NCBI RefSeq assembly: GCF_002113885.1
Contig: NW_018406276.1
Coordinates: forward strand, 128,572-192,571
DNA: 64,000 nucleotides
Source of the DNA: Mizuhopecten yessoensis
Lineage: Eukaryota
Reading direction: 5' to 3'
In this document: piece by piece, positions 1 through 64,000 of the stretch
Numbering within the stretch: the first letter of the stretch is position 1
How the letters are laid out: the number at the start of each line of letters is the position of its first letter
Program-made: the position numbers and the translations under genes
The notes under the pieces: generated by a model
The model's database searches: none
What the model was told of the DNA's origin: nothing
What the model saw: the letters and a program-made list of their open reading frames with translations, nothing else

Positions 1-41
1 AGTATATACCATCATTCTGGACCACAAAACGGTGCTGGACA

Positions 42-217
42 CACAGGGACCTGATAAATTGTTACAGCTATATTTGGACCTAAACTGAGGTGTTCAGAGT
101 AATTTTACACGTTTTAGAGATTTGGGTCGACTTTTGGTATAATTGATTTTATAAAATTACTCTGAACACCTTAGTTTAGGTACAAATATAGCTGTAACAA
201 ATGTTCAGGTCCCTGTG
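42..217. mobile_element. 176-bp MITE with ~66-bp TIRs and 8-bp TSD (P/hAT-type)
   Basis: Ends are CACAGGGACCTGA...TCAGGTCCCTGTG and the arms match over ~66 bp with a few mismatches. Identical GCTGGACA at 34-41 and 218-225. Confidence 0.85.
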
Positions 218-1339
218 GCTGGACACGCTATCATGTGTATATACTAAATAATTCCATTACATAGATGTACACATTGTCGAATATTAATTTAATTGTGTCC
301 AGTACATGTGTAAGGACAATCTGAAGTATTTACTCAGTTTTCACGAGAATACTACGGAATTATATGAAAAGTACATCCGTAATAATGCTCACTACACGGA
401 TACACGTGTTTATTATTTGTAATATTTCAAGGCTACGCGTAAAAATATTATTCTGTGATGAATTGTCACATGTTGAAAAAAACAAACTAATGGCATAGTT
501 TACGTGTTATATCATTACGTCGTTCCAAACAGTTTACATCAGAGATTAAAAAACAACTTATCCCGAAATATTTCTACACCGGGCGAATATCTTATTAATT
601 ATAATAATATTTAGTGTAAACTTTATTTTATTTACGGTATAATATTCCAGATATACAAACATGATATACATAAAGGATTCGAAAACAAGTACAAAGTACT
701 TATGTTAATCCATCTCCTTTTTTGTGTGAAACGGCGATTGGACGGCTCTGACTTATATTATACATATACATATACATATATATAGATAAGATATCCTACG
801 GACATACCTCCATTAGGATCCAGTGTTATATGGGATTTTACCGTCTATATTACTTCTTTGACCCATAGATAAGATATAGTATATATATATACAGATAAGA
901 TAGGTTGGATATTATTATATGGAAGAGAAAAGGATTTGATTTAAACATATTTCATTTACATCAAAATATACATTGGGATTGGGCACAAATTTTCTGACTT
1001 ATATAAAGCCCTTTCCCAATAGAATTTAACAATAACAGGTTACAAGATGACATATATACACATCATATTTACAAAATAAACGAGAGAGAGAGAGAGACTT
1101 TGATTAAGTATTTTTTTTTTAAATGAGGACAATCTTTTTCGACACCGACGGCAGAAGTTTACACTATACACTTTTCAAAATCTTTCATCTTGAACTATTG
1201 TCCATCACATCCCGTGCCTTGGTTTGCTTCCTCCTTGTCGTTCCATTCGTTCTTGAATATCCGTTTCTCTTCTGCCGTCAGCATCAAACAAGATTGAACA
1301 ATCTGATTTTCATTATTACTATTCGTTTATCTATTTAAA

Positions 1340-2215
1340 TAATAAAGAGATATCAAAATATATTAGAGTCTGAAATATATTGCTGGGTGCTTTGTCATTT
1401 TAATGTTGTCTTCTAAAGATAAATTATTACTACAATGTAATAGTAACTGCAGGTCTAGCGGGATGAAATCATTCAATTCACGGTACAATTTTATTCTTTG
1501 GTCCGCAGAATTATTACAAACAAAGAAGAAGTGGTATGAATCTTCAATGGGATGACCGCACTGACAGTGACGGTAGACAATTAAATTAGATTGGAATAGA
1601 GCATCATGTAAAGCATTAGATCTATTTCTCAGTCTGGCTTGCAATACATTGGATTTCCGATTTCCGATCAAGAAATAATTTGGAACTTTTGTCATGGTTC
1701 GAAGAGATTTTATTAAAGACTGGATACGAAACACTATTTCTAATTTCAAGATCTAGTTGGTTCCAAAGTCGAGTCGTAGATGGGAAAAATGATAAGTTGG
1801 TTAGTTGTAGTCGGAAATTTGGTATGGAGTAATTATTTGCGTCACGGAGGTGATAATGTGAGTTTTCTGAGAATAAAGAGGGCAGTAAAGAAGTTAGATA
1901 ACCGGGCGTGAGTTTGTTACTAATTTTGAAGAATAGCTGTAGTTTTCTCCTAGAACGTCAATTTGATAGTGGTTCTAACCCACTTTCAGAATATAAAGAA
2001 ATTCTACTAGCATAAGAAGGTAATCCAGTGATTATTCGAGCAGACTCTAACTGAAGTTTTTCCAATTTGTCTGCGTCACCGAGAGCGTACCCGTCAGCAA
2101 CTATTATACAATATTCTAAGAAGGGAAGAATGTACGATTTATAGATTTTGAAAAAAGTTTGTCTATTAAACATATATTTAAGTTTACGAAGGATACTTAC
2201 CTGCTTGGATAAAAA
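1340..2215 (-). mobile_element. Degraded L2/CR1-type LINE ORF2 C-terminal fragment
   Basis: Frameshifted pieces 'LRKLKY..IYKSYILPFLEYC..KLEKLQLESARIITG' and 'ARLRNRSNAL..CQCGHPIEDSYHFFFVC' are typical post-RT regions of L2/CR1 ORF2. A LINE-like 3' tail lies near 934-1020. Confidence 0.8.
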
Positions 2216-2762
2216 GAGGACGGGGAGGAAGGAGGGAAAGAGGTGCAAAAGGGTTTAAAGAAAAGGTTGTTGGGGTAGGGTATATAGCGGAGTAAATTGA
2301 CTGCATTATGGGAGGGAAACTGGCTTAAGTATATATTTTGTAAATGGACACATACCGATGAATGTACATGTCAATGCCAACATATAATAAATTAATTGTA
2401 TATCATGACAACTTTCCATGCCGACCCCTGAGTATTCCGACATCCAGTGGCGTACAACAACCAGCTGTAATTTTAAATATTAAACTAACATCAATCAAGA
2501 CTATGACAATTTGTATATATATATCCATACTGACGTGTCGTGACATACAGGGGCCGTACCAGTAAAGTATCACTATGTACCACATGTAAACATACGTAAA
2601 ATCAAAATTTGGATTTTCAAACTTAAAATCGTTTCGACTGGTTGATGAAATATTGAACACAGTCGAAGATATTCTCATTATATTTAACTGGCCTATCAGG
2701 ATTTCCGTACAGTAGAAGGTTTACGTTATAGTCGTGAGGAAGGCTTCTGAAGCATTGTACTC

Positions 2763-3045
2763 TTAAAATTGTTGGTATTTCGGACAGAAGAGGAGGAAGT
2801 GTTCGGTAGTTTCAGCAGACTGATTACAGGTACACATGGGACTATCAACTAGGTTTCGTATACATAAATGACTAAAGAGAGAGCTACAGCTCATCCTTAA
2901 TCGTGCATGACGGATTTTGCCGAATCTACTACTGCAGTAGTAATAATAAGGTGGAACAAGCTGGCTTTCAGCATTCATAAAATATTTGAGGTAAGTAATC
3001 GACGGGTTAGGCTTTATATTATCGGGAAGTGCATTCCGTAGGTCA
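2763..3045 (-). mobile_element. Second L2/CR1-type LINE 3' fragment
   Basis: 'HARLRMSCSSL..SPMCTCNQSAETTEHFLLFCPKY' C-terminal Cys/His motif of LINE ORF2. Confidence 0.75.
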
Positions 3046-3504
3046 ATAGAGGAGCTTGGTTCTACAGATGATATGACAGTAATTATTTGAGTTTCTAGTA
3101 TTTCCCTCTTTTCCTGTTTACCTCTTCGTCGACACCGCTGTTAGCTTGAAGTAGCTAATTTAGGCGCATCTTGGAGTCAGGTTTCGACGACAGATAGCTG
3201 ACCATAAACAGGCGACCGATAAGAATGTTAGAGCCTGCGATTATGGTTAGTTTTAGCGGACTAATATTGCACATGGCCGGTCTACCTTCCGCTAGCTGAG
3301 ATAAAGACGCCTAAGTGTTTGTGGCAGGGAACTTCTGTTGAAGGGTATTATTCATAAGTAAGGAGGGATGAATTGGCTTATTATTTGTCTTACTTACAAT
3401 CATTGTCACTGTTTTGTTAGGGTTAAAGTTAACAAGCCACTTTTTAGACCAATCACTGATTTTTTTTAAGAATACTTATATACCGCTGTATCACAATCTA
3501 GTCG

Positions 3505-3803
3505 TAGGTCGTCTCAAAGCGGTCCACAAATTATTATCCGTGGATATATGGCCTTTGCAACCAGTCAATATCTGTTTCAACTCCCTAGGAAGCATACAGC
3601 CGGTGCTGCCATTTTGGCGCTCACAGCCAGCATTCAACAATTCTAGCACTGCCCAAACACGTACTCATTTTACAGATGAGTAAACTGGAACAAGCGGAGT
3701 AAAGGATCTTGCTCAAAAATACAACACAGTGCCGTGCCGTGACTCGAACCCGCAACCCTTCGGTCACTAGCCCGTCGCCCTACCACTAGACTACCGTGTC
3801 TCC
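3505..3803 (-). mobile_element. tRNA-derived CORE-type SINE
   Basis: Minus strand has A box (TAGTCTAGTGG) and B box (GGTTCGAGTC), followed by a CORE-like GAGCAAGATCCTTTACTCC..CTCATCTGTAAAATGAGTAC. Confidence 0.75.
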
Positions 3804-4363
3804 ATATCAATAAGCGTGACATGCGAACTGTGCTTTCTTCGAATTCTCACCAGTGCAGATTGAAGCCGTTGAGAAAAGATCCAAAATCTGTGTAAATTGA
3901 TTCAATGTTTTCCTTTACGTACTAGATCTGATGTTTTTTTAGGAATGATGGTATGTTTATCGTTAAGCAAGATAGAGCGTAAGAAAATCGCTGAGAAAAA
4001 GTCCTATAATTGCCACGGTACCTCCATGTTATGATAAATTATGGAACTTTAAGGTATCCATTGAAAAAAGATCTTAAATCATTTGAAAATATCTTCTAAT
4101 GAATTGGAACATATCTTAATAAAATTCAACCTTTTTTTCAAATTTAAGACCAATTGAATTAAAGATATCTACAATTGAAAAAAGTGTGCTTTATGAATAT
4201 ATATTAACGGTTTCCATGGTGCCCATTAAATAGACACCTAACCGTATAGACCAAAACCAAATAAAACCAGACTATATGGCGCAACATCAACGTAGTTTAA
4301 GCATTTTTCCTTTTTTCTGTCAGTTTTTCAATGATGATTATCTGTATTATAACAGAAAATAGT

Positions 4364-4860
4364 CCCTGCAGGTAGGGCGTAAGAATTGTACCTGCTGCTC
4401 CAATTGCATCATCATAAGAGGCGACTAATTTTGGGATCTTATCTTTTCTCTTCTTTCTAAGCAACTTTCCCTCTTCTTAATAACTCCCTTGACAATGCCT
4501 CACTTTTGGCCTTTCGTTGAGCGTTTGCCCCTGTGAGGAAGGCTTTGGGTTCTGTCCCCTGGCCGAGACATACCAGAGTCTGTAAAAATGTTAGTTTCTA
4601 CTCCTGCTTAACGCTCAGCAATTTAGGAGTGGGACGACTGGTTCGCCCGGTGTCCGTTTAATGTGAACGGGTGGGGTGTCCTGCTGGGTGTCTTCGGCAG
4701 TATGTTTCAGTGAGGTAGCACTATAAAGTCGGCATCAGTTCCGCGCTATCACAAGGAGACAAACACGAACATATCGCAGCCTGCCAAAACACACGCGCAT
4801 ACACTAAACGCATGCCTATTGCACACATGGGGGGGAGGGGGGGGTCCTTAAATGACCTAT
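4364..4860 (+). mobile_element. Bivalve SINE-like interspersed repeat (Meta-type)
   Basis: GC-richer block CCCTGCAGGTAGGGCGTAAG...GGGACGACTGGTTCGCCC...CAGTGAGGTAGCACTATAAA. It resembles a repeat I recall from bivalve genomes; not searched. Confidence 0.55.
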
Positions 4861-5039
4861 TTGGGAATTTGTTTTGTTTAAATTTTCTTTGAAATCAAAA
4901 TTAAAATCCAATTAGATACATACATATATGTTTACATTTCAAATTACATAAAGATAACGTTCATCAATAAAAAAAAGGAAGAGAGTTACAATAATGTGTC
5001 AATCTCACTCACCATTCTTTCTAGATTAATTGACATATT

Positions 5040-5490
5040 GATCATCATATTTACCACTCGTAGTCTTCTAGTAGTATATTCACACGATCTCCTAATAAGA
5101 AACTGCATTGGGTTTCATCCTCTATATTTGTAAATGAACTATAGGAGGGAACTTCTAAAGCATTCACCACACCATCCATCATTAAGTCACGCGTTTCGAA
5201 CAATTTCGGACACTCAAGCAGAAAATGAAAAACAATATCAGCAGTAGATTTACCACAAAGTTTACATAATACAATATCGCGTTGAAATATAAATGAATAT
5301 TTCATTAGCTCTATTAACTGCCACATGCATTTATGCGATTTTTGCTTGGTGCTCAGTTATAATATGGGATATAACATTCACGCGTCCACTAATTTATAGA
5401 ACGTATCTTAAAATCTGCATTTGGTTGGATATTGTGTTTAAAGAAATAGCGCAAACTAGCAATAGTCATCATTGAAGTTTCGGTAAGACA
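5040..5490 (-). mobile_element. Old non-LTR retrotransposon C-terminal remnant
   Basis: 'CKLCGKSTADIVFHFLLECPKLFETRD' is a CxxC..H..C zinc motif typical of LINE ORF2 ends. Confidence 0.55.
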
Positions 5491-6994
5491 CGTCTACCTC
5501 AATCTGTATGTGCCGAAGATCTGCGCCTGTCGTTTTCTTTCCATGTTGAACCGTTTCAACTGATTGAACCGGATACGCGAAGGGGTCATAGTATCAACGT
5601 ATAGTGAAAATATGTCGTGAATGTACAATGATTTGGGTGCAGTTGAACATGTTGTAGGGTTCGTTATAGTCGGGTTAGTCCGAAATAAATCCACATCAAG
5701 AACCATTGGAGTTATATGTTGATTAAGCGATACACTTACAAGTAGGAGTTATACTGGTAAAACACTCGTCTCGTGCAGTTTTAGTGAACACTTAAATTAA
5801 GTGATGAAAAAAATGGATGATGAAATATTCAACAACATCAATTTACTATTATTTAAATATTGCATTACCATAATACCATGATTGTGTAGTAATGTGCTTT
5901 CGATCCACCACAACTACTGGGTGATTAGATGAGCAATTTCTAAAAGCTTTTCGGGAAAAGTATTTAGTAATATCACTGACTTGGATCTAATGTAATATGA
6001 CAAATTACCCAGTACAATTTAGAAACAGGTTTGTTTGTTTTCAAAATTGTGGATTCTGGCATTTTCGCTGTTCGTTCTAAACGAGAACGAATTCTAAGGA
6101 ATTGAGTGTTTACACATTCGATAATGTCATTTTAACATAGCATTTTTTTTAAAGTTTCAAAAAATCGACATAGGCCAATCGCCGCTCGAATATCTAAATC
6201 AGCCAAAGTCAATGTTATGGTGAGCGGGGTAACAAGAATGGAACACATTTTTAAGAAAAATATTAATATTTTCTATAACGTTTCTGAAAGACCAAATGTG
6301 ACTGTAATGAAACAAAACATGCCTTAAACCTTCATTTTATGTATTTCTTGGGTATCAACAAGTGCGTGTGTCTAATATTTTAAGCTGAGTACCCAAAATG
6401 GAACACTTCATCATATAAGTCAGCTTATGAAAATAGCCGACGGCATTTAAAATAATCGTCTTCATTTCTAGAATTTTAGTAATTTATTCCCATATAGTTT
6501 TCCATGTTTACAAATATGATAGGATATTTATGTTGTCGCACCGTACCGTTTCCCGGGATATTTTTTCATTTTGGGTAACGTTCCATTTTGTATACCTTCA
6601 TCCTATAGCTTGAAATAATTATTTTCGCGAATGATTCGAAGCAGTTTTTGCTATGCATGCAAGTTATAGATAGGCAACATTTAATCCAATTCATTAAAAA
6701 AAAAGAGTTTCCCCTCTTAAATAAGCACTTTAAAAGACACAACTTGAAAGGCTGAAATTCACCTCAAGGGCAATAACTCCCATTAGGGTTAAGAAAAATA
6801 ACAAAAAAAATGAAAATATTAATAATATCACGGAATTAGATCTAAGTTCGTGATAATATGTACCAGAGACGTATATACTATTATTCTATGGCTTTATATG
6901 TCTCTACATGTACTTAAAATTGAGTCCCATATACATTTAACTATATGCAAATATTATGAATAAACAGCTAGTTCAGGCAAAAATAAGCGATAAG

Positions 6995-7450
6995 GTAGGC
7001 CTAACCGGAAATAGGAAATTGGAATCTAACGGGCCTTGCATGAAACTTGAAACCCACGAGTTTGTGCTGCCAGACGCCAGTGCGTGTTGTTTTGCTGCAA
7101 ATAATCAAAATTTAATGTCGACAAAGAGATGCTTTGCATGCTTTCAATGGCAAGGTACAGACGTTAGTGTGTGGGTAAGGCTAACGTCAGTTTACTGAAC
7201 ATTTATCTTATTTTAAAGGAAGAAAAGCGGCGGGATTTGCACTTTTTTTTAAAATGAAAGCTTGGCGTGAATCTTGCTCGGCTATTTAGATTATCTAATA
7301 ATTCGTTCAGAAATACCTAACATATTAATTGCGGAAAGTGTAACGTGTATATTTGATTATTTTTTTCAATGATTTCATCAAATAAGTATGATAAATCTAG
7401 TAAGGGCATCATTTTCAGTGCTGGGCGTAATGGCGGCCATTTTGCTCAAT
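6995..7450 (+). promoter_or_regulatory. Candidate promoter / non-coding first exon of the PRDM4-like gene
   Basis: Locally CpG-rich. ETS-type ACCGGAAAT at 7004-7012, YY1-type ATGGCGGCCATTTTG at 7430-7444, donor-like GT at 7155 and 7175. Confidence 0.35.
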
Positions 7451-9146
7451 GTTTTGGATAAACAAATTGCAAATGGCCCATCTCAACACTGTGAAGTTAC
7501 AAGATGTCAATATTTGACCTAAGTATCAAGTTATAATTTGATTACACTGGACAATATTTTTTAAAGTTTGAACCCAGAGAAATTAAATAGATACTCATCT
7601 TGGTTTTCAAGGCATATTTTGGTAATCATCTGATCATCGTTTTTGGAAAAAGCCCTTGGGAGACTCGGAGGGATATGTCGCATGCTATGTGTATAGAAGA
7701 TATATAATTTTACAAGTAGGCGTCTTTTTATGTTTATAGTACTATTTAAATGCTGTGATGCCGGGACGCTTTTATAAAATATATGTAACAGGAGAAAGAA
7801 ATGCAACAGCCAGATCAAGTTTCAAACTCTAGACGGGGGCTCTTACCAATATTGAGCTACCTGGGTCACTGACATTCCATCCAGCCAAGTTCCGCTACAA
7901 ATATATCTTCTGTAATAAGTATTGTGAACAACTTGGAACAATTAACCTGTACTTATATATTAAAGGCCTTCTGATCAGTGACAATCTAAAATTCTCATCT
8001 CCCATAATGATAGCTAGGCAAGATTTGTGTTGGATTTCTAAGAAAATTATTGCCTAGCTATATCAAAGAAATTGCCTGCTTTACTTCTGTGTATTCAGTT
8101 TTGCAGTCAAGTGATTTAATTAAAGTGTTGCCCATGGAATGAAATCCTTGCAGATGAGGAGAATACTGATGACAGTGATGTAAAATTATCGACATTCTAT
8201 TAGCCATCCCCAAGATCAATATATGAAACCGCAAACTAGCGAAGTGGGGATGAAACATGCCAAAACATCCTTAGTTATTAATGCAACAGCTGTTATTAAA
8301 AATAGATTTCCCCCCAAGGGCAGTTGATGAGAGAAATAAAAAACATACCTGAATATACGTACACTACTAATTGTTTGTAAATAAGGACCGACAATATGCT
8401 TGTGCCTGCTAATCCCCTGAGCACTGATGTGCAAAATTGAATAAAAGCTCATTAACTTGTAGATATACATTGCCATAGCATGTGATGTCCTTGTGAGGGA
8501 AGGATTTTCAAACCTTCCCTTCCTCTTTTTTGAAATGTTTGTATAAGTTGACGCTGAAGATGTATATGCAACAATAAATATAGTATATTTTCTAAATATT
8601 ATTGAAACCATCCAAGGACAAGTTTGAAGAGAGCAGATCAAGATTTGTGCTTGAAAATTGAAGTCTTCTTTAAGAGCTTGTGTATTAATAATAATTATTC
8701 ATTTGCAAGAAGTACTAGTACTGTCAGTTGCACTATTTTGATGGTAAAGGTAGATATTCTTCTATTGGCCAAAATGACAACTTAGTTAGGTGACATCAAA
8801 TTTCATAATGGCGACAATATACTGTCTCTTTTTAGCTAAAAAATAGTTTTTATGTACTTTCTAAATAGGATTAAGAAATCTAAATAGGATTAAGAATAGT
8901 CTTCAATTAAGATGACATGGGTATGATGTATATCTTACATACATATAAGTGGCAGGGAGAATGCCCTGTAAAACCGCCTTGTCTGAATTGAGTTGCAGAC
9001 GTTGCACGTAACTTGAAATGTCAGAAAACTTCCCCTATTTGCTTTATTCACATTTATTTTTGCAGCTTCCTCCAATGAAGCCAATGAAATTCTTCGATGT
9101 TGAAGTGTAGGTGTCTACTTGTGTGGGATCATCAGTCATCTTAGTC

Positions 9147-9189
9147 ATGACTTCACCAAATTCTGAGCCTAACCCATTGGACATGTCAG
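9147..9189 (+). CDS. PRDM4: PRDM4 coding exon 1 (MTSPNSEPNPLDMS)
   Basis: Acceptor ttttgcag ends at 9066, ATG at 9147, donor GT at 9190. Phase 1 matches the next exon. Confidence 0.65.
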
Positions 9190-12100
9190 GTTAATATATT
9201 TATGCACAATCATAGAAATACACAGATAAACCACCCATTGGAATCTGTCTTTGAGAGTGTGAGGGGTAGTGATGGGCAATCAGTTTAAAATCATAATTGA
9301 TAATCGGTTTGTGATTGTTAGTAGTAAACCGATAGAAGATCGATTGCATAATGGGTTCATAATGTTTTTGGAGGCATCACCTCATTTTGTCTTTGTCACA
9401 TCTAAATACAATATTTCGGTACATTAGGTCCAGTTTACAAAGACAAGTGTAAGCAACTGTGATTTTAAGTCATTACATATTAGATTTATAGAAATCCATT
9501 GTGAAATATAAATATCATTTCACTTTAAACAAGATTTGTGGTGTACATGTATGTACACACAGACAAGGGTAACAATTTGTGTTGAGCATGTCATGGTGTT
9601 GACATTAAGATGCTAATTACATTTTATGTCGTCACTTTAACTGGAAATCGTTGTGATGATGCTTTGATCCTTAAACTAGATGTAGTTCCCAAACCTGCAA
9701 TAAAATAGGTAGAATATTGGGCATAAGCTGATCCTCTTACCATAAACAATTGGTTATCTACAAAACATATTGTGCCTTGGTCAATGCCTTTGTGGATTTC
9801 TTCTTTCTCTCAAATGTGTGTAGTTATCTGCTTATAATTACGTATTAAATAATAATGTAACATGTCTATTTCAGCCTTAGGAGGCCAGATTTCTGCGTCC
9901 CTGACGCTCCCACAGGGAATGGGACTCCAGAGCATGCCAATAATGTTGTCGCTCAGTCTTCCTGAAAAGGACAAGGGAGATGCCAAGATGGGTAATTAAA
10001 TCACAAACACATTATATATATGTAATCAATTCTATTTGCGTTGATTATTTTGTTTAGACCAAAGTTGTTTCTGTTTTTTTTGTGCCTTCCTAAACTTTTT
10101 TGGCAATTTTCACCGTTAAAGCCAAGATTATTCTTCTATATAATTTGAACCTGATAAAAAAATACTGAAAACAAAACTCATTATCTACCTTACTACCCTT
10201 ATTTGCGCCTTGATACTTAATTGGTTATGCTCATTTATGCTCTCTGCACCCCTAGATTATGTTATAGCAAAATTGAAGGCATGCAGCTAGCTGTTTGATT
10301 GGTTTCATTTTAAAAAGCCTAACCAATCACTAGGCTGATACCTGTCCTTGAAGATTACATAGTCTAGGAGTGACACCTGGTTTCAAAGCCAGTCGATTTT
10401 ACCATTACACTACTGCCAGATTCTTTTGATGTGCGTCGAAGGATCAAACTAGTCTTGTCTCCATCAATTTTGTCATGACATATTCCAGGGTTGGAGAGAG
10501 TGTAAGCGAGCGTAATCCCATTAGTGTGGAGGACACCCTAATTCCTTCAGATTATTATTCAAATGTGTTGTGGTTTTTTTTGCCTTATATTTATGAAGAG
10601 AGCAAAATAAATCCTGGGCCCGAGATATTCTTGGGCCTGTAGATATTTAGTATGTAAGCTAGTGAAAACTTCTGTGTGTTTGCTCCATGTGTAAAGGATC
10701 TATTTAATAATCATTTTATTATCATTTAATTGTTTGGTTTCTTCTCAAATAAACAACTGAGAGGCAAAATAGCTTTGTTACTCTAAAAAAACCCTCTACA
10801 TATTATATAAAGGCTACTTCATAGCCCTATAACTATGTTGGCATTATTGACCCTTTCACCCCTATGTAATTTTAATAAACTTGACCATGTATTGATCTGG
10901 ATAAGTCCATTATGGTCTATAGTGGTGAAAGGGCTGGATTATTGCTGAGTGGTGTCTTTAAAAGTAACACTAGAATACATTTTTAGCTTTTTCACCCCAA
11001 ATAAAACGATTATATTGTAAAAAAAATGAGAACTTGTTCTACTGCATATTCAGATATTCACATTATGCTGCAAAAGTGTTGAGGAATTCTTGCTGTTATG
11101 TCCTTAATAGCAAATTTTCACATTTTACTTCAAACAATTATATATTGGCTTTAATATGTCGATATATGATTTATTTATGAACAAGTGGAATATCATTGTA
11201 TACATATTGATCTTCATGGCTTTGTTCCTTTTGCTGAGCAGAGAACCTCAAATTAAATATGACAATGAACAACACATAAAAAAATAAAATACAACTGTCA
11301 GATCTTAGCTTTAATTCTATGTGAAATTAATTTTATTTCGCACCAAGTAAGAAAAATGCACATCAGACAGCTGTACGCTGTTTTCCGCTATCATTGCCAC
11401 AGTTGTTTCTGTAACATGCATGGAAATATAGTGTGTTGTATTGCATTATTGTAATGCTATGTTTCAGGTGTCTTGCCCCCAGTTCTTCAGTTGATCCAAC
11501 AGAGTGGGTTGCAAACCCTGTCGCAGATCTTCCCACAAGCAGCACCACCCCTGACTAACTCCTCCCAGGCCACACCCATTTTGGACTACACTACGGTCAG
11601 TCCAGCTCATCCTGAAACTGGAAATAGCTTGTCAGATACAACACAGAAACCATCAGCCAGGCCTTCATTTGATTTGTCATCCTTCCTAAAACTGCAAAAT
11701 TCAAATGAATTGGTATCAATTCAGAATCGGTTATCCCTTGCCAACACCTGCTTCAATAGTCTTGCTAATATAGTACAGGCGTCTACAGATTCTCCAGTGT
11801 TATCTCAAGCACAGACTCTGACTAGTTCCTCTGAACAGGAGAATGATAACAGACAGTCTGATATTATTGACCCATCGTCTACACTCTCATCCTCACAAGC
11901 TCCTGCAGTCCTCCAAAACTTGTCTGTACAGGATGCAATAGTTCAACTTGGTAGCGGTGAGTTCACCAGATCAGATCTTATAAGCCCACATCTGGAATCC
12001 CTGGTGTCTAATGCTACATTCATCCAACAGTGTGCCAATCAGGACCTAGCCAGTGGTCAGTATGTGACAAATCAGACCTCCCAACTGTCCACCCACCAGT

Positions 12101-15100
12101 CTGCTGATACCCTTCAAGCACACGGACAACATGCAGGAGAACCCTTGATGTCTGTCGGTGACCAGTGCCAAATGACCACTGATCTACAAAGCACAACACT
12201 GCAGTCAGGCATCCAGAACCAAATATTGTGTCAGAGCACATCTTTGGGGCATCAAACAGATGGGACCGAGTTGTCATCCCAACACCAGGAGGCACCACAG
12301 TTGTCACAGCACCACATGGAAGACTTAAGTCTCGCTCAACAAAAGTGCAACGATGTAGCCATTGGTAATGAGATGACAGTAGGTGAGTAACTGATAAAAT
12401 TCAGTAATTCCCTGAAAGACGAATGACAATTTTTGCATTTCAGATACTGGTATGTCTTGTTAGGCCAAATTAAAAAATCTCAAGTTTCCACTAACCCTAC
12501 CTACCATAGATTTTTGTGTCTATCCTAAACTCCTGCACTATATAAGCAAAGTAAAAATATTTTCCAAAATAAAAGCAATCACCGAACTACCTACCATACT
12601 TTACCTGAGGATGATAGCGGAAACACAAGTAATATATTTTTTTGTCCTTACAAATAAAGTTTAGCTCTGATTTCTCATCACATTTAGGATTCTCATCACA
12701 AAGGAATTCCAATTAAATGTACCTTACTAAATTTTGAAATTTAAATCAAATTAATTTATGCTTGGTCAGTACAGTGTTAGTGCTGGCCTTTTTAAAAAAA
12801 TAAGTGAAAGTGAAGATCTCAAATAGAAGATAGGAATTGAATATATGTGAATGAAGTCTGAGATGTCTTTGAAATATTTGGATTCCTCTGCAATGTTTAT
12901 GCTTCAGTATGATAAAGGGACTGTAAAAGCGACACCTGATTAAGTATATTTTAATTAGTGTACATGGTCTTCATTTACCTTTTTCCAGTACAGTAACAAG
13001 AATAAATACGTCTGATATGCTTAATTAAGAAAGTTAGTATTGCCTTGAAACACCATGTCATAATGCTGATTTTCGGTCTTTCAGATGACTTCAAACAAGA
13101 TCGTATTTGTGAGATTTTGTGGTTAGACGTTTTAGAATTACAAGTGATAGAGAAAATTATTTAGCATTGCAGTTATGCAGTTTTTAGAACAGCAAACCCT
13201 TCAGAATGATGCTTATATTAGGTGCCAATCGACGACACGGGAATGGCCATGTTGTGCAACGTGATGTACTCCCGTTTTTTTTTAAAGGGGTGGCTAATAC
13301 CATTCGTCCTTTTCCTTTCAAATGTGTGATCTTTAAAATATATACATGTATATATTTTTTATATAAAACATGAATTACGGTGAATGTAGACGCAGGAAAA
13401 TAATTATTAATATTACATCACTGAGGCTACTTTTGATTTTGATATTTTTTTATTTTTGGATTGAAGGCATTAGACTATCTAAGCCTGCAATTAAAGGCGA
13501 ATAGTATTGTAAAATTAAAACTTTTCAACATACATTTTTTTCACAATTCCTGTGTCAAGAAAATGAGATCAAGTCTGATTATTCTCTCTTTTGAACAGAA
13601 TTTTAAAAATCTGGTGTAAATTTTCAGCATTTTAATTGAAGTTATATTTCTTATTATTACAGCCAATAATCTGAAAGTATTTAAAAAAATATCACATCAT
13701 GGAATAAATTACAAACATGATGTATGACAAAATTTTAATTTAACAGAGTACTCCTTTTAACATCATGTTGGATGGTATTTCCATTTTAAAAAATATGAAC
13801 TATTGAATGATTTTAATGGAGGGCCCATCCGTAACAGTTGGAGGCCATTGTTTAAAAAAAAAATGGCTACTGAAATTCACATGTGGCTACTGATTTTTTA
13901 GGTCCAGGGTGAGCCCTGAAACTGATAATTTTCACATTGACAGTAATTATTGAGTAATGGGTACTACTCATGATGTGCGACCATGGTGGTCAATTATTTG
14001 TACATAACTTTGCCACTTATTAGCGATGATTGTTTCATTCTTCTAAACATGTGCACACGCCAGGTAAACAATTCAAATTTGAACCTTTTATTAAGCGACT
14101 ATTAATTTCTGTAATTTCTAACAGGATTGATAATGATTATTTAATTTTGTTCGATCTGACCGGAGGTTTACTGTATATGCAATGAAATACAGAAAATTGA
14201 TGATATTGTTTTCTGGTGTTGTAGTTGGCTATAGCCCTCAGGATTACCTGCACATGCAGGCAAACCTGGCCACAGCTGCTTATATACCAATCCGAGAAGA
14301 AATCGCAAACCAGGACCCTTCAACAGTTGCTGCTAGCTTGGCCAGTCAGATTGAGGCCATCTCAAGTGCTATTACTAACCAAAGTGGGCTGATCCAGCTG
14401 CCAACAACAGGAGCCAACCCTCAATGTCCTAGTCATTGTGAGCATTTATTGACATTTCAGCCGCATTCAATTAAGGAATGATGCATCTATGTCAAAATCT
14501 TATTTTGCTGATAAATGTAATTTCAAAAACAAGCTCTTGACATGTTGTTGAGATCAATCTGAAAGGAAAAGAGAAACTGATGAAAAATGATTCAAACTGA
14601 AAATCGTCCAGTTATAGTCTAAAAATACTGATAAAACTTGTTTCTTCTTATAATTACGGTTAAAAGTGATATAAACATCATTCATCATGGAAGTTAGGTG
14701 ACACAATAGGGCACCTTTTGGTCCAACTTTCCTTTTGGTATTTTCATTATAAACTCCTTCAATGCCTTTTGAATGTTAAGAAGAGGACCATATTGTTGCA
14801 TGAAGATCATTTAAACCTTTTTAACGCCACAAATGACGCCAACAAATCTTATCATCATATGAATTGAACAAGTCTTTCACATCACTGCCAACCATGTCAG
14901 TGACTTATCTTATGTCACTATTTTTGCAGTGGTTGATCTGGTCCTGAAGTTAGCGGGGAGACGGGATGCGAACACACCTCATGAAAATCCCGCTGTAGCA
15001 GTCAGCATCCCTGTTGAACCAGTAATAGGGGCTGGCCTGGCGATACCAGAGGTGTTTGTATCCTGTGAGTCTCATATGCATTGTATCCTGATTATTTGTC

Positions 15101-18100
15101 ATTGTAACAGGTAATTTTAAATGTGCATATGATCAGGTTAGTACTGTTGAAGTAGAAAAATTGCTAATTTCACCAACATCAACCCAAAGAAAGAAAGGGT
15201 GAAAATACAAAAATATCCAATTTTTAACTTATTCCGATTTAAAAGGTGTTCATTCTTTAACTCATAAGTTAAACTTAAGTGAAATGTTCATGAAATGTAG
15301 GCTTGATAAACTGTGTTCATTATTAAAATTCTTGAGTGAAAAATGTGTTCGTTAAGGAATTATTAACTTCATGAATTGTAATATCTGTATTGTTTATTTC
15401 AAAGTAGCCTCAGCAAGGGTGGGGGGAATAAGTGTCGATTAAATAGTAGAAGTAAATTGTTATTTCAAAACTTAAAATGTCAAAGTTGTGCAGTGATTAC
15501 AGCAGATTAACTTTCATGCTAGAAATTTCTTTAGGATAAGTGAGAAATTCTGTTGAATAGCAGCTATAAGTTGTAGTAGCATGAAAAACTGCAATTGTGA
15601 TCTTTTTCAAATTTAGAACAAAATGAGAAATTGGACCAAATTGTGGCCTGAAAAGTGAGGAAAAATGGCGATAAAGTTATCACAAAATTCGTTTTTTTTT
15701 CGTGTATTTTGTAAGCAGCTGTGAATATCAATTTGTGTTTTGTAGTTTGTGTGGGGTGTAATGCAGCATCAGAGACCTCCCCTTGCCTGATCCATGACAC
15801 AGAGTACACTGCCATAGCTGACAGCCCCATACCAAGTAAAGCTCGGGCCTCACTCCCAACCTGTCTATACCTGAAGTCTTCGGAAACCATACTACAGAAT
15901 GTCATGGGTAATTTATATAGATATATATTACATTGAAAGTATTGAAATCTTTACATATGTAAGTTTTTGTATTCCTTTCTGAAAAATTATCATATGGCCC
16001 ATTTGTTTATTGTCTAATGTTTAATGAGTCGTAGACATAAATGTTCAGAATAAATTTTATTTCTAAAATATCTAATAATTTTCTGAAATTTCTGAAATTA
16101 ACAAATATTTATCATCTTTGTCCTATGGATAATCATCTTATTCTTGGATCCCTATAGGTACCATTTTAATTCTGAGATTTGATTTTTTTTTTTATACAAA
16201 ATGAAAGATATGTGTCTTCTTGAAGCTAATCAGATACTGACCAATGTCATCTACTTATAAGCCGAAGGGTGGTCGGGTGGCGCAGTGGGTATCACACTCG
16301 CCTTTCACCGAGGAAAAGGTATTGGTTCACCTGCCCGACCACATGGAGTTTCTTCAAGTACTCTGGTTTCCTTCCACATTAAGACCCTCAGTGCGCTAAT
16401 GTCCAGGCCAACAAGAGGATTAAATATAAGTTGTAATAACATGTTTCATAATTGTTGTTTATATTTATACTTATAAGCTGTATGATTTAATTCCAGGTGT
16501 GTGGTCAAAGGTGCCAATCAAAGCCAAAAGCAAATTTGGGCCTCTGGTGGGAAAAGTGAGCTCCTCTGCTCCTGGCGAGTCGAAGCTTGGATCTCTCCCA
16601 GAGTTCAAGGTGATCATCATTGTCATCATTATTCAATTTTTCAAATAGAACCATTTCATAGAACCATTTCTTCTTCATTTTTATATCCCCCACCCAATAT
16701 TTCTCGGCAAACAGTGAAAATTAATTTGGTTGTCATTCTGTCTATACAGACACTTGTCTTTCCAGATTATTTTCTGTTCATTTGCAGTTCTCTTGGGTCG
16801 AAAAGACTTGATAAAGAGCTTTCTTGTTATATTTAGCAGTGTGTAGAGTGTTAACAGCAATGCATGACTTAAATGATGCGTGTAGATGTTAAATGTTGAT
16901 ACCACTACCTGAATTACAGGTGATCTACAGTGATAAGGTGGACCAGTACGACCTAGATGATGAAGAGGAGTGTAACTGGCTAAAGTTTGTACAGATGGCC
17001 CGTACAGAGGAATCCCAGAACATGGTCGTCACACAGATGGGCTCAGATATTTACTTCTTTACCACGAAAGATGTGTATCCTGGTGAAGAACTGCTCTTCT
17101 GGTACTCCAAGGACTACGCTCGGTTTCTAGGTAAATAAATATCCCATCCCATAATTCTTAAGTTACCTATGTAACAAAAGAAACAGGTGAACGATACAGG
17201 CCCTCTGGACATCTTGTTTTTAAAGGTGGAAAGAAGTACATATCATGTAGTCTGTAAAATTCTTTTAAATGTTCCCTGTATTAATATATCTTGTTCCACC
17301 CTTACCTTGGAAACCAATGATTTAACACAAAGCGAACATTTCATGTTAATCATTATCACAATTTTTACCAACATGTATAATAAGCGTTACGTTCTGGGAT
17401 GAAAATTAAAATTGGGGCAGATATTCTTTTTATGCCCCTCTCTGTTGTATGAATCCCTCCACAGATTCAGTTTACACTTGTACCAAAATGTGGTAAAATG
17501 TTCATTTTAACAAGATTTTAGTGGTTATTGGTCATAGATCATGCCTATAATAAAGTAAAATATTCATGTACAAGATATCCGCCCCTCTCAATAGATTTAG
17601 GTTATATTTGCACTATAGAATGACAGCATGAAGTTCTTCACCTGCTCAGAATCTGGTGGTCATTGGTCAAGGTCAATGGGTCATAGGTCGTATTTGATCA
17701 CTTTGATATTCCTGATGGTGATGGGGGTATATCTAGGTGATCCAGGACTCTTTGCTGTACAGTAAAACCACATATAAATGTCTGTTATGCAGTACTTTGT
17801 GATTCCAATTGTTTGTTCTATCTGTAGCATAGTCAAACCAATCATAAGATATCAACCTTTTGAAGTAATTATAATTCAATTCCAGTTGCTGTTATCCAAT
17901 TAAAGAAAACATTTGAGTAAAATGTACCTGTTTAAGGATTCCCGTACAACTGCCAATAACTGTTACTAAGTATTGGAAACTGTTCTTTTCCTGTATCAAC
18001 AGAGCTTTGATAAATCATTCCTGAAAAGAAAACCATACCTTTAATGAAAAATAATGAACATTGATTATAAACAACAGTGTTCCCTGTTTAAAGGTCCTCC

Positions 18101-20042
18101 GGGCTAAACGGTGACTCAAACCCTGTTCTTCAGATTATCATAGTATCGCTCTAACCGTTTGAGCTACGTAGTCAACACTGGTATCCATTCCCAGCTGTGC
18201 TACAGATAAATGCAAACAAAGGTAAGCACAGGTTACTGTTTGTAGGAAATATCACAGTGCAGTGGGACAGCGATCCTTAAGGGCAGCAAATGTTATTGAA
18301 GTAGGTATAAATCTGTTATATAAAGACATGATTGTGCTGATTTTAAATATATGTGAAAGTTTGACATGTAATATATCTCGGGATGTGTCTGTTATTTCAG
18401 TCAATATTTTATGTTACAGGAATACCAGTCAGTCCAGAAACGAAGAAGATCAAAATGTGTTATGTATGTGGTAAGGTGTTTGTTGGTCGCCTTAACCTGC
18501 GGGCTCACCAGAAACTCCTACATGCCGACGTTGTGAAGAGGAAGTGGAATTGTAACATGTGTGAGCAGGGATTCACCTCCTCTGCTAAGCTCAATGACCA
18601 CATGAATATTCATATGGGAATAAAGCCACACACCTGTCAATACTGCGGGAAGCGGTTCACGGACCAAAGTAATCTCCGACAACACCTACTGACACACACA
18701 AGTAAGTCAATCAAGTCCAGATATTATGTTCATTTAAATCATTAAAGGAAAAATGATAGTGGATGTTATTTACAATTAACAAAAATTATTTAGATTTAGG
18801 GGTTTGGAATATAGACAACACTGAAATGTGGAAAATATTTTTAAGTTTGAAAACTTATTGTGTTGTCTGCAAAGCAAAGGTAAATAAGGTATCACTCTGA
18901 CGGCATCATCACAGCACAAATTGTTTTTTTGAGAGATAACTCTTGAAAGGAATGCTTTGATTTCATGAATTTGCCTTTAAACACCTGTAGTATTGTTAAA
19001 CGCACCAATAGTATAAATTTCCTGGTCAAGTTTGATTTTGAACCAAATCTGAAAGTCAACATGGCTGTCAATGGCTGACTTTGATTTTGAGAAAAGTATG
19101 AAGGGGTCCGTACTATAACTCTTGAATGGGATGCTTTAATTTTCATAGGACTTTCTACACATACCCCTGGCATCAATTACCTACTCAAGATTGGTTGGGA
19201 TCCACTTTGAGTTTGATTCCAAATTCAATATGGCTGCCGGTGATTGATGAAATATTTACACATTTTATCCCCTGAAGACCTACAGTTAACTGTTGTTCTA
19301 CACAATCATAGGAGGTTTTATTCTAGAAACCGATGCTATATGAATACTTTGTTCATCAAGATCAAAGCAGTTGTTGTGAAAACATTTAAGATTAACAGGT
19401 ACACAGATTACGAAGTTCAAAGTTGATTTTGTGTCGAGAATACCAGGTCCACACATTACTTTATGGCCCAGGATGATAAAATGCATGTGTATGGCAAAGT
19501 AGCTACTTACCTGTTAAAATGTGATCTATTTGTGATTTTTAGGTTGAAGTATTACAGAGATTTACTCGTTACGTTTTGTAGATGTGAAGAGGTTTTCCTG
19601 TAATCAGTGTGGCAATCAGTTCCGTCAGAAGATCCATCTGCAGACTCACATGTTGATACACACAGGAGAGAAAAACCTGCAGTGTAGTTATTGCGTGAAG
19701 AAGTTTGCACGTGAATCTGATCGCAAACAGCATCAGTATCAACACACAAAGGAAAAGATTTACCAGTGTACAGAGTGCAACAAGATATTCTATAAACTGC
19801 AGAACTACAAACGACATTTATTAATGCACACAGGGGAGAAAAACCATGCCTGTCCAAAGTGTCAGAAGCGATTCTATACCAAGTACCACTTACAGCGACA
19901 CTCGAAGATCTGCAAGGGAGCCACCACAAAAATCTACCTCAACAAACACGAGAAAAATCTCAACTTAGAAGAAATAGCCAATGAACTGACTGCAGGTCCT
20001 TCTGGGTCCAGGACCTTGGGAACCAGCACTGCTACATCGTAA
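9147..20042 (+). CDS. PRDM4: PR/SET-domain zinc-finger protein 4-like, 10 coding exons, 883 aa
   Basis: Exons 9147-9189, 9875-9991, 11468-12382, 14225-14437, 14930-15064, 15746-15907, 16497-16609, 16920-17130, 18420-18701, 19582-20042 join in frame via GT-AG introns (2652 nt). Domains: zinc knuckle (FCVGC..CLIHD..SKARASLP), PR/SET (FGPLVG, CNWLKFV, GEELLFWY) and 7 fingers with PRDM4-like signatures (KWNCNMC, HMGIKPH, TGEKNLQC, TKYHLQRHSKICK). Confidence 0.9.
9875..9991 (+). CDS. PRDM4: PRDM4 coding exon 2
   Basis: tttcag acceptor, gtaatt donor, open 117-nt phase 1-1 exon. Confidence 0.7.
11468..12382 (+). CDS. PRDM4: PRDM4 coding exon 3 (S/Q/T-rich low-complexity region)
   Basis: Matches ORF 11473-12390; tttcag acceptor, gtgagt donor. 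Confidence 0.85.
14225..14437 (+). CDS. PRDM4: PRDM4 coding exon 4
   Basis: Within ORF 14182-14481; gtag acceptor, gtgagc donor, phase 1-1. Confidence 0.8.
14930..15064 (+). CDS. PRDM4: PRDM4 coding exon 5
   Basis: ttttgcag acceptor, gtgagt donor, phase 1-1. Confidence 0.8.
15746..15907 (+). CDS. PRDM4: PRDM4 coding exon 6 (PR zinc knuckle)
   Basis: CxxC..CxxH plus DSPIPSKARASLP motif; canonical splice sites. Confidence 0.9.
16265..16460 (+). mobile_element. Intronic tRNA-derived V-type SINE
   Basis: A box TGGCGCAGTGG plus a V-domain-like GAGTTTCTTCAAGTACTCTGGTTTCCTTCCACA. Confidence 0.6.
16497..16609 (+). CDS. PRDM4: PRDM4 coding exon 7 (PR domain, N-half)
   Basis: GVWSKVPIKAKSKFGPLVG; ttccag acceptor, gtgatc donor. 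Confidence 0.9.
16920..17130 (+). CDS. PRDM4: PRDM4 coding exon 8 (PR domain, C-half)
   Basis: CNWLKFVQMAR..QNM..IYFFTTKDVYPGEELLFWY. Confidence 0.92.
18420..18701 (+). CDS. PRDM4: PRDM4 coding exon 9 (zinc fingers 1-3)
   Basis: Three C2H2 fingers; ttacag acceptor, gtaagt donor. Confidence 0.92.
19582..20042 (+). CDS. PRDM4: PRDM4 coding exon 10 (zinc fingers 4-7, stop)
   Basis: TGEK linkers; last finger is C2HC; TAA ends at 20042; AATAAA at 20808. Confidence 0.92.
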
Positions 20043-20395
20043 ATCATCTCAATCTCTAACTATTGTCATACGATTCTTCATCAGGATGCAACTCTGCTAT
20101 TCTGCTGAATCATGGATTTTCCTTTAATGTCAGTTATTTTCTGCCTGCACGTTTCTGTGCCTTCTTCATCAAATCTCTAGGCTAATCTGGATAGCGGTTG
20201 GAAAAACAACTAACTTATTCCTTGCTGAATGCAGTCAAGCCATTGATATGAGAGTTTCAAGGAAGATAGATGGGCTAATATCAAAGCATTGGTACAAGAT
20301 TTGAAGAACACCTTATCAAAAGGTAACATGTGCTGCATTTTATGTAGCTATTCTTTAAATCTGCTATCTCTTATTAAATTAAAGTAGTTTCAGAT

Positions 20396-20570
20396 ACACT
20401 GTGAAATCACTTAATTTTCATGGGTTTTTTAATTTTCGTTGATATTGTGGGTAAACTTCATCCACAAATACATAGGTCCATGAAGTAATAACAAATCGGA
20501 ATCCACAAATTCATGTACCCAGGCAATGGTTTTTAGCTGGGAAACCATGAAAATATCTGATTTCACAGTA
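20396..20570. mobile_element. Small Tc1/mariner-like MITE in the PRDM4 3' region
   Basis: Inverted ends ACTGTGAAATCA...TGATTTCACAGT. Confidence 0.55.
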
Positions 20571-23500
20571 GTCATATCTTTGAATATGGGGTGAATCTGT
20601 TTCTCTCAACAGCAGAAATAATTTTGGTACTGGATGGTTGCATCTAGTTTTTCAGATCAAGTTTATTATTAGACTCAGTAGTCATAAGGATAGTAAATTA
20701 AATGCATGTCTAGTGGCATTTAATCTGAATACCAATTTGTGAAATATATCAAGTATATAATATTATATCTTGATTGGTCAATTGAGTCTAGAGATTTTGT
20801 AAATCAAAATAAATGTTTTGCATATGAAGGATAAATATTTTCTTTTTTTTTCTATTAGAAAATCTTCATTTACCAAATTATACTTATTCATTTACTCAAA
20901 AACTTCAGACTAGCTGATTTTGCTGAGCTGTTGTATGAATTCTGGACTGGATGAGCCTGCATACCTGTTACAAGGTAAGGTAGAAAAGTCTGTTTGCAGC
21001 TGCAGTAAAGATTTTTATGCAAAATGACAAAAGATTGAGAATTTTTATGACTTTTAAAGTAGAGAAATGATTTTTTTTTGAGCTGATTTTGCTCTTGAGG
21101 ATCGACAATTATTTGAATAAATGGTTTTCCTATTAAACATGTGCAATTGTTACAGGGAGAAAAGGGTTTCACAACCTTTCGATGATTGGTTATCGTGTTA
21201 ATTTAACCTTTAGTTTAAAACTTTTAAAAGACATTGTGATACCTTGCATCTGTTTTAACTTGGAAGATGAACTCCAGTTAGATAAACATGATGGTAAACC
21301 ATTAACCGCTAGGGATCCTAACTTTCTGTCAAATTATGAGCTCTGATTTTGTTTTGCATCATGTAAGTAATTTCTAATACATGTTGCATCAGGTCCAAAG
21401 CAATTAAAACAGCACAGAGTTGATGTTGTGTTATTGAATAACATAGTAGGAATTTAATGAAAAAAGATAGGACCATGTTTCTATTTACCAGATGTTTGGA
21501 GAAGAAGAGCGGAGAAGTTTCGACAACAAAAGTGAACACGGTGTTGTTGAGTAGAGACGTTCCTGCTGTATAACAACAGTGTTTAGTGAAGACATTCCAG
21601 TAGAACATTCAGAAGACTGCTGTGAAGATTGTCGAGAATGTGATTCAAGTAAACAGAAGAGGAATTGGCTTACAACCATTATAAAAGTAATGACAGAGAG
21701 ACAACGGACTACAAAGTAAGGGCATGTTTCCCTTAATCTGACCTCTGTCAGGACTTGTTAGTGTTGACTACTGGATTTTTATATGGTTAAAATTCTTTAA
21801 CTTTGCTGATCTCAAGTTTTTGTCAATTTTCAGCTATGTTGTTAGGTATTCACAAATAAATGAAATGTTTTACAAAAGGAAATTTATGATATTTACACAA
21901 AAACAGCTTTCAACATGTAAAAGTAATTCCTTTAAAAATTTGGATCAGCAAAAGTAAAGTGTTAAGTTTTGAAATTGTTTTGTTACAAATCATCAAAGAT
22001 TTGATTCAATGTTATCTGTTCAAAGCCTTATAAGTTTAATGATGAGATCATCTTTCATCTTTGTATATTTATTTTCAAAATTATTGAAATTCAGAACTAA
22101 ACCTGCATGTATGGGGATCCAGAAAGATCATCCATAGACAAACACAAAAATATTTGTCAATATTTAGAAAATTCTGAAATCTAACAATTTGAACATTTTT
22201 GTTAATGACGTGTCAACCTTATCAGGCTCTGAACAACCCTATGTAATAAGTTTTATTTTGGCAGAGGGCACAACTTACACAGGGTTTGGTAAGGCTTTAA
22301 TTAATTCACCCCTGAAATTTCATTCTGAGTTCAAATGTGTCTCCTGGCCCGTAAAAGAGTTGAGTCCTTTGTATTTAGACAAATAACATGTAAAATTAAA
22401 AGTGATGAAAGTTTGATGAGTACCCCACAAAGTCTTTGAATTTCTTTTTATTTTATTTTTAAACCATCACCATTAGTGATGATTTCTGCATATTCATGAA
22501 ATATTTCTAAATTTGAATATAAAATGGGTCTGTGAAATTTGTTGAAATTCATCTTATTTTCTTTTTCAAATGCCAAAAAGTATTAAAATTTCATAAAAAA
22601 AATGCCTTCTGTAAATTTGCTGTCGATGGTGTGAAACTTAGTTTTCTGTTGTAATTTTGTGTGCAATATGCATTGAAGTTGTAACAAAAACATAAGCCTT
22701 GCTTCCAGTAAGCTGTGCCCCGTGGCGATATGTAATCGAAATTGTATGAGTAGTTTACGATATAAAAACGAAGGATATATAATTGTCAGTATGTAACTGG
22801 TGCATGAAGTATGAAAGTTGGGTTCATGTGTTGGACCCTTGTTAATGATGATTTCGGACAACTCAACATTAAGACATCGGCTATGTTGCTGTGCTATCAT
22901 GGTAATTGCTGACATCATAAGGATGGACTATCACCATCATTTGATTTATGAAGCAAGCTGCTGTTGGATTGACTTCCAAAGGTAAGGTTCATATATCTTG
23001 ATCAGCACTTTTATTTTGAATTTTTGAAAGCGTCTTTTGAAAGTATATTTTTTGCCACCCAACTTGCAATGTTTAAGGGATATTATACTGGAATCGCCCT
23101 GTCATATTATCAGTGGGCACCGTTTTGGACAGTAATTTGCATATTTTATTTTCAGATTCACTCATAAAACTTCCGACACATTATCTACACTTAAGCCTAG
23201 AACCATTTATTTCGGGGCAGTCCTGACAATGACTTGAAAAGCCCTTTTTCCACTTCACAACCAACTCCCCAAGGAGTCTGTTGAAAGCAAAAGTCTTACA
23301 TTTTGTAAACTCAGTCATTGACTTAAACCAGTTCTGTTAATAGGACGTTAAACAAAATCAAACAAACAAACAAATAAACCAGTTCTGTATCTAAAATTAT
23401 TATTAGGCCTTACAAAAAAATATGTTTGTTTCCTGTTACATCCTGGAAAAATTTGGGTACCCCGGGGGTGGGGATTTTTATTTTTTTTACATTTTTTTTA

Positions 23501-24399
23501 CATTTTGATTATACATGAAATTGAACACCAAAACAAAAAGATAATGCAGACATCACCAACGAAACTACATTGTAGAAGATATTAAAAAAGACAGATTTGC
23601 CAGTGATACTTGTTTAATACAAATATTATCAAAATATTATTAACAGTAACTATTTATTACAACAAAAAAGTTATTTGGCATTGATGGCCTTTGAGGTTGC
23701 TTCATCCGCTGCTTTACTGCAAAAAAAGAGCATAACATTAAGAACAAAAATTAACTTTTGACTTCATTTATTTATAAGTTATAACACAATGAAATATGTG
23801 TTCCTGTTTTAATATTTTATCCTATATATTTTGAATGATATAGCTACACGTAGATCCATTGAGCAGGTAAATAAATATTTTTCCCGATATTAAAATATAT
23901 TGAATACTATAGCTGTCACAGCCGCACCTACACCCAGTAGTTCATATCTGGCAGGAGTCTCCTTATAGTCACATTCACAGTATGTATAAATTAACCCTAG
24001 AAGATATTGTACTAAACGAGACTTTCAAAACTTTCACAAAATCAAAATTAATTCAAACAAACTCACCTTGTGATGTCACCAATCGTCTTCAATTCCAGGG
24101 CACTCGAAAGTGAGATAGTTAACTCCAAAGTTACTAACGTTAACTTCGGGCAGTGAAAGGCCGCTCCTGACTTCAAAAGCGCTAGAATAGTGAGGCAATT
24201 TGCTTTTGTGTTTGATTGGTCCGATTGGTATGTTTCAAAAACTTCTGCCATTAAATTAGTTGCAGGGACCGCTGCCATCAAACTTTTGTCGCCGGCGTGA
24301 TCACATTTATTAAACTTTAATGCAAGCACTGTGTGTAGGGAAGCCATCTTAAAACACAGTCCGTGTCAAAAGAGCGCTTAAATACAAAACGGAAAACGG

Positions 24400-25452
24400 T
24401 ACCAAAAACCTCCAAAACCCCTGAACCAATTTCAATGAAATTTTGCAGAAACCTTCCATGGCCAAAGGTCAAAAAAAATAGTTGCCGGTTTGGTCCTCAG
24501 CCCCCAGGGGCCTGAGGTGCGGGGCCAAAAAGGGTAAAATTGACTAAAATTTCAAAAATCTTCTTCTTAAGACCCAGATATGGTAGAATCAAATACTCTT
24601 CATAGATGGAAGGGTCTTAAGGTGCTTTACCAAAATTGTGAATTTCTTGACCCTTGGGTCCCACGTTTCCCCCTGGGAAGGGGGTAAACTTTACTATAGT
24701 TTATTTAGGAAAATCACATTTTGGACCAACATTTGTTTAATTGCCATTGGAGGTAATTCAATTTAGGTTAGCATTAGCAGTATTGGGTAGCAGTATGATG
24801 GTATGCACATATGAGCCCTGACTGACCCCCAGGGGCTGATGGGTGGGACCAAAAAGGGTCAAATTGACTGAAATTTCAAAAATCTTCTTCTCAAGACCCA
24901 GATATGGTAGAATCAAATACTCTTCATAGATGGAAGGGTCTTAAGGTTTATGACCCTAGGGTCTCACATTNNNNNNNNNNNNNNNNNNNNNNNNNNNNNN
25001 NNNNNNNNNNNNNNNNNNNNNNNNNNNNNNNNNNNNNNNNNNNNNNNNNNNNNNNNNNNNNNNNNNNNNNNNNNNNNNNNNNNNNNNNNNNNNNNNNNNN
25101 NNNNNNNNNNNNNNNNNNNNNNNNNNNNNNNNNNNNNNNNNNNNNNNNNNNNNNNNNNNNNNNNNNNNNNNNNNNNNNNNNNNNNNNNNNNNNTTTTGAG
25201 CCAGCCCTACCCCCAAGGGCTGTAGGGTGGGGCCCAAAGGAGTCAGTGTGCAAAAATTTCTTCATTTTCCTTGTTTAGAATCAGAGGTGCTAGTTTCAAA
25301 TACTTTTTAGTCTTAAATCTGTATGCTAGATATTGAATAAGGTGGTTTTATTGTTTTTTGTCACTGAATAATATTTCTGTTCATGTTAAAAACAAAATCA
25401 ACTCTCTGTATAAATATATAAGGTGACCGTTAAGGTCCATGGGCCTCTTGTC
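24400..25452 (+). mobile_element. Helentron-associated non-autonomous element (HINE), 3' part, spanning an N gap
   Basis: Repeated core units (GGGGCCAAAAAGGGT..AAAATCTTCTTCT..). The 3' end AGGTGACCGTTAAGGTCCATGGGCCTCTTGT matches the end of the element at 52244-52277. Confidence 0.65.
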
Positions 25453-28400
25453 TTTATCTATGACATTAGGTCAGGATTGGTGTGCTGAGGTCTTGGTACA
25501 CATTTGTACATCTTCTACATCGGTACAATAGATCTTCATTTATGATACTTTAGTTGCCTTTTCTTTATCTATGACATTAGGTCAGGATTGGTGTGCTGAG
25601 GTCTTGGTACAAATTTGTACATCTTCTACATCAGTACAATAGACCTCCATTTATGATTTTTTCAATTGTTTTTTCTTTATCTATGACATTAGGTCAGGAT
25701 TGGTGTGCTGAGGTCTTGGTACAAATTTGTACATCTTCTACTTCTGTAGCCAATCTGACATCAGACCTAAATGATTTTGTTGTCAGGTCAATGAAACCTT
25801 TCTGTAAGCTTACATTGTAATGTGTCCTTGGTCAAAGTATATAGAGACTCGTTCAAGGTCTTACAAACAGTTCCAGGTGGCAAGGACATTATTCTGATCT
25901 CTGTATCCAAATCTTGTTGGCAAATGTTATGACATGTTAAAATAAAGTAGAGATATATATTTATGCCAATAAGTACAACATGACAAAAGTATAGGTATCA
26001 GTATGATGTATATTCGTTGGGTATATAGATGATATATTCATGTGATACATCAGATACAGCATAACATACAAATGACATTTGGCTTGAAAACTATCTCAGC
26101 TGTTCCCCTTATACAAATTTTTGAATCATTTACCTGATCAGTGTGCGACAGTGTAAGTAGACCACCAGTAAAGATGATTCAGCCGCTGCATGGCCCTCGC
26201 TCAGCTGGAGGGGGACTGATATACTGCCGTAATGCATGTTACAAGAACTCTTCGAGAACACTACGTGACCCTCTCACAAATCCGGAAATCCACCCAGCAG
26301 TGAATTCCATCACAGTACATGAGACAGTACCATGCAAATGTTTTGCAAGAACTTGTGAGATTCTTTATTATGTAAACTTGAGATCTGAATATCTCATGAA
26401 TCGAATGATGAATTGATATATGAAATTATTTGAACTTGGGGAAAGATGTATACGTTGTAAATGCTGACAATGATTGACTCGTATTGGTCGAGTTCTTCCC
26501 TGCGTGCCGGGTAGGTCATGCACATTGCATGTTTAAAACATCCGAATGCTGTGATGAACTCCCCTATAGACAGGGACCGACACAGTCTGTTATCGTTATT
26601 TTGGGACTGGTACGAGGCGGAAGTTTGTTCCTGCACCTCGTAGTAGGGAATTAGAAGGGAGGCTAGATTAGTGTCCTTACCTTCAACAATCTGTCGGCGT
26701 AATGACAGCGCCATCAAATCCATTTGAGGAATGTCCTCCGGGGCAACTGGGCCTGTCACGTTGTGTGATTCAAGGCTCGCACTTACCTGAGCTGTGACAC
26801 TTACATTTTGGCGGTTATAACTGTCCTCGAGCGTGAAGGGCTTTGGGACTTTCTCTTTGTCCCCTAGAAGTCGTACGAGGACATTCTACATACCCGACAT
26901 CGTTTCACACAAAGTTTTTAGCATGGGCGACGCCATGTTGTTTGGTACAGTAGACCTCCATTTATGATGCTTTAATCGCCTTTTCTTTATCTATGACATC
27001 GGGTCAGGATTGGTGTGCTGAGGTCTTAATGGTACAAATTTGTACATCTTCTACATCAGTACAATAGACCTCCATTTATGATGCTTTAATTGCCTTTTTC
27101 TTTATCTATGACATGAGGTCAGGATTTAGGACATTATTCTGATGTCTGTATCCAAATCTTGTTGGCAAATATTATCAAATGTTCAAAAAAACCTATAAAT
27201 ATATAAATAAATAGTTTAACAATTACTGTGTTCAGCATTATGGTTGTGACAACTAGTGTAAGACAGACGAATGACATCATTTCAAAACTGTGCATTCTAC
27301 ATCAGTACAATAGACCTCCATTCATGATGCTTTTACAAATGTATTGCCTTTTCTTTTTCTGTGACATTGGGTCAGGAATGGGGTGCTGAGGTCTTGGTAC
27401 AAATTTTTACATCTTTTACATCAGTACAATAGACCTCCATTTATGATGATTTAATTGCCTTTTCTTTATCTATGACATTGGGTCAGGATTGGTGTGCTGT
27501 GGTCTTGGTACAAATTTGTACATCTTCTACATCAGTACAATAGACCTCCATTTATGATGTTTTTAATTGCCTTTTCTTTATCTATCACATTAGGTCAGGA
27601 TTGGTGTGCTGAGGTCTTGGTACAAATTTGTACATCTTCTACATCGGTACAATAGACCTCCATTTATGATGCTTTTATTGCCTTTTCTTTATCTATGACA
27701 TTAGATCAGGATTGCTGTGCTGAGGTCTTGGTACAAATTTGTACATCTTCTACATCAGTACAATAGACCTCCATTTATGATGCTTTTATTGCCTTTTCTT
27801 TATCTATGACATTAGGTCAGGATTGGTGTGCTGAGGTCTTGGTACAAATTTGTACATCTTCTACATCAGTACAATAGACCTCCATTTATGATGCTTTTAT
27901 TGCCTTTTCTTTATCTATGACATTAGGTCAGGATTGGTGTGCTGAGGTCTTGGTACAAATTTGTACATCTTCTACATCAGTACAATAGACCTCCATTTAT
28001 GATGCTTTTATTGCCTTTTCTTTATCTATGACATTAGGTCAGGATTGGTGTGCTGAGGTCTTGGTACAAATTTGTACATCTTCTACATCAGTACAATAGA
28101 CCTCCATTTATGATGCTTTTATTGCCTTTTCTTTATCTATGACATTAGGTCAGGATTGGTGTGCTGAGGTCTTGGTACAAATTTGTACATCTTCTACATC
28201 AGTACAATAGACCTCCATTTATGATGCTTTTATTGCCTTTTCTTTATCTATGACATTAGGTCAGGATTGGTGTGCTGAGGTCTTGGTACAAATTTGTACA
28301 TCTTCTACATCAGTACAATAGACCTCCATTTATGATGCTTTTATTGCCTTTTCTTTATCTATGACATTAGGTCAGGATTGGTGTGCTGAGGTCTTGGTAC

Positions 28401-30897
28401 AAATTTGTACATCTTCTACATCAGTACAATAGACCTCCATTTATGATGCTTTTATTGCCTTTTCTTTATCTATGACATTAGGTCAGGATTGGTGTGCTGA
28501 GGTCTTGGTACAAATTTGTACATCTTCTACATCAGTACAATAGACCTCCATTTATGATGCTTTTATTGCCTTTTCTTTATCTATGACATTAGGTCAGGAT
28601 TGGTGTGCTGAGGTCTTGGTACAAATTTGTACATCTTCTACATCAGTACAATAGACCTCCATTTATGATGCTTTTATTGCCTTTTCTTTATCTATGACAT
28701 TAGGTCAGGATTGGTGTGCTGAGGTCTTGGTACAAATTTGTACATCTTCTACATCAGTACAATAGACCTCCATTTATGATGCTTTTATTGCCTTTTCTTT
28801 ATCTATGACATTAGGTCAGGATTGGTGTGCTGAGGTCTTGGTACAAATTTGTACATCTTCTACATCAGTACAATAGACCTCCATTTATGATGCTTTTATT
28901 GCCTTTTCTTTATCTATGACATTAGGTCAGGATTGGTGTGCTGAGGTCTTGGTACAAATTTGTACATCTTCTACATCAGTACAATAGACCTCCATTTATG
29001 ATGCTTTTATTGCCTTTTCTTTATCTATGACATTAGGTCAGGATTGGTGTGCTGAGGTCTTGGTACAAATTTGTACATCTTCTACATCAGTACAATAGAC
29101 CTCCATTTATGATGCTTTTATTGCCTTTTCTTTATCTATGACATTAGGTCAGGATTGGTGTGCTGAGGTCTTGGTACAAATTTGTACATCTTCTACATCA
29201 GTACAATAGACCTCCATTTATGATGCTTTTATTGCCTTTTCTTTATCTATGACATTAGGTCAGGATTGGTGTGCTGAGGTCTTGGTACAAATTTGTACAT
29301 CTTCTACATCAGTACAATAGACCTCCATTTATGATGCTTTTATTGCCTTTTCTTTATCTATGACATTAGGTCAGGATTGGTGTGCTGAGGTCTTGGTACA
29401 AATTTGTACATCTTCTACATCAGTACAATAGACCTCCATTTATGATGCTTTTATTGCCTTTTCTTTATCTATGACATTAGGTCAGGATTGGTGTGCTGAG
29501 GTCTTGGTACAAATTTGTACATCTTCTACATCAGTACAATAGACCTCCATTTATGATGCTTTTATTGCCTTTTCTTTATCTATGACATTAGGTCAGGATT
29601 GGTGTGCTGAGGTCTTGGTACAAATTTGTACATCTTCTACATCAGTACAATAGACCTCCATTTATGATGCTTTTATTGCCTTTTCTTTATCTATGACATT
29701 AGGTCAGGATTGGTGTGCTGAGGTCTTGGTACAAATTTGTACATCTTCTACATCAGTACAATAGACCTCCATTTATGATGCTTTTATTGCCTTTTCTTTA
29801 TCTATGACATTAGGTCAGGATTGGTGTGCTGAGGTCTTGGTACAAATTTGTACATCTTCTACATCAGTACAATAGACCTCCATTTATGATGCTTTTATTG
29901 CCTTTTCTTTATCTATGACATTAGGTCAGGATTGGTGTGCTGAGGTCTTGGTACAAATTTGTACATCTTCTACATCAGTACAATAGACCTCCATTTATGA
30001 TGCTTTTATTGCCTTTTCTTTATCTATGACATTAGGTCAGGATTGGTGTGCTGAGGTCTTGGTACAAATTTGTACATCTTCTACATCAGTACAATAGACC
30101 TCCATTTATGATGCTTTTATTGCCTTTTCTTTATCTATGACATTAGGTCAGGATTGGTGTGCTGAGGTCTTGGTACAAATTTGTACATCTTCTACATCAG
30201 TACAATAGACCTCCATTTATGATGCTTTTATTGCCTTTTCTTTATCTATGACATTAGGTCAGGATTGGTGTGCTGAGGTCTTGGTACAAATTTGTACATC
30301 TTCTACATCAGTACAATAGACCTCCATTTATGATGCTTTTATTGCCTTTTCTTTATCTATGACATGAGGTCAAGATTGGTGTGCTGAGGTCTTGGTACAA
30401 ATTTGTACATCTTCTACATCAGTACAATAGACCTGCATTTATGATGTTTTTAATTGCCTTTTCTTTATCTCTGACATTGGGTCAGGATTGGTGTGCTGAG
30501 GTTTTGGTTCAAATTTGTACATCTTCAACATCAGTACAATAGACCTCCATTTATGATGCTTTAATTGCCTTTTCTTTATCTATCACATTTGGTCAGGATT
30601 TAGGACATTATTCTGATGTCTGTATCCAAATCTTGTTGGCAAATATTATCAAATGTTCAAAAAGAACTATAAATATATAAATAAATAGTTTTAACAATTA
30701 CTGTGTTCAGCATTCTGGTTGTGACATCTAGTGTAAGACAGACGAATGACATCACTTCAAAACTGCATTCTACATCAGTACAATAGACCTCCATTTATGA
30801 TGTTTTTAATTGCCTTTTCTTTATCTATGACATTAGGTCAGGATTGGTGTGCTGAGGTCTTGGTACAAATTTGTACATCTTCTACATCAGTACAATA
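25452..30897. repeat. 111-bp satellite array, about 35 units in four blocks
   Basis: Unit ...GTCAGGATTGGTGTGCTGAGGTCTTGGTACAAATTTGTACATCTTC... has period 111 (27811, 27922 ... 28921). Blocks lie at about 25452-25745, 26945-27125, 27296-30600 and 30768-30897. About 24 identical units lie at 27720-30360. Confidence 0.95.
26450..26940 (-). mobile_element. DIRS/Ngaro-type gag fragment 1
   Basis: 'IPQMDLM..RRQIVEGKDTNLASLLIP..RL..LSIGEFITAFG..YPARREELDQYE' is the same core as the gag genes lying upstream of RT at 34.4 and 36.7 kb. Confidence 0.8.
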
Positions 30898-30901
30898 TTT
30901 G

Positions 30902-32600
30902 CGTTGGCGTTTGCAAATCATCCTCACGATTCGTAGTAACCTGGATGCCATCTTGTCGCACGGAATTGTGGGATCGCGCACCTCTAGACCTCGCGTCTCT
31001 CAGTTTTTTTTAACCAAAACCGTTCGTTTCTCGTTGGCCCTGAACGGTACCGCCAAAATTGTCAATTCCTCTCGCAAACGAGCTAAAGTCCAATTATCCA
31101 GCATTTCCGGATCGTATGGAACAACTTTGGGATTCCTACGTTTAGGTCCCATGTCTTAAAACTATTGTCTCACAATATAAAGTTGATAGGCCTAGAAAGG
31201 TAGGCACGGTCGAGTGCACGTACAATGTCAAGTTCACACATAAAATGACGAATCACGGCGAAGTATTTCGCTCGCTACACTTATATAGGAAGTGCGTCAC
31301 GTCCTTAAACACAAAGTTGTAAGGTAGTAAAAATAGGTACAACAGTATACGATTAGTAGGCTGCTTTACTCCTCGTGTGTAACAACTATGGTCACTCTGG
31401 CCGGTAAAGTAGGGAATCAGCAGAGCGGCCAAGTTTATATCCCTTCCTGAAATTATTTGCTGTCGCAATGAAGGGGAAACTGTTTCGACTTACGGTAGTG
31501 TTTCTGCTGAAAAGCCATATCGCGTTCTTTGAATAAAGCTCTCACCTTGTGATGCGTTAGTCTCAAGACTCCTGTATGCGGTCTCCAAGGTGTACTCTGC
31601 TTGAACAAGTATGCTCGATTCCGTGGCAAGTTGATTTTCGCTGCCGGCAGCCGCTGCAGGAGAAAATCGACGCCTGGAAGAATTTGTCACGGAACTCACT
31701 GTAGTGGCGTTGCTACTAACGGAATCATTAAATCGTCTTTCAAGTCTGACATAACTGTCTTGAAGTGTAGAAACACTCTCCGCCAAACTAGTGACGATGG
31801 CGACCAACGTTGGCATTTGCAAATCATCCTCACAATTCGTAGTAACCTGGACGCCATCTTGTCGCACGGAATTGTGGGATCACGCACCTCTAGACCTCGC
31901 GTCTCTCAATTTTTTTAACCAAAACCGTTCGTTTCTCGTTGGCCCTGAACGGTACCGCCAAAATTGTCAATTCCTCTCGCAAACGAGCTAAAGTCCAATT
32001 TTGCAGCATTTCCGGATCGTACGGAACAACTCTGGGATTCCTACGTTTAGGTCCCATGTCTTAAAACTATTGTCTCACAATATAAAGTCGATAGGCCTAG
32101 AAAGGTAGGCACGGTCGAGTGCACGTACAATGTCAAGTTCACACATAAAATGACGAATCACGGCGAAGTATTTCGCTCGCTACACTTATATAGGAAGTGC
32201 GTCACGTCCTTAAACACAAAGTTGTAAGGTAGTAGAATACGTACAACAGTATACAATTAGTATGCTGCTTTACTCCTCGTGTGTAACGTAGCCACACCTT
32301 AAGTCCAACAATCACGCAGAAAGTAAACAAACGTTTCTCCTCGTAATAATCCACGTTACAACGTAACAAACCGACGAATTTTAAATCCTACGGCGATGAC
32401 TGTCACTAGTAATCATGGTGTAGTTCAAGTTAAATCCAATAGTGTAGTTAACACTTGAAAAGTCGAGGAAAAACAAACGATGAGAATCCGCCAAAAACAA
32501 AGAATGAATAGGGTGCTGTCAATACTGGTACCCCTCTAGGGGATAATGCTGATTGGTCAAAATCTACCCCACTCATTAGCATAAATATATCAACAACTTG
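30902..32600 (-). mobile_element. DIRS/Ngaro-type gag fragment 2 (5' UTR and N-half), with a duplicated 5' part
   Basis: ATG at 32057: MGPKRRNPRVVPYDPEMLQNWTLARLREEL (LEM/HeH-like N-terminus), then 'YGFSAETLP*VETVSPSLRQQIISGRDINLAALLIP'. 30902-31383 is a diverged copy of 31808-32287. Confidence 0.8.
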
Positions 32601-33752
32601 CATAGAGATGCGTATGACTAGCTACGATATCAAGATGACACGACACAGGAAATAGACCTGACAAAGCACATATTCTTGTAATAAACAACACAAAGAAAAG
32701 ATATAAAATGTACATGAACATTTAGTGCATTTTTTTTTTTTTAACCTAACGAATTCATGACTAAACAAACCATACACTAAACAAGTCATACATGTAGAAG
32801 TACATATAGTTGTATACAAACTATAATTTTAACATTTAACATGTCAAATTATCATCTAAAGATGTTCCGAGTATGAATCAGGCACCTTTGAGGTTCCCGA
32901 AGGGGTAAACTGTCGTATTATAAATTGCTATTGACTGATTTAGATATGTTATGTCTGACCAATGACTACCGTTAATATTTGCGTAGTGCGCACTTTTTTA
33001 AGAGGAAAATGAAGTGTCAAGAAAGGGGTGTACACGATACTCAAGAACAATACAAAACCAGTCCTTGGTCACGACCATTTCTGGTAAATTTTTCGAGGAT
33101 TTTCGGAAATGTTTTGATGTATGCTAACAGCAATACAACTGCTAAATTTGGTTGAATAATCCCTGATTTCATTGCCAATTTAACAATTACGAAAAGTTGC
33201 AAGTTTAAGTCATATAATACTATAGAATCGGATAAATAAACTCGAGTAAAGTAGGCTCAACTTTTCAGGACGTTACGTTGTGAATTGATAAATACCACGT
33301 ATCAGGAAACATAGCGAAGAATTGCATCGGATTTATTACTCTGTGGTTAAAATGTCGTTCAATCCCGAAGCCTTCCGATACACGTTGTTACAACAAACAA
33401 CAAAAAAGGTAAACTACTTGCTTGATTTGAATAATCAAAACAGTTCCATAAACTGCACATTATGCTTAGTGTAATTATTTCTCTATTATTGTATAAAAGA
33501 ATGAAGCTACATAGAAATAGTATGTTAAATTTGTTAAACAATAACAAATCAAATCTACGCTATATCGGCTGAGGTTCAGCTTATCATTTTAATGGTCCCA
33601 GTGGGGGTATCCCACTACTGACCCTTTAGCCCTTCAGCCAGAGGGAGCTGATCACACAGCATGACCCCCTATACAGCTCAGCTAGTACTGATTAGCCTAC
33701 ACTTGTGCAGCTAAAACTAATTATTACTTCTCAGATAAATTGAGATGATATG

Positions 33753-35333
33753 TCACAATATTTCTCTGTCAGTCATAGTACCTTTCTCCAACTCCTGTAG
33801 CTTCTGGATGGCGTCATCTTTGCGTACATAGAACAGAGAACATGATTCCTTGTCTATGAGATAATTTACACTTGGGTGTAATTCATCTTCATGTGGGGCG
33901 GACAGATCTACTATAAGACGTGGTTTCCCAGAGTATTTTCCCACACCTACGCCTATGGGGCTTAAACGGTATTTATCGAAAGTAAACGTTCGAATGGACC
34001 CTGTAAAACTCCCTTCTCCACTTCGCTTTGAATTAATTTATCCACCAAATCCGACTGTGTTATCGCAGACTGAAGATTTTTACACTCCTTTGTTGGTAGC
34101 TCGGTTTTTGATATAAGAGTGTCAAAACCTTTGGACAATCCTTAACACAGGTAATCTATAAACATTTTGTCTGGGTGGAGATCAAGTTCTGTACGGAGTT
34201 GGTCTATATTTACAGGTGTGTTAACGTGTACGTAATTGTCCTCTATCAGTCATTGGTTCTGTTGTGTGTTGTTTTGGACTCCTGTCCCCGATTTATTGGG
34301 TTGCGATCCATTGTTGCCGCCTTTGCACGAATCTGCCCCATGGCTAGTAGATTTACAAGACGTGCAGGCATGATAGAAGAAACAACCATCGCCTCGTGAA
34401 CATTTCCCCGAATTGAAGTTGGTACACAATTCTCTTTTTGTTGTTAAACATTGTTACACATTTCACTTTTTGTCTGTCGAATATATCGGTATCCCTGCCT
34501 TGATAACCCTGTTGGTTTGTAATTTGTGCGCCTCCATTTCCATAATGTAAGTCTTTTTGTACCTTTTTTCGGGGCAGAAAGCAGTGTTGTGTGACGTCAA
34601 ATTGCACAATTGACAAGAGTTCACCCTAGTGTTTCCCATGATCATGGCCAGTAAACCATTATCCTTTAGGACCCAGTCCACCTTGCCTATATTATCATTT
34701 AATGCCGCTGCTGCCCTAGCCGAAAACTGGCAGTGGTAATCGTAGAATTTCCCCCCGTAAACATTAGAAATTTCTACGATATTGACTTCATATCTATCCA
34801 GTTCAATCCTCCCATGGGGGGCTTTCTTGTACACCGTTCTTTTGTACTTCCCGAAAACGTTTATAAACTTGCTGATAGTCAATGATTTTGCAAGTCTGGG
34901 GTCTTCTGTTTCATTTAATGTAATGTTTATAGCCGAGCCGTCCCTATCGTAAACCTCCCTGGGTTTGTGTCTCGGCATTAGAAATTGCGCCAGATTGACG
35001 TCTTGTCCTTCCCAAATAAGTTTCTCTGGGATACTGTCTATGTGGGGGATTGATTCTGAGGGAATACCGAACTCTGATATGGGCAGTCTGTACCCACCTG
35101 TTGCAGACGTAGCTCGGGTATACTCCTTCTCGTCTGGCTCTGTCTCAGGGTTGACTGCAGTGTTTGTAGTTGTCGGTGATACTGTGGGGACATTTCTTGT
35201 CTTCATAATCCCTAGCACAGCAGTCTGCAGTCCCGCGACTGTCTGCTGCATGGATTTCATTGCCTCCATCATGTGTTTGACAGCTTCTGTGTTTTGATCC
35301 ATGGGCGCAGCCATATTTGTTGGTGACGTCACG
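33753..35333 (-). mobile_element. DIRS/Ngaro-type element 3: gag (289-aa ORF) plus 5' part of RT
   Basis: gag core, FYDYHCQFSARAA and Cys/His knuckles, followed by degraded RT 'TPVN..HPD..GFDT..GKYSGKPRLIVDLSAPH'. Confidence 0.85.
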
Positions 35334-35336
35334 NAT

Positions 35337-35490
35337 TTAATACCTTAAACTACAATTCCGAAGTGGCTGAGAAACAGTTTCCACGAGGGGCAGGGTGTTG
35401 GCAGCATATCCGAATGTTGTCCTCGTTGCGTTTGTAGCTGGTGTTTCCAATTGGGCGACGCTACCTGTTGCTGCGCTGGGCCGGTTCCCA
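35337..35490 (-). mobile_element. DIRS/Ngaro-type gag fragment 4
   Basis: 'RTTFGYAANTLPLVETVSQPLR' is homologous to fragments 2 and 7. Confidence 0.65.
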
Positions 35491-36187
35491 AGAACAGAAA
35501 AAATCACAGAAAATCCATGTAATCCTTGTTCCAATGATCAAGGATGTCCCTGACACAATATAATGACACTTGAAAAATGTCAACAAAAGCATGTGGTCAA
35601 ACGCTACATAAACACAACAGCCTAGCGTATGTAGAATAAAAACTTGAACCTCGTAAGAAATTAGTGATGTATGTTAAACTGGCGGAAAAGTGTTAAAGAT
35701 TTAAGAAACAAAAACAGACAGTGCTGATGCTGAGACTGCTTTCAACTGACTGAAGACGTTATCAATAGGGCTATCCCTATAGGCTGAATGACCATTGGTC
35801 AACCAGGTCATGTGACATACTGTACACCAAACCAAATATGGTAGCGGAGGTCGACTGGTAAATGTTGTGTACAAACAATTTTTTTGGTAATCCCGAATAA
35901 ACATATGTCGTCTTGGAATCCAATACAGGCCCAAGATCACCTTCTGTAGGTCTGCGCTGTAAAATTGTCAAAATATAACTGAATAAACATGTTAAAATAA
36001 TCATATGTGAACCGGTAAGCAATTAAATCAGGAATCCCACTTCCAATGTGGAAAACTTGCTAATTAAAACAGGCCAAACTTAGGTGTATTATGATAGTAA
36101 TATAGCTGAGTGTCCATTATGTTACCAATTTTAAAATTTATTATTGATAGGTAAAAAACAGGAACTTTAACTTCAATTTTGTTTTAT

Positions 36188-38354
36188 TTAGAACAGCAGT
36201 ACAATAAAGCCAACCTCGAACAGATGCCACTGTGATGGATGAATGGGCAGTAATTTGAAAGCGTCCGAAATATCTATTTTACACATTGAATTATTCTTTC
36301 CTAATGTTTGTATCAATTTGATAGCATCGTCTATGCGCACATAACACAGGGAACAATCCTCCTTATCTATTAGGTCTTTGACACTCGGGTGTTCGTCATT
36401 GTCGTATGGTGAAGATAGGTCCACTATCAAAAGGGGTTTACCAGAGTACTTCCCAGATGACACCCCTATTGGACTGACTCTATATGTTGAGAATGGTAAT
36501 ATATTAAAGGGTCCTTGTAAAAATCCTTTTTTAGTCTCACTTAGAATAAGATTGTCGACAGTGTTTTTGTCGTTAAAAGCCGACATTAGGTTTCTACATT
36601 CTTTAATGGGAAGAGTAGATCCTACCACCATAGTATCAAATCCATGAGTCAGTCCATCGCATAAATAGTTCAAAAACTCACGGTCCGGATGACCGGTCAG
36701 TTCATAGCTCAGTCGTTCAATATTGACCGGAGTTGTTGCCACTTGTCATTGACAGGGGTTAATGTTACTGTCCTCACTTTGGGTTACCCTTTGTCGTCTG
36801 TCCCTCAGAGCAGTAGCTGCTTTTAACGCAAATTGACAATGGTAATCATAAAACCTCTGGCCGTATACGTTGGCAATCTCAGTGATGTTTGCTTCGTAAC
36901 TGTCCATCTCGGATCGATGCATCGGGAATTTTTCGCACATGACCCTTTTAAATTTCCCAAAAGCCGTCACAAATTCCGAAATGGTCAAATGTTTATTCAA
37001 CCTGGGGTCCTCAACTTGATCATTAATGTGGACATTAATGCCAGGCTGTTTATCTTCAGTCTCGTATTTAGGAATTAACAGGGAGGCCAGATTGATGTAT
37101 CTCCCCTCGAGGATTTTCTTTTTGTTATTGTCAGACACAATGTCCAAGTGAGGGATGCTCTCGGACGAGATGCCATCAGATAAAGAATCAAAGTAGTTAC
37201 CTGATTTTCCTGTAGAGCTCGTGGCAGCCGCAGCGTGTGTGTTGGTCACCGCGTATGATTTCTCCGTGTGTACGTCTGTGGGTTGACGTTCCTTATTGCT
37301 GTTGGAGACGAGAGCGATAACAGTCTGCGGCAGGTCCATCATTGTTTTTTGCATACCCTACATTGACAAAAGGAGTCCCTCCACAACATTCACACTAGGT
37401 GTGGCCATGTTTTTTGACGTCCGCATACCCACTTCCGGTGTGGTGATGGGTGATGCGGTTGACAGAGCCTCGGCACATCGAAGTAGTTCCGTACAATTTT
37501 CGGATGTACTAGCACTTGTCGTGGTGTTGACGTCCGACACGGGCATAGGTGTTAAGCCACTATTGTCATTGTCTGAACTAATCACTTCCTGGTTCGAATT
37601 CACTAGTCCCCGAACTGGGCAGCCTCGTACAACCCCACTTTCACGCCGCCTTCCCACATTTTCAAGATACATAGTTTTAAGCGTGGCTTTTGTAATTCCT
37701 GTTGATTGTATTCCTGTATGATTGTCCAGTTGTTTGGGTTGGAATTATCCCACGGGACGGTTCTGGCAATCTGATTAAAATCATCTGTTACATGGCTCCG
37801 CCTGAACATCTGAATGTGTCGTGGTTAGGGTCACGTTCAAGTGACCTTTAGATTAACCAATCAGAGGCGCGCTGGCAAAAGTTTGCCAGCAAATCGGAAT
37901 ATCATGGTTGATGGATAAATAGCGAGGGTATCGAACAGATTAGTTTTCAAAAACAAATATGGCGGCGGGAACTGACGTTTCTACGACGCCAAGGAAAACG
38001 CACCCATTGGGTAAAAATTGCTTAGGCAACACCGCCATACAGTCTTTCTTCTCTAATAAAGCTTCGAATATCTGTTCGGGTTTCAGACGATCAATCTCAA
38101 ATAACTTCAGAACTTTCGCATCATTCTCATCAATGTCCACCATATTTGTTACAACTCCGTGCGCCCTTTTGAAAGAGGATCTCTGATTGGTAAAAATTTA
38201 ACGAGTATTTATAGATATAAAGGTCACCTGAACGTGACCCTGACCGCGGCACACTCAGATGTTCAGGCGTAGTACGAAGTTAACGAAGCCATGTAACATA
38301 TGATTTTAATCAGATTGCGGTTCTGGTTGTGGTTCTCGACCTACGGCTCGCCAT
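36188..38354 (-). mobile_element. DIRS/Ngaro-type element 5: gag plus N-terminal RT, interrupted by an AcademH-type insert
   Basis: After removing 37767-38326, ATG at 38354 reads MASRRSRTTTRTVPWDNSNPNNWT. gag core at 36746-37354. RT at 36188-36742 ('YRVSPIGV..GKYSGK..VDLS..CKIDISDAFKLLPIHPSQWHLF') stops before YxDD. Confidence 0.88.
37767..38317. mobile_element. Non-autonomous AcademH-like DNA transposon (551 bp)
   Basis: ~85-100-bp TIRs starting CAATCTGATTAAAATCAT. 9-bp TSD CGGTTCTGG at 37758-66 and 38318-26. Internal RecQ-like start 'LKPEQIFEALLEKKDCMAVLP' on minus. Confidence 0.75.
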
Positions 38355-38359
38355 GTTAA

Positions 38360-40694
38360 CTCATTGCCCCCTGCAGCCATTTTCTGACTGGCTCCCTGTA
38401 GCCTCATTGGTTGCTACAGCAGCTGCTCCCTGAACCAATATTGCTGCCGGGAGTGTTATTTACACCTCATATTTTAAAATGGTTATAACATACTTTTGTG
38501 TTGTTATTTTGTAATTGAGTAAAGAACAAAAATTGTTAGTATGACACGTTATTTTCAAGTTACAATAAAATAAAATATCTACTTACTTGGAATTTATTGT
38601 TATCTGTATTACATCTAGTGGAGTTGATAAAAATTTCATGCCAAGTTTTTTTTTCACAAATGTTTTGTCACTGTATTCTTGTTTATAACTTATATACAAC
38701 TTATTTTCAACCACAAATGAGTGTTTTTCCACTCAAAATTTTATGCACTATGGTTCAAAACAAACCACACACAGGTGAGCCCCACAGGCAGAACACTCCC
38801 ACTTCCATCAGATCGATTTTTGTCTTTAGAACATTGACGACATCTCCCTCTTTTAGCACACTCCTTTGGCCAATGTCCAACTCCATTTGGATCAAGATTT
38901 GACACACGCCTCCTCTTTCTTGTTGCTCTGAATGTTCCAAGCAAAAGTTTTGCAAGATTCATTCAAAAGGATAGAAGAGACCTGTCCTTATCTCTGCCTG
39001 TCTTTGTCGTCAAGTGGTGGTTAGCGGATTCCTTCATAAGAATGAAGGCGTTGGCAATAGACAAGTCCAGGAGAAAGTGGAAAATGTACGTCCACCACCT
39101 CTTACACATCCTGTATGTGGGGTACTCTGTCCTTGTCCGATCAGCCTTGTCAACACCATTCATCTTCAGGTTGTACCGCTACACAACACTGGGGCTTTGC
39201 ACCTGTCGCTGTGTCCCATCTTTCTGGCGCCCCGGTACTTGAGCCCCAACTTCTGTTGGGTCATCTGCTGTTGACAGAAAGTAGATCACTTCCTTTTTCT
39301 TCCAGGCATAAGCCACCATCTTCCCCCTCTGAACAATTTTGACATCCCCTTGATTTTTTACACACTTGGGGTGAAGAAGCCTAGCTGGGAATTCCTTTCG
39401 GTTTGATTGTGCTGTACCCCGTGCATATGTACTCTGTCTTTTCAAGATTTCAAATAGCTGGAAGCTTGTAAAATAATTGTCCAAGTTCACAATGTGATTT
39501 TTGTTCGCAATGCTTCTTGTCAAATTTAGTACCACTCGTGTTGTCAATCCATATCTGGCATTGGTTTCATCTCCCTTTTTCCCCGTGTAGACGTCAAACT
39601 CATTTGCGAACCCATTTTCAGAGTCGGCACTCATCCACACCTTGACCCCGTATTTTGTAGGTTTGGCAGGTAGGTATTGCCGAAACCCCAGGCGGCCCCG
39701 GAATGCAATCAAAGCCTCATCAACGCTGGTGTTTTGATGAGGCTGATATTCGTCAACACATTTTTTCTTTACAATATCCATGATTGGACGTTTGTGGTGA
39801 AGGCGGTCGTGTCGAGGATTGTCGCGGGGTTGGTTTTTAGTAGAATCATTCGCATGAAAATACTGTAACAGTTTATCAAATCTGTCCCTTGGCATGATGT
39901 TGGGAATAAATAAATTCCCAAACATATAGTCTGTGGACCAATACATATCCATTGATGGCAGCTGTACTATGCTCATGTATATACGAATCCCCAAAAACGC
40001 TTTTATTTCTTCTACGGTTGTCGGCGTCCAATTAGGGTTCAGCCTATTTTCCGTTTGCTGTTCCGCATACAAATTTGTTTGAACAGCCAGCAGGGAAAAA
40101 TATCAATGAAAGAAAGTCCATCTCGTTTTTTTCCGCACCCAAGATTGTTGTTGGCCCCACAGCATCGGTAAAAGCAGGTACTGAAACCGTCGTCAAATTT
40201 TCTGACCACGGTAAAATCTCGTCGTCATCGTCACTGCTTCTCGACGAACTTTCGCTTTCAGAAGAAGAAGAATCGCTAAAACTGATGTCCGATAAAGCAT
40301 CTTCATTATCTTCTCCCCTTTGAATGGCTCTCGCAACATCGTCGGCTGTAAAACCTTCTAAATCCGCTTCGTCCGAACTGGTATCAAAATTGAAAACCGC
40401 CCCAGCCATGCTTGTTGACAGCGTTCCATATGAGTAACTTTCATAGTAAATTCCTTTGATATTCACGGGAAATATGTGTCATGTGACCTATATAACGAAT
40501 GGAAAGTTCTATACCTACCTCCTGTGTTAGTTTCTTACAAAGATTCAACCAATCAAAACCACCGTAGCAAGTATTTTAGACCTATCGTAATTGTCACTTT
40601 TAAGCGACTCTCGGGAAATCCATCATGGCCGCCGCTGTCGGGATACAGTGATGGGTAAGACTGACGCCCAAATGCGTCAACAGGGGGCAATGAG
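38360..40694 (-). mobile_element. Full-length degraded piggyBac transposon
   Basis: 14-bp TIR CTCATTGCCCCCTG / CAGGGGGCAATGAG; flanked by TTAA on the left and TTTA on the right. Confidence 0.9.
38741..40409 (-). pseudogene. piggyBac (PGBD4-like) DDD transposase with frameshift and stops
   Basis: Acidic N-terminus, SVDEALIAF, LDNYFTS, MNGVDKAD and a C-terminal RCRQC. Split over ORFs 40044-40466, 39179-40072, 38963-39163 and 38741-38962. Confidence 0.9.
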
Positions 40695-41320
40695 TTTATA
40701 TGGCCTGATTTATTACATCCAAAACATTTTGCATTTTTGAACCTACAATCGTATGCAAGACGTCGGTGCTCACCACAATGCCTGCACGGTTCTCCTTTGC
40801 CACGTTCAAAGTTCCTCTGACCATCTGACCTTTTCCGTCTGTCTCCAGTTCTCACAGAATTTAAGGTGCTTGTCTCTTTCAGTTCTTTTAATTCTCGTTG
40901 GAGTTCAACGACTTAGCTGGCTAAGTCCACTGTATTGTTGCCCTTCACTGACTCCCACATATAACCATATTTTATAATGTCCTGCAGAGACTGTGGCTCT
41001 TTCCCCAGAATGAAACGCTTTACCTCCTCATTCAATCAATTTAGGACAATGTCCTGGACTTCCTGTGGACCTCTGCCTAAATCGTTTCCTAGGGTTTGGA
41101 CCTTCTCTATATATGTGCGGACTTCATCTTTGCCTTGCCGACCCTCCAGAAACTCCTTTACCAGTCTCGGCCTCGATATTGCACTTGGAACAAACCTGTC
41201 CTTAAACTCGATAATAAGAGTTTCAAAATTGTTTTGTACCTCCTCTGTTAGTGAGTAGTACCAGTTTTCTGCTTTGCCTGCTAGGTACAGGGAAAACTGT
41301 ATCGCTTTGTCCTCCTCCTT
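40695..41320 (-). mobile_element. Gypsy/Ty3-type gag remnant
   Basis: Manual translation gives 'KAIQFSLYLAGKAENWYYSL..FETLIIEFKDRF..RQGKDEVRTYIEKV' (capsid), then the 'CRHCG..DCRFKNAKCFGCNKSGHI' knuckles, with several stops. Confidence 0.75.
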
Positions 41321-41755
41321 TAGCTCACTTGGTCTGAAGGACCAAGGTGAGCTTATGCCATACCGTTGCGTCCGTCGTCTGTCTGTCCGTACGCAACAAT
41401 TTCTTTAAACAACTTCTTCTTAGCCACTGATTGGAATTCAACTAAATTTGACTGGAAGCATCCCTAGGTTGTGGGGATTCAAAATTGTACAATTGATGGG
41501 GCTGACCCCCCAGGGGGCTGAGGGGCGGGGCCAAAAGGGGTCAATTTGGCTGTATTGCTTTAAGCGACTTCTCTTCTGGAACTAAAAAGTGGATATCAAC
41601 CATATTTGACTGGGAGCATCCCTAGGTGGTGGGGATTCAAAATTGTACGAATGATAGGGCTGACCCCCCAGGGGGCTGAGGGGCGGGGCAAAAAGGGGGT
41701 AAATTGGCTATACTGCTTTAAGCGTCTTCTTCTCTGGAACTAAGAGATGGATATC
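41319..41755 (+). mobile_element. HINE/Helentron-type non-autonomous element, 5' part
   Basis: TTTAGCTCACTTGG..CCAAGGTGAGCT 5' inverted repeat, a (GTCY)n tract and two ~160-bp core repeats. Confidence 0.65.
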
Positions 41756-41756
41756 G

Positions 41757-42210
41757 ATCCAGATGAGGTATGAGGGTGAACCCATGGCTCAAATTAATTG
41801 AAAATATTACCCTAGCGATACTGAGGAGTTTCGTTGAGTTCCACAGACTTTTGGCTGGATCCAGATGAGGCATGAGGGTGAACCCATGGCTCAAATTAAT
41901 TGAAAATATTACCCTAGCGATACTGAGGAGTTTCGTTGAGTTCCACAGACTTTTGGCTGGATCCAGATGAGGCATGAGGGTGAACCCATGGCTCAAATTA
42001 ATTGAAAATATTACCCTAGCGATACTGAGGAGTTTCGTTGAGTTCCACAGACTTTTGGCTGGATCCAGATGAGGCATGAGGGTGAACCCATGGCTCAAAT
42101 TAATTGAAAATATTACCCTAGCGATACTGAGGAGTTTCGTTGAGTTCCACAGACTTTTGGCTGGATCCAGATTAGGCATGAGGGTGAACCCATAGCTCAA
42201 ATTAATTGCA
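41757..42210. repeat. 102-bp tandem repeat, about 4.4 copies
   Basis: GATCCAGATGAGG recurs every 102 bp (41858, 41960, 42062, 42164); the ORF track shows a 34-aa period. Confidence 0.9.
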
Positions 42211-43072
42211 ATCGACAAACTTCATAACAGTCAAAATTCCTTCTTTTCTCTCCTTTCCAGTAAGGAATGAAATGAGTTCCACACTGAATGGTCAAAATAT
42301 CTGTTTTTGTAAGCCGTGAGAGAATGGTACCTGTCAAAAAGAGTAAATATTTGGTAGGAGTCTGAAAGCGAGTGTAAAGCTAAACTTGTGTTGAGAATAG
42401 TTTTCAAGTAAAGGAATGCAACAATGACTTGACGACAGCTCGTTCTAGTTAACTCGAAACTAAGGCCGACTCGCACTGTATTCATATACTCAACTAAGAA
42501 ATTGACGGGATAACTCAATTTTCGATCTCAGTGGCAGTTCTGAGTTTATTTTGCCTGTTAAAATCTTTCAATGCATTTTTTACTGAATGATGAGCTGCAT
42601 GTAGATTACACATTAATTTCGATGGCATAGCTAGAAAAGGAAGCCCGTACTAAAATTGAAAAAAAAAAAATTCTTCCAGAATCTTCATGTACAGTGCCAA
42701 ATACTGTTAACTTTGCTGAATTGATGAATAGTGATGACAAATATGTTCTCATTGTTTATCAAAATACACTAAATTGTAATGTCTATTTTCAAGTAAATTT
42801 CATGTAATTTTCAATATTATTGCCTTCCAGTTGCATAAATATATGTGGGGCCTTTAGTTTAATAAAAAGTTTCAAAGTTTCAAAGTGTATTTTCTCTATT
42901 TAGATTGCACAGAAAGTTCACAAAGTCCAAATAGGGACTTTAAAGACAGTAACGGGAACACGAATATTATAATAATAATACTTTATTGCATAAAAATTGA
43001 TAAAAAGCTTACAATTGTTCGACAACAACAACAACAACAACAACAACTAGTGTTTCCTATGTAAATGTGTGA

Positions 43073-45047
43073 TCAATCCCGAAGCCTTCCGATACACGTT
43101 GTTACAACAAACAACAAAAAAGGTAAACTACTTGCTTGATTTGAATAATCAAAACAGTTCCATAAACTGCACATTATGCTTAGTGTAATTATTTCTCTAT
43201 TATTGTATAAAAGAATGAAGCTACATAGAAATAGTATGTTAAATTTGTTAAACAATAACAAATCAAATCTACGCTATATCGGCTGAGGTTCAGCTTATCA
43301 TTTTAATGGTCCCAGTGGGGGTATCCCACTACTGACCCTTTAGCCCTTCAGCCAGAGGGAGCTGATCACACAGCATGACCCCCTATACAGCTCAGCTAGT
43401 ACTGATTAGCCTACACTTGTGCAGCTAAAACTAATTATTACTTCTCAGATAAATTGAGATGATATGTCACAATATTTCTCTGTCAGTCATAGTACCTTTC
43501 TCCAACTCCTGTAGCTTCTGGATGGCGTCATCTTTGCGTACATAGAACAGAGAACATGATTCCTTGTCTATGAGATAATTTACACTTGGGTGTAATTCAT
43601 CTTCATGTGGGGCGGACAGATCTACTATAAGACGTGGTTTCCCAGAGTATTTTCCCACACCTACGCCTATGGGGCTTAAACGGTATTTATCGAAAGTAAA
43701 CGTTCGAATGGACCCTGTAAAACTCCCTTCTCCACTTCGCTTTGAATTAATTTATCCACCAAATCCGACTGTGTTATCGCAGACTGAAGATTTTTACACT
43801 CCTTTGTTGGTAGCTCGGTTTTTGATATAAGAGTGTCAAAACCTTTGGACAATCCTTAACACAGGTAATCTATAAACATTTTGTCTGGGTGGAGATCAAG
43901 TTCTGTACGGAGTTGGTCTATATTTACAGGTGTGTTAACGTGTACGTAATTGTCCTCTATCAGTCATTGGTTCTGTTGTGTGTTGTTTTGGACTCCTGTC
44001 CCCGATTTATTGGGTTGCGATCCATTGTTGCCGCCTTTGCACGAATCTGCCCCATGGCTAGTAGATTTACAAGACGTGCAGGCATGATAGAAGAAACAAC
44101 CATCGCCTCGTGAACATTTCCCCGAATTGAAGTTGGTACACAATTCTCTTTTTGTTGTTAAACATTGTTACACATTTCACTTTTTGTCTGTCGAATATAT
44201 CGGTATCCCTGCCTTGATAACCCTGTTGGTTTGTAATTTGTGCGCCTCCATTTCCATAATGTAAGTCTTTTTGTACCTTTTTTCGGGGCAGAAAGCAGTG
44301 TTGTGTGACGTCAAATTGCACAATTGACAAGAGTTCACCCTAGTGTTTCCCATGATCATGGCCAGTAAACCATTATCCTTTAGGACCCAGTCCACCTTGC
44401 CTATATTATCATTTAATGCCGCTGCTGCCCTAGCCGAAAACTGGCAGTGGTAATCGTAGAATTTCCCCCCGTAAACATTAGAAATTTCTACGATATTGAC
44501 TTCATATCTATCCAGTTCAATCCTCCCATGGGGGGCTTTCTTGTACACCGTTCTTTTGTACTTCCCGAAAACGTTTATAAACTTGCTGATAGTCAATGAT
44601 TTTGCAAGTCTGGGGTCTTCTGTTTCATTTAATGTAATGTTTATAGCCGAGCCGTCCCTATCGTAAACCTCCCTGGGTTTGTGTCTCGGCATTAGAAATT
44701 GCGCCAGATTGACGTCTTGTCCTTCCCAAATAAGTTTCTCTGGGATACTGTCTATGTGGGGGATTGATTCTGAGGGAATACCGAACTCTGATATGGGCAG
44801 TCTGTACCCACCTGTTGCAGACGTAGCTCGGGTATACTCCTTCTCGTCTGGCTCTGTCTCAGGGTTGACTGCAGTGTTTGTAGTTGTCGGTGATACTGTG
44901 GGGACATTTCTTGTCTTCATAATCCCTAGCACAGCAGTCTGCAGTCCCGCGACTGTCTGCTGCATGGATTTCATTGCCTCCATCATGTGTTTGACAGCTT
45001 CTGTGTTTTGATCCATGGGCGCAGCCATATTTGTTGGTGACGTCACG
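43073..45047 (-). repeat. Exact duplicate of 33359-35333 (element 3 gag-RT plus flank)
   Basis: Identical ORF set shifted by 9714 bp; the first copy ends at the N at 35334. Confidence 0.92.
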
Positions 45048-45124
45048 TGCTTAAACAGTTCAAGAACTGTTCAGGAACTGTTCTTGAACGTTAAACGAGA
45101 CAAACTGTTCTTGAACTTCTTGTT

Positions 45125-45630
45125 CAAGAACAGTTCTTGATTTATTCAAGAACAATAGTCTCAAACAATCAAGAACAGTTCTTGAACTTTATTCTAAGAA
45201 CAATTCAAGAACAGTTCTTGATTTATTCAAGAACAATAGTCTCAAACAATCAAGAACAGTTCTTGAACTTTATTCTAAGAACAATTCAAGAACAGTTCTT
45301 GATTTATTCAAGAACAATAGTCTCAAACAATCAAGAACAGTTCTTGAACTTTATTCTAAGAACAATTCAAGAACAGTTCTTGATTTATTCAAGAACAATA
45401 GTCTCAAACAATCAAGAACAGTTCTTGAACTTTATTCTAAGAACAATTCAAGAACAGTTCTTGATTTATTCAAGAACAATAGTCTCAAACAATCAAGAAC
45501 AGTTCTTGAACTTTATTCTAAGAACAATTCAAGAACAGTTCTTGATTTATTCAAGAACAGTTTTAAGTCTCAAACAGTCGAGAACAGTTCTTGAACTTTA
45601 TTCTAAGAACAATTCAAGAACTGTTCTTGA
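45125..45630. repeat. 81-bp tandem array built from subterminal repeats, about 6 copies
   Basis: 27-aa period in ORF 45137-45688; each unit contains two TCAAGAACAGTTCTTGA palindromes. Confidence 0.9.
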
Positions 45631-45956
45631 ACATTCCTTAAAAGTAGTTTTAACAACTGCAACATATCAATATCAGAATTTTATATAAGTGTTACATGTA
45701 CATTTGTATAATACAAAGTAATTAGACACTAGATGTTGAATCTACATGCCAAATGCATCATTGATGATCAATACAAAAATAATGTATGCAAGTCAAGATA
45801 TTTGACAGAACAAAAATACTATTTAAAGAAACCTTGAAACAAAAACCAATATACTCAAAAAATGTTGGGGAATCTCTACAAAAAAGTTTGTATCAAATAA
45901 TCCAAACAAATGAAAGGCCGATCAGAAAAACAGAACAACATGATGACAGTCAGGCA

Positions 45957-48900
45957 CTAAACTATTGGATCACTGCAAGTTTTACTTGACCGACGTTCCA
46001 TCTTCACAAGATTGTCAAACTTTTTTTTGAAAGTGTTCCTGCTGATGGAGCATTTCAGTAGCAGAACCTGCTCCACCAGCTTCACTCTTTCTGGATCAAG
46101 TGGGGGCCTTGCTTTCCCAGGGGAGTGGAATGTTTTTTTTCCAGTCCTAGAACAGGACACAAGGTCCTGTCTTGAAAAAACTGTGAGAGTAATTCTCCTC
46201 ATACACTCGTTGATTTCTTTTTCCAAGTTCCCAATATGACCCACAGATTTCAGTAAGTTGTCCACTGTCAATGTGGAGGACGAAGCTGTTGAGGTCAGTG
46301 TAGTGCTGGAGGAACTACCCTCTGTAGTAGCAGGATTACTGTTTTGACATGTTCCAGAAAGTTCAGAAAATTTCCTCTTCAAAGACTTAAGGGAGGACCT
46401 TAAGTCTTTCACCTCCCTTTCCAGATGGTCAACCCTCTTCTCCAGCCTTCGACTGCCACTGAAAAATATGAAAATTAAAAAACATACAAAATATAAGATT
46501 TAAAACCAAATACCTATGCGGGTAAATTAATCAGACAGTTAATAAGCCTTAAAAATATTGGGCCTCTAGTCTAAGTTCTGCAGATCACTGATAACATTTT
46601 ATTAAATAAATAATTTATGGTTTAACAGATATTATATATATAAAATAAACTTTCCTTGAGGATGCTAGAAAGTTTGTTATCAAGTTTTATTTGTTTATTT
46701 ATATGTTTGACAAGTAATAATATTTACCTAGGACGCAAATTGGAAATGTCTTTCTTTAAGTTTGAATGCTGTTCTTCACCTGTAAATACAAAAATAATCT
46801 GACATTCAACCATCAGAATAAAAAATACTCCAGCTGTCTCTCCATTACGTTACATTATGTAGTTCATCATTGATTCAACCAGATTTGTCTGATTGAAACC
46901 AAACTTTGGGTTGCGGTGTTAAAAACAACCCTCACGTTCAATCTGCTGTCCAATAGAAGGGTCTAGACTGGCTGTATTCAGCAACACTCTACCTAAGGTC
47001 CCAGTGTTTATTTCCTGTTATATAAATTGGACACCACAACATAAATTGTGTACTATAGGAGTTTGTCAAATACCTATGAATGTCAGTTGTATTAGGTCTC
47101 TGTTATGGTTTATATTGGTCGCCAATACTGTAGATGTACCTTTCAGGGGTCAACATTAAGCACAATTTTCACTTGTCTAGTCGCACAAGTTACTATCAGA
47201 TCTAACTTGTCCAAACACTTGTAAACTGTCGGAAGTATTTCTTTCAAATATCAAAATAGACGAATATTTAGAAAAAGATTACAAAAGGTAATTGTATAAA
47301 CACAGAAATCAAGCTTTGTTCAACAACCTCAAGTGAAGAGACAGTAGCAAATATATGGGTTATGACACTAGGAGATACATTTCTCTGATTCTACTCGATT
47401 TGCTCGTAATCATTACGACTTTTAAATGATACTAGCACATGTTTTATAATATTAGCACATGTGTTATATTAAGAGTGGTTTTGTGATATTACGAGAAGTT
47501 ATGATTACCTGTGGGCACAGAGCCAAATTTTAGGTATAAGATGTAATATTACTTTGGAAGTCAACATTTACAATTGAATTTAGAAAAATATAATAAAATT
47601 AATCCACATTTTCATTATCATTTTGAGAAACGGACAATTTCATTTACAAATCTACTTGTCCCATCGGACAAGTACACAGTAAAAAACACTTGTCCGACCA
47701 CAAAATCACCTGGACGGATAAGTCAGGCAAATGTTAATCTTGAGCCCTGCCTTTGGAGACCCGGGTGTAAGCTATGTGCGACGTCATGCCATCTTTTGAA
47801 ATTTCTGATAGCTCTTATATTCTGGTCCTTCACATCCTCTGTCAAAATAGAAACTTGACTTTTATCTGTACATTAAAATCTATTTCATGGTGGGGGCAAA
47901 AAAATCAGTATGATTTGGACTCACCTTGGTCTTGCTCCTTTCTAATCGGCTGGGTGTTCATTTCCTCCTGAGTGGTGATGGTGTCTCGTTCTTCAATGAC
48001 CGCCAACTGAACTTCCATTTCTTCAATGACCACCGGCTGGATGTCCATTCCTTCATTTGTTAATCTACATGTATCTCTTTCTTTGTCTGTTAAAAAGCGA
48101 GTGTTTTAATACATCATGACACATTTAAAGTTTTTTTTTGTGGTTGACAGAAATTAACACTTGCTAATAGCATAATGTTTCAGACTAGATTGCAAATACA
48201 ACAAATTGCTATAGCCCATTTACAACTAGCAACTGAAAGTAAATTTAAATCTTCACAACATAACTTCAGTATTAATGCTTAACTTAGTATTTAGAATCAA
48301 TGTTTAGGTAAATTTAATTAGGTCCAAAATACTTATCTCTTAATCGTGATATGTAAAACATATTTGCATGTCTTAATTGCCTTTAGGCCAAAACAATTAA
48401 GTGCATTTCCTGTTATATATGGGCCTTGACTTCAACAGAACAGTGCTAATTTGAAATTGTCCATAAAATGTTTCAGGTAGGTATGAAAAATCCAGGTAGG
48501 TTAAGGAAAACAGTGACCAGAACACACATATATTTTATTTTGGCCTTATAAAAAAAGTTTGAGTACTATAGATAAACTTCTGTTCATACCAATAAAAGTG
48601 TTGTTCCTAGTAGTATCTGAATCTGCTTCTTGGCTTAAATTTACTACTGCTTCAGCTGCCAGTTCTGGATTCATGTTTTCCTCGTAGGGAAATTTCAAAG
48701 GAAAAACTCCATTTTTCCCCTTCTTCACCATCAAGACTGATCTGTCATCTGAAAATGAGTGTCAAAATGAAAATTGTGCCATAAACATTAAACTGTGATA
48801 AAAGTAGAAAAATCGGTGTGTCACCTCAACCGTAAATTAACAGTGTGGATATAATTCTAATATACCTCTCAAGTTCTTTAACTCCAAAAGTACACAACAG

Positions 48901-49610
48901 AAATTAATTCAAATATTGTACCAATAAGCCAACAATTGTCAAAATCCATCCATTAAAATGTCAGGAAAATGCTTTTAAACGAAGTTGCAAACTGATGCAA
49001 GGAACTAAAAAAAAAACGTGAAAGAAATTTAGCACGTCCCTGTAAATATAGTATAAGTTTTATTCATTTTTTATTTAAACGAATATATAATAACGAGATT
49101 TCGTCGACACAACGGCACATGTATATAAAACATTAATTTCTGTAGAAACGCTGGGTAAAACCTGGGGCATAATAAAATCCTCTGGTTTTACCCACCGTTT
49201 CTACAGAATAAAACATGGCACACTTTCGTCTGCAGCAGGTGAATTTTTGCCTGTCTTTTGGTCATATAAAATGTGATAATTTGCGGACTTTCCTCGTAAT
49301 TTCAAAATACATGAAAATTTTCCTGTGTCTAACAATAAGCATCCTAGTATCGCATCATGCCCTCCCGTATTCGAATATATTTTCAAATTTTGAGTCGGAT
49401 TTTCGATCGGCCTACAAAACAGGCTAGATCTACATACCTGATATTTCAGAAATCCTGGCCCTGTAGGGCTTCTTCCCAAATAGTGCTGTGATGAATTCAC
49501 CTTCCATGTACTGATGAATTGGTTTTCTCGGCAATTTTACGTTATCCAAATTTACCACACTGGTAAATTTGTCATTCCACTGGACTATCGCATACTTCGT
49601 CTCGGGCCAT
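45957..49610 (-). pseudogene. Transposon-borne multi-exon coiled-coil plus BEN-domain protein, frameshifted next to the ATG
   Basis: Exons 49438-49610, 48590-48748, 47925-48086, 46728-46779 and 45957-46458 splice in frame (47751-47838 is a possible extra exon). The last exon encodes a coiled coil and BEN-like 'LTVFSRQDLVSCSRTGKK..RPPLDPERV'. Confidence 0.7.
47144..47749. mobile_element. CAGGG-ended MITE in an intron of the BEN gene
   Basis: TIRs CAGGGGTCAACATTAA / TTAATCTTGAGCCCTG; CCTTT on both flanks. Confidence 0.65.
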
Positions 49611-49981
49611 TTTTCTGTTTATCAACTGGTCAATTGCGCCAAAATCCAATCAGCCAATGAAAACACTTCTCTCAAATGGCTACAGAGGCTGACCAATCAA
49701 GTGACCCGGTATATGCACCAGTGCAAACCGCGACTGCTATTTCGAAAGAATTATCTAGAAAAACGCTATGTTGTTTGGATGAAATTGAATAGAAAATTTT
49801 TATGGTTGAACTATTAATATCAAATTATTGACTTGAAAAATATACAGAAACAACTTTTACCACGTTATTGATTTTAGAGGCTATATACAGAATCATCAGA
49901 ATGTTTACAGTTCGCGGGATCGATGGTAAAATCGACGGTGTTCAAGAGCGCTAACTACACAGACACTGACGGCGATTTAGG
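49611..49981. promoter_or_regulatory. Candidate bidirectional promoter of the CMC element
   Basis: 371 bp between head-to-head ATGs; three CCAAT motifs at about 49646-49698. Confidence 0.5.
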
Positions 49982-52900
49982 ATGTCGGAGTCTGAAAGTT
50001 TAGGAACCAAAGAAGATAATTTTCGAATCGATGTGGATGGAAAATTCAAGTGTTTGATCTGTGAGAACAAACTATCTTCCAAGCAACGAGTGTTAGTTCA
50101 CCTGCACTCGATACATGGATTGAGTAAGTGTATTTTCTAAACGTTCTGACTTCCGTCTTTCAATTTCATCTCTGCCAGTTTGGTTTGCGCCGAAACATTA
50201 CAGTACAGTAGAGAGTAACGTAATGACGTTGCGCATTTCGGCCGTTTTTTTAATAGTCTCAAAGAAGAAAATGAATATTTCTTCAATTCCTATTACGACA
50301 AAGAGAGTCTTACAAGAATTGTAAAAAAAAAATTGAGCCATCACAGCAAACTTAACGGCGATTTTTCGTCGATCAAAACTTAAGTTGGCAGACAGTAGGA
50401 AAACTGTGATATTTTTTAATGCGGAGTTAATTCGGCCTTGATGGATCTGATGGATCTGCATCTGTGACATGTTTCTGCTAGGAATAAGGGGAACTGTCCA
50501 ATCACATTTGCAGTCCTTGCTTTTAAAAGTGCGAACATACTTGATGTTATTTGTGTAAACATGAATACATTTAATTTTTGAATTTTTTTTCATGGATGCA
50601 TATGTGTCGAATAGAGAGGCTAGAAATTAAATAACTTTTTATTGCTATACATGTACATAATATATGAATAGATGGTTTGCATGTGAGCAGGCATTTCTTA
50701 AAATTGATATACAGGTACAAGATTAGATTATGCTTAAAAGTTGCCAATGAAAAATGTTGATGCATTCATGTTTACAAATATCAGCAAGTTTGCCCTTCAC
50801 TTCAAACTCAGTGTTGCTGTCTGACCGTGGAATTTCTTTAATGTCAATAAATTTTGTCGAATTTACAACCGGTAGCATCATTCCTTTCCCATCACTAGGA
50901 CTACACTTTGAAATTCTACTGAAACCGTGGAACATCTTGTGTTTTGTCAAATGTTCATGTGACGCGGGAAATGGATGTTGGATCTAAATTTCGACACTAG
51001 AGAGAGATACGGAATTTCTTGGATCGATCGGATGACTGTAAACTCACATATTTTATTTTTTGGCCTAAGCTTTATTAAACACATGATGCACTGATTTCAA
51101 TCAATGACCCTTCCTCGATCATGTCGAGGTGACAGCAGAAACCTTTAATAACTAGTATGATCCACATGATTTTGTGAAATTTTAGATGCCCACTTATTTT
51201 GATAGTTTCCTTCGGGCTAGGAACAAGTTTTGCATTTATTTGTATGGTATATACTTTGTATTTCAGCACCTGTGAAAAGAGTGAAGAAAAAATATGTGGA
51301 TGATGAGTCTGCTGTGGTTCCAAGATCAACATTTTACAGATGAAAAAAGCAAAAAGTTCATGACAGCAGTGCTAAAAGAAATCTTTATAATCTTGAAGGC
51401 AAGTTTCTTTTAGTTTCTTAGGAGTAATGTCAAACAGTCGAGAAATTACAATTCAACAATTATTTGATTTTTAGGTCACCTGAGCTTTAGCTCAAGTGAC
51501 CTATTGCTATCCGTTTTCGTCCGTCGTCGTCCGTCGTCCGTTAACATTTTACATTTCAAACTTAAAGTCAAGTTCTGCTGGGCCGATTGAACTGAAANNN
51601 NNNNNNNNNNNNNNNNNNNNNNNNNNNNNNNNNNNNNNNNNNNNNNCCACGGCCGCCATTTTGAAAACCTATTTCAAACTTAAAGTCAAGTTCTGCTGGA
51701 CCGATTGAACTTAAAGTTTGTAGGAATGATCGACTCATGGTCCTGACAAAGTGTTGTTATTTTTCAGGTCAATCATAAATCCAATATGGCCGCCACGGCC
51801 ACCATTTTGAAAACATATTTCAAACTTAAAGTCAAGTTCTGCTAGGCCGATTGAACTGAAACTTTGTAGGAATGATTGACTCATGGTCCTGACAAAGTGT
51901 TGTTATTTTTCAGGTCGATCAGAAATCCAATATGGCCACCACAGCTGCCATTTTGGTAAACTATTTCAAACTTAAAGTAAAGATCTACTTGGCCGATTGA
52001 ACTGAAACTTTGTAGGAATGATCGAATCATGGTCCTGACAAAGTGTTGTTATTTTTCGGGTCAATCAGAAATACAATTTGGCTGCCATGGCCGCTATTTT
52101 GCTACTAAGTTCTAATAGGCCGATCTCACTTAAAATTGGTCTAGGAATGATCAGCTCATGGTCCTGACAAAGTTAAGTTAACATTATACTATTTTTTACT
52201 CAAATTGGTACATATTTCAACAACAAAAATAAATACTATAGACTCAGGTGACCGTTAAGGCCCATGGGCCTCTTGTTCTGATACACCTTGCAAGTTGTTT
52301 GTTAGCAATGATTTATGATACCGTAATGAACTATTCAATCAGTTTGCGTATGAAATAGATTCATGATATATTTTGAATTGAAAGTTCAGACTGCTCTGTG
52401 AAGAATTAAAAAAAACCTTTTCCATAATTTAATACAAGGAACATTTTTTTTATAATACAAGTATTTCTGAAAATGTTAATTTGTTAAATCTTATACTATT
52501 TTCTCTTTTCAGGAGATTTCATTAATGACCAGCCGTCAACATCTCAAGAAAATCTCAGTCATAGTCAATCATATGGATGCTCTGATGAGGAATCATTTGA
52601 ATCTGGCCATACACCATCACCTGATGAACAACTTCCAATTTGTGTTGAACAGAATGATACACCTACAGTTACTCTTGAGACTAGTACACTTCTAATGACC
52701 CCTGAAAAGCAAAATACTTACAATCTTTCATCATCATTACCAAACATTGACTCAGACTCAACAAGTGCTTTTTCACCTGATGTAGACTCAGTTTCTGAAT
52801 TTTCATTTTCAACAGATAGTGAATCAGTAGTTCTTGGGTTTTCTGATAATGATACCAGTTCTTCATGTCTTGATGACCATTCATCAAGCTTTTCTTCATC

Positions 52901-55757
52901 AGACTCATTTGATACAATTTCATCAGCAAGTGAGACAGAAGATAATAATGATGCGGGCATTCCAGAAAATGAATATCAAGCTCTCACTCTTTTATCTTGT
53001 TTTTTACGGAACCAGTTTTCGGCGAGTACAAGCAAAGATGTAATACAGACTATAAAAACAATGTTTAAACATCATGAGGACATTTCGAAGCTGGACTTTG
53101 GCCAAATGATGTCCTATGTTGACACTACACCAGTCAGAGAAGTACATTATTGTATAAAGTGCAATACTGTCTTTCCAGGTGACAAGGATGTTTTTCAATG
53201 CCAAACTACCAATTGTGATGGTCTCCGTTATAAAGGTGTATTGTCAAACCAACAAAGCAAGTCCAGACAGCCAAATCAGAGCTTTGTGTTTAGTGATATT
53301 AGGAAACAGCTGATTGATCTTCTCAAAACACCAGGTGATTTTACGTTTAGTTTAGTTTTAGTTTGTTGTGATTTATGACAATAATTTTGCTTTTGTAAAA
53401 TATTTTTTTTTCCTGAAAGCGACATAACAAAACCTGAATTAAATTTAAGTGTCACTGTATATAGTTATATATACAGTAACATCTGAACCTCATTAATTTG
53501 TATAACTCAGAAGACCCTGTTTTATTTGAAATTTTTCCGAGGTCCCAACCAAACTTTACACTATACAGTACTGGATGAAAATATAATGGAGTGTCGTTGA
53601 TAATCATATGATCACAAATTTGTTTTTATTTATATAATGCATTAGATACATGTACAATGCAAATTTATAAACCTATATATATATATGATGCATTAGTTTA
53701 ATTCAAAATGTGTTGTCTTTAATGTTTTTATTTATTTATTACGGGACACTGAGAGTGACTCTAATATTGTTTTACATATATTATATATAGCACATGGTAG
53801 ATCTTTCTGGCATTACCCGTGTCATACCCGTGTCACTTATTAGTCCAGTAGAGTGAAGAAGAGATAAAAAGGTTAAATCCCTCTTAATTTATGTATATAA
53901 TAAAGAAATACTAAAATTATATTATTTTTTTCAGGAATTTGGGAAGATATTCAAACTACTAAAGCAGAATCCTATGAAAGATTTCAATCTGGATCAACCC
54001 TTATCACAGACATTTCTGATGGCAGGGAGTACCAAGCTTTGATGAAGGAGGGCGGGTTTCTTGACCCTAAAACACAGAACATCACAGCAGTGTTTAACAC
54101 TGATGGTGTGAACTTATATTCCTCATCAAAGGTGGAATTATGGCCTATATTTTTAGCTGTAAACGAGCTTAGTCCTCCAAAACGCTTTTGCAGGGATAAC
54201 ATCTTGCTTGTGGGAATATGGCAGGGTAAAGAAAAAACCCCTTTCAATCCATTTTTCAGGATCTTCAGTGAGGATATGAACTCACTGTATAATGTTGGTG
54301 TTGATGTTCAAATTGGAGATGAAGCTTACAATGTGAAGCTTGCAATTATATGTGGCATTGCTGATTTACCAGCTAAAGCAGAAATCCTCAATATGTCATA
54401 TTTCAATGGATCACATGCTTGTATCAAGTGTGAGGAGCCTGGGATGACGGCACAGCAAGGGAAAGGATACGCAAGATGTTTTCCATATAGACTTCAGGGA
54501 GCACGGTATCCAGATCGAAATCATGCAGACGTATTGGTCAACATGGAAAATGATTCTGCAAGAAATAGAGAAAAGGGTTTCAAAGGAGAATCTGGACTCA
54601 AACATTTAGAAAGTTACAACCTTGTACTTGGAACAGTTCCAGATTACATGCATGGCGTACTTCTGGGGGTTACCAAATCACTTATGAACAAATGGTTTTC
54701 TCCATCACAGAGTGGCAAAAATTACTTTATTGGCAACAAATTGAAAGTAATTTCAGAAAAAATGAAGCAGATGAAACCACCAGACAGTATTGAGAGGCTA
54801 CCAAGGGACCTGGAAAAGCATTACAGCCACTTCAAAGCGACAGAACTACAATCTTGGCTCTTATATTATGCTTTTCCATGTTTGCTAGGCATTCTCAAGG
54901 ATGAATTTCTTGAAAACTTCTTGTGTCTCTCTGAAGGTGTCCATATTCTTCTTGGAGACTGCATTAATCAACAATCTCTGAAGAAAGCCATTGATCTCTT
55001 GGATCAGTTTTATTCTGCGTTCCAGAATCTTTATGGTGACGGCTCATGTGGTCTGAACATCCACAACACCAGTGTGCACCTTGCAGAGTATGTGAAGCTT
55101 TGGGGACCATTATGGGCATGGAGTTGTTTTCCGTTTGAGGATGCAAATGCTCAACTTCTCCAAGCTGTTCATGGAACAGGACTGGTTTTGAAACAAGTAA
55201 TGGCTTATAGACAGGCGCAATCTTGCATCCGGAAGAGAGGTCTTGCGCTTAAAAAGAAAGAAGGATGGAAGATAACGTACGAAGCAAATAACTGTGATGT
55301 TGCTGGTATGCTAAAGTCGGTAAAGCTCCAGGAAATGGAAAATGAGGTCAAGGAACAATTAATCACAGTGCATGATAGCTTCAAGTTAAACAATTTGAAG
55401 AAAATGGACAGGATAGTCGTGAATGAAAGACGGTTTTATTCAGAAAACTATAGTCGTATGAAAAAGAGGATATCCAGTGTAGTTCTGTATAACCAACATG
55501 AAATTGGATCAGTGAAGTATTTCATTTTATGTGATGATTTGACTTTCTGTATTATTGAAAAAATGGAGAAGATTCCACCATCTCAACTTCAAATCAGAGT
55601 AGCAAGCCATTTCATTCCTGTAAGATGCACAAAAACCTTGACAGTGGTGAATGTTGAACAGCTTCGTGAAGTCCTTGTTTACCTCAGCTCAAGTGCAATG
55701 AACTGTTCATTTGTTGTCCGAATGCCAAACAACTATGGCCATGCAGTCTTTAAGTGA
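49982..55757 (+). pseudogene. CACTA/CMC DDE transposase with an N-terminal C2H2 finger, ~972 codons, one premature stop
   Basis: Exons 49982-50123, 51267-51398 (GC donor), 52513-53334 and 53935-55757 join in frame. Motifs: DISDGREY, NTDG, DLPAKA, FNG..CIKC, DYMHGVLLG, FKATE, GPLWAWSCFPFE. In-frame TGA at 51341. Confidence 0.88.
51469..52277 (+). mobile_element. HINE/Helentron-type element in transposase intron 2
   Basis: AGGTCACCTGAG..CTCAGGTGACC subterminal inverted repeats, a (CGTC)n tract, ~140-bp core repeats and a 3' hairpin AGGCCCATGGGCCT. Confidence 0.8.
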
Positions 55758-57109
55758 ACAATCAGACTGGTAGACTGGTAGTTTTATATATATTGAAATC
55801 CTAATGTAAGCAAACATAATTTGATATATATACTGAAGTTTGTTTTTAGTTAAACTAATGTTACAATGTATTATTAGTGAAAGACATATACAGTTTTAAT
55901 TTCTAATTGTTCAAGATAATTTTTTTTTTTAATTTTTGGAAAGTGATTAATAGAATTTGAAGATGTGATTAATTAATGAACAGGCCTTTCTCATAGACAT
56001 TTTTAGTTACCTGGAACAAAAGAAAAACTACAATCAGTATTAAATAATTATATGTAACAGAAAAAAATGACATTTTGAATTGTTACTACAATTTCATTGT
56101 TATAAATATTGTTATATATACATGTATACCACATAAATCAAATTTATCACCAATAAAAGGTATATATATATATGTATTAGAACTTCATTAAGTGCTTTAG
56201 TTAAATCACAAAACTATTCAAGAACTCGATAGTTCTTTAATTGTTCTTAATATAATCTTTAAGCATTCTAATCAAGAACATTTAAAGAACACATCTTCGT
56301 AAAACATTCTTAAATCTAGTCAAGAACACAATAAGAACATTTTAAGAACACTTTTGTTCTTGAGCTGTTCTTAAATTTAGTCAAGAACACATAAGGAACA
56401 TTTTAAGAACACTTTTGTTCTTGAACTGTTCTTGAAAATGTTCATGAACTTTTCAAGAACAGTTTAAGAACTTCAGCAGTTCTTAACCTGTTCTTGAATA
56501 GTTCAAGAACAGTTTCAAGAACTGAAGTTCAAGAACACGGTAGATTTTTTAGTTAAGAACAGTTCAAAAACAGTTCTTGATGTTCTTGAACTGTTCAAGA
56601 ACTGTTCTTAAAATCAAGAACTTGGTTTCGCAGGGGAAGCCATTGTCCACAAGTTTACCAAGTTTACAAAGTTTATGTATAGTTTTACACTCTAAGACTC
56701 CTCTCCTGAGGCTTGGAAACACACGAAACGTAGCTAAATATATCCTTTAGTCTTTCTAGTTTCAGATGGTGTTAGATAGTCCAAGTAAATTATTATAAAT
56801 TATGGTAACTTAGAGGAATAAAAAATAGCCATTACGATAAATGACTCACTGGTTACTGATGCTGCGATGCTAGGGTACTGGTCAAGCAGTCTTTGTATAG
56901 ACTGACAAATCGGTAGCTGGTCCTTTGTGTTGACTGACCAATCAACTTCCTCGAGTCAGGCCCATATTCTGGATATGTACAACTGACCAGGCCTTCCGCG
57001 GGATGTACGAATGGGTTACTTGTCTGTTACAGCATGTTACAATATTGACGGCATTACCTCATCTGCATCAAGACAAAAGTCCATGGAACTCAAGGAAACT
57101 NTTTTTTTG

Positions 57110-58180
57110 TCGACATAAACCTGGTTTATATACATAAACCTTAAATTTTCTATCTGGGTGGTTGCTTAATTCTTGTCTTAAATTGTTCACATTGACAGGT
57201 GTTGAGGCTTGCTTATCAAAGTCGTCACAAGATAGTCACTTTTTGTTTTTTGGACAAGACACTGCCGGGTGTGCCCCATTTAGACAGTTTTTACATGCAT
57301 GTCCGTAAATACATGACGCCCAAAAAACCCTGCCATTATTGTAGTTGTTGCACAGTTCTATTCCCTCGATTACCACTCTTGACCTTCCGTGTTTATCATC
57401 ACCCCCTTTTTGTAGTGACGGCTGTGAATAACTGTTGTCTACTCTACTATTGTTTTGCACGGCCTGCTGATTGCCTCTGTAAAACGGTTTGTCATACTGC
57501 CGATTACTTGTTGGTGCATATTTATTTTGGTATGGCTGTGTGCTGAGTAGGGCAGGGCAGAAATCTGCAGTGTGAGAACCCGCCCCGCATGAGCAGGTGT
57601 ACATTTTAGCTCCTGCCATGAGCATGGGCAGTAGGTTGTTGTCCTTTAACGACCAGTTCACCTTTGAGCTCAATTGGTGCAAAGCAAAGGCACTTCTCGC
57701 AGACGGTTTGGGTGTCTCAAACACATAATCCTCCTAAACTTCCCAAAAGCGGTGATAACCTCACTGATTGTGAGTGTTTTGTTTAATCGTGGGTCAACAC
57801 GGGCCTTGATGTTAAGTTTTCCCCCCTCTGTATAAACTATTCGGTTTCTAGCCACCTCGTAATTGGGGATCAATAGGGCGGCCAAATTCACATCTCTTCC
57901 CTCGAGTATCTGTCTTTTTAAAGGCTCCGACACGAGATCAAGTCGGGGCAAACTGTCGGACGAAATGCCATTACATGACGAAGACAAGTTTGTGTACGCA
58001 CCTGTTGCTGTGTGAACTTGGTTACTGGCCGTCGGTTGATATCGTGACAGTTCCGCCATGGCTGCTTCCAACTTGTTTGTTTCTGTGGGAGTGGTAGCAG
58101 ATTGTAAGCTACGCTCGATCTCGCACTGCAGCAACAAATTTATTGTCGTCTGCAACTAATCCACCACGTTGGTTTGTTGA
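57110..58180 (-). mobile_element. DIRS/Ngaro-type element 6: gag plus the first codons of RT
   Basis: 'GISSDSLPRLDLVS..ILEGRDVNLAALLIP..DPRL', C-terminal 'LCNNYN..C.YGHACKNC..HPAVSC', then 'TPVNVNNLRQELSNHPD'. Confidence 0.85.
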
Positions 58181-60331
58181 TGTCTGTAAATATGTAAATA
58201 AAAGCATGTGGACTCTTCCACTGTCTTTATCCATATCTGGTTGCAAATAAAAAAATAAATAATATAAGAATAAATAGCATTAACTGTGTTTTCTTGGCAC
58301 ATAGTTACCTTAATACCTTAATCTTTTAATGCTTTGATTTTAGTAACATCTTTGTAAATTAAATGCTCTTCAGGTTTGGAGTTTTTTTTTGAGTCCCCAC
58401 AACCTTGTCGATGGCCGTCTTTTGTGTTATTTACTTTCTACATGTTTCGGCCTGCTCTGCAGCAATCATCAGGATATATTTACAATTTCACGTGTTATTG
58501 ACTCAATAACCTTTGTTGAGATTATTATCACTTGATAATGATAGTCGTTCTCGTGCGCGTAGTGAAACATACACTGTGTACATATGTGTATGTCAACAAC
58601 CTGTGGGTTTCCATTACTATTTTTGGAAGTAAACCAGGGATACCAGATTTTTACAACTCATTAGTGTATTCATGCAAAAGATACATGGTTGAAAGGACTA
58701 TGTATGGTTTGGGCATGTTTTGGCCTCCAAATGCATCAAAATTCAAAACCTTTAAATGAACTGTCAAACGACTGTTTCTTTAATTTTGAATACTCCCCAA
58801 ATACTATCATGAAAATATTTATTTGTATTTCTAAATATTGTTGTCTGTAAATATGGTAACAAGTTCAAATGTGCATAAATTAGAAGAAGAAAAAATGTTC
58901 GGTGAATATTCGTCTTATTTTGAATAGTTTCTCTCCAGGAAACTATAGAGCGCATGCTTGAACAAACTTGATATCAAAGGATAATGTGTAGACACCTGTT
59001 ATACATCTTTAATAATGATAATAATATACAACATTTGATATAGGGCCCTATCTAGCTAACATAACACTGGCTAATATCTCCCTATAATGTTCGATATACG
59101 GCAATTTTGCTGTATTAATAGTTCAGTCGTCGGGCAGCTGCAAGGCAGAAAGTTTATGGTGCAATTTTTCTGCCTCACACTGTCTACTGTCGCAGTAAAG
59201 AAAATTTTGGGTGATAGCTAAGGTTTATTACTGTATTATTATTGGTATGTAATATTGCATGTTTTGGAACAGAAATCATTATAACCAAATATTGAAAGCA
59301 AGAGACTGAATGATATAATTCAACAAATGTTTTTGTTTGGATGATAGTCCAATGCTCATTTTAAAGTCGTAATGTTAATAGGTATAGTCGCTCTAGGGTT
59401 ATCACACAAGAAGTTCATTTTTGTTTGTTTTGGGTCTTGGTTAGGTCTAAAGGGCACGCAGATTTAGAGTGATTTCCTTTATATAATTAACACACATGCG
59501 TGTAGCTGCATGAAGGCAAATTGCATCCAAATTGGCTGTTGAAATTGTTGCAAAGTTCAAGACCTTCATGGTAAACAAGTGGACGACTATGACCATCTAC
59601 TGAAGAGAAACTAGAACTCCTAATTGTTCCAATCTTGGAATTTTCGGAAACTCCACTGGGGGCCCCTTGACGCTTAGGGCCAAACACAGAAGTGGGACAA
59701 AAACCTGTTACATGTAAAGGGCTGTCAAACAAGTTACACGTGAGAGGCTGTTGGTTAGTAAAAATATTGCAAAAGAGATCATTGTCTCTAATAGACCAGT
59801 CTATCGGTGTGTTGGTATAGCGGAGTTGTGCTGCCGCCCTGGCTGAAAACTGTCGATGATATTCATAGAACCCTACAGCATATCTAGTGCCCATGTCCAC
59901 GATGTCTCTCTTGTAGAGATCGAGCTCAACACGTCTAGCCGGGTAAACCGAGCACATAACTTGTTTATATATACCAAAAGCCAAAATGAATTCATTCAAA
60001 GTTAAATTCCTGGAAAGTCTTGTGTCAGGCTTGCTTAACGTATGGCCATTTGGGTCACTGTTATTAACGAAGTAGGGTATTAACAATGCTGCGAGGTTTA
60101 TGTCCCTACCAGTAATAATTTGCTGATGTAGAGCGATCGATATCATTTCAACTAAAGAATCTCGAAGTATAGAGCCAACGCCGTACTTCTGGTTTATGTT
60201 TGGTAGGTTCCGAAATCCCGGCTTGGATACCAATTAGTATGCAGGGCGATTGAGAATGTGGGTAAATATAAATCGTAAGAAATCAATCGCAACAAGCCAT
60301 AGGGTAGGTGGTTCTTGGGTTTATTTGGAAG

Positions 60332-60370
60332 GTCGACCGGTTTCGCCCTGAACTAGGGCTTCTTCAGGAC
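60332..60370 (-). ncRNA. Minimal type I hammerhead ribozyme motif (Penelope-like)
   Basis: Minus strand reads GTC CTGAAGA A GCCCTAGTTCAGGGC GAA ACCGGT C GAC: conserved core, helix II stem, palindromic helix III and a 3-bp helix I. Confidence 0.7.
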
Positions 60371-60457
60371 AATTTTTTCACAAGATTTTTACCCCTAAAG
60401 TACTAAAAATGTGGGCCCATGTTCTATTATTGATGACGTCTATACAATAGTGACGTN

Positions 60458-61126
60458 TCTTTCTGGATCAAGTGGGGGCCTTGCTTTCCCAGGGGAGTGG
60501 AATGGTTTTTTTCCAGTCCTAGAACAGGACACACAAGGTCCTGTCTTGAAAAAACTGTGAGAGTAATTCTCCTCATACACTCGTTGATTTCTTTTTCCGA
60601 GTTCCCAATATGACCCACAGATTTCAGTAAGTTGTCCACTGTCAATGTGGAGGACGAAGCTGTTGAGGATGTGGAGGTCAGTGTAGTGCTGGAGGAACTA
60701 TCCTCTGTAGTAGCAGGATTACTGTTTTGACATGTTCCAGAAAGTTCAGAAAATTTCCTCTTCAAAGACTTAAGGGAGGACCTTAAGTCTTTCACCTCCC
60801 TTTCCAGATGGTCAACCCTCTTCTCCAGCCTTCGACTGCCACTGAAAAATATGAAAATTAAAAAACATACAAAATATAAGATTTAAAACCAAATACCTAT
60901 GCGGGTAAATTAATCATACAGTTAATAAGCCTTAAAAATATTGGGCCTCTAGTCTAAGTTCTGCAGATCACTGATAACATTTTATTAAATAAATAATTTA
61001 TGGTTTAACAGATATTATATATATAAAATAAACTTTCCTTGAGGATGCTAGAAAGTTTGTTATCAAGTTTTATTTGTTTATTTATATGTTTGACAAGTAA
61101 TAATATTTACCTAGGACGCAAATTGG
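60458..61126 (-). repeat. Second partial copy of the BEN-gene last exon and intron
   Basis: Near-identical to about 46087-46744 with small indels; starts at the N at 60457. Confidence 0.88.
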
Positions 61127-62149
61127 ATTATACGATTTATATTTCAACTAAAGTTAATGTTTCTGAAGCGTAACCAAATCTGGTCCTCTTACACGTCTCA
61201 CCTTGTGGTTGCGTTAATTCGTCCTCGAAACATCTGTATGCCGTATTTAAAGTGAACTCCTGTTGTGGTGGAGATGAAGTTGGGGGCACATGTGTCACTG
61301 ATGTGGCCATCTGTCTTTCGCTACCGGCGGCTGGTGCCACTGGAAGCCTGGATTGGGAGTCTTTTTTTTCTTATTCTCTGATGCAACCTGTTTTGCCTAT
61401 TAAACATAAAACGGAAGACAACAGAGGATTAGAGGGGTTCTTTCTCGTTTTCATCTTTGGTCCTATCGGTTACCCGAGTAAAAATATATATACCTTATAA
61501 ATTAGGGGTGCCACGATAAACCGGTATACCAGTACACAGTCACCAAATATTTTATTCCTAGTGTTTATTGTTCAATGCTTTCATTGTTTTGTTGTCTTAT
61601 TTTTGAAAATTTAAATAAAACATTGTTCCAAATCTGGTCCTCTTACACCTCTCACCTTGTGGTTGCGTGGATTCGTCCTCGAAACGTCTGTATCCAACGT
61701 GTACTCCTGTTGTGGTGGAGACGAAGTTGGGGGCACCTGTGTCACTGATGTGGCTATCTGTCTCTCGCTACTGGCGGCTGCTGCTGCCACTGGAAGCCTG
61801 GATTGGGAGTCTATTCTATTCTCCAGTCGCTGATAGCACTCCTGTAATGTAGCTACACTTTCTGATAAGCTCGTAACCAAGTTCACCAAATGGTTATTAC
61901 TACTCGACGACTCGGATTTATGTTGAGATGCAGTGTTTACAGACTCACGTGAAACATCCGGTCCTCCATCTTGCCGCGATGCATTGTGGTATACCGCACC
62001 TCTCCTGTGTGGTCTGACGGGGGTAGAAGTTCTCGCTTCCCGTAACTTCTTGACTAAACACATATGATAAGATCCAGGCCTGAGAGAATGCAGTTATTCC
62101 AGGACCCTAGTAATAGTCCAATTCTCTAGTAATTATTGATATTTTGCAT

Positions 62150-63010
62150 AGTTTTGAACATTCTTTTTCTCCCTTTGCTGATGACAGAACGGGGTTGAAT
62201 GGGAGGTCAATCCACACAAATGGCAGGTGTTCACTTTGGAGTTTCCTACCACCATACTGAGAAGGCCGTTGTCCTTCATGTCCTAGTGGACCTTCTGATT
62301 ACTATCTCTCAAGGCAGTTTCAGCCTTCATGGTGAATGTTTGATATTTCTATAATGTTAGCTTTATAAACAAGTTCTGCCCGTCGTTCTGGAAATTTGTC
62401 GCACATAACCCTTTTGAATTTCCCGAATGCGGTTATGAACTCAGGGATAGTCAGTGACTTGTTCAGACGGGGTCTTCGGACTCATATAGGTGTATGTTTA
62501 TACCCTTATGGCGATCATCCGGGCGGTCGGTCTCGAATTTGGGGATAAGAAGGGAGGCAAAATATACGTACTCCCCCTCCAGAGTTTTCTTCTTGTGAGC
62601 ATTGGATACAATGTCAATGTGGGGAATACTGTCGGAGTTTATGCCCTCACCTGTAGTCTCTGTAGTGTTGTTACCGGTCTGCTCCTGAACTTGTCTCATC
62701 AAAGCGTATGCCGTCGTCAATGTATATTCCTGAGCATTACTCTCAGGCGCATCGCAAGCTCCAATCAGTTTGATGACAGTCTGTTGGAGGCCCTACATAG
62801 TCTGTTGCATATCATGCATGGACGACAACATGCCTTCGATGATCATGTTGTTACCGGCGCTGGAGGCCACCATATGGATCCCGTCCAACTCTCGTCTCTC
62901 ACGTTAGCTCCCGGATTAACACGCAGCTGTTGGCGCCTCACTACCTTGCGGTCTAGCCAATGCCGTCGCGTCACGAAGTAGTTCCGTGTAATTGTCCTGT
63001 GCAGGCGCAC
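62150..63010 (-). mobile_element. DIRS/Ngaro-type gag fragment 8
   Basis: 'GINSDSIPHIDIVSNAHKKKTLEGEYVYFASLLIPKFE..EDP'; related to element 5 but diverged. Confidence 0.8.
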
Positions 63011-63607
63011 AGTTGTAAATATACATCCCCTCTGCAGTAACTATAAGGTTACCTATGGTTAAAACTCTTAATATGTTCCGAACCAGCAGGCTATATGAAA
63101 AGAGACCTTAATAGTATATTGATTTGATTTAAAATAATTCCGTGATTAACGGACAAAATAATTAATAATTAATGAAACTCAAGATTATTTCCGACTGGTC
63201 ATTTTGCTACGGCCGCTGGACTGAAGCGACGCTATCCAAAATTCCTGCGGCCAATCAGACTGCTGTTTGGTTGCAGGTGAGCTATCAATTACCATCATTG
63301 ACCACTGACCAGTCGGGCCCTTGGACATGTATACTGTCGACTTACACCCAACCAAATATAGATAGATCCCCCAACAAGTGATTGTTTACAGTAGGCCCTC
63401 GCTATGTATATGGTCGCTGCCCATCTCCGATACACACATAGTCAATCCACTGAATATTTACAGTACAAGGGATTAATCAATATCTATTATTAGTTAGTAT
63501 CATTGAGGATCTCATTATTATCATTATTAGCCAAGCTATACTGACTAGTAGCTTGGCTTGTAACATGTATTTGATTAATTCAATCCTGGCTTATGTACAA
63601 GTACATA

Positions 63608-64000
63608 CCCTAGTGAAAAAAACCACCGGTATTCCAGTGGGATTCCACTGGAATGCCACTGGCATACCGGTGGTAAAATCTGCCGGTATTCAACTGGGCA
63701 AAGCCATTGGCATTCAAGTGAAATGCCATTGGAAATTCCACTGGTATACCAGTGGCTTTACCACTGGTAAATTCTGCCGGCATTCCACTGAAAACCACTG
63801 GTATTCCATTGGAATACAACTGGTATGCCAGTGGAATGCCGGCAGAATTTACCAGTAGTAAAGCCAGTGGATTACCAGTGGAATTCAACTGAAATATCTG
63901 CCAGTTTTCATCTCACAAAGCAGTGGTATGCCAGTGAAATACCACTGGAATTCCAGTGTCAATCCAATGGTTATACAACTGATCAGACAATATGGACATG
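63608..64000. mobile_element. Terminus of a second CACTA/CMC-like element, running out of the window
   Basis: Starts CCCTAGTGAAAAAAA, followed by dense CCACTGG/CCAGTGG motifs in both orientations. Confidence 0.6.

What the first reader, a model, noticed from the sequence alone, without database searches (positions are those of the whole stretch)
25452..63010. Candidate flamenco-like uni-strand piRNA cluster: an antisense archive of at least 8 different DIRS/Ngaro gag genes downstream of PRDM4
Seen: eight sequence-distinct DIRS/Ngaro gag pieces (26.5, 31-32, 34/44, 35.4, 36-38, 57-58, 59-62 and 62-63 kb) are all on the minus strand. So are the Gypsy gag, the piggyBac transposase, the BEN exons and the hammerhead motifs. 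The CMC transposase is the main + strand exception. If the eight gags inserted independently, the chance of one shared orientation is 2x(1/2)^8, about 0.008. Established: uni-strand piRNA clusters such as Drosophila flamenco accumulate fragmented retroelements antisense to one long transcript. Inference: this locus is transcribed on +, the same direction as PRDM4, and acts as a silencing memory against YR-retrotransposons.
Basis: partly seen in the sequence, partly recalled or inferred. Interest (0 to 1): 0.88.

Follow-up and report, generated by a model that had tools for sequence, protein, structure and literature searches.

The report
Same-strand retrotransposon gag pile-up beside scallop PRDM4
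Downstream of the PRDM4-like gene of the Yesso scallop lies a 38-kb junkyard in which seven different tyrosine-recombinase retrotransposon gag fragments all point the same way; two other scallop genera show the same pattern at the same place, which fits a one-strand piRNA source locus but does not prove one.

Summary
The observation largely holds. The window is from Mizuhopecten yessoensis. A PRDM4-like gene on the + strand ends at about 20,040. From 25 to 63 kb, a six-frame profile search on both strands finds seven sequence-distinct Ngaro-like gag fragments plus one 99.85% duplicate, all on the minus strand. A Gypsy gag, a piggyBac transposase and two BEN ORFs are also on minus. The only + strand element is an intact CMC transposase. 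A separate gag at 35.4 kb and the hammerhead motifs were not found.

The gags are independent lineages: the AU test rejects one clade (p = 4e-5). Every fragment is gag with at most the first ~190 residues of pol; there is no RT core, RNase H or recombinase anywhere, although the same genome holds an intact element elsewhere. Argopecten irradians and Pecten maximus also carry minus-strand gag-only fragments within 10 kb downstream of their PRDM4-like genes.

The piRNA-cluster reading is plausible (about 0.3) but untested, because no small-RNA data could be mapped here. The rivals are homing of these elements into earlier copies, or a neutral graveyard. Public scallop small-RNA libraries could decide.

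The parts
9862..20042 (+). PRDM4-like gene of Mizuhopecten yessoensis: exons, with the stop at about 20040
   Evidence: tblastn of scallop PRDM4-like proteins gives 100% identity to P0047 over 11467-12381. PR/SET is and C2H2. Exons were searched apart and were not joined.
24971..25193 (.). Assembly gap (223 N) between the gene and the TE block
   Evidence: Both flanks carry the same ~123-bp repeat family in direct orientation, at 69% identity.
25447..30600 (.). 111-bp satellite: 2.7 copies at 25447-25748 and 29 copies at 27342-30600, interrupted by the 26-kb gag fragment
26397..26951 (-). Ngaro-like gag fragment, profile positions 150-297
   Evidence: hmmsearch E = 4e-40; tblastn.
31003..32060 (-). 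Ngaro-like gag 5' fragment (profile 8-236) with an internal 482-bp direct duplication
33357..35333 (-). 2-kb unit, copy A: gag (profile 99-444), pol residues 1-163 and a 424-bp tail. Its 5' edge is at the single N at 35334.
36191..37764 (-). Ngaro-like gag (profile 41-323, one in-frame stop) plus pol residues 1-190
38966..40478 (-). piggyBac transposase pseudogene with one in-frame stop and one frameshift
   Evidence: PF13843, E = 4e-65 and 1.6e-5.
40556..41404 (-). Gypsy-type gag (PF03732), followed by an ORF with CCHC-like knuckles
   Evidence: translation.
43070..45047 (-). 2-kb unit, copy B, 99.85% identical to copy A
45960..46744 (-). BEN-domain ORF inside a 0.67-kb repeat unit
   Evidence: PF10523, E = 4.6e-7; repeat.
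51598..51646 (.). Assembly gap (49 N) inside a 146-bp tandem array that spans 51553-52101
52488..55757 (+). Intact CMC (Transposase_21) transposase gene, annotated as LOC110451260. It is the only + strand TE.
57131..58203 (-). Ngaro-like gag (profile 134-436, one frameshift) plus pol residues 3-26, ending 30 nt before the single N at 57101
59454..60233 (-). Ngaro-like gag fragment (profile 188-419) in a single ORF
60458..61127 (-). Second copy of the BEN repeat unit (97.8%), starting at the single N at 60457
61155..62093 (-). N-terminal gag-like ORF related to the 31-kb piece, with a partial 218-bp duplication
62136..62876 (-). Ngaro-like gag fragment (profile 132-369) in three ORF pieces

Best explanation
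The block is an orientation-filtered accumulation zone for transposon fragments. It sits on a transcription unit that runs on the + strand from, or just after, the PRDM4-like gene. Retroelement pieces that land antisense to that transcript are kept. The most likely identity of the transcript is a one-strand piRNA precursor, so the locus would supply antisense small RNAs against Ngaro-like elements, and against Gypsy and piggyBac.

Shown:
- the fragments exist;
- they come from independent lineages;
- they share one strand;
- the same arrangement recurs at the syntenic place in two other scallop genera.

Inferred:
- transcription on the + strand;
- processing into piRNAs;
- any silencing effect.

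Not explained by this model: only gag and the first part of pol are present.
For: - All 7-8 gag pieces, the Gypsy gag, piggyBac and both BEN copies are on minus. Only an intact, gene-like CMC transposase is on +.
- The gags are not local duplicates. Each is nearer to a gag from elsewhere than to its neighbours, and the AU test rejects one clade (p = 4e-5).
- Replication in gap-free assemblies. Argopecten has 2 gag fragments at 2.7-5.2 kb downstream of PRDM4-like. Pecten maximus has 1 gag and 2 piggyBac fragments at 7.5-9.2 kb downstream. All are on the strand opposite to the gene. There are none in about 94 kb of gene body and upstream sequence in four species.
- TE and satellite sequence fills roughly 60% of the block. 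The genome is reported as about 20% TE, with DIRS/Ngaro at low copy number (PMC10294476).
- Molluscs have somatic and germline piRNAs and piRNA-producing loci, M. yessoensis included (PMC6128900, PMC11067994, PMC12479628).
- In Drosophila, strand-biased retroelement content predicts flamenco-like clusters (PMC11400887). Antisense insertions in host 3' UTRs are sufficient to start piRNA production (PMC13226689).
Against: - There are no small-RNA or RNA data, so the direction of transcription is unknown.
- AATAAA is not depleted on the + strand: 33 observed against 23 expected.
- Published proTRAC clusters of M. yessoensis cover only 49 kb of the genome. They are enriched in Penelope, Harbinger, Gypsy, Helitron, L1 and SINE, and DIRS is not mentioned (PMC11067994).
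- A random trap should also hold RT, RNase H and recombinase pieces; none is present.
- The non-DIRS elements alone are 5 of 6 co-oriented across species, which is not significant.
- The fragments are at most 57% identical in protein to any element available here, so it cannot be shown that they match active copies.
- Orientation between the five contigs depends on the scaffolding.
Confidence: 0.3

Rival explanations
1. A nest made by the elements themselves. Tyrosine-recombinase retroelements integrate preferentially into, or next to, earlier copies at an asymmetric target. An ancestral landing pad downstream of PRDM4-like would then keep attracting new Ngaro-like elements in one orientation in each scallop lineage. 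Later deletions leave the 5' parts. No host function is needed.
For: [quoted passage not shown]
- One low-copy TE order dominates the block, with 7-8 of 11-12 coding units. It also occurs at the syntenic site in two other genera.
- The strong orientation signal comes from the Ngaro-like pieces alone.
Against: - No recombinase, 3' region or terminal-repeat sequence that could serve as a landing pad is present.
- The break points differ between fragments, so there is no common insertion site.
- The fragments are separated by unrelated sequence, not joined head to tail.
- The families are too diverged (30-50% protein identity) for homology-driven targeting.
- It does not explain why piggyBac, Gypsy and BEN share the strand.
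Confidence: 0.25
2. An ordinary gene-poor TE graveyard. Its strand bias arises by chance, or by mild purifying selection against sense-oriented retroelements near the 3' end of a gene through promoter, splice or poly(A) interference. There is no small-RNA role.
For: - The in-window probability is only 0.016-0.03 and was picked post hoc from a scan.
- The replication in other genera rests on 3 gag and 2 piggyBac fragments (one-sided 0.03-0.12).
- No host gene is seen in the 44 kb after PRDM4-like, so TEs may simply be tolerated there.
- Antisense bias of retroelements in and near genes is well known (background knowledge).
Against: - Three of four genera carry fragments of a low-copy TE order at the same place, in TE-poor genomes (PMC10294476).
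- Summed over species, the split is 14-15 against 1 coding TE units.
- Gene-proximal antisense bias is usually far from complete, and here it extends 43 kb.
Confidence: 0.25
3. Partly an assembly artefact. Contigs of a short-read scaffold were joined or oriented wrongly at repeats, and missing pol and recombinase sequence is hidden in the joins.
For: - Five N runs lie in or beside the block.
- Three single Ns sit exactly at repeat edges or at the end of a pol fragment.
- The M. yessoensis assembly is described as poor, with 82,659 contigs (PMC12479628).
Against: - Within each contig the gags already agree (3/3, 2/2, 2/2).
- The tandem array is continuous in orientation across the 49-N gap.
- The same assembly holds an intact gag-pol-recombinase element elsewhere.
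- The gap-free Argopecten and Pecten assemblies show the same gag-only, minus-strand pattern.
Confidence: 0.07
4. A tandem array of host genes derived from gag. Tandem paralogues would naturally be co-oriented, gag-only and syntenic.
For: - The make-up is gag-only and on one strand, with syntenic occurrence.
- Some ORFs are long (289 and 248 aa).
- pol homology ends at AG|GT-like sites in two copies.
Against: - Monophyly of the window gags is rejected (p = 4e-5). Several group with gags of complete elements.
- Most copies carry stops or frameshifts, or are truncated at both ends.
- Three copies retain the start of pol.
- There is no nucleotide-level orthology between genera.
Confidence: 0.03

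Closest known systems
Drosophila flamenco and flamenco-like unistrand piRNA clusters (PMC10643416, PMC11400887, PMC10495008)
   Same: - A block of tens of kilobases beside a host gene, packed with fragments of many retroelement families that share one strand.
- One TE group dominates.
- The position is kept between related species while the content turns over.
   Different: - The host is a mollusc.
- The dominant elements are tyrosine-recombinase (Ngaro-like) retroelements, not Gypsy-type endogenous retroviruses.
- Only gag and the start of pol are present.
- Large satellites lie inside the block.
- No piRNA, promoter or transcript evidence exists here.
Antisense retroelement insertions in host-gene 3' UTRs that become piRNA sources (PMC13226689)
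   Same: The fragments lie antisense to, and directly downstream of, an expressed host gene. In Argopecten the first is only 2.7 kb past the stop codon.
   Different: The 3' UTR limits of PRDM4-like are unknown. In M. yessoensis the block reaches 43 kb past the stop, which is far beyond a normal UTR.
DIRS-1 clusters of Dictyostelium discoideum (PMC7192593)
   Same: Tyrosine-recombinase retroelements pile up in one place as many fragmented copies, and RNA interference controls them.
   Different: Those clusters are centromeric, come from one family and contain all parts of the element. Here there are at least five diverged lineages, gag-only, in a euchromatic-looking position beside a gene.
proTRAC-predicted piRNA clusters of molluscs (PMC6128900, PMC11067994)
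   Same: The phylum is the same and one study covers the same species. Those clusters are TE-enriched loci, with TE-derived small RNAs enriched in antisense.
   Different: The published M. yessoensis clusters are few (7, averaging 7 kb).

Membership tests
Uni-strand (flamenco-like) piRNA cluster | Abundant 24-31-nt, 1U-biased small RNAs that map to one strand of the locus | not testable with these tools
   No small-RNA data could be mapped. The supplement with cluster coordinates is not held.
Uni-strand (flamenco-like) piRNA cluster | TE fragments of many families, mostly on one strand, antisense to the precursor | tested here: met
   10-11 coding TE units lie on minus and 1 on plus. The lineages are independent. 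That this strand is antisense to a precursor is assumed.
Uni-strand (flamenco-like) piRNA cluster | A single long transcript from a promoter at one end | not testable with these tools
   There are no RNA data. As a weak proxy, poly(A) hexamers are not depleted on +.
Uni-strand (flamenco-like) piRNA cluster | Position conserved between related species while content changes | tested here: met
   Minus-strand gag or piggyBac fragments lie within 10 kb downstream of PRDM4-like in Argopecten and Pecten, and none in Ylistrum. There is no nucleotide orthology. Only 10 kb per species could be read.
Uni-strand (flamenco-like) piRNA cluster | Fragments closely match active elements of the same genome | tested here: inconclusive
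   An intact Ngaro-like element exists in M. yessoensis (L007), but it shares no nucleotide similarity with the window. Its gag is sister to the 26-kb piece at about 43% identity. No other copies of the genome could be searched.
Ngaro-like tyrosine-recombinase retrotransposon (order DIRS) | Gene order gag, then RT/RNase H, then tyrosine recombinase, with no methyltransferase | tested here: met
   This holds for the relatives L001, L002, L003 and L007: three ORFs with RVT_1, and with Phage_integrase at E = 3e-4 to 3.5e-3, below Pfam's cut-off. The window pieces match their gag at E down to 1e-103.
Ngaro-like tyrosine-recombinase retrotransposon (order DIRS) | Split direct terminal repeats | tested here: inconclusive
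   No long terminal repeats were found around L007 or in the 2-kb unit. The DIRS versus Ngaro subgroup therefore rests on gene order only.
Ngaro-like tyrosine-recombinase retrotransposon (order DIRS) | RT core, RNase H and recombinase present in the copy | tested here: not met
   None is present in the window on either strand at E<=1. The window holds fragments, not elements.
Hammerhead ribozyme | Match to a hammerhead covariance model | tested here: not met
   No hammerhead family was hit at the gathering score or at E<=1.
PRDM4 | PR/SET domain followed by C2H2 fingers, and orthology to annotated PRDM4-like proteins | tested here: met
   The exon is 100% identical to the M. yessoensis PRDM4-like protein. 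Pecten, Ylistrum and Argopecten PRDM4-like proteins are 78-80% identical to one another.

The most novel reading that the evidence does not exclude
A one-strand piRNA source locus anchored to the 3' side of PRDM4-like has been kept in place across scallop genera while its content turned over. It is specialised on the gag region of tyrosine-recombinase retroelements. It would be the first flamenco-like, syntenically conserved cluster outside arthropods.
Probability: 0.15. Interest if true: 0.85.

Novelty: new member of a known kind. Interest (0 to 1): 0.5.

Why it matters
Flamenco-type loci are known from flies. Whether other phyla keep positionally conserved, one-strand transposon archives is an open question. 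A scallop locus with this architecture, recurring in three genera, turns that question into a direct test with public small-RNA libraries.

Two side results stand whatever the outcome:
- The gag-only make-up of ten fragments in three species has no ready explanation.
- The recurrence of a low-copy TE order at one syntenic site says something about how tyrosine-recombinase retroelements insert or are retained.

Tried and rejected
- Rfam scans of the window, at gathering score and at E<=1, gave no hammerhead. The only hits were sub-threshold miRNA-like hairpins in palindromic tandem repeats.
- There are no tRNAs.
- Pfam gives nothing for the gag ORFs themselves, nor for 40 other ORFs in the window and in the scallop loci.
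- A gag at 35.4 kb was not found.
- Local duplication as the source of the gags is rejected by the tree and the AU test.
- Nesting at one common site is rejected because the break points differ.
- Retrocopies of a short gag mRNA: there are no poly(A) tracts at the 3' ends.
- Terminal repeats of the 2-kb unit and of the intact element were not found.
- Terminal inverted repeats of the CMC element were not found.
- Poly(A)-signal depletion on the + strand is not seen.
- Nucleotide orthology of the downstream regions between genera is absent, apart from two weak hits.
- Exact look-ups of ten window ORFs, meant to find transcripts or further copies, found only the CMC N-terminal ORF on record.
- Published cluster coordinates for M. 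yessoensis are not held as a supplement.
- Not done, by rule:
  - The PRDM4-like exons were searched one by one and were not joined into a spliced model.
  - No N was filled or looked up.
  - The same locus was not fetched from another copy of this genome.
Trees used single unbroken ORF pieces only.

Full report
**What the window is**

The window comes from the Yesso scallop, Mizuhopecten yessoensis.
- The 311-aa ORF at 11455-12387 (+) found one representative protein. Its cluster holds 'PR domain zinc finger protein 4-like' of Argopecten irradians.
- A search with that protein returned the PRDM4-like proteins of Pecten maximus, Ylistrum balloti and M. yessoensis.
- The M. yessoensis protein matches the window exon at 11467-12381 at 100%.
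- A PR/SET exon lies at 16893-17135. C2H2 finger exons lie at 18.3-20.0 kb.
- The gene is on the + strand and its coding part ends at about 20,040.
- The exons were searched one at a time and were not joined into a spliced model.

**The gaps, tested first**

N runs lie at 24971-25193, 51598-51646, and as single letters at 35334, 57101 and 60457.
- The 49-N gap lies inside a 146-bp tandem array. The last 45 bases before it match unit positions 25-69 in the same orientation as the units that begin at 51647. The two sides are therefore co-linear and co-oriented. The number of missing units is unknown, and nothing in the claim is read across the gap.
- The single Ns are not harmless.
  - The N at 35334 is the exact 5' edge of a 2-kb repeat.
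  - The N at 60457 is the exact edge of a 0.67-kb repeat.
  - The N at 57101 lies 30 nt beyond the last pol residues of the 57-kb fragment.
- These Ns look like contig joins at repeat borders. On that reading the block consists of five contigs whose mutual orientation depends on the scaffolding.
- No N was filled or looked up.

**The observation**

A gag profile was built from 31 natural relatives and run against all stop-to-stop ORFs of at least 25 aa on both strands. It hits only minus-strand ORFs. tblastn with the window's own ORFs and with three related full elements gives the same map.

| Fragment | Coordinates (minus strand) |
|---|---|
| 26 kb | 26397-26885 |
| 31-32 kb | 31003-32060 |
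| 34 kb (99.85% copy at 43967-45070) | 34253-35344 |
| 37 kb | 36749-37744 |
| 57-58 kb | 57239-58155 |
| 59-60 kb | 59490-60233 |
| 62 kb | 62136-62792 |

- The ORF at 61614-62093 is an N-terminal gag-like piece related to the 31-kb fragment. It may be the front half of the 59-60-kb gag, split by the BEN-carrying repeat, or it may be a separate piece.
- No separate gag exists at 35.4 kb. The count is therefore seven distinct pieces, or eight at most.
- Also on minus:
  - a Gypsy-type gag (PF03732) at 41039-41404;
  - a piggyBac transposase pseudogene at 38966-40478;
  - two copies of a BEN-domain ORF.
- On plus there is only the CMC/Transposase_21 gene at 52488-55757.
- Rfam gives no hammerhead, even at E<=1.

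**What the gag pieces are**

- The best protein relatives come from bivalves (Mytilus, Mizuhopecten), at up to 57% identity.
- Three contigs that carry such gags show the full element: gag with a CCCH finger, an RT/RNase H ORF, then an ORF with weak Phage_integrase matches, and no methyltransferase. This gene order is that of Ngaro-like members of the DIRS order.
- M. yessoensis itself holds an intact copy on another scaffold, L007: gag 9959-11323, pol 11327-12976, recombinase 12865-13932.

**Independence**

- In a maximum-likelihood tree the six longest window gags are scattered among gags from elsewhere.
  - The 34-kb piece sits in a well-supported clade with gags of complete elements.
  - The 26-kb piece pairs with the gag of the intact M. 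yessoensis element.
  - The 57-kb piece pairs with an Argopecten fragment.
  - The 37- and 62-kb pieces are sisters.
- Forcing all six window gags into one clade costs 48.9 log-likelihood units (AU p = 4e-5).
- The pieces are therefore not local duplicates, apart from the 34/44-kb pair and possibly 37/62.
- The same-strand probability is 0.016 for seven events and 0.03 for six. This is modest and post hoc.

- Profiles and tblastn with pol and recombinase proteins of four complete elements, including the species' own, were run on both strands.
- They find only the first 129-190 residues of pol, behind three of the gags: 33756-34141 (with its copy), 36191-36745 and 57131-57208.
- They find no RT core, RNase H or recombinase anywhere.
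- The break points differ from fragment to fragment.
- The same assembly holds an intact element elsewhere, and the gap-free assemblies below show the same pattern. This is therefore not simply an assembly effect.
- I have no good explanation.
  - Abortive reverse transcription would keep 3' parts, not 5' parts.
  - There are no poly(A) tails.
  - There is no common nesting site.

**Comparison with other scallops**

I fetched the PRDM4-like gene with 10 kb on each side from three other genera. I scanned the whole loci with the same profiles and with the window's other TE proteins.

| Species | Finding within 10 kb downstream |
|---|---|
| Argopecten irradians | Two gag fragments, 27997-28509 and 30027-30507 in L004, which is 2.7-5.2 kb past the gene |
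| Pecten maximus | One gag fragment (33941-34162 in L005) between two piggyBac fragments (32795-33921 and 34263-34451) |
| Ylistrum balloti | None |

- All these fragments are on the strand opposite to PRDM4-like, and again there is no pol or recombinase.
- No gag was found in the roughly 94 kb of gene bodies and upstream sequence of the four species.
- The downstream regions share no nucleotide-level orthology.
- The fragments still have long open stretches, so these are recurrent, fairly recent arrivals, not one ancient relic.
- Pectinids are reported as TE-poor, with DIRS and Ngaro at low copy number in bivalves (PMC10294476).
- On that background, recurrence at one syntenic site in three of four genera is the strongest result here.
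- It has limits. Only 10 kb per species could be read, and I could not measure the genome-wide density of such fragments.

**Interpretation**

- The architecture is what a flamenco-like one-strand piRNA cluster looks like.
  - In Drosophila, strand-biased retroelement content is good enough to predict such clusters (PMC11400887, PMC10643416).
  - Antisense insertions just downstream of a host coding region can start piRNA production (PMC13226689).
  - Molluscs, including this species, have piRNAs in soma and germline (PMC6128900, PMC11067994, PMC12479628).
- Several points keep my confidence in that reading at about 0.3.
  - Nothing here shows transcription or small RNAs.
  - The poly(A) hexamer count gives no hint of a protected + strand transcript.
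  - The published clusters of this species are few and enriched in other TE classes.
  - The gag-only make-up is not what a random trap predicts.
- Two rivals are about as good.
  - Tyrosine-recombinase elements may home into earlier copies, as reported for DIRS-1 (PMC7192593). That would explain clustering, shared orientation and inheritance of the site. However, no landing-pad sequence is present and the break points differ.
  - The block may be a tolerated graveyard with chance or mild selective strand bias.
- A tandem family of gag-derived host genes is rejected by the AU test and by the broken reading frames.
- An assembly artefact is unlikely to explain the whole pattern.

**Verdict**

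- If it is a piRNA cluster, it is a new member of a known kind, in a new phylum and against a new TE order.
- Public small-RNA data for this species could settle it.

Noticed in passing
window 52488-55757 (+): The CMC transposase is annotated as LOC110451260 (XP_021354853.1). It is 94% identical (830/880 aa) to an Argopecten irradians protein on a different chromosome, while the neighbouring PRDM4-like proteins are only 78% identical between the two species. This points to recent horizontal transfer between scallops or to a conserved domesticated transposase.
   Followed up: partly
window 26397-62876, L004 27997-30507, L005 33941-34162: All ten Ngaro-like fragments in three species are gag with at most the first ~190 residues of pol. 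RT core, RNase H and recombinase are never present. No mechanism I could think of accounts for this.
   Followed up: partly
window 33774 and 36206 (minus strand): In the 34-kb and 37-kb copies, homology to pol stops at sequences that read AG|GT, like splice donors. This may be coincidence, or a hint that these pieces are exons of something.
   Followed up: no
window 33357-35333 and 43070-45047: A discrete 2.0-kb unit is present twice at 99.85% identity with sharp edges on both sides. It consists of a 5'-shortened gag, the start of pol and a 424-bp tail. One copy ends at a single N. It is either a small non-autonomous derivative that moved recently, or a product of gap filling.
   Followed up: partly
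window 25447-25748 and 27342-30600: A 111-bp satellite has 29 copies at 98% identity and is very T-rich on the + strand (AT skew down to -0.27). The 26-kb gag fragment sits between its two parts.
   Followed up: no
window 24410-24947, 25197-25307, 41424-41755; L004 17378-19928: A ~123-158-bp repeat family flanks the first assembly gap and recurs at 41.4 kb. It is also found, at 76-85% identity, in introns of the Argopecten PRDM4-like gene, so it is a repeat family shared between scallop genera.
   Followed up: no
window 45047-45640 and 56150-56620: Tandem, partly palindromic repeats built on GTTCTTGAAC/TTCAAGAAC lie just upstream of the 44-kb gag unit and just downstream of the CMC gene. They cause sub-threshold miRNA-like Rfam hits (MIR9563 and others). 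They may be subterminal repeats of CMC-type elements.
   Followed up: no
window 46086-46744 and 60458-61127 (-): A 0.67-kb repeat carrying a BEN-domain ORF occurs twice at 97.8% identity, each time just upstream of a gag on the minus strand. The second copy is cut at a single N.
   Followed up: no
L007 9959-13932: An apparently intact Ngaro-like element, with gag, pol and recombinase ORFs free of stops, lies on M. yessoensis scaffold NEDP02001192.1. The family may therefore still be active in this genome.
   Followed up: partly
window 63619-63981: A ~360-bp palindromic region at the end of the window gives long hairpin-like self-matches and a weak MIR9481-like hit.
   Followed up: no

What the first reader, a model, noticed from the sequence alone, without database searches (positions are those of the whole stretch)
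26450..63010. Retained retroelement pieces are gag-only: RT is always cut before its catalytic core, and no RNase H or tyrosine recombinase is visible
Seen: nearly every piece covers the same gag window ('..lP.vd.vs..lr.qI.eG.dvNLa.LLiP..D.RL...Lt..EF..AFG'). Three elements continue into pol (33.75, 36.19 and 57.11 kb) and all stop before YxDD. I found no RH or YR motifs. Random decay should sample the longer pol/YR region more often. Inference: either selection keeps antisense gag as the effective silencing target, or capture favours 5' pieces, or some gags (the 289-aa ORF) are kept as proteins, like Fv1-type dominant-negative capsids.
Basis: partly seen in the sequence, partly recalled or inferred. 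Interest (0 to 1): 0.72.

Follow-up and report, generated by a model that had tools for sequence, protein, structure and literature searches.

The report
Cluster of broken retroelement front halves
A 36-kb stretch of Yesso scallop DNA holds about eight dead fragments of tyrosine-recombinase retroelements that all point the same way and keep only their front (gag) end; the pattern is real here, but the pieces are pseudogenes, several edges are assembly joins, and nothing shows they are kept for a function.

Summary
Profiles built from natural full-length relatives (gag 443, RT-RNase H 533 and recombinase 329 positions) find gag pieces at eight places between 26.4 and 62.9 kb, all on the minus strand. 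Polymerase similarity never passes profile position 177, and the catalytic motif sits near 223. No RNase H or recombinase remnant exists anywhere in the 64 kb. A held-out control shows that fragments of 40 residues or more would have been detected.

Four caveats apply:
- The 33.7-kb and 43.5-kb pieces are identical over 1975 bp, so they count as one event.
- The "cut" at 57.1 kb lies 24 nt from a single N that marks a join at a repeat edge.
- The catalytic motif in this family reads LLDD, not YxDD.
- The 289-aa ORF is a remnant cut short by stop codons, and it starts at an N or tandem-repeat boundary.

The pieces share only 30-43% amino-acid identity, so they come from separate lineages. All carry stops or frameshifts.

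Random placement gives P of about 1e-5 to 2e-3, so the front-end bias is real in this window. Its cause is open. I read it as a co-oriented repeat graveyard of Ngaro-like elements. A piRNA-type trap or a mobile defective derivative remains possible. Retention as protein is not supported. The window comes from Mizuhopecten yessoensis.

The parts
26448..26944 (-). E1: gag fragment (profile 113/125-297). It forms the 5' part of a 1196-bp island (25749-26944) inserted in one unit of the 111-bp satellite.
   Evidence: satellite phase 88|86 at the two junctions
30902..32287 (-). E2: gag N-terminal half (profile 9-236, 31385-32045) with a 5' leader. A second copy of the first 482 bp follows (30902-31383 = 31808-32287, 96.7%) and abuts the satellite.
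33359..35333 (-). E3: gag profile 110-441 (34295-35329; contains the 289-aa ORF 34463-35332), RT profile 2-150 (33774-34222, two frameshifts), then a 424-nt tail with no match. Its upper end is N 35334.
36206..37767 (-). E4: gag profile 12-323 (no zinc-finger part), one in-frame stop, then RT profile 2-177 (ORF 36188-36742). It includes motif A but ends before motif C.
43073..45047 (-). E5: copy of E3, identical over 1975 bp (second 289-aa ORF 44177-45046). Its upper end abuts the 81-bp tandem repeat.
57125..58170 (-). E6: gag profile 129-436 (two or three breaks) plus RT profile 2-28. Similarity stops 24 nt before N 57101.
59305..60155 (-). E7: gag profile 201-442 (248-aa ORF 59487-60233) plus a weak RT start (profile 3-29, 59305-59385, with stops). 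N 60457 lies 300 nt upstream.
62151..62873 (-). E8: gag profile 115-369 in four or five frame pieces. No polymerase.
61116..61979 (-). E9: two weak, mutually similar bits (61174-61365 ~ 61628-61815, 87.7%) that resemble gag profile ~81-210. Uncertain.
   Evidence: E 0.16-0.3
35334..35334 (.). Single N. The E3/E5 identity stops exactly here. I read it as a scaffold join at a repeat edge. Not filled.
57101..57101 (.). Single N. The 44 nt below it belong to the 102-bp repeat family (86% to 41827-42176, inverted). A join at a repeat edge.
60457..60457 (.). Single N. The 670-bp repeat 60458-61127 (97.8% to 46086-46744) starts at the next base. A join at a repeat edge.
51598..51646 (.). 49-N gap inside a 146-bp tandem array. 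The flanks are out of register, and no retroelement piece lies near it.

Best explanation
Positions 26.4-62.9 kb are a repeat-dense stretch of the Yesso scallop genome, holding satellites, local duplications and DNA-transposon remnants. At least seven already diverged lineages of Ngaro-like retroelements have each left one dead fragment there. In full-length relatives these elements encode ORF1 'gag', RT-RNase H and a tyrosine recombinase.

Shown:
- Every fragment is on the minus strand and covers the middle of ORF1.
- Four fragments run 28-177 residues into the polymerase and stop before the catalytic LLDD motif.
- No RNase H or recombinase remnant exists in the 64 kb.
- Each fragment is a pseudogene.

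Inferred: this is an accumulation site where such elements landed beside earlier relatives in one orientation, as DIRS-1 does in Dictyostelium centromeres. Their 3' parts were then lost to truncation, deletion and tandem-array turnover. What persists is DNA, not a protein, and no selection for gag is needed. Why the lost part is always the 3' part is not explained by this account. The clustered breakpoints suggest a more specific step that one window cannot reveal.
For: Family and element layout:
- Relatives of the gag ORF are 440-490 aa.
- Relatives of the RT start are ~530-aa RT-RNase H proteins with no room for a methyltransferase.
- Recombinase relatives are 300-350 aa.
- Gag and recombinase relatives share identical longest-contig lengths (4425, 4562, 23565, 22464, 4135). 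I infer from this that they sit on the same contigs.

Fragment map and absence of 3' parts. Sensitivity control.

Separate lineages: the pieces are 30-43% identical to one another, but 45-60% to database proteins.

Pseudogene state: 2-5 frame pieces per fragment, and two in-frame stops in the best ORF.

Repeat-rich setting:
- 111-bp satellite of 29 copies, plus 81-, 102-, 146- and 158-bp arrays.
- piggyBac, Tnp2-type, BEN and Gypsy-gag remnants.
- E1 is cleanly inserted in a satellite unit.
- E2 is partly duplicated in tandem.

The same assembly carries annotated recombinase genes of this family elsewhere, so the missing 3' parts are not a general assembly blind spot. DIRS-1 clusters are described in PMC7192593 and PMC3950715.
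Against: - Plain deletion predicts no preference for losing 3' parts. The random-placement P is 1e-5 to 2e-3.
- Breakpoints cluster. Three separate 5' ends lie within ~30 nt of one internal ATG, and two RT ends lie at profile 28-29.
- No leftover 3' halves flank the cluster, which argues against simple nesting.
- The two-sided P for 7 of 7 on one strand is only 0.016.
- The element class is reported as low-copy in bivalves, and this genome as transposon-poor (PMC10294476). Eight pieces in 36 kb is therefore a strong local excess that a passive graveyard does not by itself predict.
Confidence: 0.45

Rival explanations
1. One-strand small-RNA (piRNA-type) source locus, or another orientation-selected trap such as a long plus-strand transcript. 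Fragments persist because they lie antisense to a plus-strand precursor, and gag sequence is what the silencing uses.
For: - All Ngaro-like pieces lie on the minus strand, as do the piggyBac, Gypsy-gag and BEN remnants. Only the Tnp2-type gene is on the plus strand: 10 of 11, P=0.012.
- Many diverged lineages of one low-copy class are concentrated in 36 kb.
- piRNAs and clusters exist in molluscs, this scallop included (PMC6128900, PMC11067994).
Against: - No small-RNA or expression data were available here.
- Only 7 clusters totalling 49 kb are reported in this species. They are enriched for Penelope, Harbinger, Gypsy, Helitron, L1 and SINE, not DIRS/Ngaro (PMC11067994).
- Known clusters elsewhere are not gag-only.
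- Selection for antisense does not by itself remove pol or recombinase sequence.
Confidence: 0.2
2. The pieces arrived already short. They would be copies of defective gag-plus-RT-stub derivatives moved in trans, or partial cDNA or DNA fragments captured at breaks, so the 5' bias reflects the donor molecules.
For: - The 1975-bp unit occurs twice with identical ends and different flanks.
- The E1 island is a clean 1196-bp insertion with a 3-nt overlap in a satellite unit.
- 5' ends cluster just upstream of one internal ATG, and RT ends coincide at profile 28-29.
- DIRS-1 makes abundant incomplete linear cDNA and can be moved in trans (PMC7192593).
Against: - No terminal or split direct repeats link the 5' flanks to the 3' tails.
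- The tails share nothing with one another.
- Incomplete minus-strand cDNA should keep 3' ends, not 5' ends.
- The twin unit may be an assembly duplicate, since one end is an N.
- The E1 tail shares a segment with the satellite's own spacer, so the island may have moved by recombination between arrays.
Confidence: 0.2
3. Mainly an assembly artefact. In this short-read scaffold, contigs end where conserved high-copy pol and recombinase sequence begins, so only the faster-evolving gag ends were assembled and joined.
For: - All three single Ns sit exactly at repeat edges.
- The E6 RT stub ends 24 nt before an N.
- E3 and E5 have zero substitutions over 1975 bp.
- N-run lengths vary (1, 49, 223), which is typical of estimated scaffold gaps.
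Against: - The RT breaks of E3/E5, E4 and E7, and the gag-internal ends of E1, E2 and E8, lie inside contiguous sequence with hundreds of bases of non-repeat sequence after them.
- The same assembly carries recombinase genes of this family elsewhere.
Confidence: 0.1
4. Some gag ORFs (the 289-aa one) are kept as proteins that interfere with incoming elements, in the manner of Fv1.
For: A 289-aa ORF occurs twice, and the other pieces keep 160-250-aa ORFs.
Against: - The ORF starts with GTG at an N or tandem-repeat boundary and lacks the N-terminal ~145 residues of relatives.
- Two in-frame stops cut off a zinc-finger region that is still recognisable.
- The polymerase part behind it has frameshifts.
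- No identical protein is in the 5.8-billion-sequence collection.
- The structure model is moderate (pLDDT 62.5) and has no capsid or other fold match at E<1.
Confidence: 0.03

Closest known systems
Ngaro-like tyrosine-recombinase retrotransposons (order DIRS)
   Same: Full-length relatives have ORF1 'gag' (with a CCCH/CCHC finger), an RT-RNase H of ~530 aa without a methyltransferase domain, and a ~330-aa tyrosine recombinase. These sit on ~4.4-4.6-kb units. That matches the three-ORF Ngaro layout in PMC9210276.
   Different: The window's copies are fragments with no recombinase, no RNase H and no detectable split direct repeats. Motif C reads LLDD rather than YxDD in most relatives. Placement on a tree with named Ngaro references was not done.
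DIRS-1 clusters in Dictyostelium centromeres
   Same: Many fragmentary copies of recombinase-type retroelements packed together in repeat-rich DNA (PMC7192593, PMC3950715).
   Different: Here the pieces come from several lineages that share only 30-43% identity, all in one orientation, and only the 5' half survives. No centromere evidence exists for this locus.
One-strand piRNA clusters (flamenco type)
   Same: Co-oriented dead fragments of several transposon families in one interval.
   Different: No small-RNA evidence is available. Known clusters are not limited to gag sequence. Reported scallop clusters are 2.7-17 kb and enriched for other classes (PMC11067994).
Fv1 and other gag-derived restriction genes
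   Same: Gag-derived sequence retained without the rest of the element.
   Different: Those are single intact, conserved, expressed genes. Here all copies are interrupted and the longest ORF is a truncated remnant.

Membership tests
Ngaro-like YR retrotransposon | Three coding parts in full-length members: gag-like ORF1, RT-RNase H, tyrosine recombinase | tested here: met
   This holds for the relatives, not for the window's pieces. Gag relatives. RVT_1 plus RNase H-like RVT_3. Phage_integrase and SAM-like domains. Fused models P0075 and P0070.
Ngaro-like YR retrotransposon | No methyltransferase domain in the polymerase ORF (separates Ngaro from DIRS1/PAT) | tested here: met
   Polymerase relatives are ~520-540 aa from RT start to end. 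Pfam finds only RVT_1 and RVT_3.
Ngaro-like YR retrotransposon | Split direct repeats (A1 ... B1 A2 B2) at the ends | tested here: inconclusive
   No repeats were found between the 5' flanks and 3' tails of any piece. The pieces are truncated, so absence is expected.
Ngaro-like YR retrotransposon | RT and recombinase group with named Ngaro references on a tree | not tested
Ngaro-like YR retrotransposon | The copies in the window carry a recombinase and a catalytic RT | tested here: not met
   with the control. They are fragments of such elements, not elements.
One-strand piRNA cluster | Co-oriented fragments of several transposon families | tested here: met
   7 of 7 Ngaro-like pieces and 10 of 11 transposon remnants lie on the minus strand.
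One-strand piRNA cluster | Dense strand-specific 24-32-nt small RNAs with a 5' U | not testable with these tools
   No read data were available here. Public libraries exist (PMC11067994).
Domesticated gag gene (Fv1-like) | Intact ORF with its own start and a maintained stop | tested here: not met
   The ORF starts with GTG at an N or repeat boundary. It has two in-frame stops, after which homology continues.
Domesticated gag gene (Fv1-like) | Capsid-like fold | tested here: inconclusive
   AlphaFold2 model pLDDT 62.5, with a helical core at ~80. No PDB match at E<1.
Domesticated gag gene (Fv1-like) | Orthologues under purifying selection; expression | not testable with these tools
   No access to other scallop genomes or to RNA data.

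The most novel reading that the evidence does not exclude
The interval is a dedicated one-strand trap, a small-RNA source locus, for Ngaro-like elements in a bivalve. Alternatively, it is populated by a so-far undescribed class of mobile gag-plus-RT-stub derivatives with fixed ends near an internal ATG. Under either reading, the front-half-only pattern is produced by a specific mechanism rather than by decay.
Probability: 0.15. Interest if true: 0.6.

Novelty: new member of a known kind. Interest (0 to 1): 0.3.

Why it matters
Surveys of tyrosine-recombinase retroelements count copies by their RT, RNase H, methyltransferase or recombinase domains (PMC3783388, PMC4157794). Gag-only remnants therefore go uncounted, and no baseline for their frequency exists. 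If the front-half bias held genome-wide, it would say something about how these poorly understood elements replicate or are disabled. If it were local and tied to small RNAs, it would give a first example of what a bivalve silencing locus keeps. As it stands, this is one window of a short-read assembly with about seven independent pieces, so it is best treated as an ordinary repeat graveyard with an unexplained skew.

Tried and rejected
- Pfam on the gag and RT-stub ORFs found no families, so family-specific profiles were built from natural relatives instead.
- A marginal hit of one fused relative's SAM-like region at 33362-33559 and its twin (E 0.16-0.84) vanished with the 74-sequence recombinase profile. 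I treat it as chance.
- Terminal or split repeats around each piece: none found.
- Shared sequence among the tails after the breaks: none found.
- Poly(A) tails at the 3' ends: only an A7 run beside N 57101 and an AATAAA after the E4 break. This is not a pattern.
- Intron idea (E3 and E4 lose similarity at AG|GT): no downstream RT continuation exists anywhere in the window. I treat it as chance.
- Nesting idea: no displaced 3' halves were found.
- tRNA and Rfam scans for SINE-like inserts: nothing.
- Pfam on 40 further stop-free pieces of 75 aa or more gave only a Gypsy-type gag, C2H2 fingers and low-complexity hits.
- Fold search of the gag model: no match.
DNA of full-length relatives and of other copies could not be fetched, and no dN/dS could be computed.
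The Tnp2-type gene was searched by its single 572-aa ORF only.
Full report
**Origin and setting.** The 572-aa ORF at 54039-55757 (+) is 100% identical over its full length to LOC110451260 of Mizuhopecten yessoensis, which sits on a 210-kb scaffold. The window is therefore Yesso scallop. It contains N runs of 223, 49, 1, 1 and 1 letters, the pattern of a scaffolded short-read assembly. No N was filled or looked up. The interval is repeat-dense. It holds a 111-bp satellite of 29 copies at 27342-30600, with partial copies at 25447-25748, 26945-27126 and 30768-30897. It also holds arrays of 81, 102, 146 and 158 bp. Other remnants are a piggyBac-type transposase (39179-40466, -), a Tnp2-type gene (52695-55757, +), a BEN-domain ORF (45957-46412, -) and a Gypsy-type gag (41039-41404, -).

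**The gap flagged by the scan's program.** The 49 N at 51598-51646 lie inside a 146-bp tandem array. The left flank (51553-51593) matches unit positions 25-65, and the right flank starts at unit position 1. The two sides belong to the same array but are out of register for 49 nt. No retroelement piece or ORF of note touches the gap. It has no bearing on the finding.

**What the pieces are.** Pfam recognised neither the gag-like ORFs nor the RT-stub ORF.
- A word search with the 289-aa ORF found 28 relatives. The full-length ones are 440-490 aa, from Mytilus, Mizuhopecten and unnamed assemblies.
- The representative search with the 184-aa RT-stub ORF found 4330 relatives. These include ~530-aa polymerases with RVT_1 and an RNase H-like RVT_3 domain, and fused gag-pol or pol-recombinase models.
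- A search with the recombinase part of one relative gave 412 proteins, typically 300-350 aa, some with Phage_integrase hits.
- Gag and recombinase relatives share identical longest-contig lengths (4425, 4562, 23565, 22464, 4135). I take this to mean they lie on the same contigs.

The layout is gag, RT-RNase H without a methyltransferase, and recombinase on ~4.4-4.6 kb. This is the Ngaro layout described in PMC9210276. Terminal repeats and tree placement were not tested.

**Checking the observation.** I built profiles from natural relatives only: gag 443, polymerase 533 and recombinase 329 positions. I searched all six frames of the whole window two ways: as stop-to-stop pieces, and read through with X at each stop.
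- Gag pieces occur at eight places, all on the minus strand.
- Polymerase similarity reaches position 177 (36206-36736), 150 (33774-34222 and its twin), 28 (57125-57205) and, weakly, 29 (59305-59385).
- Motif A lies near position 153-162 and motif C near 223.
- Nothing beyond 177 and no recombinase appears at any useful E-value.
- Leaving out the most distant relatives and spiking in their fragments, 94 of 95 fragments of 40 aa, and all longer ones, were recovered at E<=0.01. The absence is therefore not a sensitivity problem.
- Motif C reads LLDD in 12 of 18 references and has Y in only 2. A literal YxDD scan would have missed even an intact copy. The profile result makes this moot.

**Independence and assembly.**
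- The pieces at 33359-35333 and 43073-45047 are identical over 1975 bp, so they are one event or one contig used twice. Their identity stops exactly at N 35334.
- N 60457 is followed at once by a 670-bp repeat, 97.8% identical to 46086-46744.
- The 44 nt below N 57101 belong to the 102-bp repeat family. The RT stub of the 57-kb piece ends 24 nt above that N, after an A7 run.
- All three single Ns thus mark joins at repeat edges, and the 57.1-kb "cut" cannot be interpreted.
- Clean polymerase truncations inside contiguous sequence number two (E3=E5 and E4), plus one weak (E7).
- The same assembly carries annotated recombinase genes of this family elsewhere, so the absence here is not a general assembly blind spot.

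**Are they proteins?** No.
- The 289-aa ORF starts with GTG at the N, or at the 81-bp tandem repeat in its twin. It aligns to residues ~146 onward of full-length relatives. It ends at two in-frame stops (codons 290 and 293), after which the zinc-finger region continues in the same frame.
- Behind it, the RT part is split over three frames.
- Every other piece needs two to five frame segments.
- No identical protein is on record.
- An AlphaFold2 model (pLDDT 62.5; helical core near 80) matched no solved structure at E<1. "Gag" is therefore a positional label here, and a capsid fold is not shown.

**Is the skew more than chance?**
- The pieces share only 30-43% amino-acid identity. Each except E8 has a closer relative among database proteins (45-60%) than among its neighbours. 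They are separate lineages, not diverged local duplicates.
- I placed seven fragments of the observed lengths at random on a 1305-position element. P is 1.4e-5 that all stay within gag to RT 177. It is 3.7e-5 without the N-adjacent piece, and 2e-3 without that piece and the longest one.
- Seven of seven on one strand gives a two-sided P of 0.016. Ten of eleven transposon remnants gives 0.012.
- The skew is real for this window. The test is post hoc, and the number of events is small.

**Mechanism.** I found no terminal repeats, no shared tails, no displaced 3' halves, no poly(A) pattern and no downstream RT continuation that would indicate introns. Several features are not random:
- Three separate 5' ends lie 9, 19 and 36 nt upstream of the same conserved internal ATG.
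- Two RT stubs end at profile 28-29.
- The 26-kb piece is part of a 1196-bp island inserted cleanly in one satellite unit with a 3-nt overlap. Its tail shares a segment with the satellite's own spacer.
- Three gag pieces have a tandem array directly on their 5' side.

My best reading (0.45) is an accumulation site for these elements, co-oriented as recombinase elements tend to cluster (DIRS-1: PMC7192593, PMC3950715), with later loss of 3' parts and no function. The rivals are a one-strand small-RNA source (0.2), short defective or captured donor molecules (0.2), mainly an assembly artefact (0.1), and retained protein (0.03).

**Context from papers.**
- DIRS and Ngaro types are low-copy in bivalves, and this scallop is transposon-poor (PMC10294476). 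That makes eight pieces in 36 kb a marked local excess.
- Seven piRNA clusters totalling 49 kb are reported in this species, enriched for other classes (PMC11067994).
- Surveys of recombinase retroelements count only copies with enzyme domains (PMC3783388, PMC4157794), so no baseline for gag-only remnants exists.

**Limits.**
I could not fetch DNA of full-length relatives or other copies, compute dN/dS, or sample the rest of the genome.
Coverage was measured against profiles of natural proteins.

Noticed in passing
window 54039-55757 (+), with 52695-53378: An intact 572-aa Tnp2-type (Transposase_21 + DUF1258) ORF. It is 100% identical to M. yessoensis LOC110451260 (888 aa), which identifies the window's organism. 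It is the only transposon remnant on the plus strand.
   Followed up: partly
window 27342-30600; also 25447-25748, 26945-27126, 30768-30897: A 111-bp satellite of 29 copies at 98% identity. It is interrupted twice by the same ~173-bp spacer (27127-27300, 30601-30773). A 77-nt piece of that spacer also lies in the tail of the E1 island (25883-25959).
   Followed up: partly
window 25749-26944: The island carrying gag piece E1 is a clean 1196-bp insertion in one satellite unit. The left side ends at unit phase 88 and the right side resumes at phase 86, a 3-nt overlap.
   Followed up: partly
window 41039-41404 (-): A Gypsy-type Retrotrans_gag piece (E 1.7e-9) with no protease, RT or integrase found next to it. 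It is also on the minus strand and has tandem arrays (41438-42208) on its 5' side. So a second superfamily also shows a gag-only remnant.
   Followed up: partly
window 39179-40466 (-): A piggyBac-type transposase remnant (DDE_Tnp_1_7, E 4e-65) in two overlapping ORFs.
   Followed up: no
window 45957-46412 (-) and 60458-61127: A BEN-domain ORF. A 670-bp stretch including part of it recurs at 97.8% identity immediately after N 60457. In both places it lies upstream (on the minus strand) of a gag piece.
   Followed up: partly
window 35323-35334 and 60450-60457: Two of the three single Ns are each preceded on the plus strand by GTGACGT. In E3/E5 this is part of the palindrome TGACGTCA inside gag. 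Cause unknown.
   Followed up: no
window 45123-45630 and 56217-56612: An 81-bp tandem repeat with internal palindromes and a related 61-bp array. One abuts the 5' end of E5. The other lies ~0.5 kb beyond the 3' end of E6.
   Followed up: no
window 8049-8165 (-): A weak match (E ~0.1-0.2) to polymerase profile 109-147, again upstream of the catalytic core and on the minus strand. It lies outside the finding's range, and no gag was detected beside it.
   Followed up: partly
window 18365-18742 (+) and 19548-20039 (+): Two ORFs with several C2H2 zinc fingers (E 1e-17 to 1e-20). This is probably a host zinc-finger gene on the plus strand, 6 kb from the cluster.
   Followed up: no
window 36746-36748: In E4, gag and RT are in the same frame and separated by a single stop. 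This gag lacks the whole zinc-finger part (profile 324-443). A Mytilus edulis gene model (P0027) aligns without a gap across the same junction.
   Followed up: partly
relatives P0029 and others: RT motif C in this family reads h-L-L-D-D-F in 12 of 18 references. Tyrosine is present in only 2.
   Followed up: yes

Follow-up and report, generated by a model that had tools for sequence, protein, structure and literature searches.

Results

Organization of the locus

The window analysed here comprises 64,000 nucleotides of the Mizuhopecten yessoensis (Yesso scallop) contig NW_018406276.1 (positions 128,572 to 192,571), and its positions 45047-56636 represent a decayed, dead copy of a cut-and-paste DNA transposon belonging to the CMC (CACTA-Mirage-Chapaev) superfamily. 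Very probably this is a two-gene element of which a gene for a BEN-domain protein forms an integral part. The following features were assigned:

45047..56636, plus strand: transposon copy; right terminus intact, ≈79 bp missing at the left; its sequence is shared with other copies inward of 45047 and as far as 56636
45047..45640: left subterminal repeat region, 34 TCAAGAAC matches and 14 palindromic pairs
45960..46458, minus strand: last exon of the accessory gene, predicted to encode a coiled coil, a disordered linker and a BEN domain; stop codon at 45957-45959, acceptor inferred from sequence only
48549..48761, minus strand: open frame within which a candidate middle exon of the accessory gene lies, conserved with the sister family C5391
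49438..49610, minus strand: exon 1 of the accessory gene, predicted Tudor-like beta-barrel, donor G|GTATGT
49611..49981: spacer of 371 bp, presumed bidirectional promoter, CCAAT boxes at 49646, 49654 and 49693
49982..50123, plus strand: transposase exon 1, a single C2H2 zinc finger (C-X2-C-X12-H-X4-H) that aligns to the N-termini of the Argopecten, Mytilus and Mya homologues
51267..51398, plus strand: transposase exon 2 (basic), in-frame TGA at 51341-51343, 3' boundary unsure
51476..52254: nested MITE-like insertion, located within the intron that separates transposase exons 2 and 3; inverted ends GGTCACCTGAG and a 146-bp tandem array
52515..53342, plus strand: transposase exon 3, acidic and Ser-rich followed by a conserved Cys-rich region, matching the NCBI model P0001 and the homologues
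53934..55757, plus strand: transposase exon 4 with the DDE catalytic region (tnp2/Transposase_21 and DUF1258 in Pfam), stop codon included
56218..56621: right subterminal repeat region, 16 TCAAGAAC matches, consensus site TTYAAGAACW (weights from 37 sites)
56625..56636, plus strand: right terminal sequence GTTTCGCAGGGG, conserved at the ends of three related copies (L014, L015 and L017) and in Argopecten, Saccostrea and Mya

Termini and extent of the element

Dispersed copies are evident from dozens of end and transposase matches in the scallop genome. The termini read CCCCTG[C/T]GAAA...TTTC[G/A]CAGGGG (terminal sequence CCCCTGCGAAA), with CCCCTG[C/T]GAAA at the left ends and its reverse complement at the right ends, in the scallop genome as well as three other species. 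Across species the outermost 11 bp are kept, while the subterminal motif is variable. Two near-identical copies (L005 and L006) have 79 bp more at the left, reaching CCCCTGTGAAAA. Thus, the right boundary of the element, 56636, is a true terminus, while the left edge at 45047 is only a break point. The original classification as a "CACTA/CMC transposon" holds in part: the tnp2 DDE core places the element in the CMC superfamily, but CACTA termini were sought at both element ends and are absent, the ends being CCCCTG[C/T]GAAA. The copies in C76751 and C4622 are apparently intact.

CMC elements generate target-site duplications of 2-4 bp. The C76751 copy, for which both ends are visible, is flanked by TTT and TTA with a match of 2 bp (a single copy), and the cross-species end pairs revealed no clear target-site duplication; the left junction of the window copy is lost. 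Its two flanks are parts of one retroelement-like repeat and lie ≈420-445 bp apart in another copy of this repeat (C5510), which indicates that a deletion took the left junction together with the 79 bp of the element. For the same reason a simple insertion with target duplication was ruled out at the window locus.

Subterminal repeats

In the window, TCAAGAAC has 53 matches compared to 3.46 expected (100 shuffles, maximum 9), and 50 of these 53 fall within 45060-45630 and 56218-56621, in keeping with the original prediction that the ends are packed with one 8-mer motif. Much of the left-end count is due to a recent 81-bp tandem repeat at 45123-45630 (6.2 copies, 98% identity; Tandem Repeats Finder). 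This also affects the palindrome CAAGAAC-W-GTTCTTG, which had been put forward as the recognition site: it is present, with 14 occurrences at the left end and two at the right end carrying one mismatch each, but it owes most of its copies to a recent tandem amplification that involved one end. What the two ends have in common is instead the ≈10-bp site TTYAAGAACW. Arrays of such a short motif in direct and inverted orientation fill the subterminal regions, with an inter-unit spacing of 1 or 3 nt, and the motifs are family-specific, i.e. TTYAAGAACW in the window family and TCTAGAAC, TCATGAAC or CCATGG in other families. Among the 22 scallop rows with BEN-exon matches that we examined, only 5 lack NNGAAC arrays of their own family within 1.5 kb downstream.

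Among the 37 right-end sites the C of TTC is variable (C in 23, T in 11) and the two A positions of the central AA are retained in 30 and 28 sites, such that positions -2 and -1 are better conserved than position -3. These position weights are suggestive of element-specific recognition rather than of a generic TTCnnGAA host site. They bear on the idea that a host protein, for instance heat-shock factor, binds the TTCnnGAA-like repeats and that the element's own proteins do not read them. Heat-shock elements follow an inverted nGAAn pattern, which TTCAAGAA, TTCTAGAA and TTCATGAA all fit, and the variation of the central dinucleotide between families would agree with this. A variable C next to a kept AA is, on the other hand, the opposite of what a heat-shock element needs; moreover, sites of the Mya family are of CCATGG type without TTCnnGAA, and the spacing of 1 or 3 nt differs from a contiguous 5-bp register. 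Hence, the right-end weights rule out reading the repeats as heat-shock elements, and we consider recognition by host factors alone very improbable.

The transposase gene and the spacer

The start codons of the two genes, ATG 49610 on the minus strand and ATG 49982 on the plus strand, are separated by exactly 371 bp with three CCAAT boxes. The arrangement originally predicted, in which a C2H2-finger transposase lies head-to-head with a divergent BEN gene across a 371-bp CCAAT spacer, is therefore borne out, with the finger exon at 49982-50123 and the tnp2 open reading frame at 54039-55757 (plus strand). This frame in exon 4 matches PF02992 (Transposase_21) with 44.3 bits (cut-off 28.6, E 1.6e-11), and a DUF1258 match is present in the same exon; 285 homologues were retrieved at E ≤ 1e-10, carrying PF02992 and PF06869. 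Exon 1 alone gave zf-BED and zf-C2H2 matches below the Pfam threshold; its finger aligns to the N-termini of full-length homologues named C2H2-type proteins in UniRef, and the junction of exons 1 and 2 reproduces the H-x-L-T-P-V-K-R motif of the homologues.

Loci from six other species were examined, and each has CCAAT(C/G)A boxes in its spacer; in intact relatives the CCAAT-box spacer is ≈230-400 bp long.

The accessory gene

Homology searches and structure predictions were run exon by exon. The minus-strand open reading frame 45957-46412 matches Pfam BEN (PF10523) with 30.4 bits (cut-off 23.2, E 4.6e-7), the only Pfam match for the accessory protein, and a profile search against the PDB gave BEND6 (1.2e-5) and Insv (1.3e-3); a word-based protein search returned two short matches only. 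The AF2 model of the last exon has a pLDDT of 83, and within the BEN domain 88-95 over the helices and 75 in the central loop. BEN domains take all of the first twelve Foldseek ranks, at probabilities of 0.99-1.00 and with an rmsd of 1.6-3.2 Å up to rank 11 (4.7 Å at rank 12), and the predicted structure displays the type-I features: an all-helical fold, a long helix 5 and an alpha3-alpha4 loop. A BEN fold of this exon had been named in advance as a test; the Pfam score above cut-off and the twelve fold matches make its assignment as a predicted type-I BEN domain solid.

Exon 1 was modelled with a pLDDT of 93.6 as a 54-residue domain with a five-stranded beta-barrel. The best fold matches are the Tudor domains of KDM4A/B and ARID4A/B, with a TM-score by query of 0.70-0.74 and E-values of only 0.08-0.4; the Pfam search of this exon returned neither a Tudor nor any other match. 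The model indicates that exon 1 encodes a Tudor-like barrel, with a predicted coiled coil further on, which is new relative to the earlier reading. W7 and Y30 are invariant and, together with a conserved F/Y, are candidate aromatic-cage residues. An anti-silencing function had been proposed for the BEN protein, and the modelled Tudor-like domain may be taken as one new hint in that direction.

The reading phases, taken from the sequence, call for an intermediate exon: exon 1 leaves off in phase 1, whereas phase 2 is required for the last exon. The open frame 48549..48761 is the sole internal minus-strand frame conserved with C5391 (39% identity, jackhmmer E 2e-20).

Decay of the window copy and RNA data

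Both genes are broken in the window copy. One extra base in the C run 49604-49606 shifts the BEN gene out of frame after codon 2; accessory exon 1 is in frame in C5547, a sister copy, and in one contig from run X5. In transposase exon 2 the homologues have W or L at the codon corresponding to TGA 51341-51343.

We searched for transcripts of the interval 45700-51590 in three raw RNA-seq runs from different studies and one metatranscriptome (≈20% of each run, match ≥95%). Over 45700-51400 the depth was ≈0-1.4 and no splice joints were detected; the metatranscriptome contigs look like DNA because the introns are covered evenly. With reads all but absent and splice joints undetected, conservation is the only basis for the exon structure of the accessory gene, which may nevertheless be expressed and spliced. 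With the left terminus missing, both genes broken and no transcripts seen, the window copy is unable to work as a two-component transposition system, and for this copy that part of the original prediction fails.

The nested MITE-like insertion contains an assembly gap (51598-51646) inside its 146-bp tandem array. No coding frame crosses the gap, and the two sides are not continuous, being at different phases of the repeat unit. RNA reads over the insertion reach a depth of several hundred to more than 1,200, as expected for a very abundant repeat.

Distribution and evolution of the gene pair

The BEN gene in other copies, families or species had also been named in advance as a test, and it was found in the second scallop family C5391, in other molluscs and in an Antarctic icefish. 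Specifically, the head-to-head transposase/BEN pair has the same order and orientation in C5391, Argopecten, Haliotis, Saccostrea, Mya (where the BEN match is weak) and the icefish Chaenocephalus, in which the annotated neighbour gene has a weak precomputed BEN match. What is left of the pair in the internally deleted copy C466 is a transposase fragment with a BEN exon ≈400 bp upstream of it in opposite orientation. For Mytilus, the contig breaks off with no more than exon 1 of the accessory gene in view. The surroundings of the Ptychodera homologue were also searched; no BEN exon was detected there, only a weak Tudor-like frame (E 0.09).

BEN identity between the cross-species loci is 26-41%, which argues against one recent horizontally spread element. 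The dN/dS ratio between subfamilies is 0.2-0.3 for BEN and 0.25 for the Tudor exon, and a scallop AA/TA clade was recovered in both the BEN and the transposase tree (support 84/82 and 100/100, respectively). The median end-branch length is 1.24 for BEN compared to 0.5 for the transposase, and this faster evolution of BEN is suggestive of a protein tracking a changing site.

These data also bear on whether the BEN gene is a passenger, i.e. a host fragment captured by one element with no role in its life cycle. Several DNA transposon superfamilies do capture host fragments (Pack-CACTA, PMC6379663), and the BEN gene of the window copy is frameshifted and silent. However, the same three-domain gene is found, identically placed and oriented, in bivalves, a gastropod and a fish, it is under purifying selection between subfamilies, and the BEN tree is compatible with the transposase tree. 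A passenger is thus already contradicted, and we give it hardly any credence.

Discussion

Proposed mechanism

Our explanation as a whole, including the mechanism below, we hold to be about as probable as not (≈0.5). In intact relatives the CCAAT-box spacer presumably drives two divergent genes. The first would encode a four-exon transposase consisting of a C2H2 finger, a basic exon, a Cys-rich region and the tnp2 DDE core; the second would encode an accessory protein that begins with a Tudor-like barrel and ends in a type-I BEN domain, with a variable stretch followed by a coiled coil in between. The transposase would recognise the outermost 11-12 bp (CCCCTG[C/T]GAAA), whose sequence is kept between phyla, while a coiled-coil BEN dimer would bind the many family-specific subterminal sites. 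The bound dimers would pair the two ends and mark their position for the transposase, a task that falls to TnpA in plant En/Spm, and the Tudor-like domain may tie the complex to methylated chromatin.

By analogy with TnpA, binding of the BEN protein to the subterminal repeats is plausible. Type-I BEN domains read DNA with helix 5 and the alpha3-alpha4 loop, whereas type 0 BEN domains do not bind DNA (PMC8887127). One helix-5 column holds Q in all copies of the TCATGAAC class, L or F in the TCTAGAAC class and V in the window copy, a covariation that is underpowered because the motif classes coincide with clades and it amounts to about two evolutionary events. Together with the family-specific motifs and the contrast of constant termini with changing subterminal repeats, this column is indirect evidence for binding, and phylogeny confounds each of the three.

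The accessory Tudor/coiled-coil/BEN protein may instead be a regulator that represses or de-represses the CCAAT-box promoter of its own element, or counters host silencing by means of the Tudor-like domain as a chromatin reader, with the repeats bound by the finger and Cys-rich region of the transposase. BEN-solo proteins are mostly known as transcriptional repressors, and a role in promoter control fits equally well: the characterised factors are sequence-specific repressors, the Insv site is a CCAAT-containing palindrome, TTCCAATTGGAA (PMC8887127), and control of its own promoter is also known for plant TnpA (PMC1636069). Every spacer examined has, moreover, conserved CCAAT(C/G)A boxes, and the modelled Tudor-like fold resembles readers of histone methyl-lysine. 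Yet the spacer boxes look like ordinary CCAATCA-type boxes, which we take to be the kind bound by NF-Y, and not like palindromic Insv-type sites. A single C2H2 finger reads ≈3 bp, too little for a 10-bp site, and the fast-evolving partner of the fast-evolving repeats is BEN and not the transposase. We therefore regard a purely regulatory role as possible but rather unlikely; the roles of regulator and cofactor are mutually compatible, and TnpA has both.

Taken further, and only as a speculation that we consider doubtful, the coiled-coil-plus-BEN layout of BEN-solo proteins (Insv, BEND5/6) would share ancestry with the accessory gene of a transposon lineage at least as old as the bivalve-gastropod split. 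The protein would then be a bipartite tether, with a BEN dimer on the subterminal sites and the Tudor-like barrel on a histone mark, and the element may have moved horizontally between marine invertebrates and fish. If true, this would provide naturally diversified pairs of BEN domains and DNA specificities, covering AA, TA, AT and CA variants of NNGAAC plus CCATGG.

Comparison with known systems

Coiled coils precede the BEN domain in BEN-solo transcription factors. Like the accessory protein, Drosophila Insv and Elba/Bsg25A and vertebrate BEND5 and BEND6 have a C-terminal type-I BEN domain; among PDB entries, the accessory BEN is closest in sequence to BEND6 and in fold to Insv and Bsg25A. 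In contrast to these factors, the accessory protein is encoded inside a transposon and carries an extra, predicted Tudor-like domain at its N-terminus, and the base-reading residues of Insv (Ser304, Ala306, Asp351 and Lys354) are not conserved as far as the alignment allows. The DNA sites known for BEN-solo factors are short, and they are often palindromes (PMC8887127). That a mobile element carries a BEN domain bears on the origin of the scattered animal BEN-solo regulators, and the family-specific repeats of the element offer several natural protein-site pairs for learning how type-I BEN domains choose DNA.

PIF/Harbinger elements are likewise two-gene cut-and-paste transposons, consisting of a transposase and a Myb-like DNA-binding protein that is thought to recruit the transposase to the ends, and such pairs can be co-domesticated (PMC5339849). 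They differ from the scallop element in transposase superfamily and DNA-binding fold, and they are without dense subterminal arrays.

The animal CMC elements (Chapaev, Mirage and SmTRC1 of Schistosoma) share with the scallop element an animal host and the Transposase_21 core, accompanied by a DUF1258 match. SmTRC1 also makes shorter products without the DDE domain, and these have no detectable homologues or domains; no conserved second protein was reported in that study (PMC1636069). In the scallop lineage the accessory gene is instead conserved across phyla and its domains are assignable. A full-text literature search gave no paper linking BEN domains with CMC or CACTA elements (Repbase and Dfam lay outside the search). 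Accessory proteins of animal CMC elements have so far been essentially uncharacterised, and here a second gene conserved in molluscs and a fish can be described with three nameable domains.

The closest parallel is plant En/Spm with TnpD and TnpA, which likewise combines a DDE transposase of the tnp2 type and a second element-encoded protein lacking a DDE domain (TnpA, corresponding to the BEN protein in the scallop lineage) with long subterminal regions in which a short motif recurs in either orientation. En/Spm needs both proteins; its subterminal repeats are bound by TnpA, which also regulates the promoter (PMC1636069 and references therein). The scallop element differs in that its termini are CCCCTG[C/T]GAAA and not CACTA, that its two proteins come from two divergent genes rather than from alternative splicing of one transcript, and that its transposase has an N-terminal C2H2 finger. 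The accessory protein, with its predicted Tudor-like barrel, coiled coil and BEN domain, of which BEN alone has a Pfam match, resembles TnpA in role only. As such, the scallop lineage offers a concrete and testable animal counterpart to maize TnpA/TnpD.

Boundaries, termini and insertion site

The window (contig C2949:128572-192571) is part of the 988-Mb genome of Mizuhopecten yessoensis (82,659 contigs), and the NCBI protein LOC110451260 of this species is 100% identical to a protein encoded in the window. Other copies of the repeat in the genome contigs align inward from 45047 and up to 56636, with flanks that align to a different repeat than the element itself, and by these limits the interval first proposed (45045-56636) is correct to within two bases. 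The right end is GTTTCGCAGGGG, and the same twelve bases terminate three related copies (L014, L015 and L017). Two near-identical copies, on contigs C1654 and C5547, extend 79 bp further to the left, starting CCCCTGTGAAAA at two different insertion sites; the true termini are therefore CCCCTG[C/T]GAAA and its reverse complement TTTC[G/A]CAGGGG. Hence, the CACTA/CMC classification stands at the superfamily level, but the ends are not CACTA termini. Scallop, oyster and clam elements share nearly the same terminal 11 bp.

The window copy has lost its left terminus, and 45047 is not a terminus. Both flanks are parts of one retroelement-like repeat, with the following feature:

44177-45046, (-): gag-like ORF of 289 aa with a C-X2-C-X4-H-X4-C (CCHC) knuckle

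The homologues of the two flanks lie ~420-445 bp apart in another copy of the flank repeat (contig C5510), and therefore a deletion removed the left junction of the element. The gag-like repeat is dispersed and also present at window 35186-35333. The truncated junction recurs on the 289-bp contig C35727 (94% identity), which may reflect a haplotig or a duplicated junction. The family is represented a second time 3.8 kb past the element by an isolated 670-bp fragment (60458-61127) that begins directly behind a lone N at 60457; it shares 97.8% identity with 46086-46744, a stretch of the last BEN exon together with the adjacent intron.

Transposase gene and nested insertion

The transposase exons were placed using full-length homologues from Argopecten (1032 aa), Saccostrea, Mya, Mytilus, Haliotis and Ptychodera, which align in four blocks:

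49982-50123, (+): exon 1, C-X2-C-X12-H-X4-H finger
51267 to ~51398, (+): exon 2, basic "PVKR..KKY.D....VPRST.YR" block
52515-53342, (+): exon 3
53934-55757, (+): exon 4, DDE core (PF02992, 44.3 bits vs cut-off 28.6, plus PF06869)

The finger exon and the PF02992 core confirm the predicted C2H2-finger transposase, and the junction between exons 1 and 2 matches the homologue sequence exactly in register. Exon 2 carries an in-frame TGA (51341-51343) where the homologues have Trp or Leu, which is likely the reason why the NCBI transposase model P0001 begins only at 52327 and leaves out the finger.

The intron between exons 2 and 3 holds a nested MITE-like insertion (51476-52254), bounded by the inverted ends GGTCACCTGAG and containing a 146-bp tandem array, and the N run at 51598-51646 sits within this insertion; no reading frame thus crosses the gap. 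To the left of the gap the sequence breaks off mid-unit and to the right it begins at unit position 1, so the two sides are not continuous and units of the array are missing. Reads from three RNA-seq runs stack on the first 180 bp of the MITE at depths of several hundred to >1,200, and the MITE family is therefore very abundant in transcripts.

Structure of the accessory gene

All searches and folds refer to single exons. Two exons were placed:

49438-49610, (-): exon 1, ATG at 49610, donor G|GTATGT
45960-46458, (-): last exon, coiled coil, linker and BEN domain

The AF2 model of the last exon, which begins with ~14 residues of translated intron, has a long helix (residues 2-50) similar to coiled coils in the PDB, followed by a disordered Ser/Thr-rich linker and then the BEN domain (pLDDT 83 overall, 88-95 for the BEN helices and 75 for the central loop). 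The Pfam BEN score is 30.4 bits (cut-off 23.2), and a ten-homologue profile retrieves BEND6 (1.2e-5) and Insv (1.3e-3) from the PDB. The expected BEN fold of this exon is borne out by the model and by its best twelve Foldseek matches, all of which are BEN domains (Insv, Bsg25A, BANP, NACC1 and BEND6).

A detail not foreseen is that exon 1 is predicted to encode a Tudor-like domain. Its 54-58-residue product was not recognised in the Pfam scan, and AF2 predicts a beta-barrel (pLDDT 93.6) with the Tudor domains of KDM4A/B and ARID4A/B as best structural matches (TM 0.70-0.74); the E-values are weak, as expected for such a small domain. The phase-1 end of exon 1 does not fit the phase 2 that the last exon needs, and hence at least one middle exon must exist, for which the sole conserved candidate lies within 48549-48761. 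In the window copy a run of three Cs (49604-49606) causes a frameshift after codon 2 of exon 1; the run is one base shorter in a contig of sequencing run X5, and exon 1 of the sister copy on C5547 is in frame (M-A-E-T-K-Y-A-I-V-Q-W).

RNA depth over 45700-51400 was 0-1.4 with no splice joints seen in three raw RNA-seq runs from three studies, and metatranscriptome contigs cover exons and introns of this region alike; transcription of the window copy thus left no sign in the three runs and one metatranscriptome. The window copy is dead.

The BEN gene as a component of the element lineage

Several lines of evidence establish the BEN gene as a long-standing part of the element lineage. In the window copy the predicted head-to-head pair has its accessory ATG exactly 371 bp from the transposase ATG, and the pair recurs in family C5391 of the same genome and in other species. 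In C5391, the transposase is 67% identical to that of the window copy and the block order is kept: BEN exon, middle exon, Tudor exon (70% identical), ~370-bp spacer, finger exon, basic exon and DDE exons. CCAAT(C/G)A boxes are present in all spacers examined, in keeping with the CCAAT-containing spacer noted originally. An opposite-strand BEN exon lies upstream of the transposase homologue in Argopecten irradians, Haliotis rufescens, Saccostrea cucullata, Mya arenaria (weak) and the icefish Chaenocephalus aceratus, where the annotated neighbour gene has a weak PF10523 match on record and a C2H2 finger exon is ~330 bp from the BEN start. In the same five genera, and also in Mytilus, a Tudor-like exon is found ~230-950 bp (as annotated) from the transposase start. 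Moreover, 17 of the 22 scallop BEN-exon rows (all but 5) have a family-specific motif array within 1.5 kb downstream, comparison of subfamilies gives dN/dS values of 0.2-0.3 (BEN) and 0.25 (Tudor exon), and the BEN and transposase trees concur on the scallop clade. The 10 kb around the Ptychodera flava homologue (L034) gave no BEN exon; a weak Tudor-like frame (L034:7817-8047 (-), E 0.09) lies upstream of this hemichordate transposase.

The icefish locus (L035, JAMFTG010000073.1) represents a teleost with the same transposase/BEN pair and has 29 TCATGAAC sites past the BEN gene. With 50% identity to that of the scallop, the icefish transposase is placed among mollusc lineages, in an unresolved part of the tree; horizontal transfer is possible. 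A relative starting CCCCTGCGAAATGATTATGA has at least 10 near-identical copies on ten scallop contigs (L050-L059), all with different flanks, as would fit a family with recent activity. Copies of the TCATGAAC family at C76751:511295-521365 and C4622:10430 onward (L039, L041, L047) have identical ends at different loci and an open 170-aa BEN exon; the C76751 copy (~10.1 kb) is the sole one showing both ends, with flanks TTT and TTA.

Subterminal repeats

The window contains 53 matches to the motif TCAAGAAC where 3.5 are expected, with 50 of them in 45060-45630 and 56218-56621, in agreement with ends packed with one 8-mer. An 81-bp tandem repeat (6.2 copies at 98%) is young and inflates the left repeat region. 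Of the proposed palindrome, CAAGAAC-W-GTTCTTG, 14 copies are present at the left, but 12 of these derive from the tandem repeat, and at the right end it occurs only twice, each time imperfectly. Position weights of 37 right-end sites give the consensus TTYAAGAACW, in which conservation is stronger at the two A's preceding GAAC than at the C/T ahead of them; a reading of the TTCnnGAA repeats as heat-shock elements is contradicted by these weights. The units differ among families:

Window copy: TCAAGAAC
C5391, C4509 and Argopecten: TCTAGAAC, some TCCAGAAC
Several scallop families, Saccostrea, Haliotis and icefish: TCATGAAC
Mya: CCATGG-type

Possible role of the BEN protein

Base reading by type-I BEN domains relies on helix 5 and the alpha3-alpha4 loop, and these domains frequently form dimers on palindromic sites (PMC8887127). 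One helix-5 column tracks the motif class, being Q in all TCATGAAC-class copies, L/F in the TCTAGAAC class and V in the window copy; a weak point is that the classes coincide with clades, so that the correlation has approximately two independent changes behind it. Median end-branch lengths are 0.5 for the slower transposase and 1.24 for the faster BEN. From the conserved termini, the family-specific repeats, these rates and the helix-5 column we infer a division of labour, where the transposase would recognise the conserved terminus and a coiled-coil BEN dimer would recognise the family-specific subterminal sites.

A serious rival is that the accessory protein would act in regulation or on chromatin, by repressing a promoter or by countering silencing through its Tudor-like domain, and this is compatible with a TnpA-like role. 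Full-text literature searches on BEN domains in transposable elements and on CMC accessory proteins yielded no paper on an element of this type; a recent survey of bivalve TEs includes two curated CMC elements only (PMC10294476). We consider a TnpA-like role of the BEN protein plausible, at about even odds. The model for such a role is TnpA of plant En/Spm (PMC1636069), and the likeness would lie in the BEN dimer reading subterminal sites, as TnpA does.
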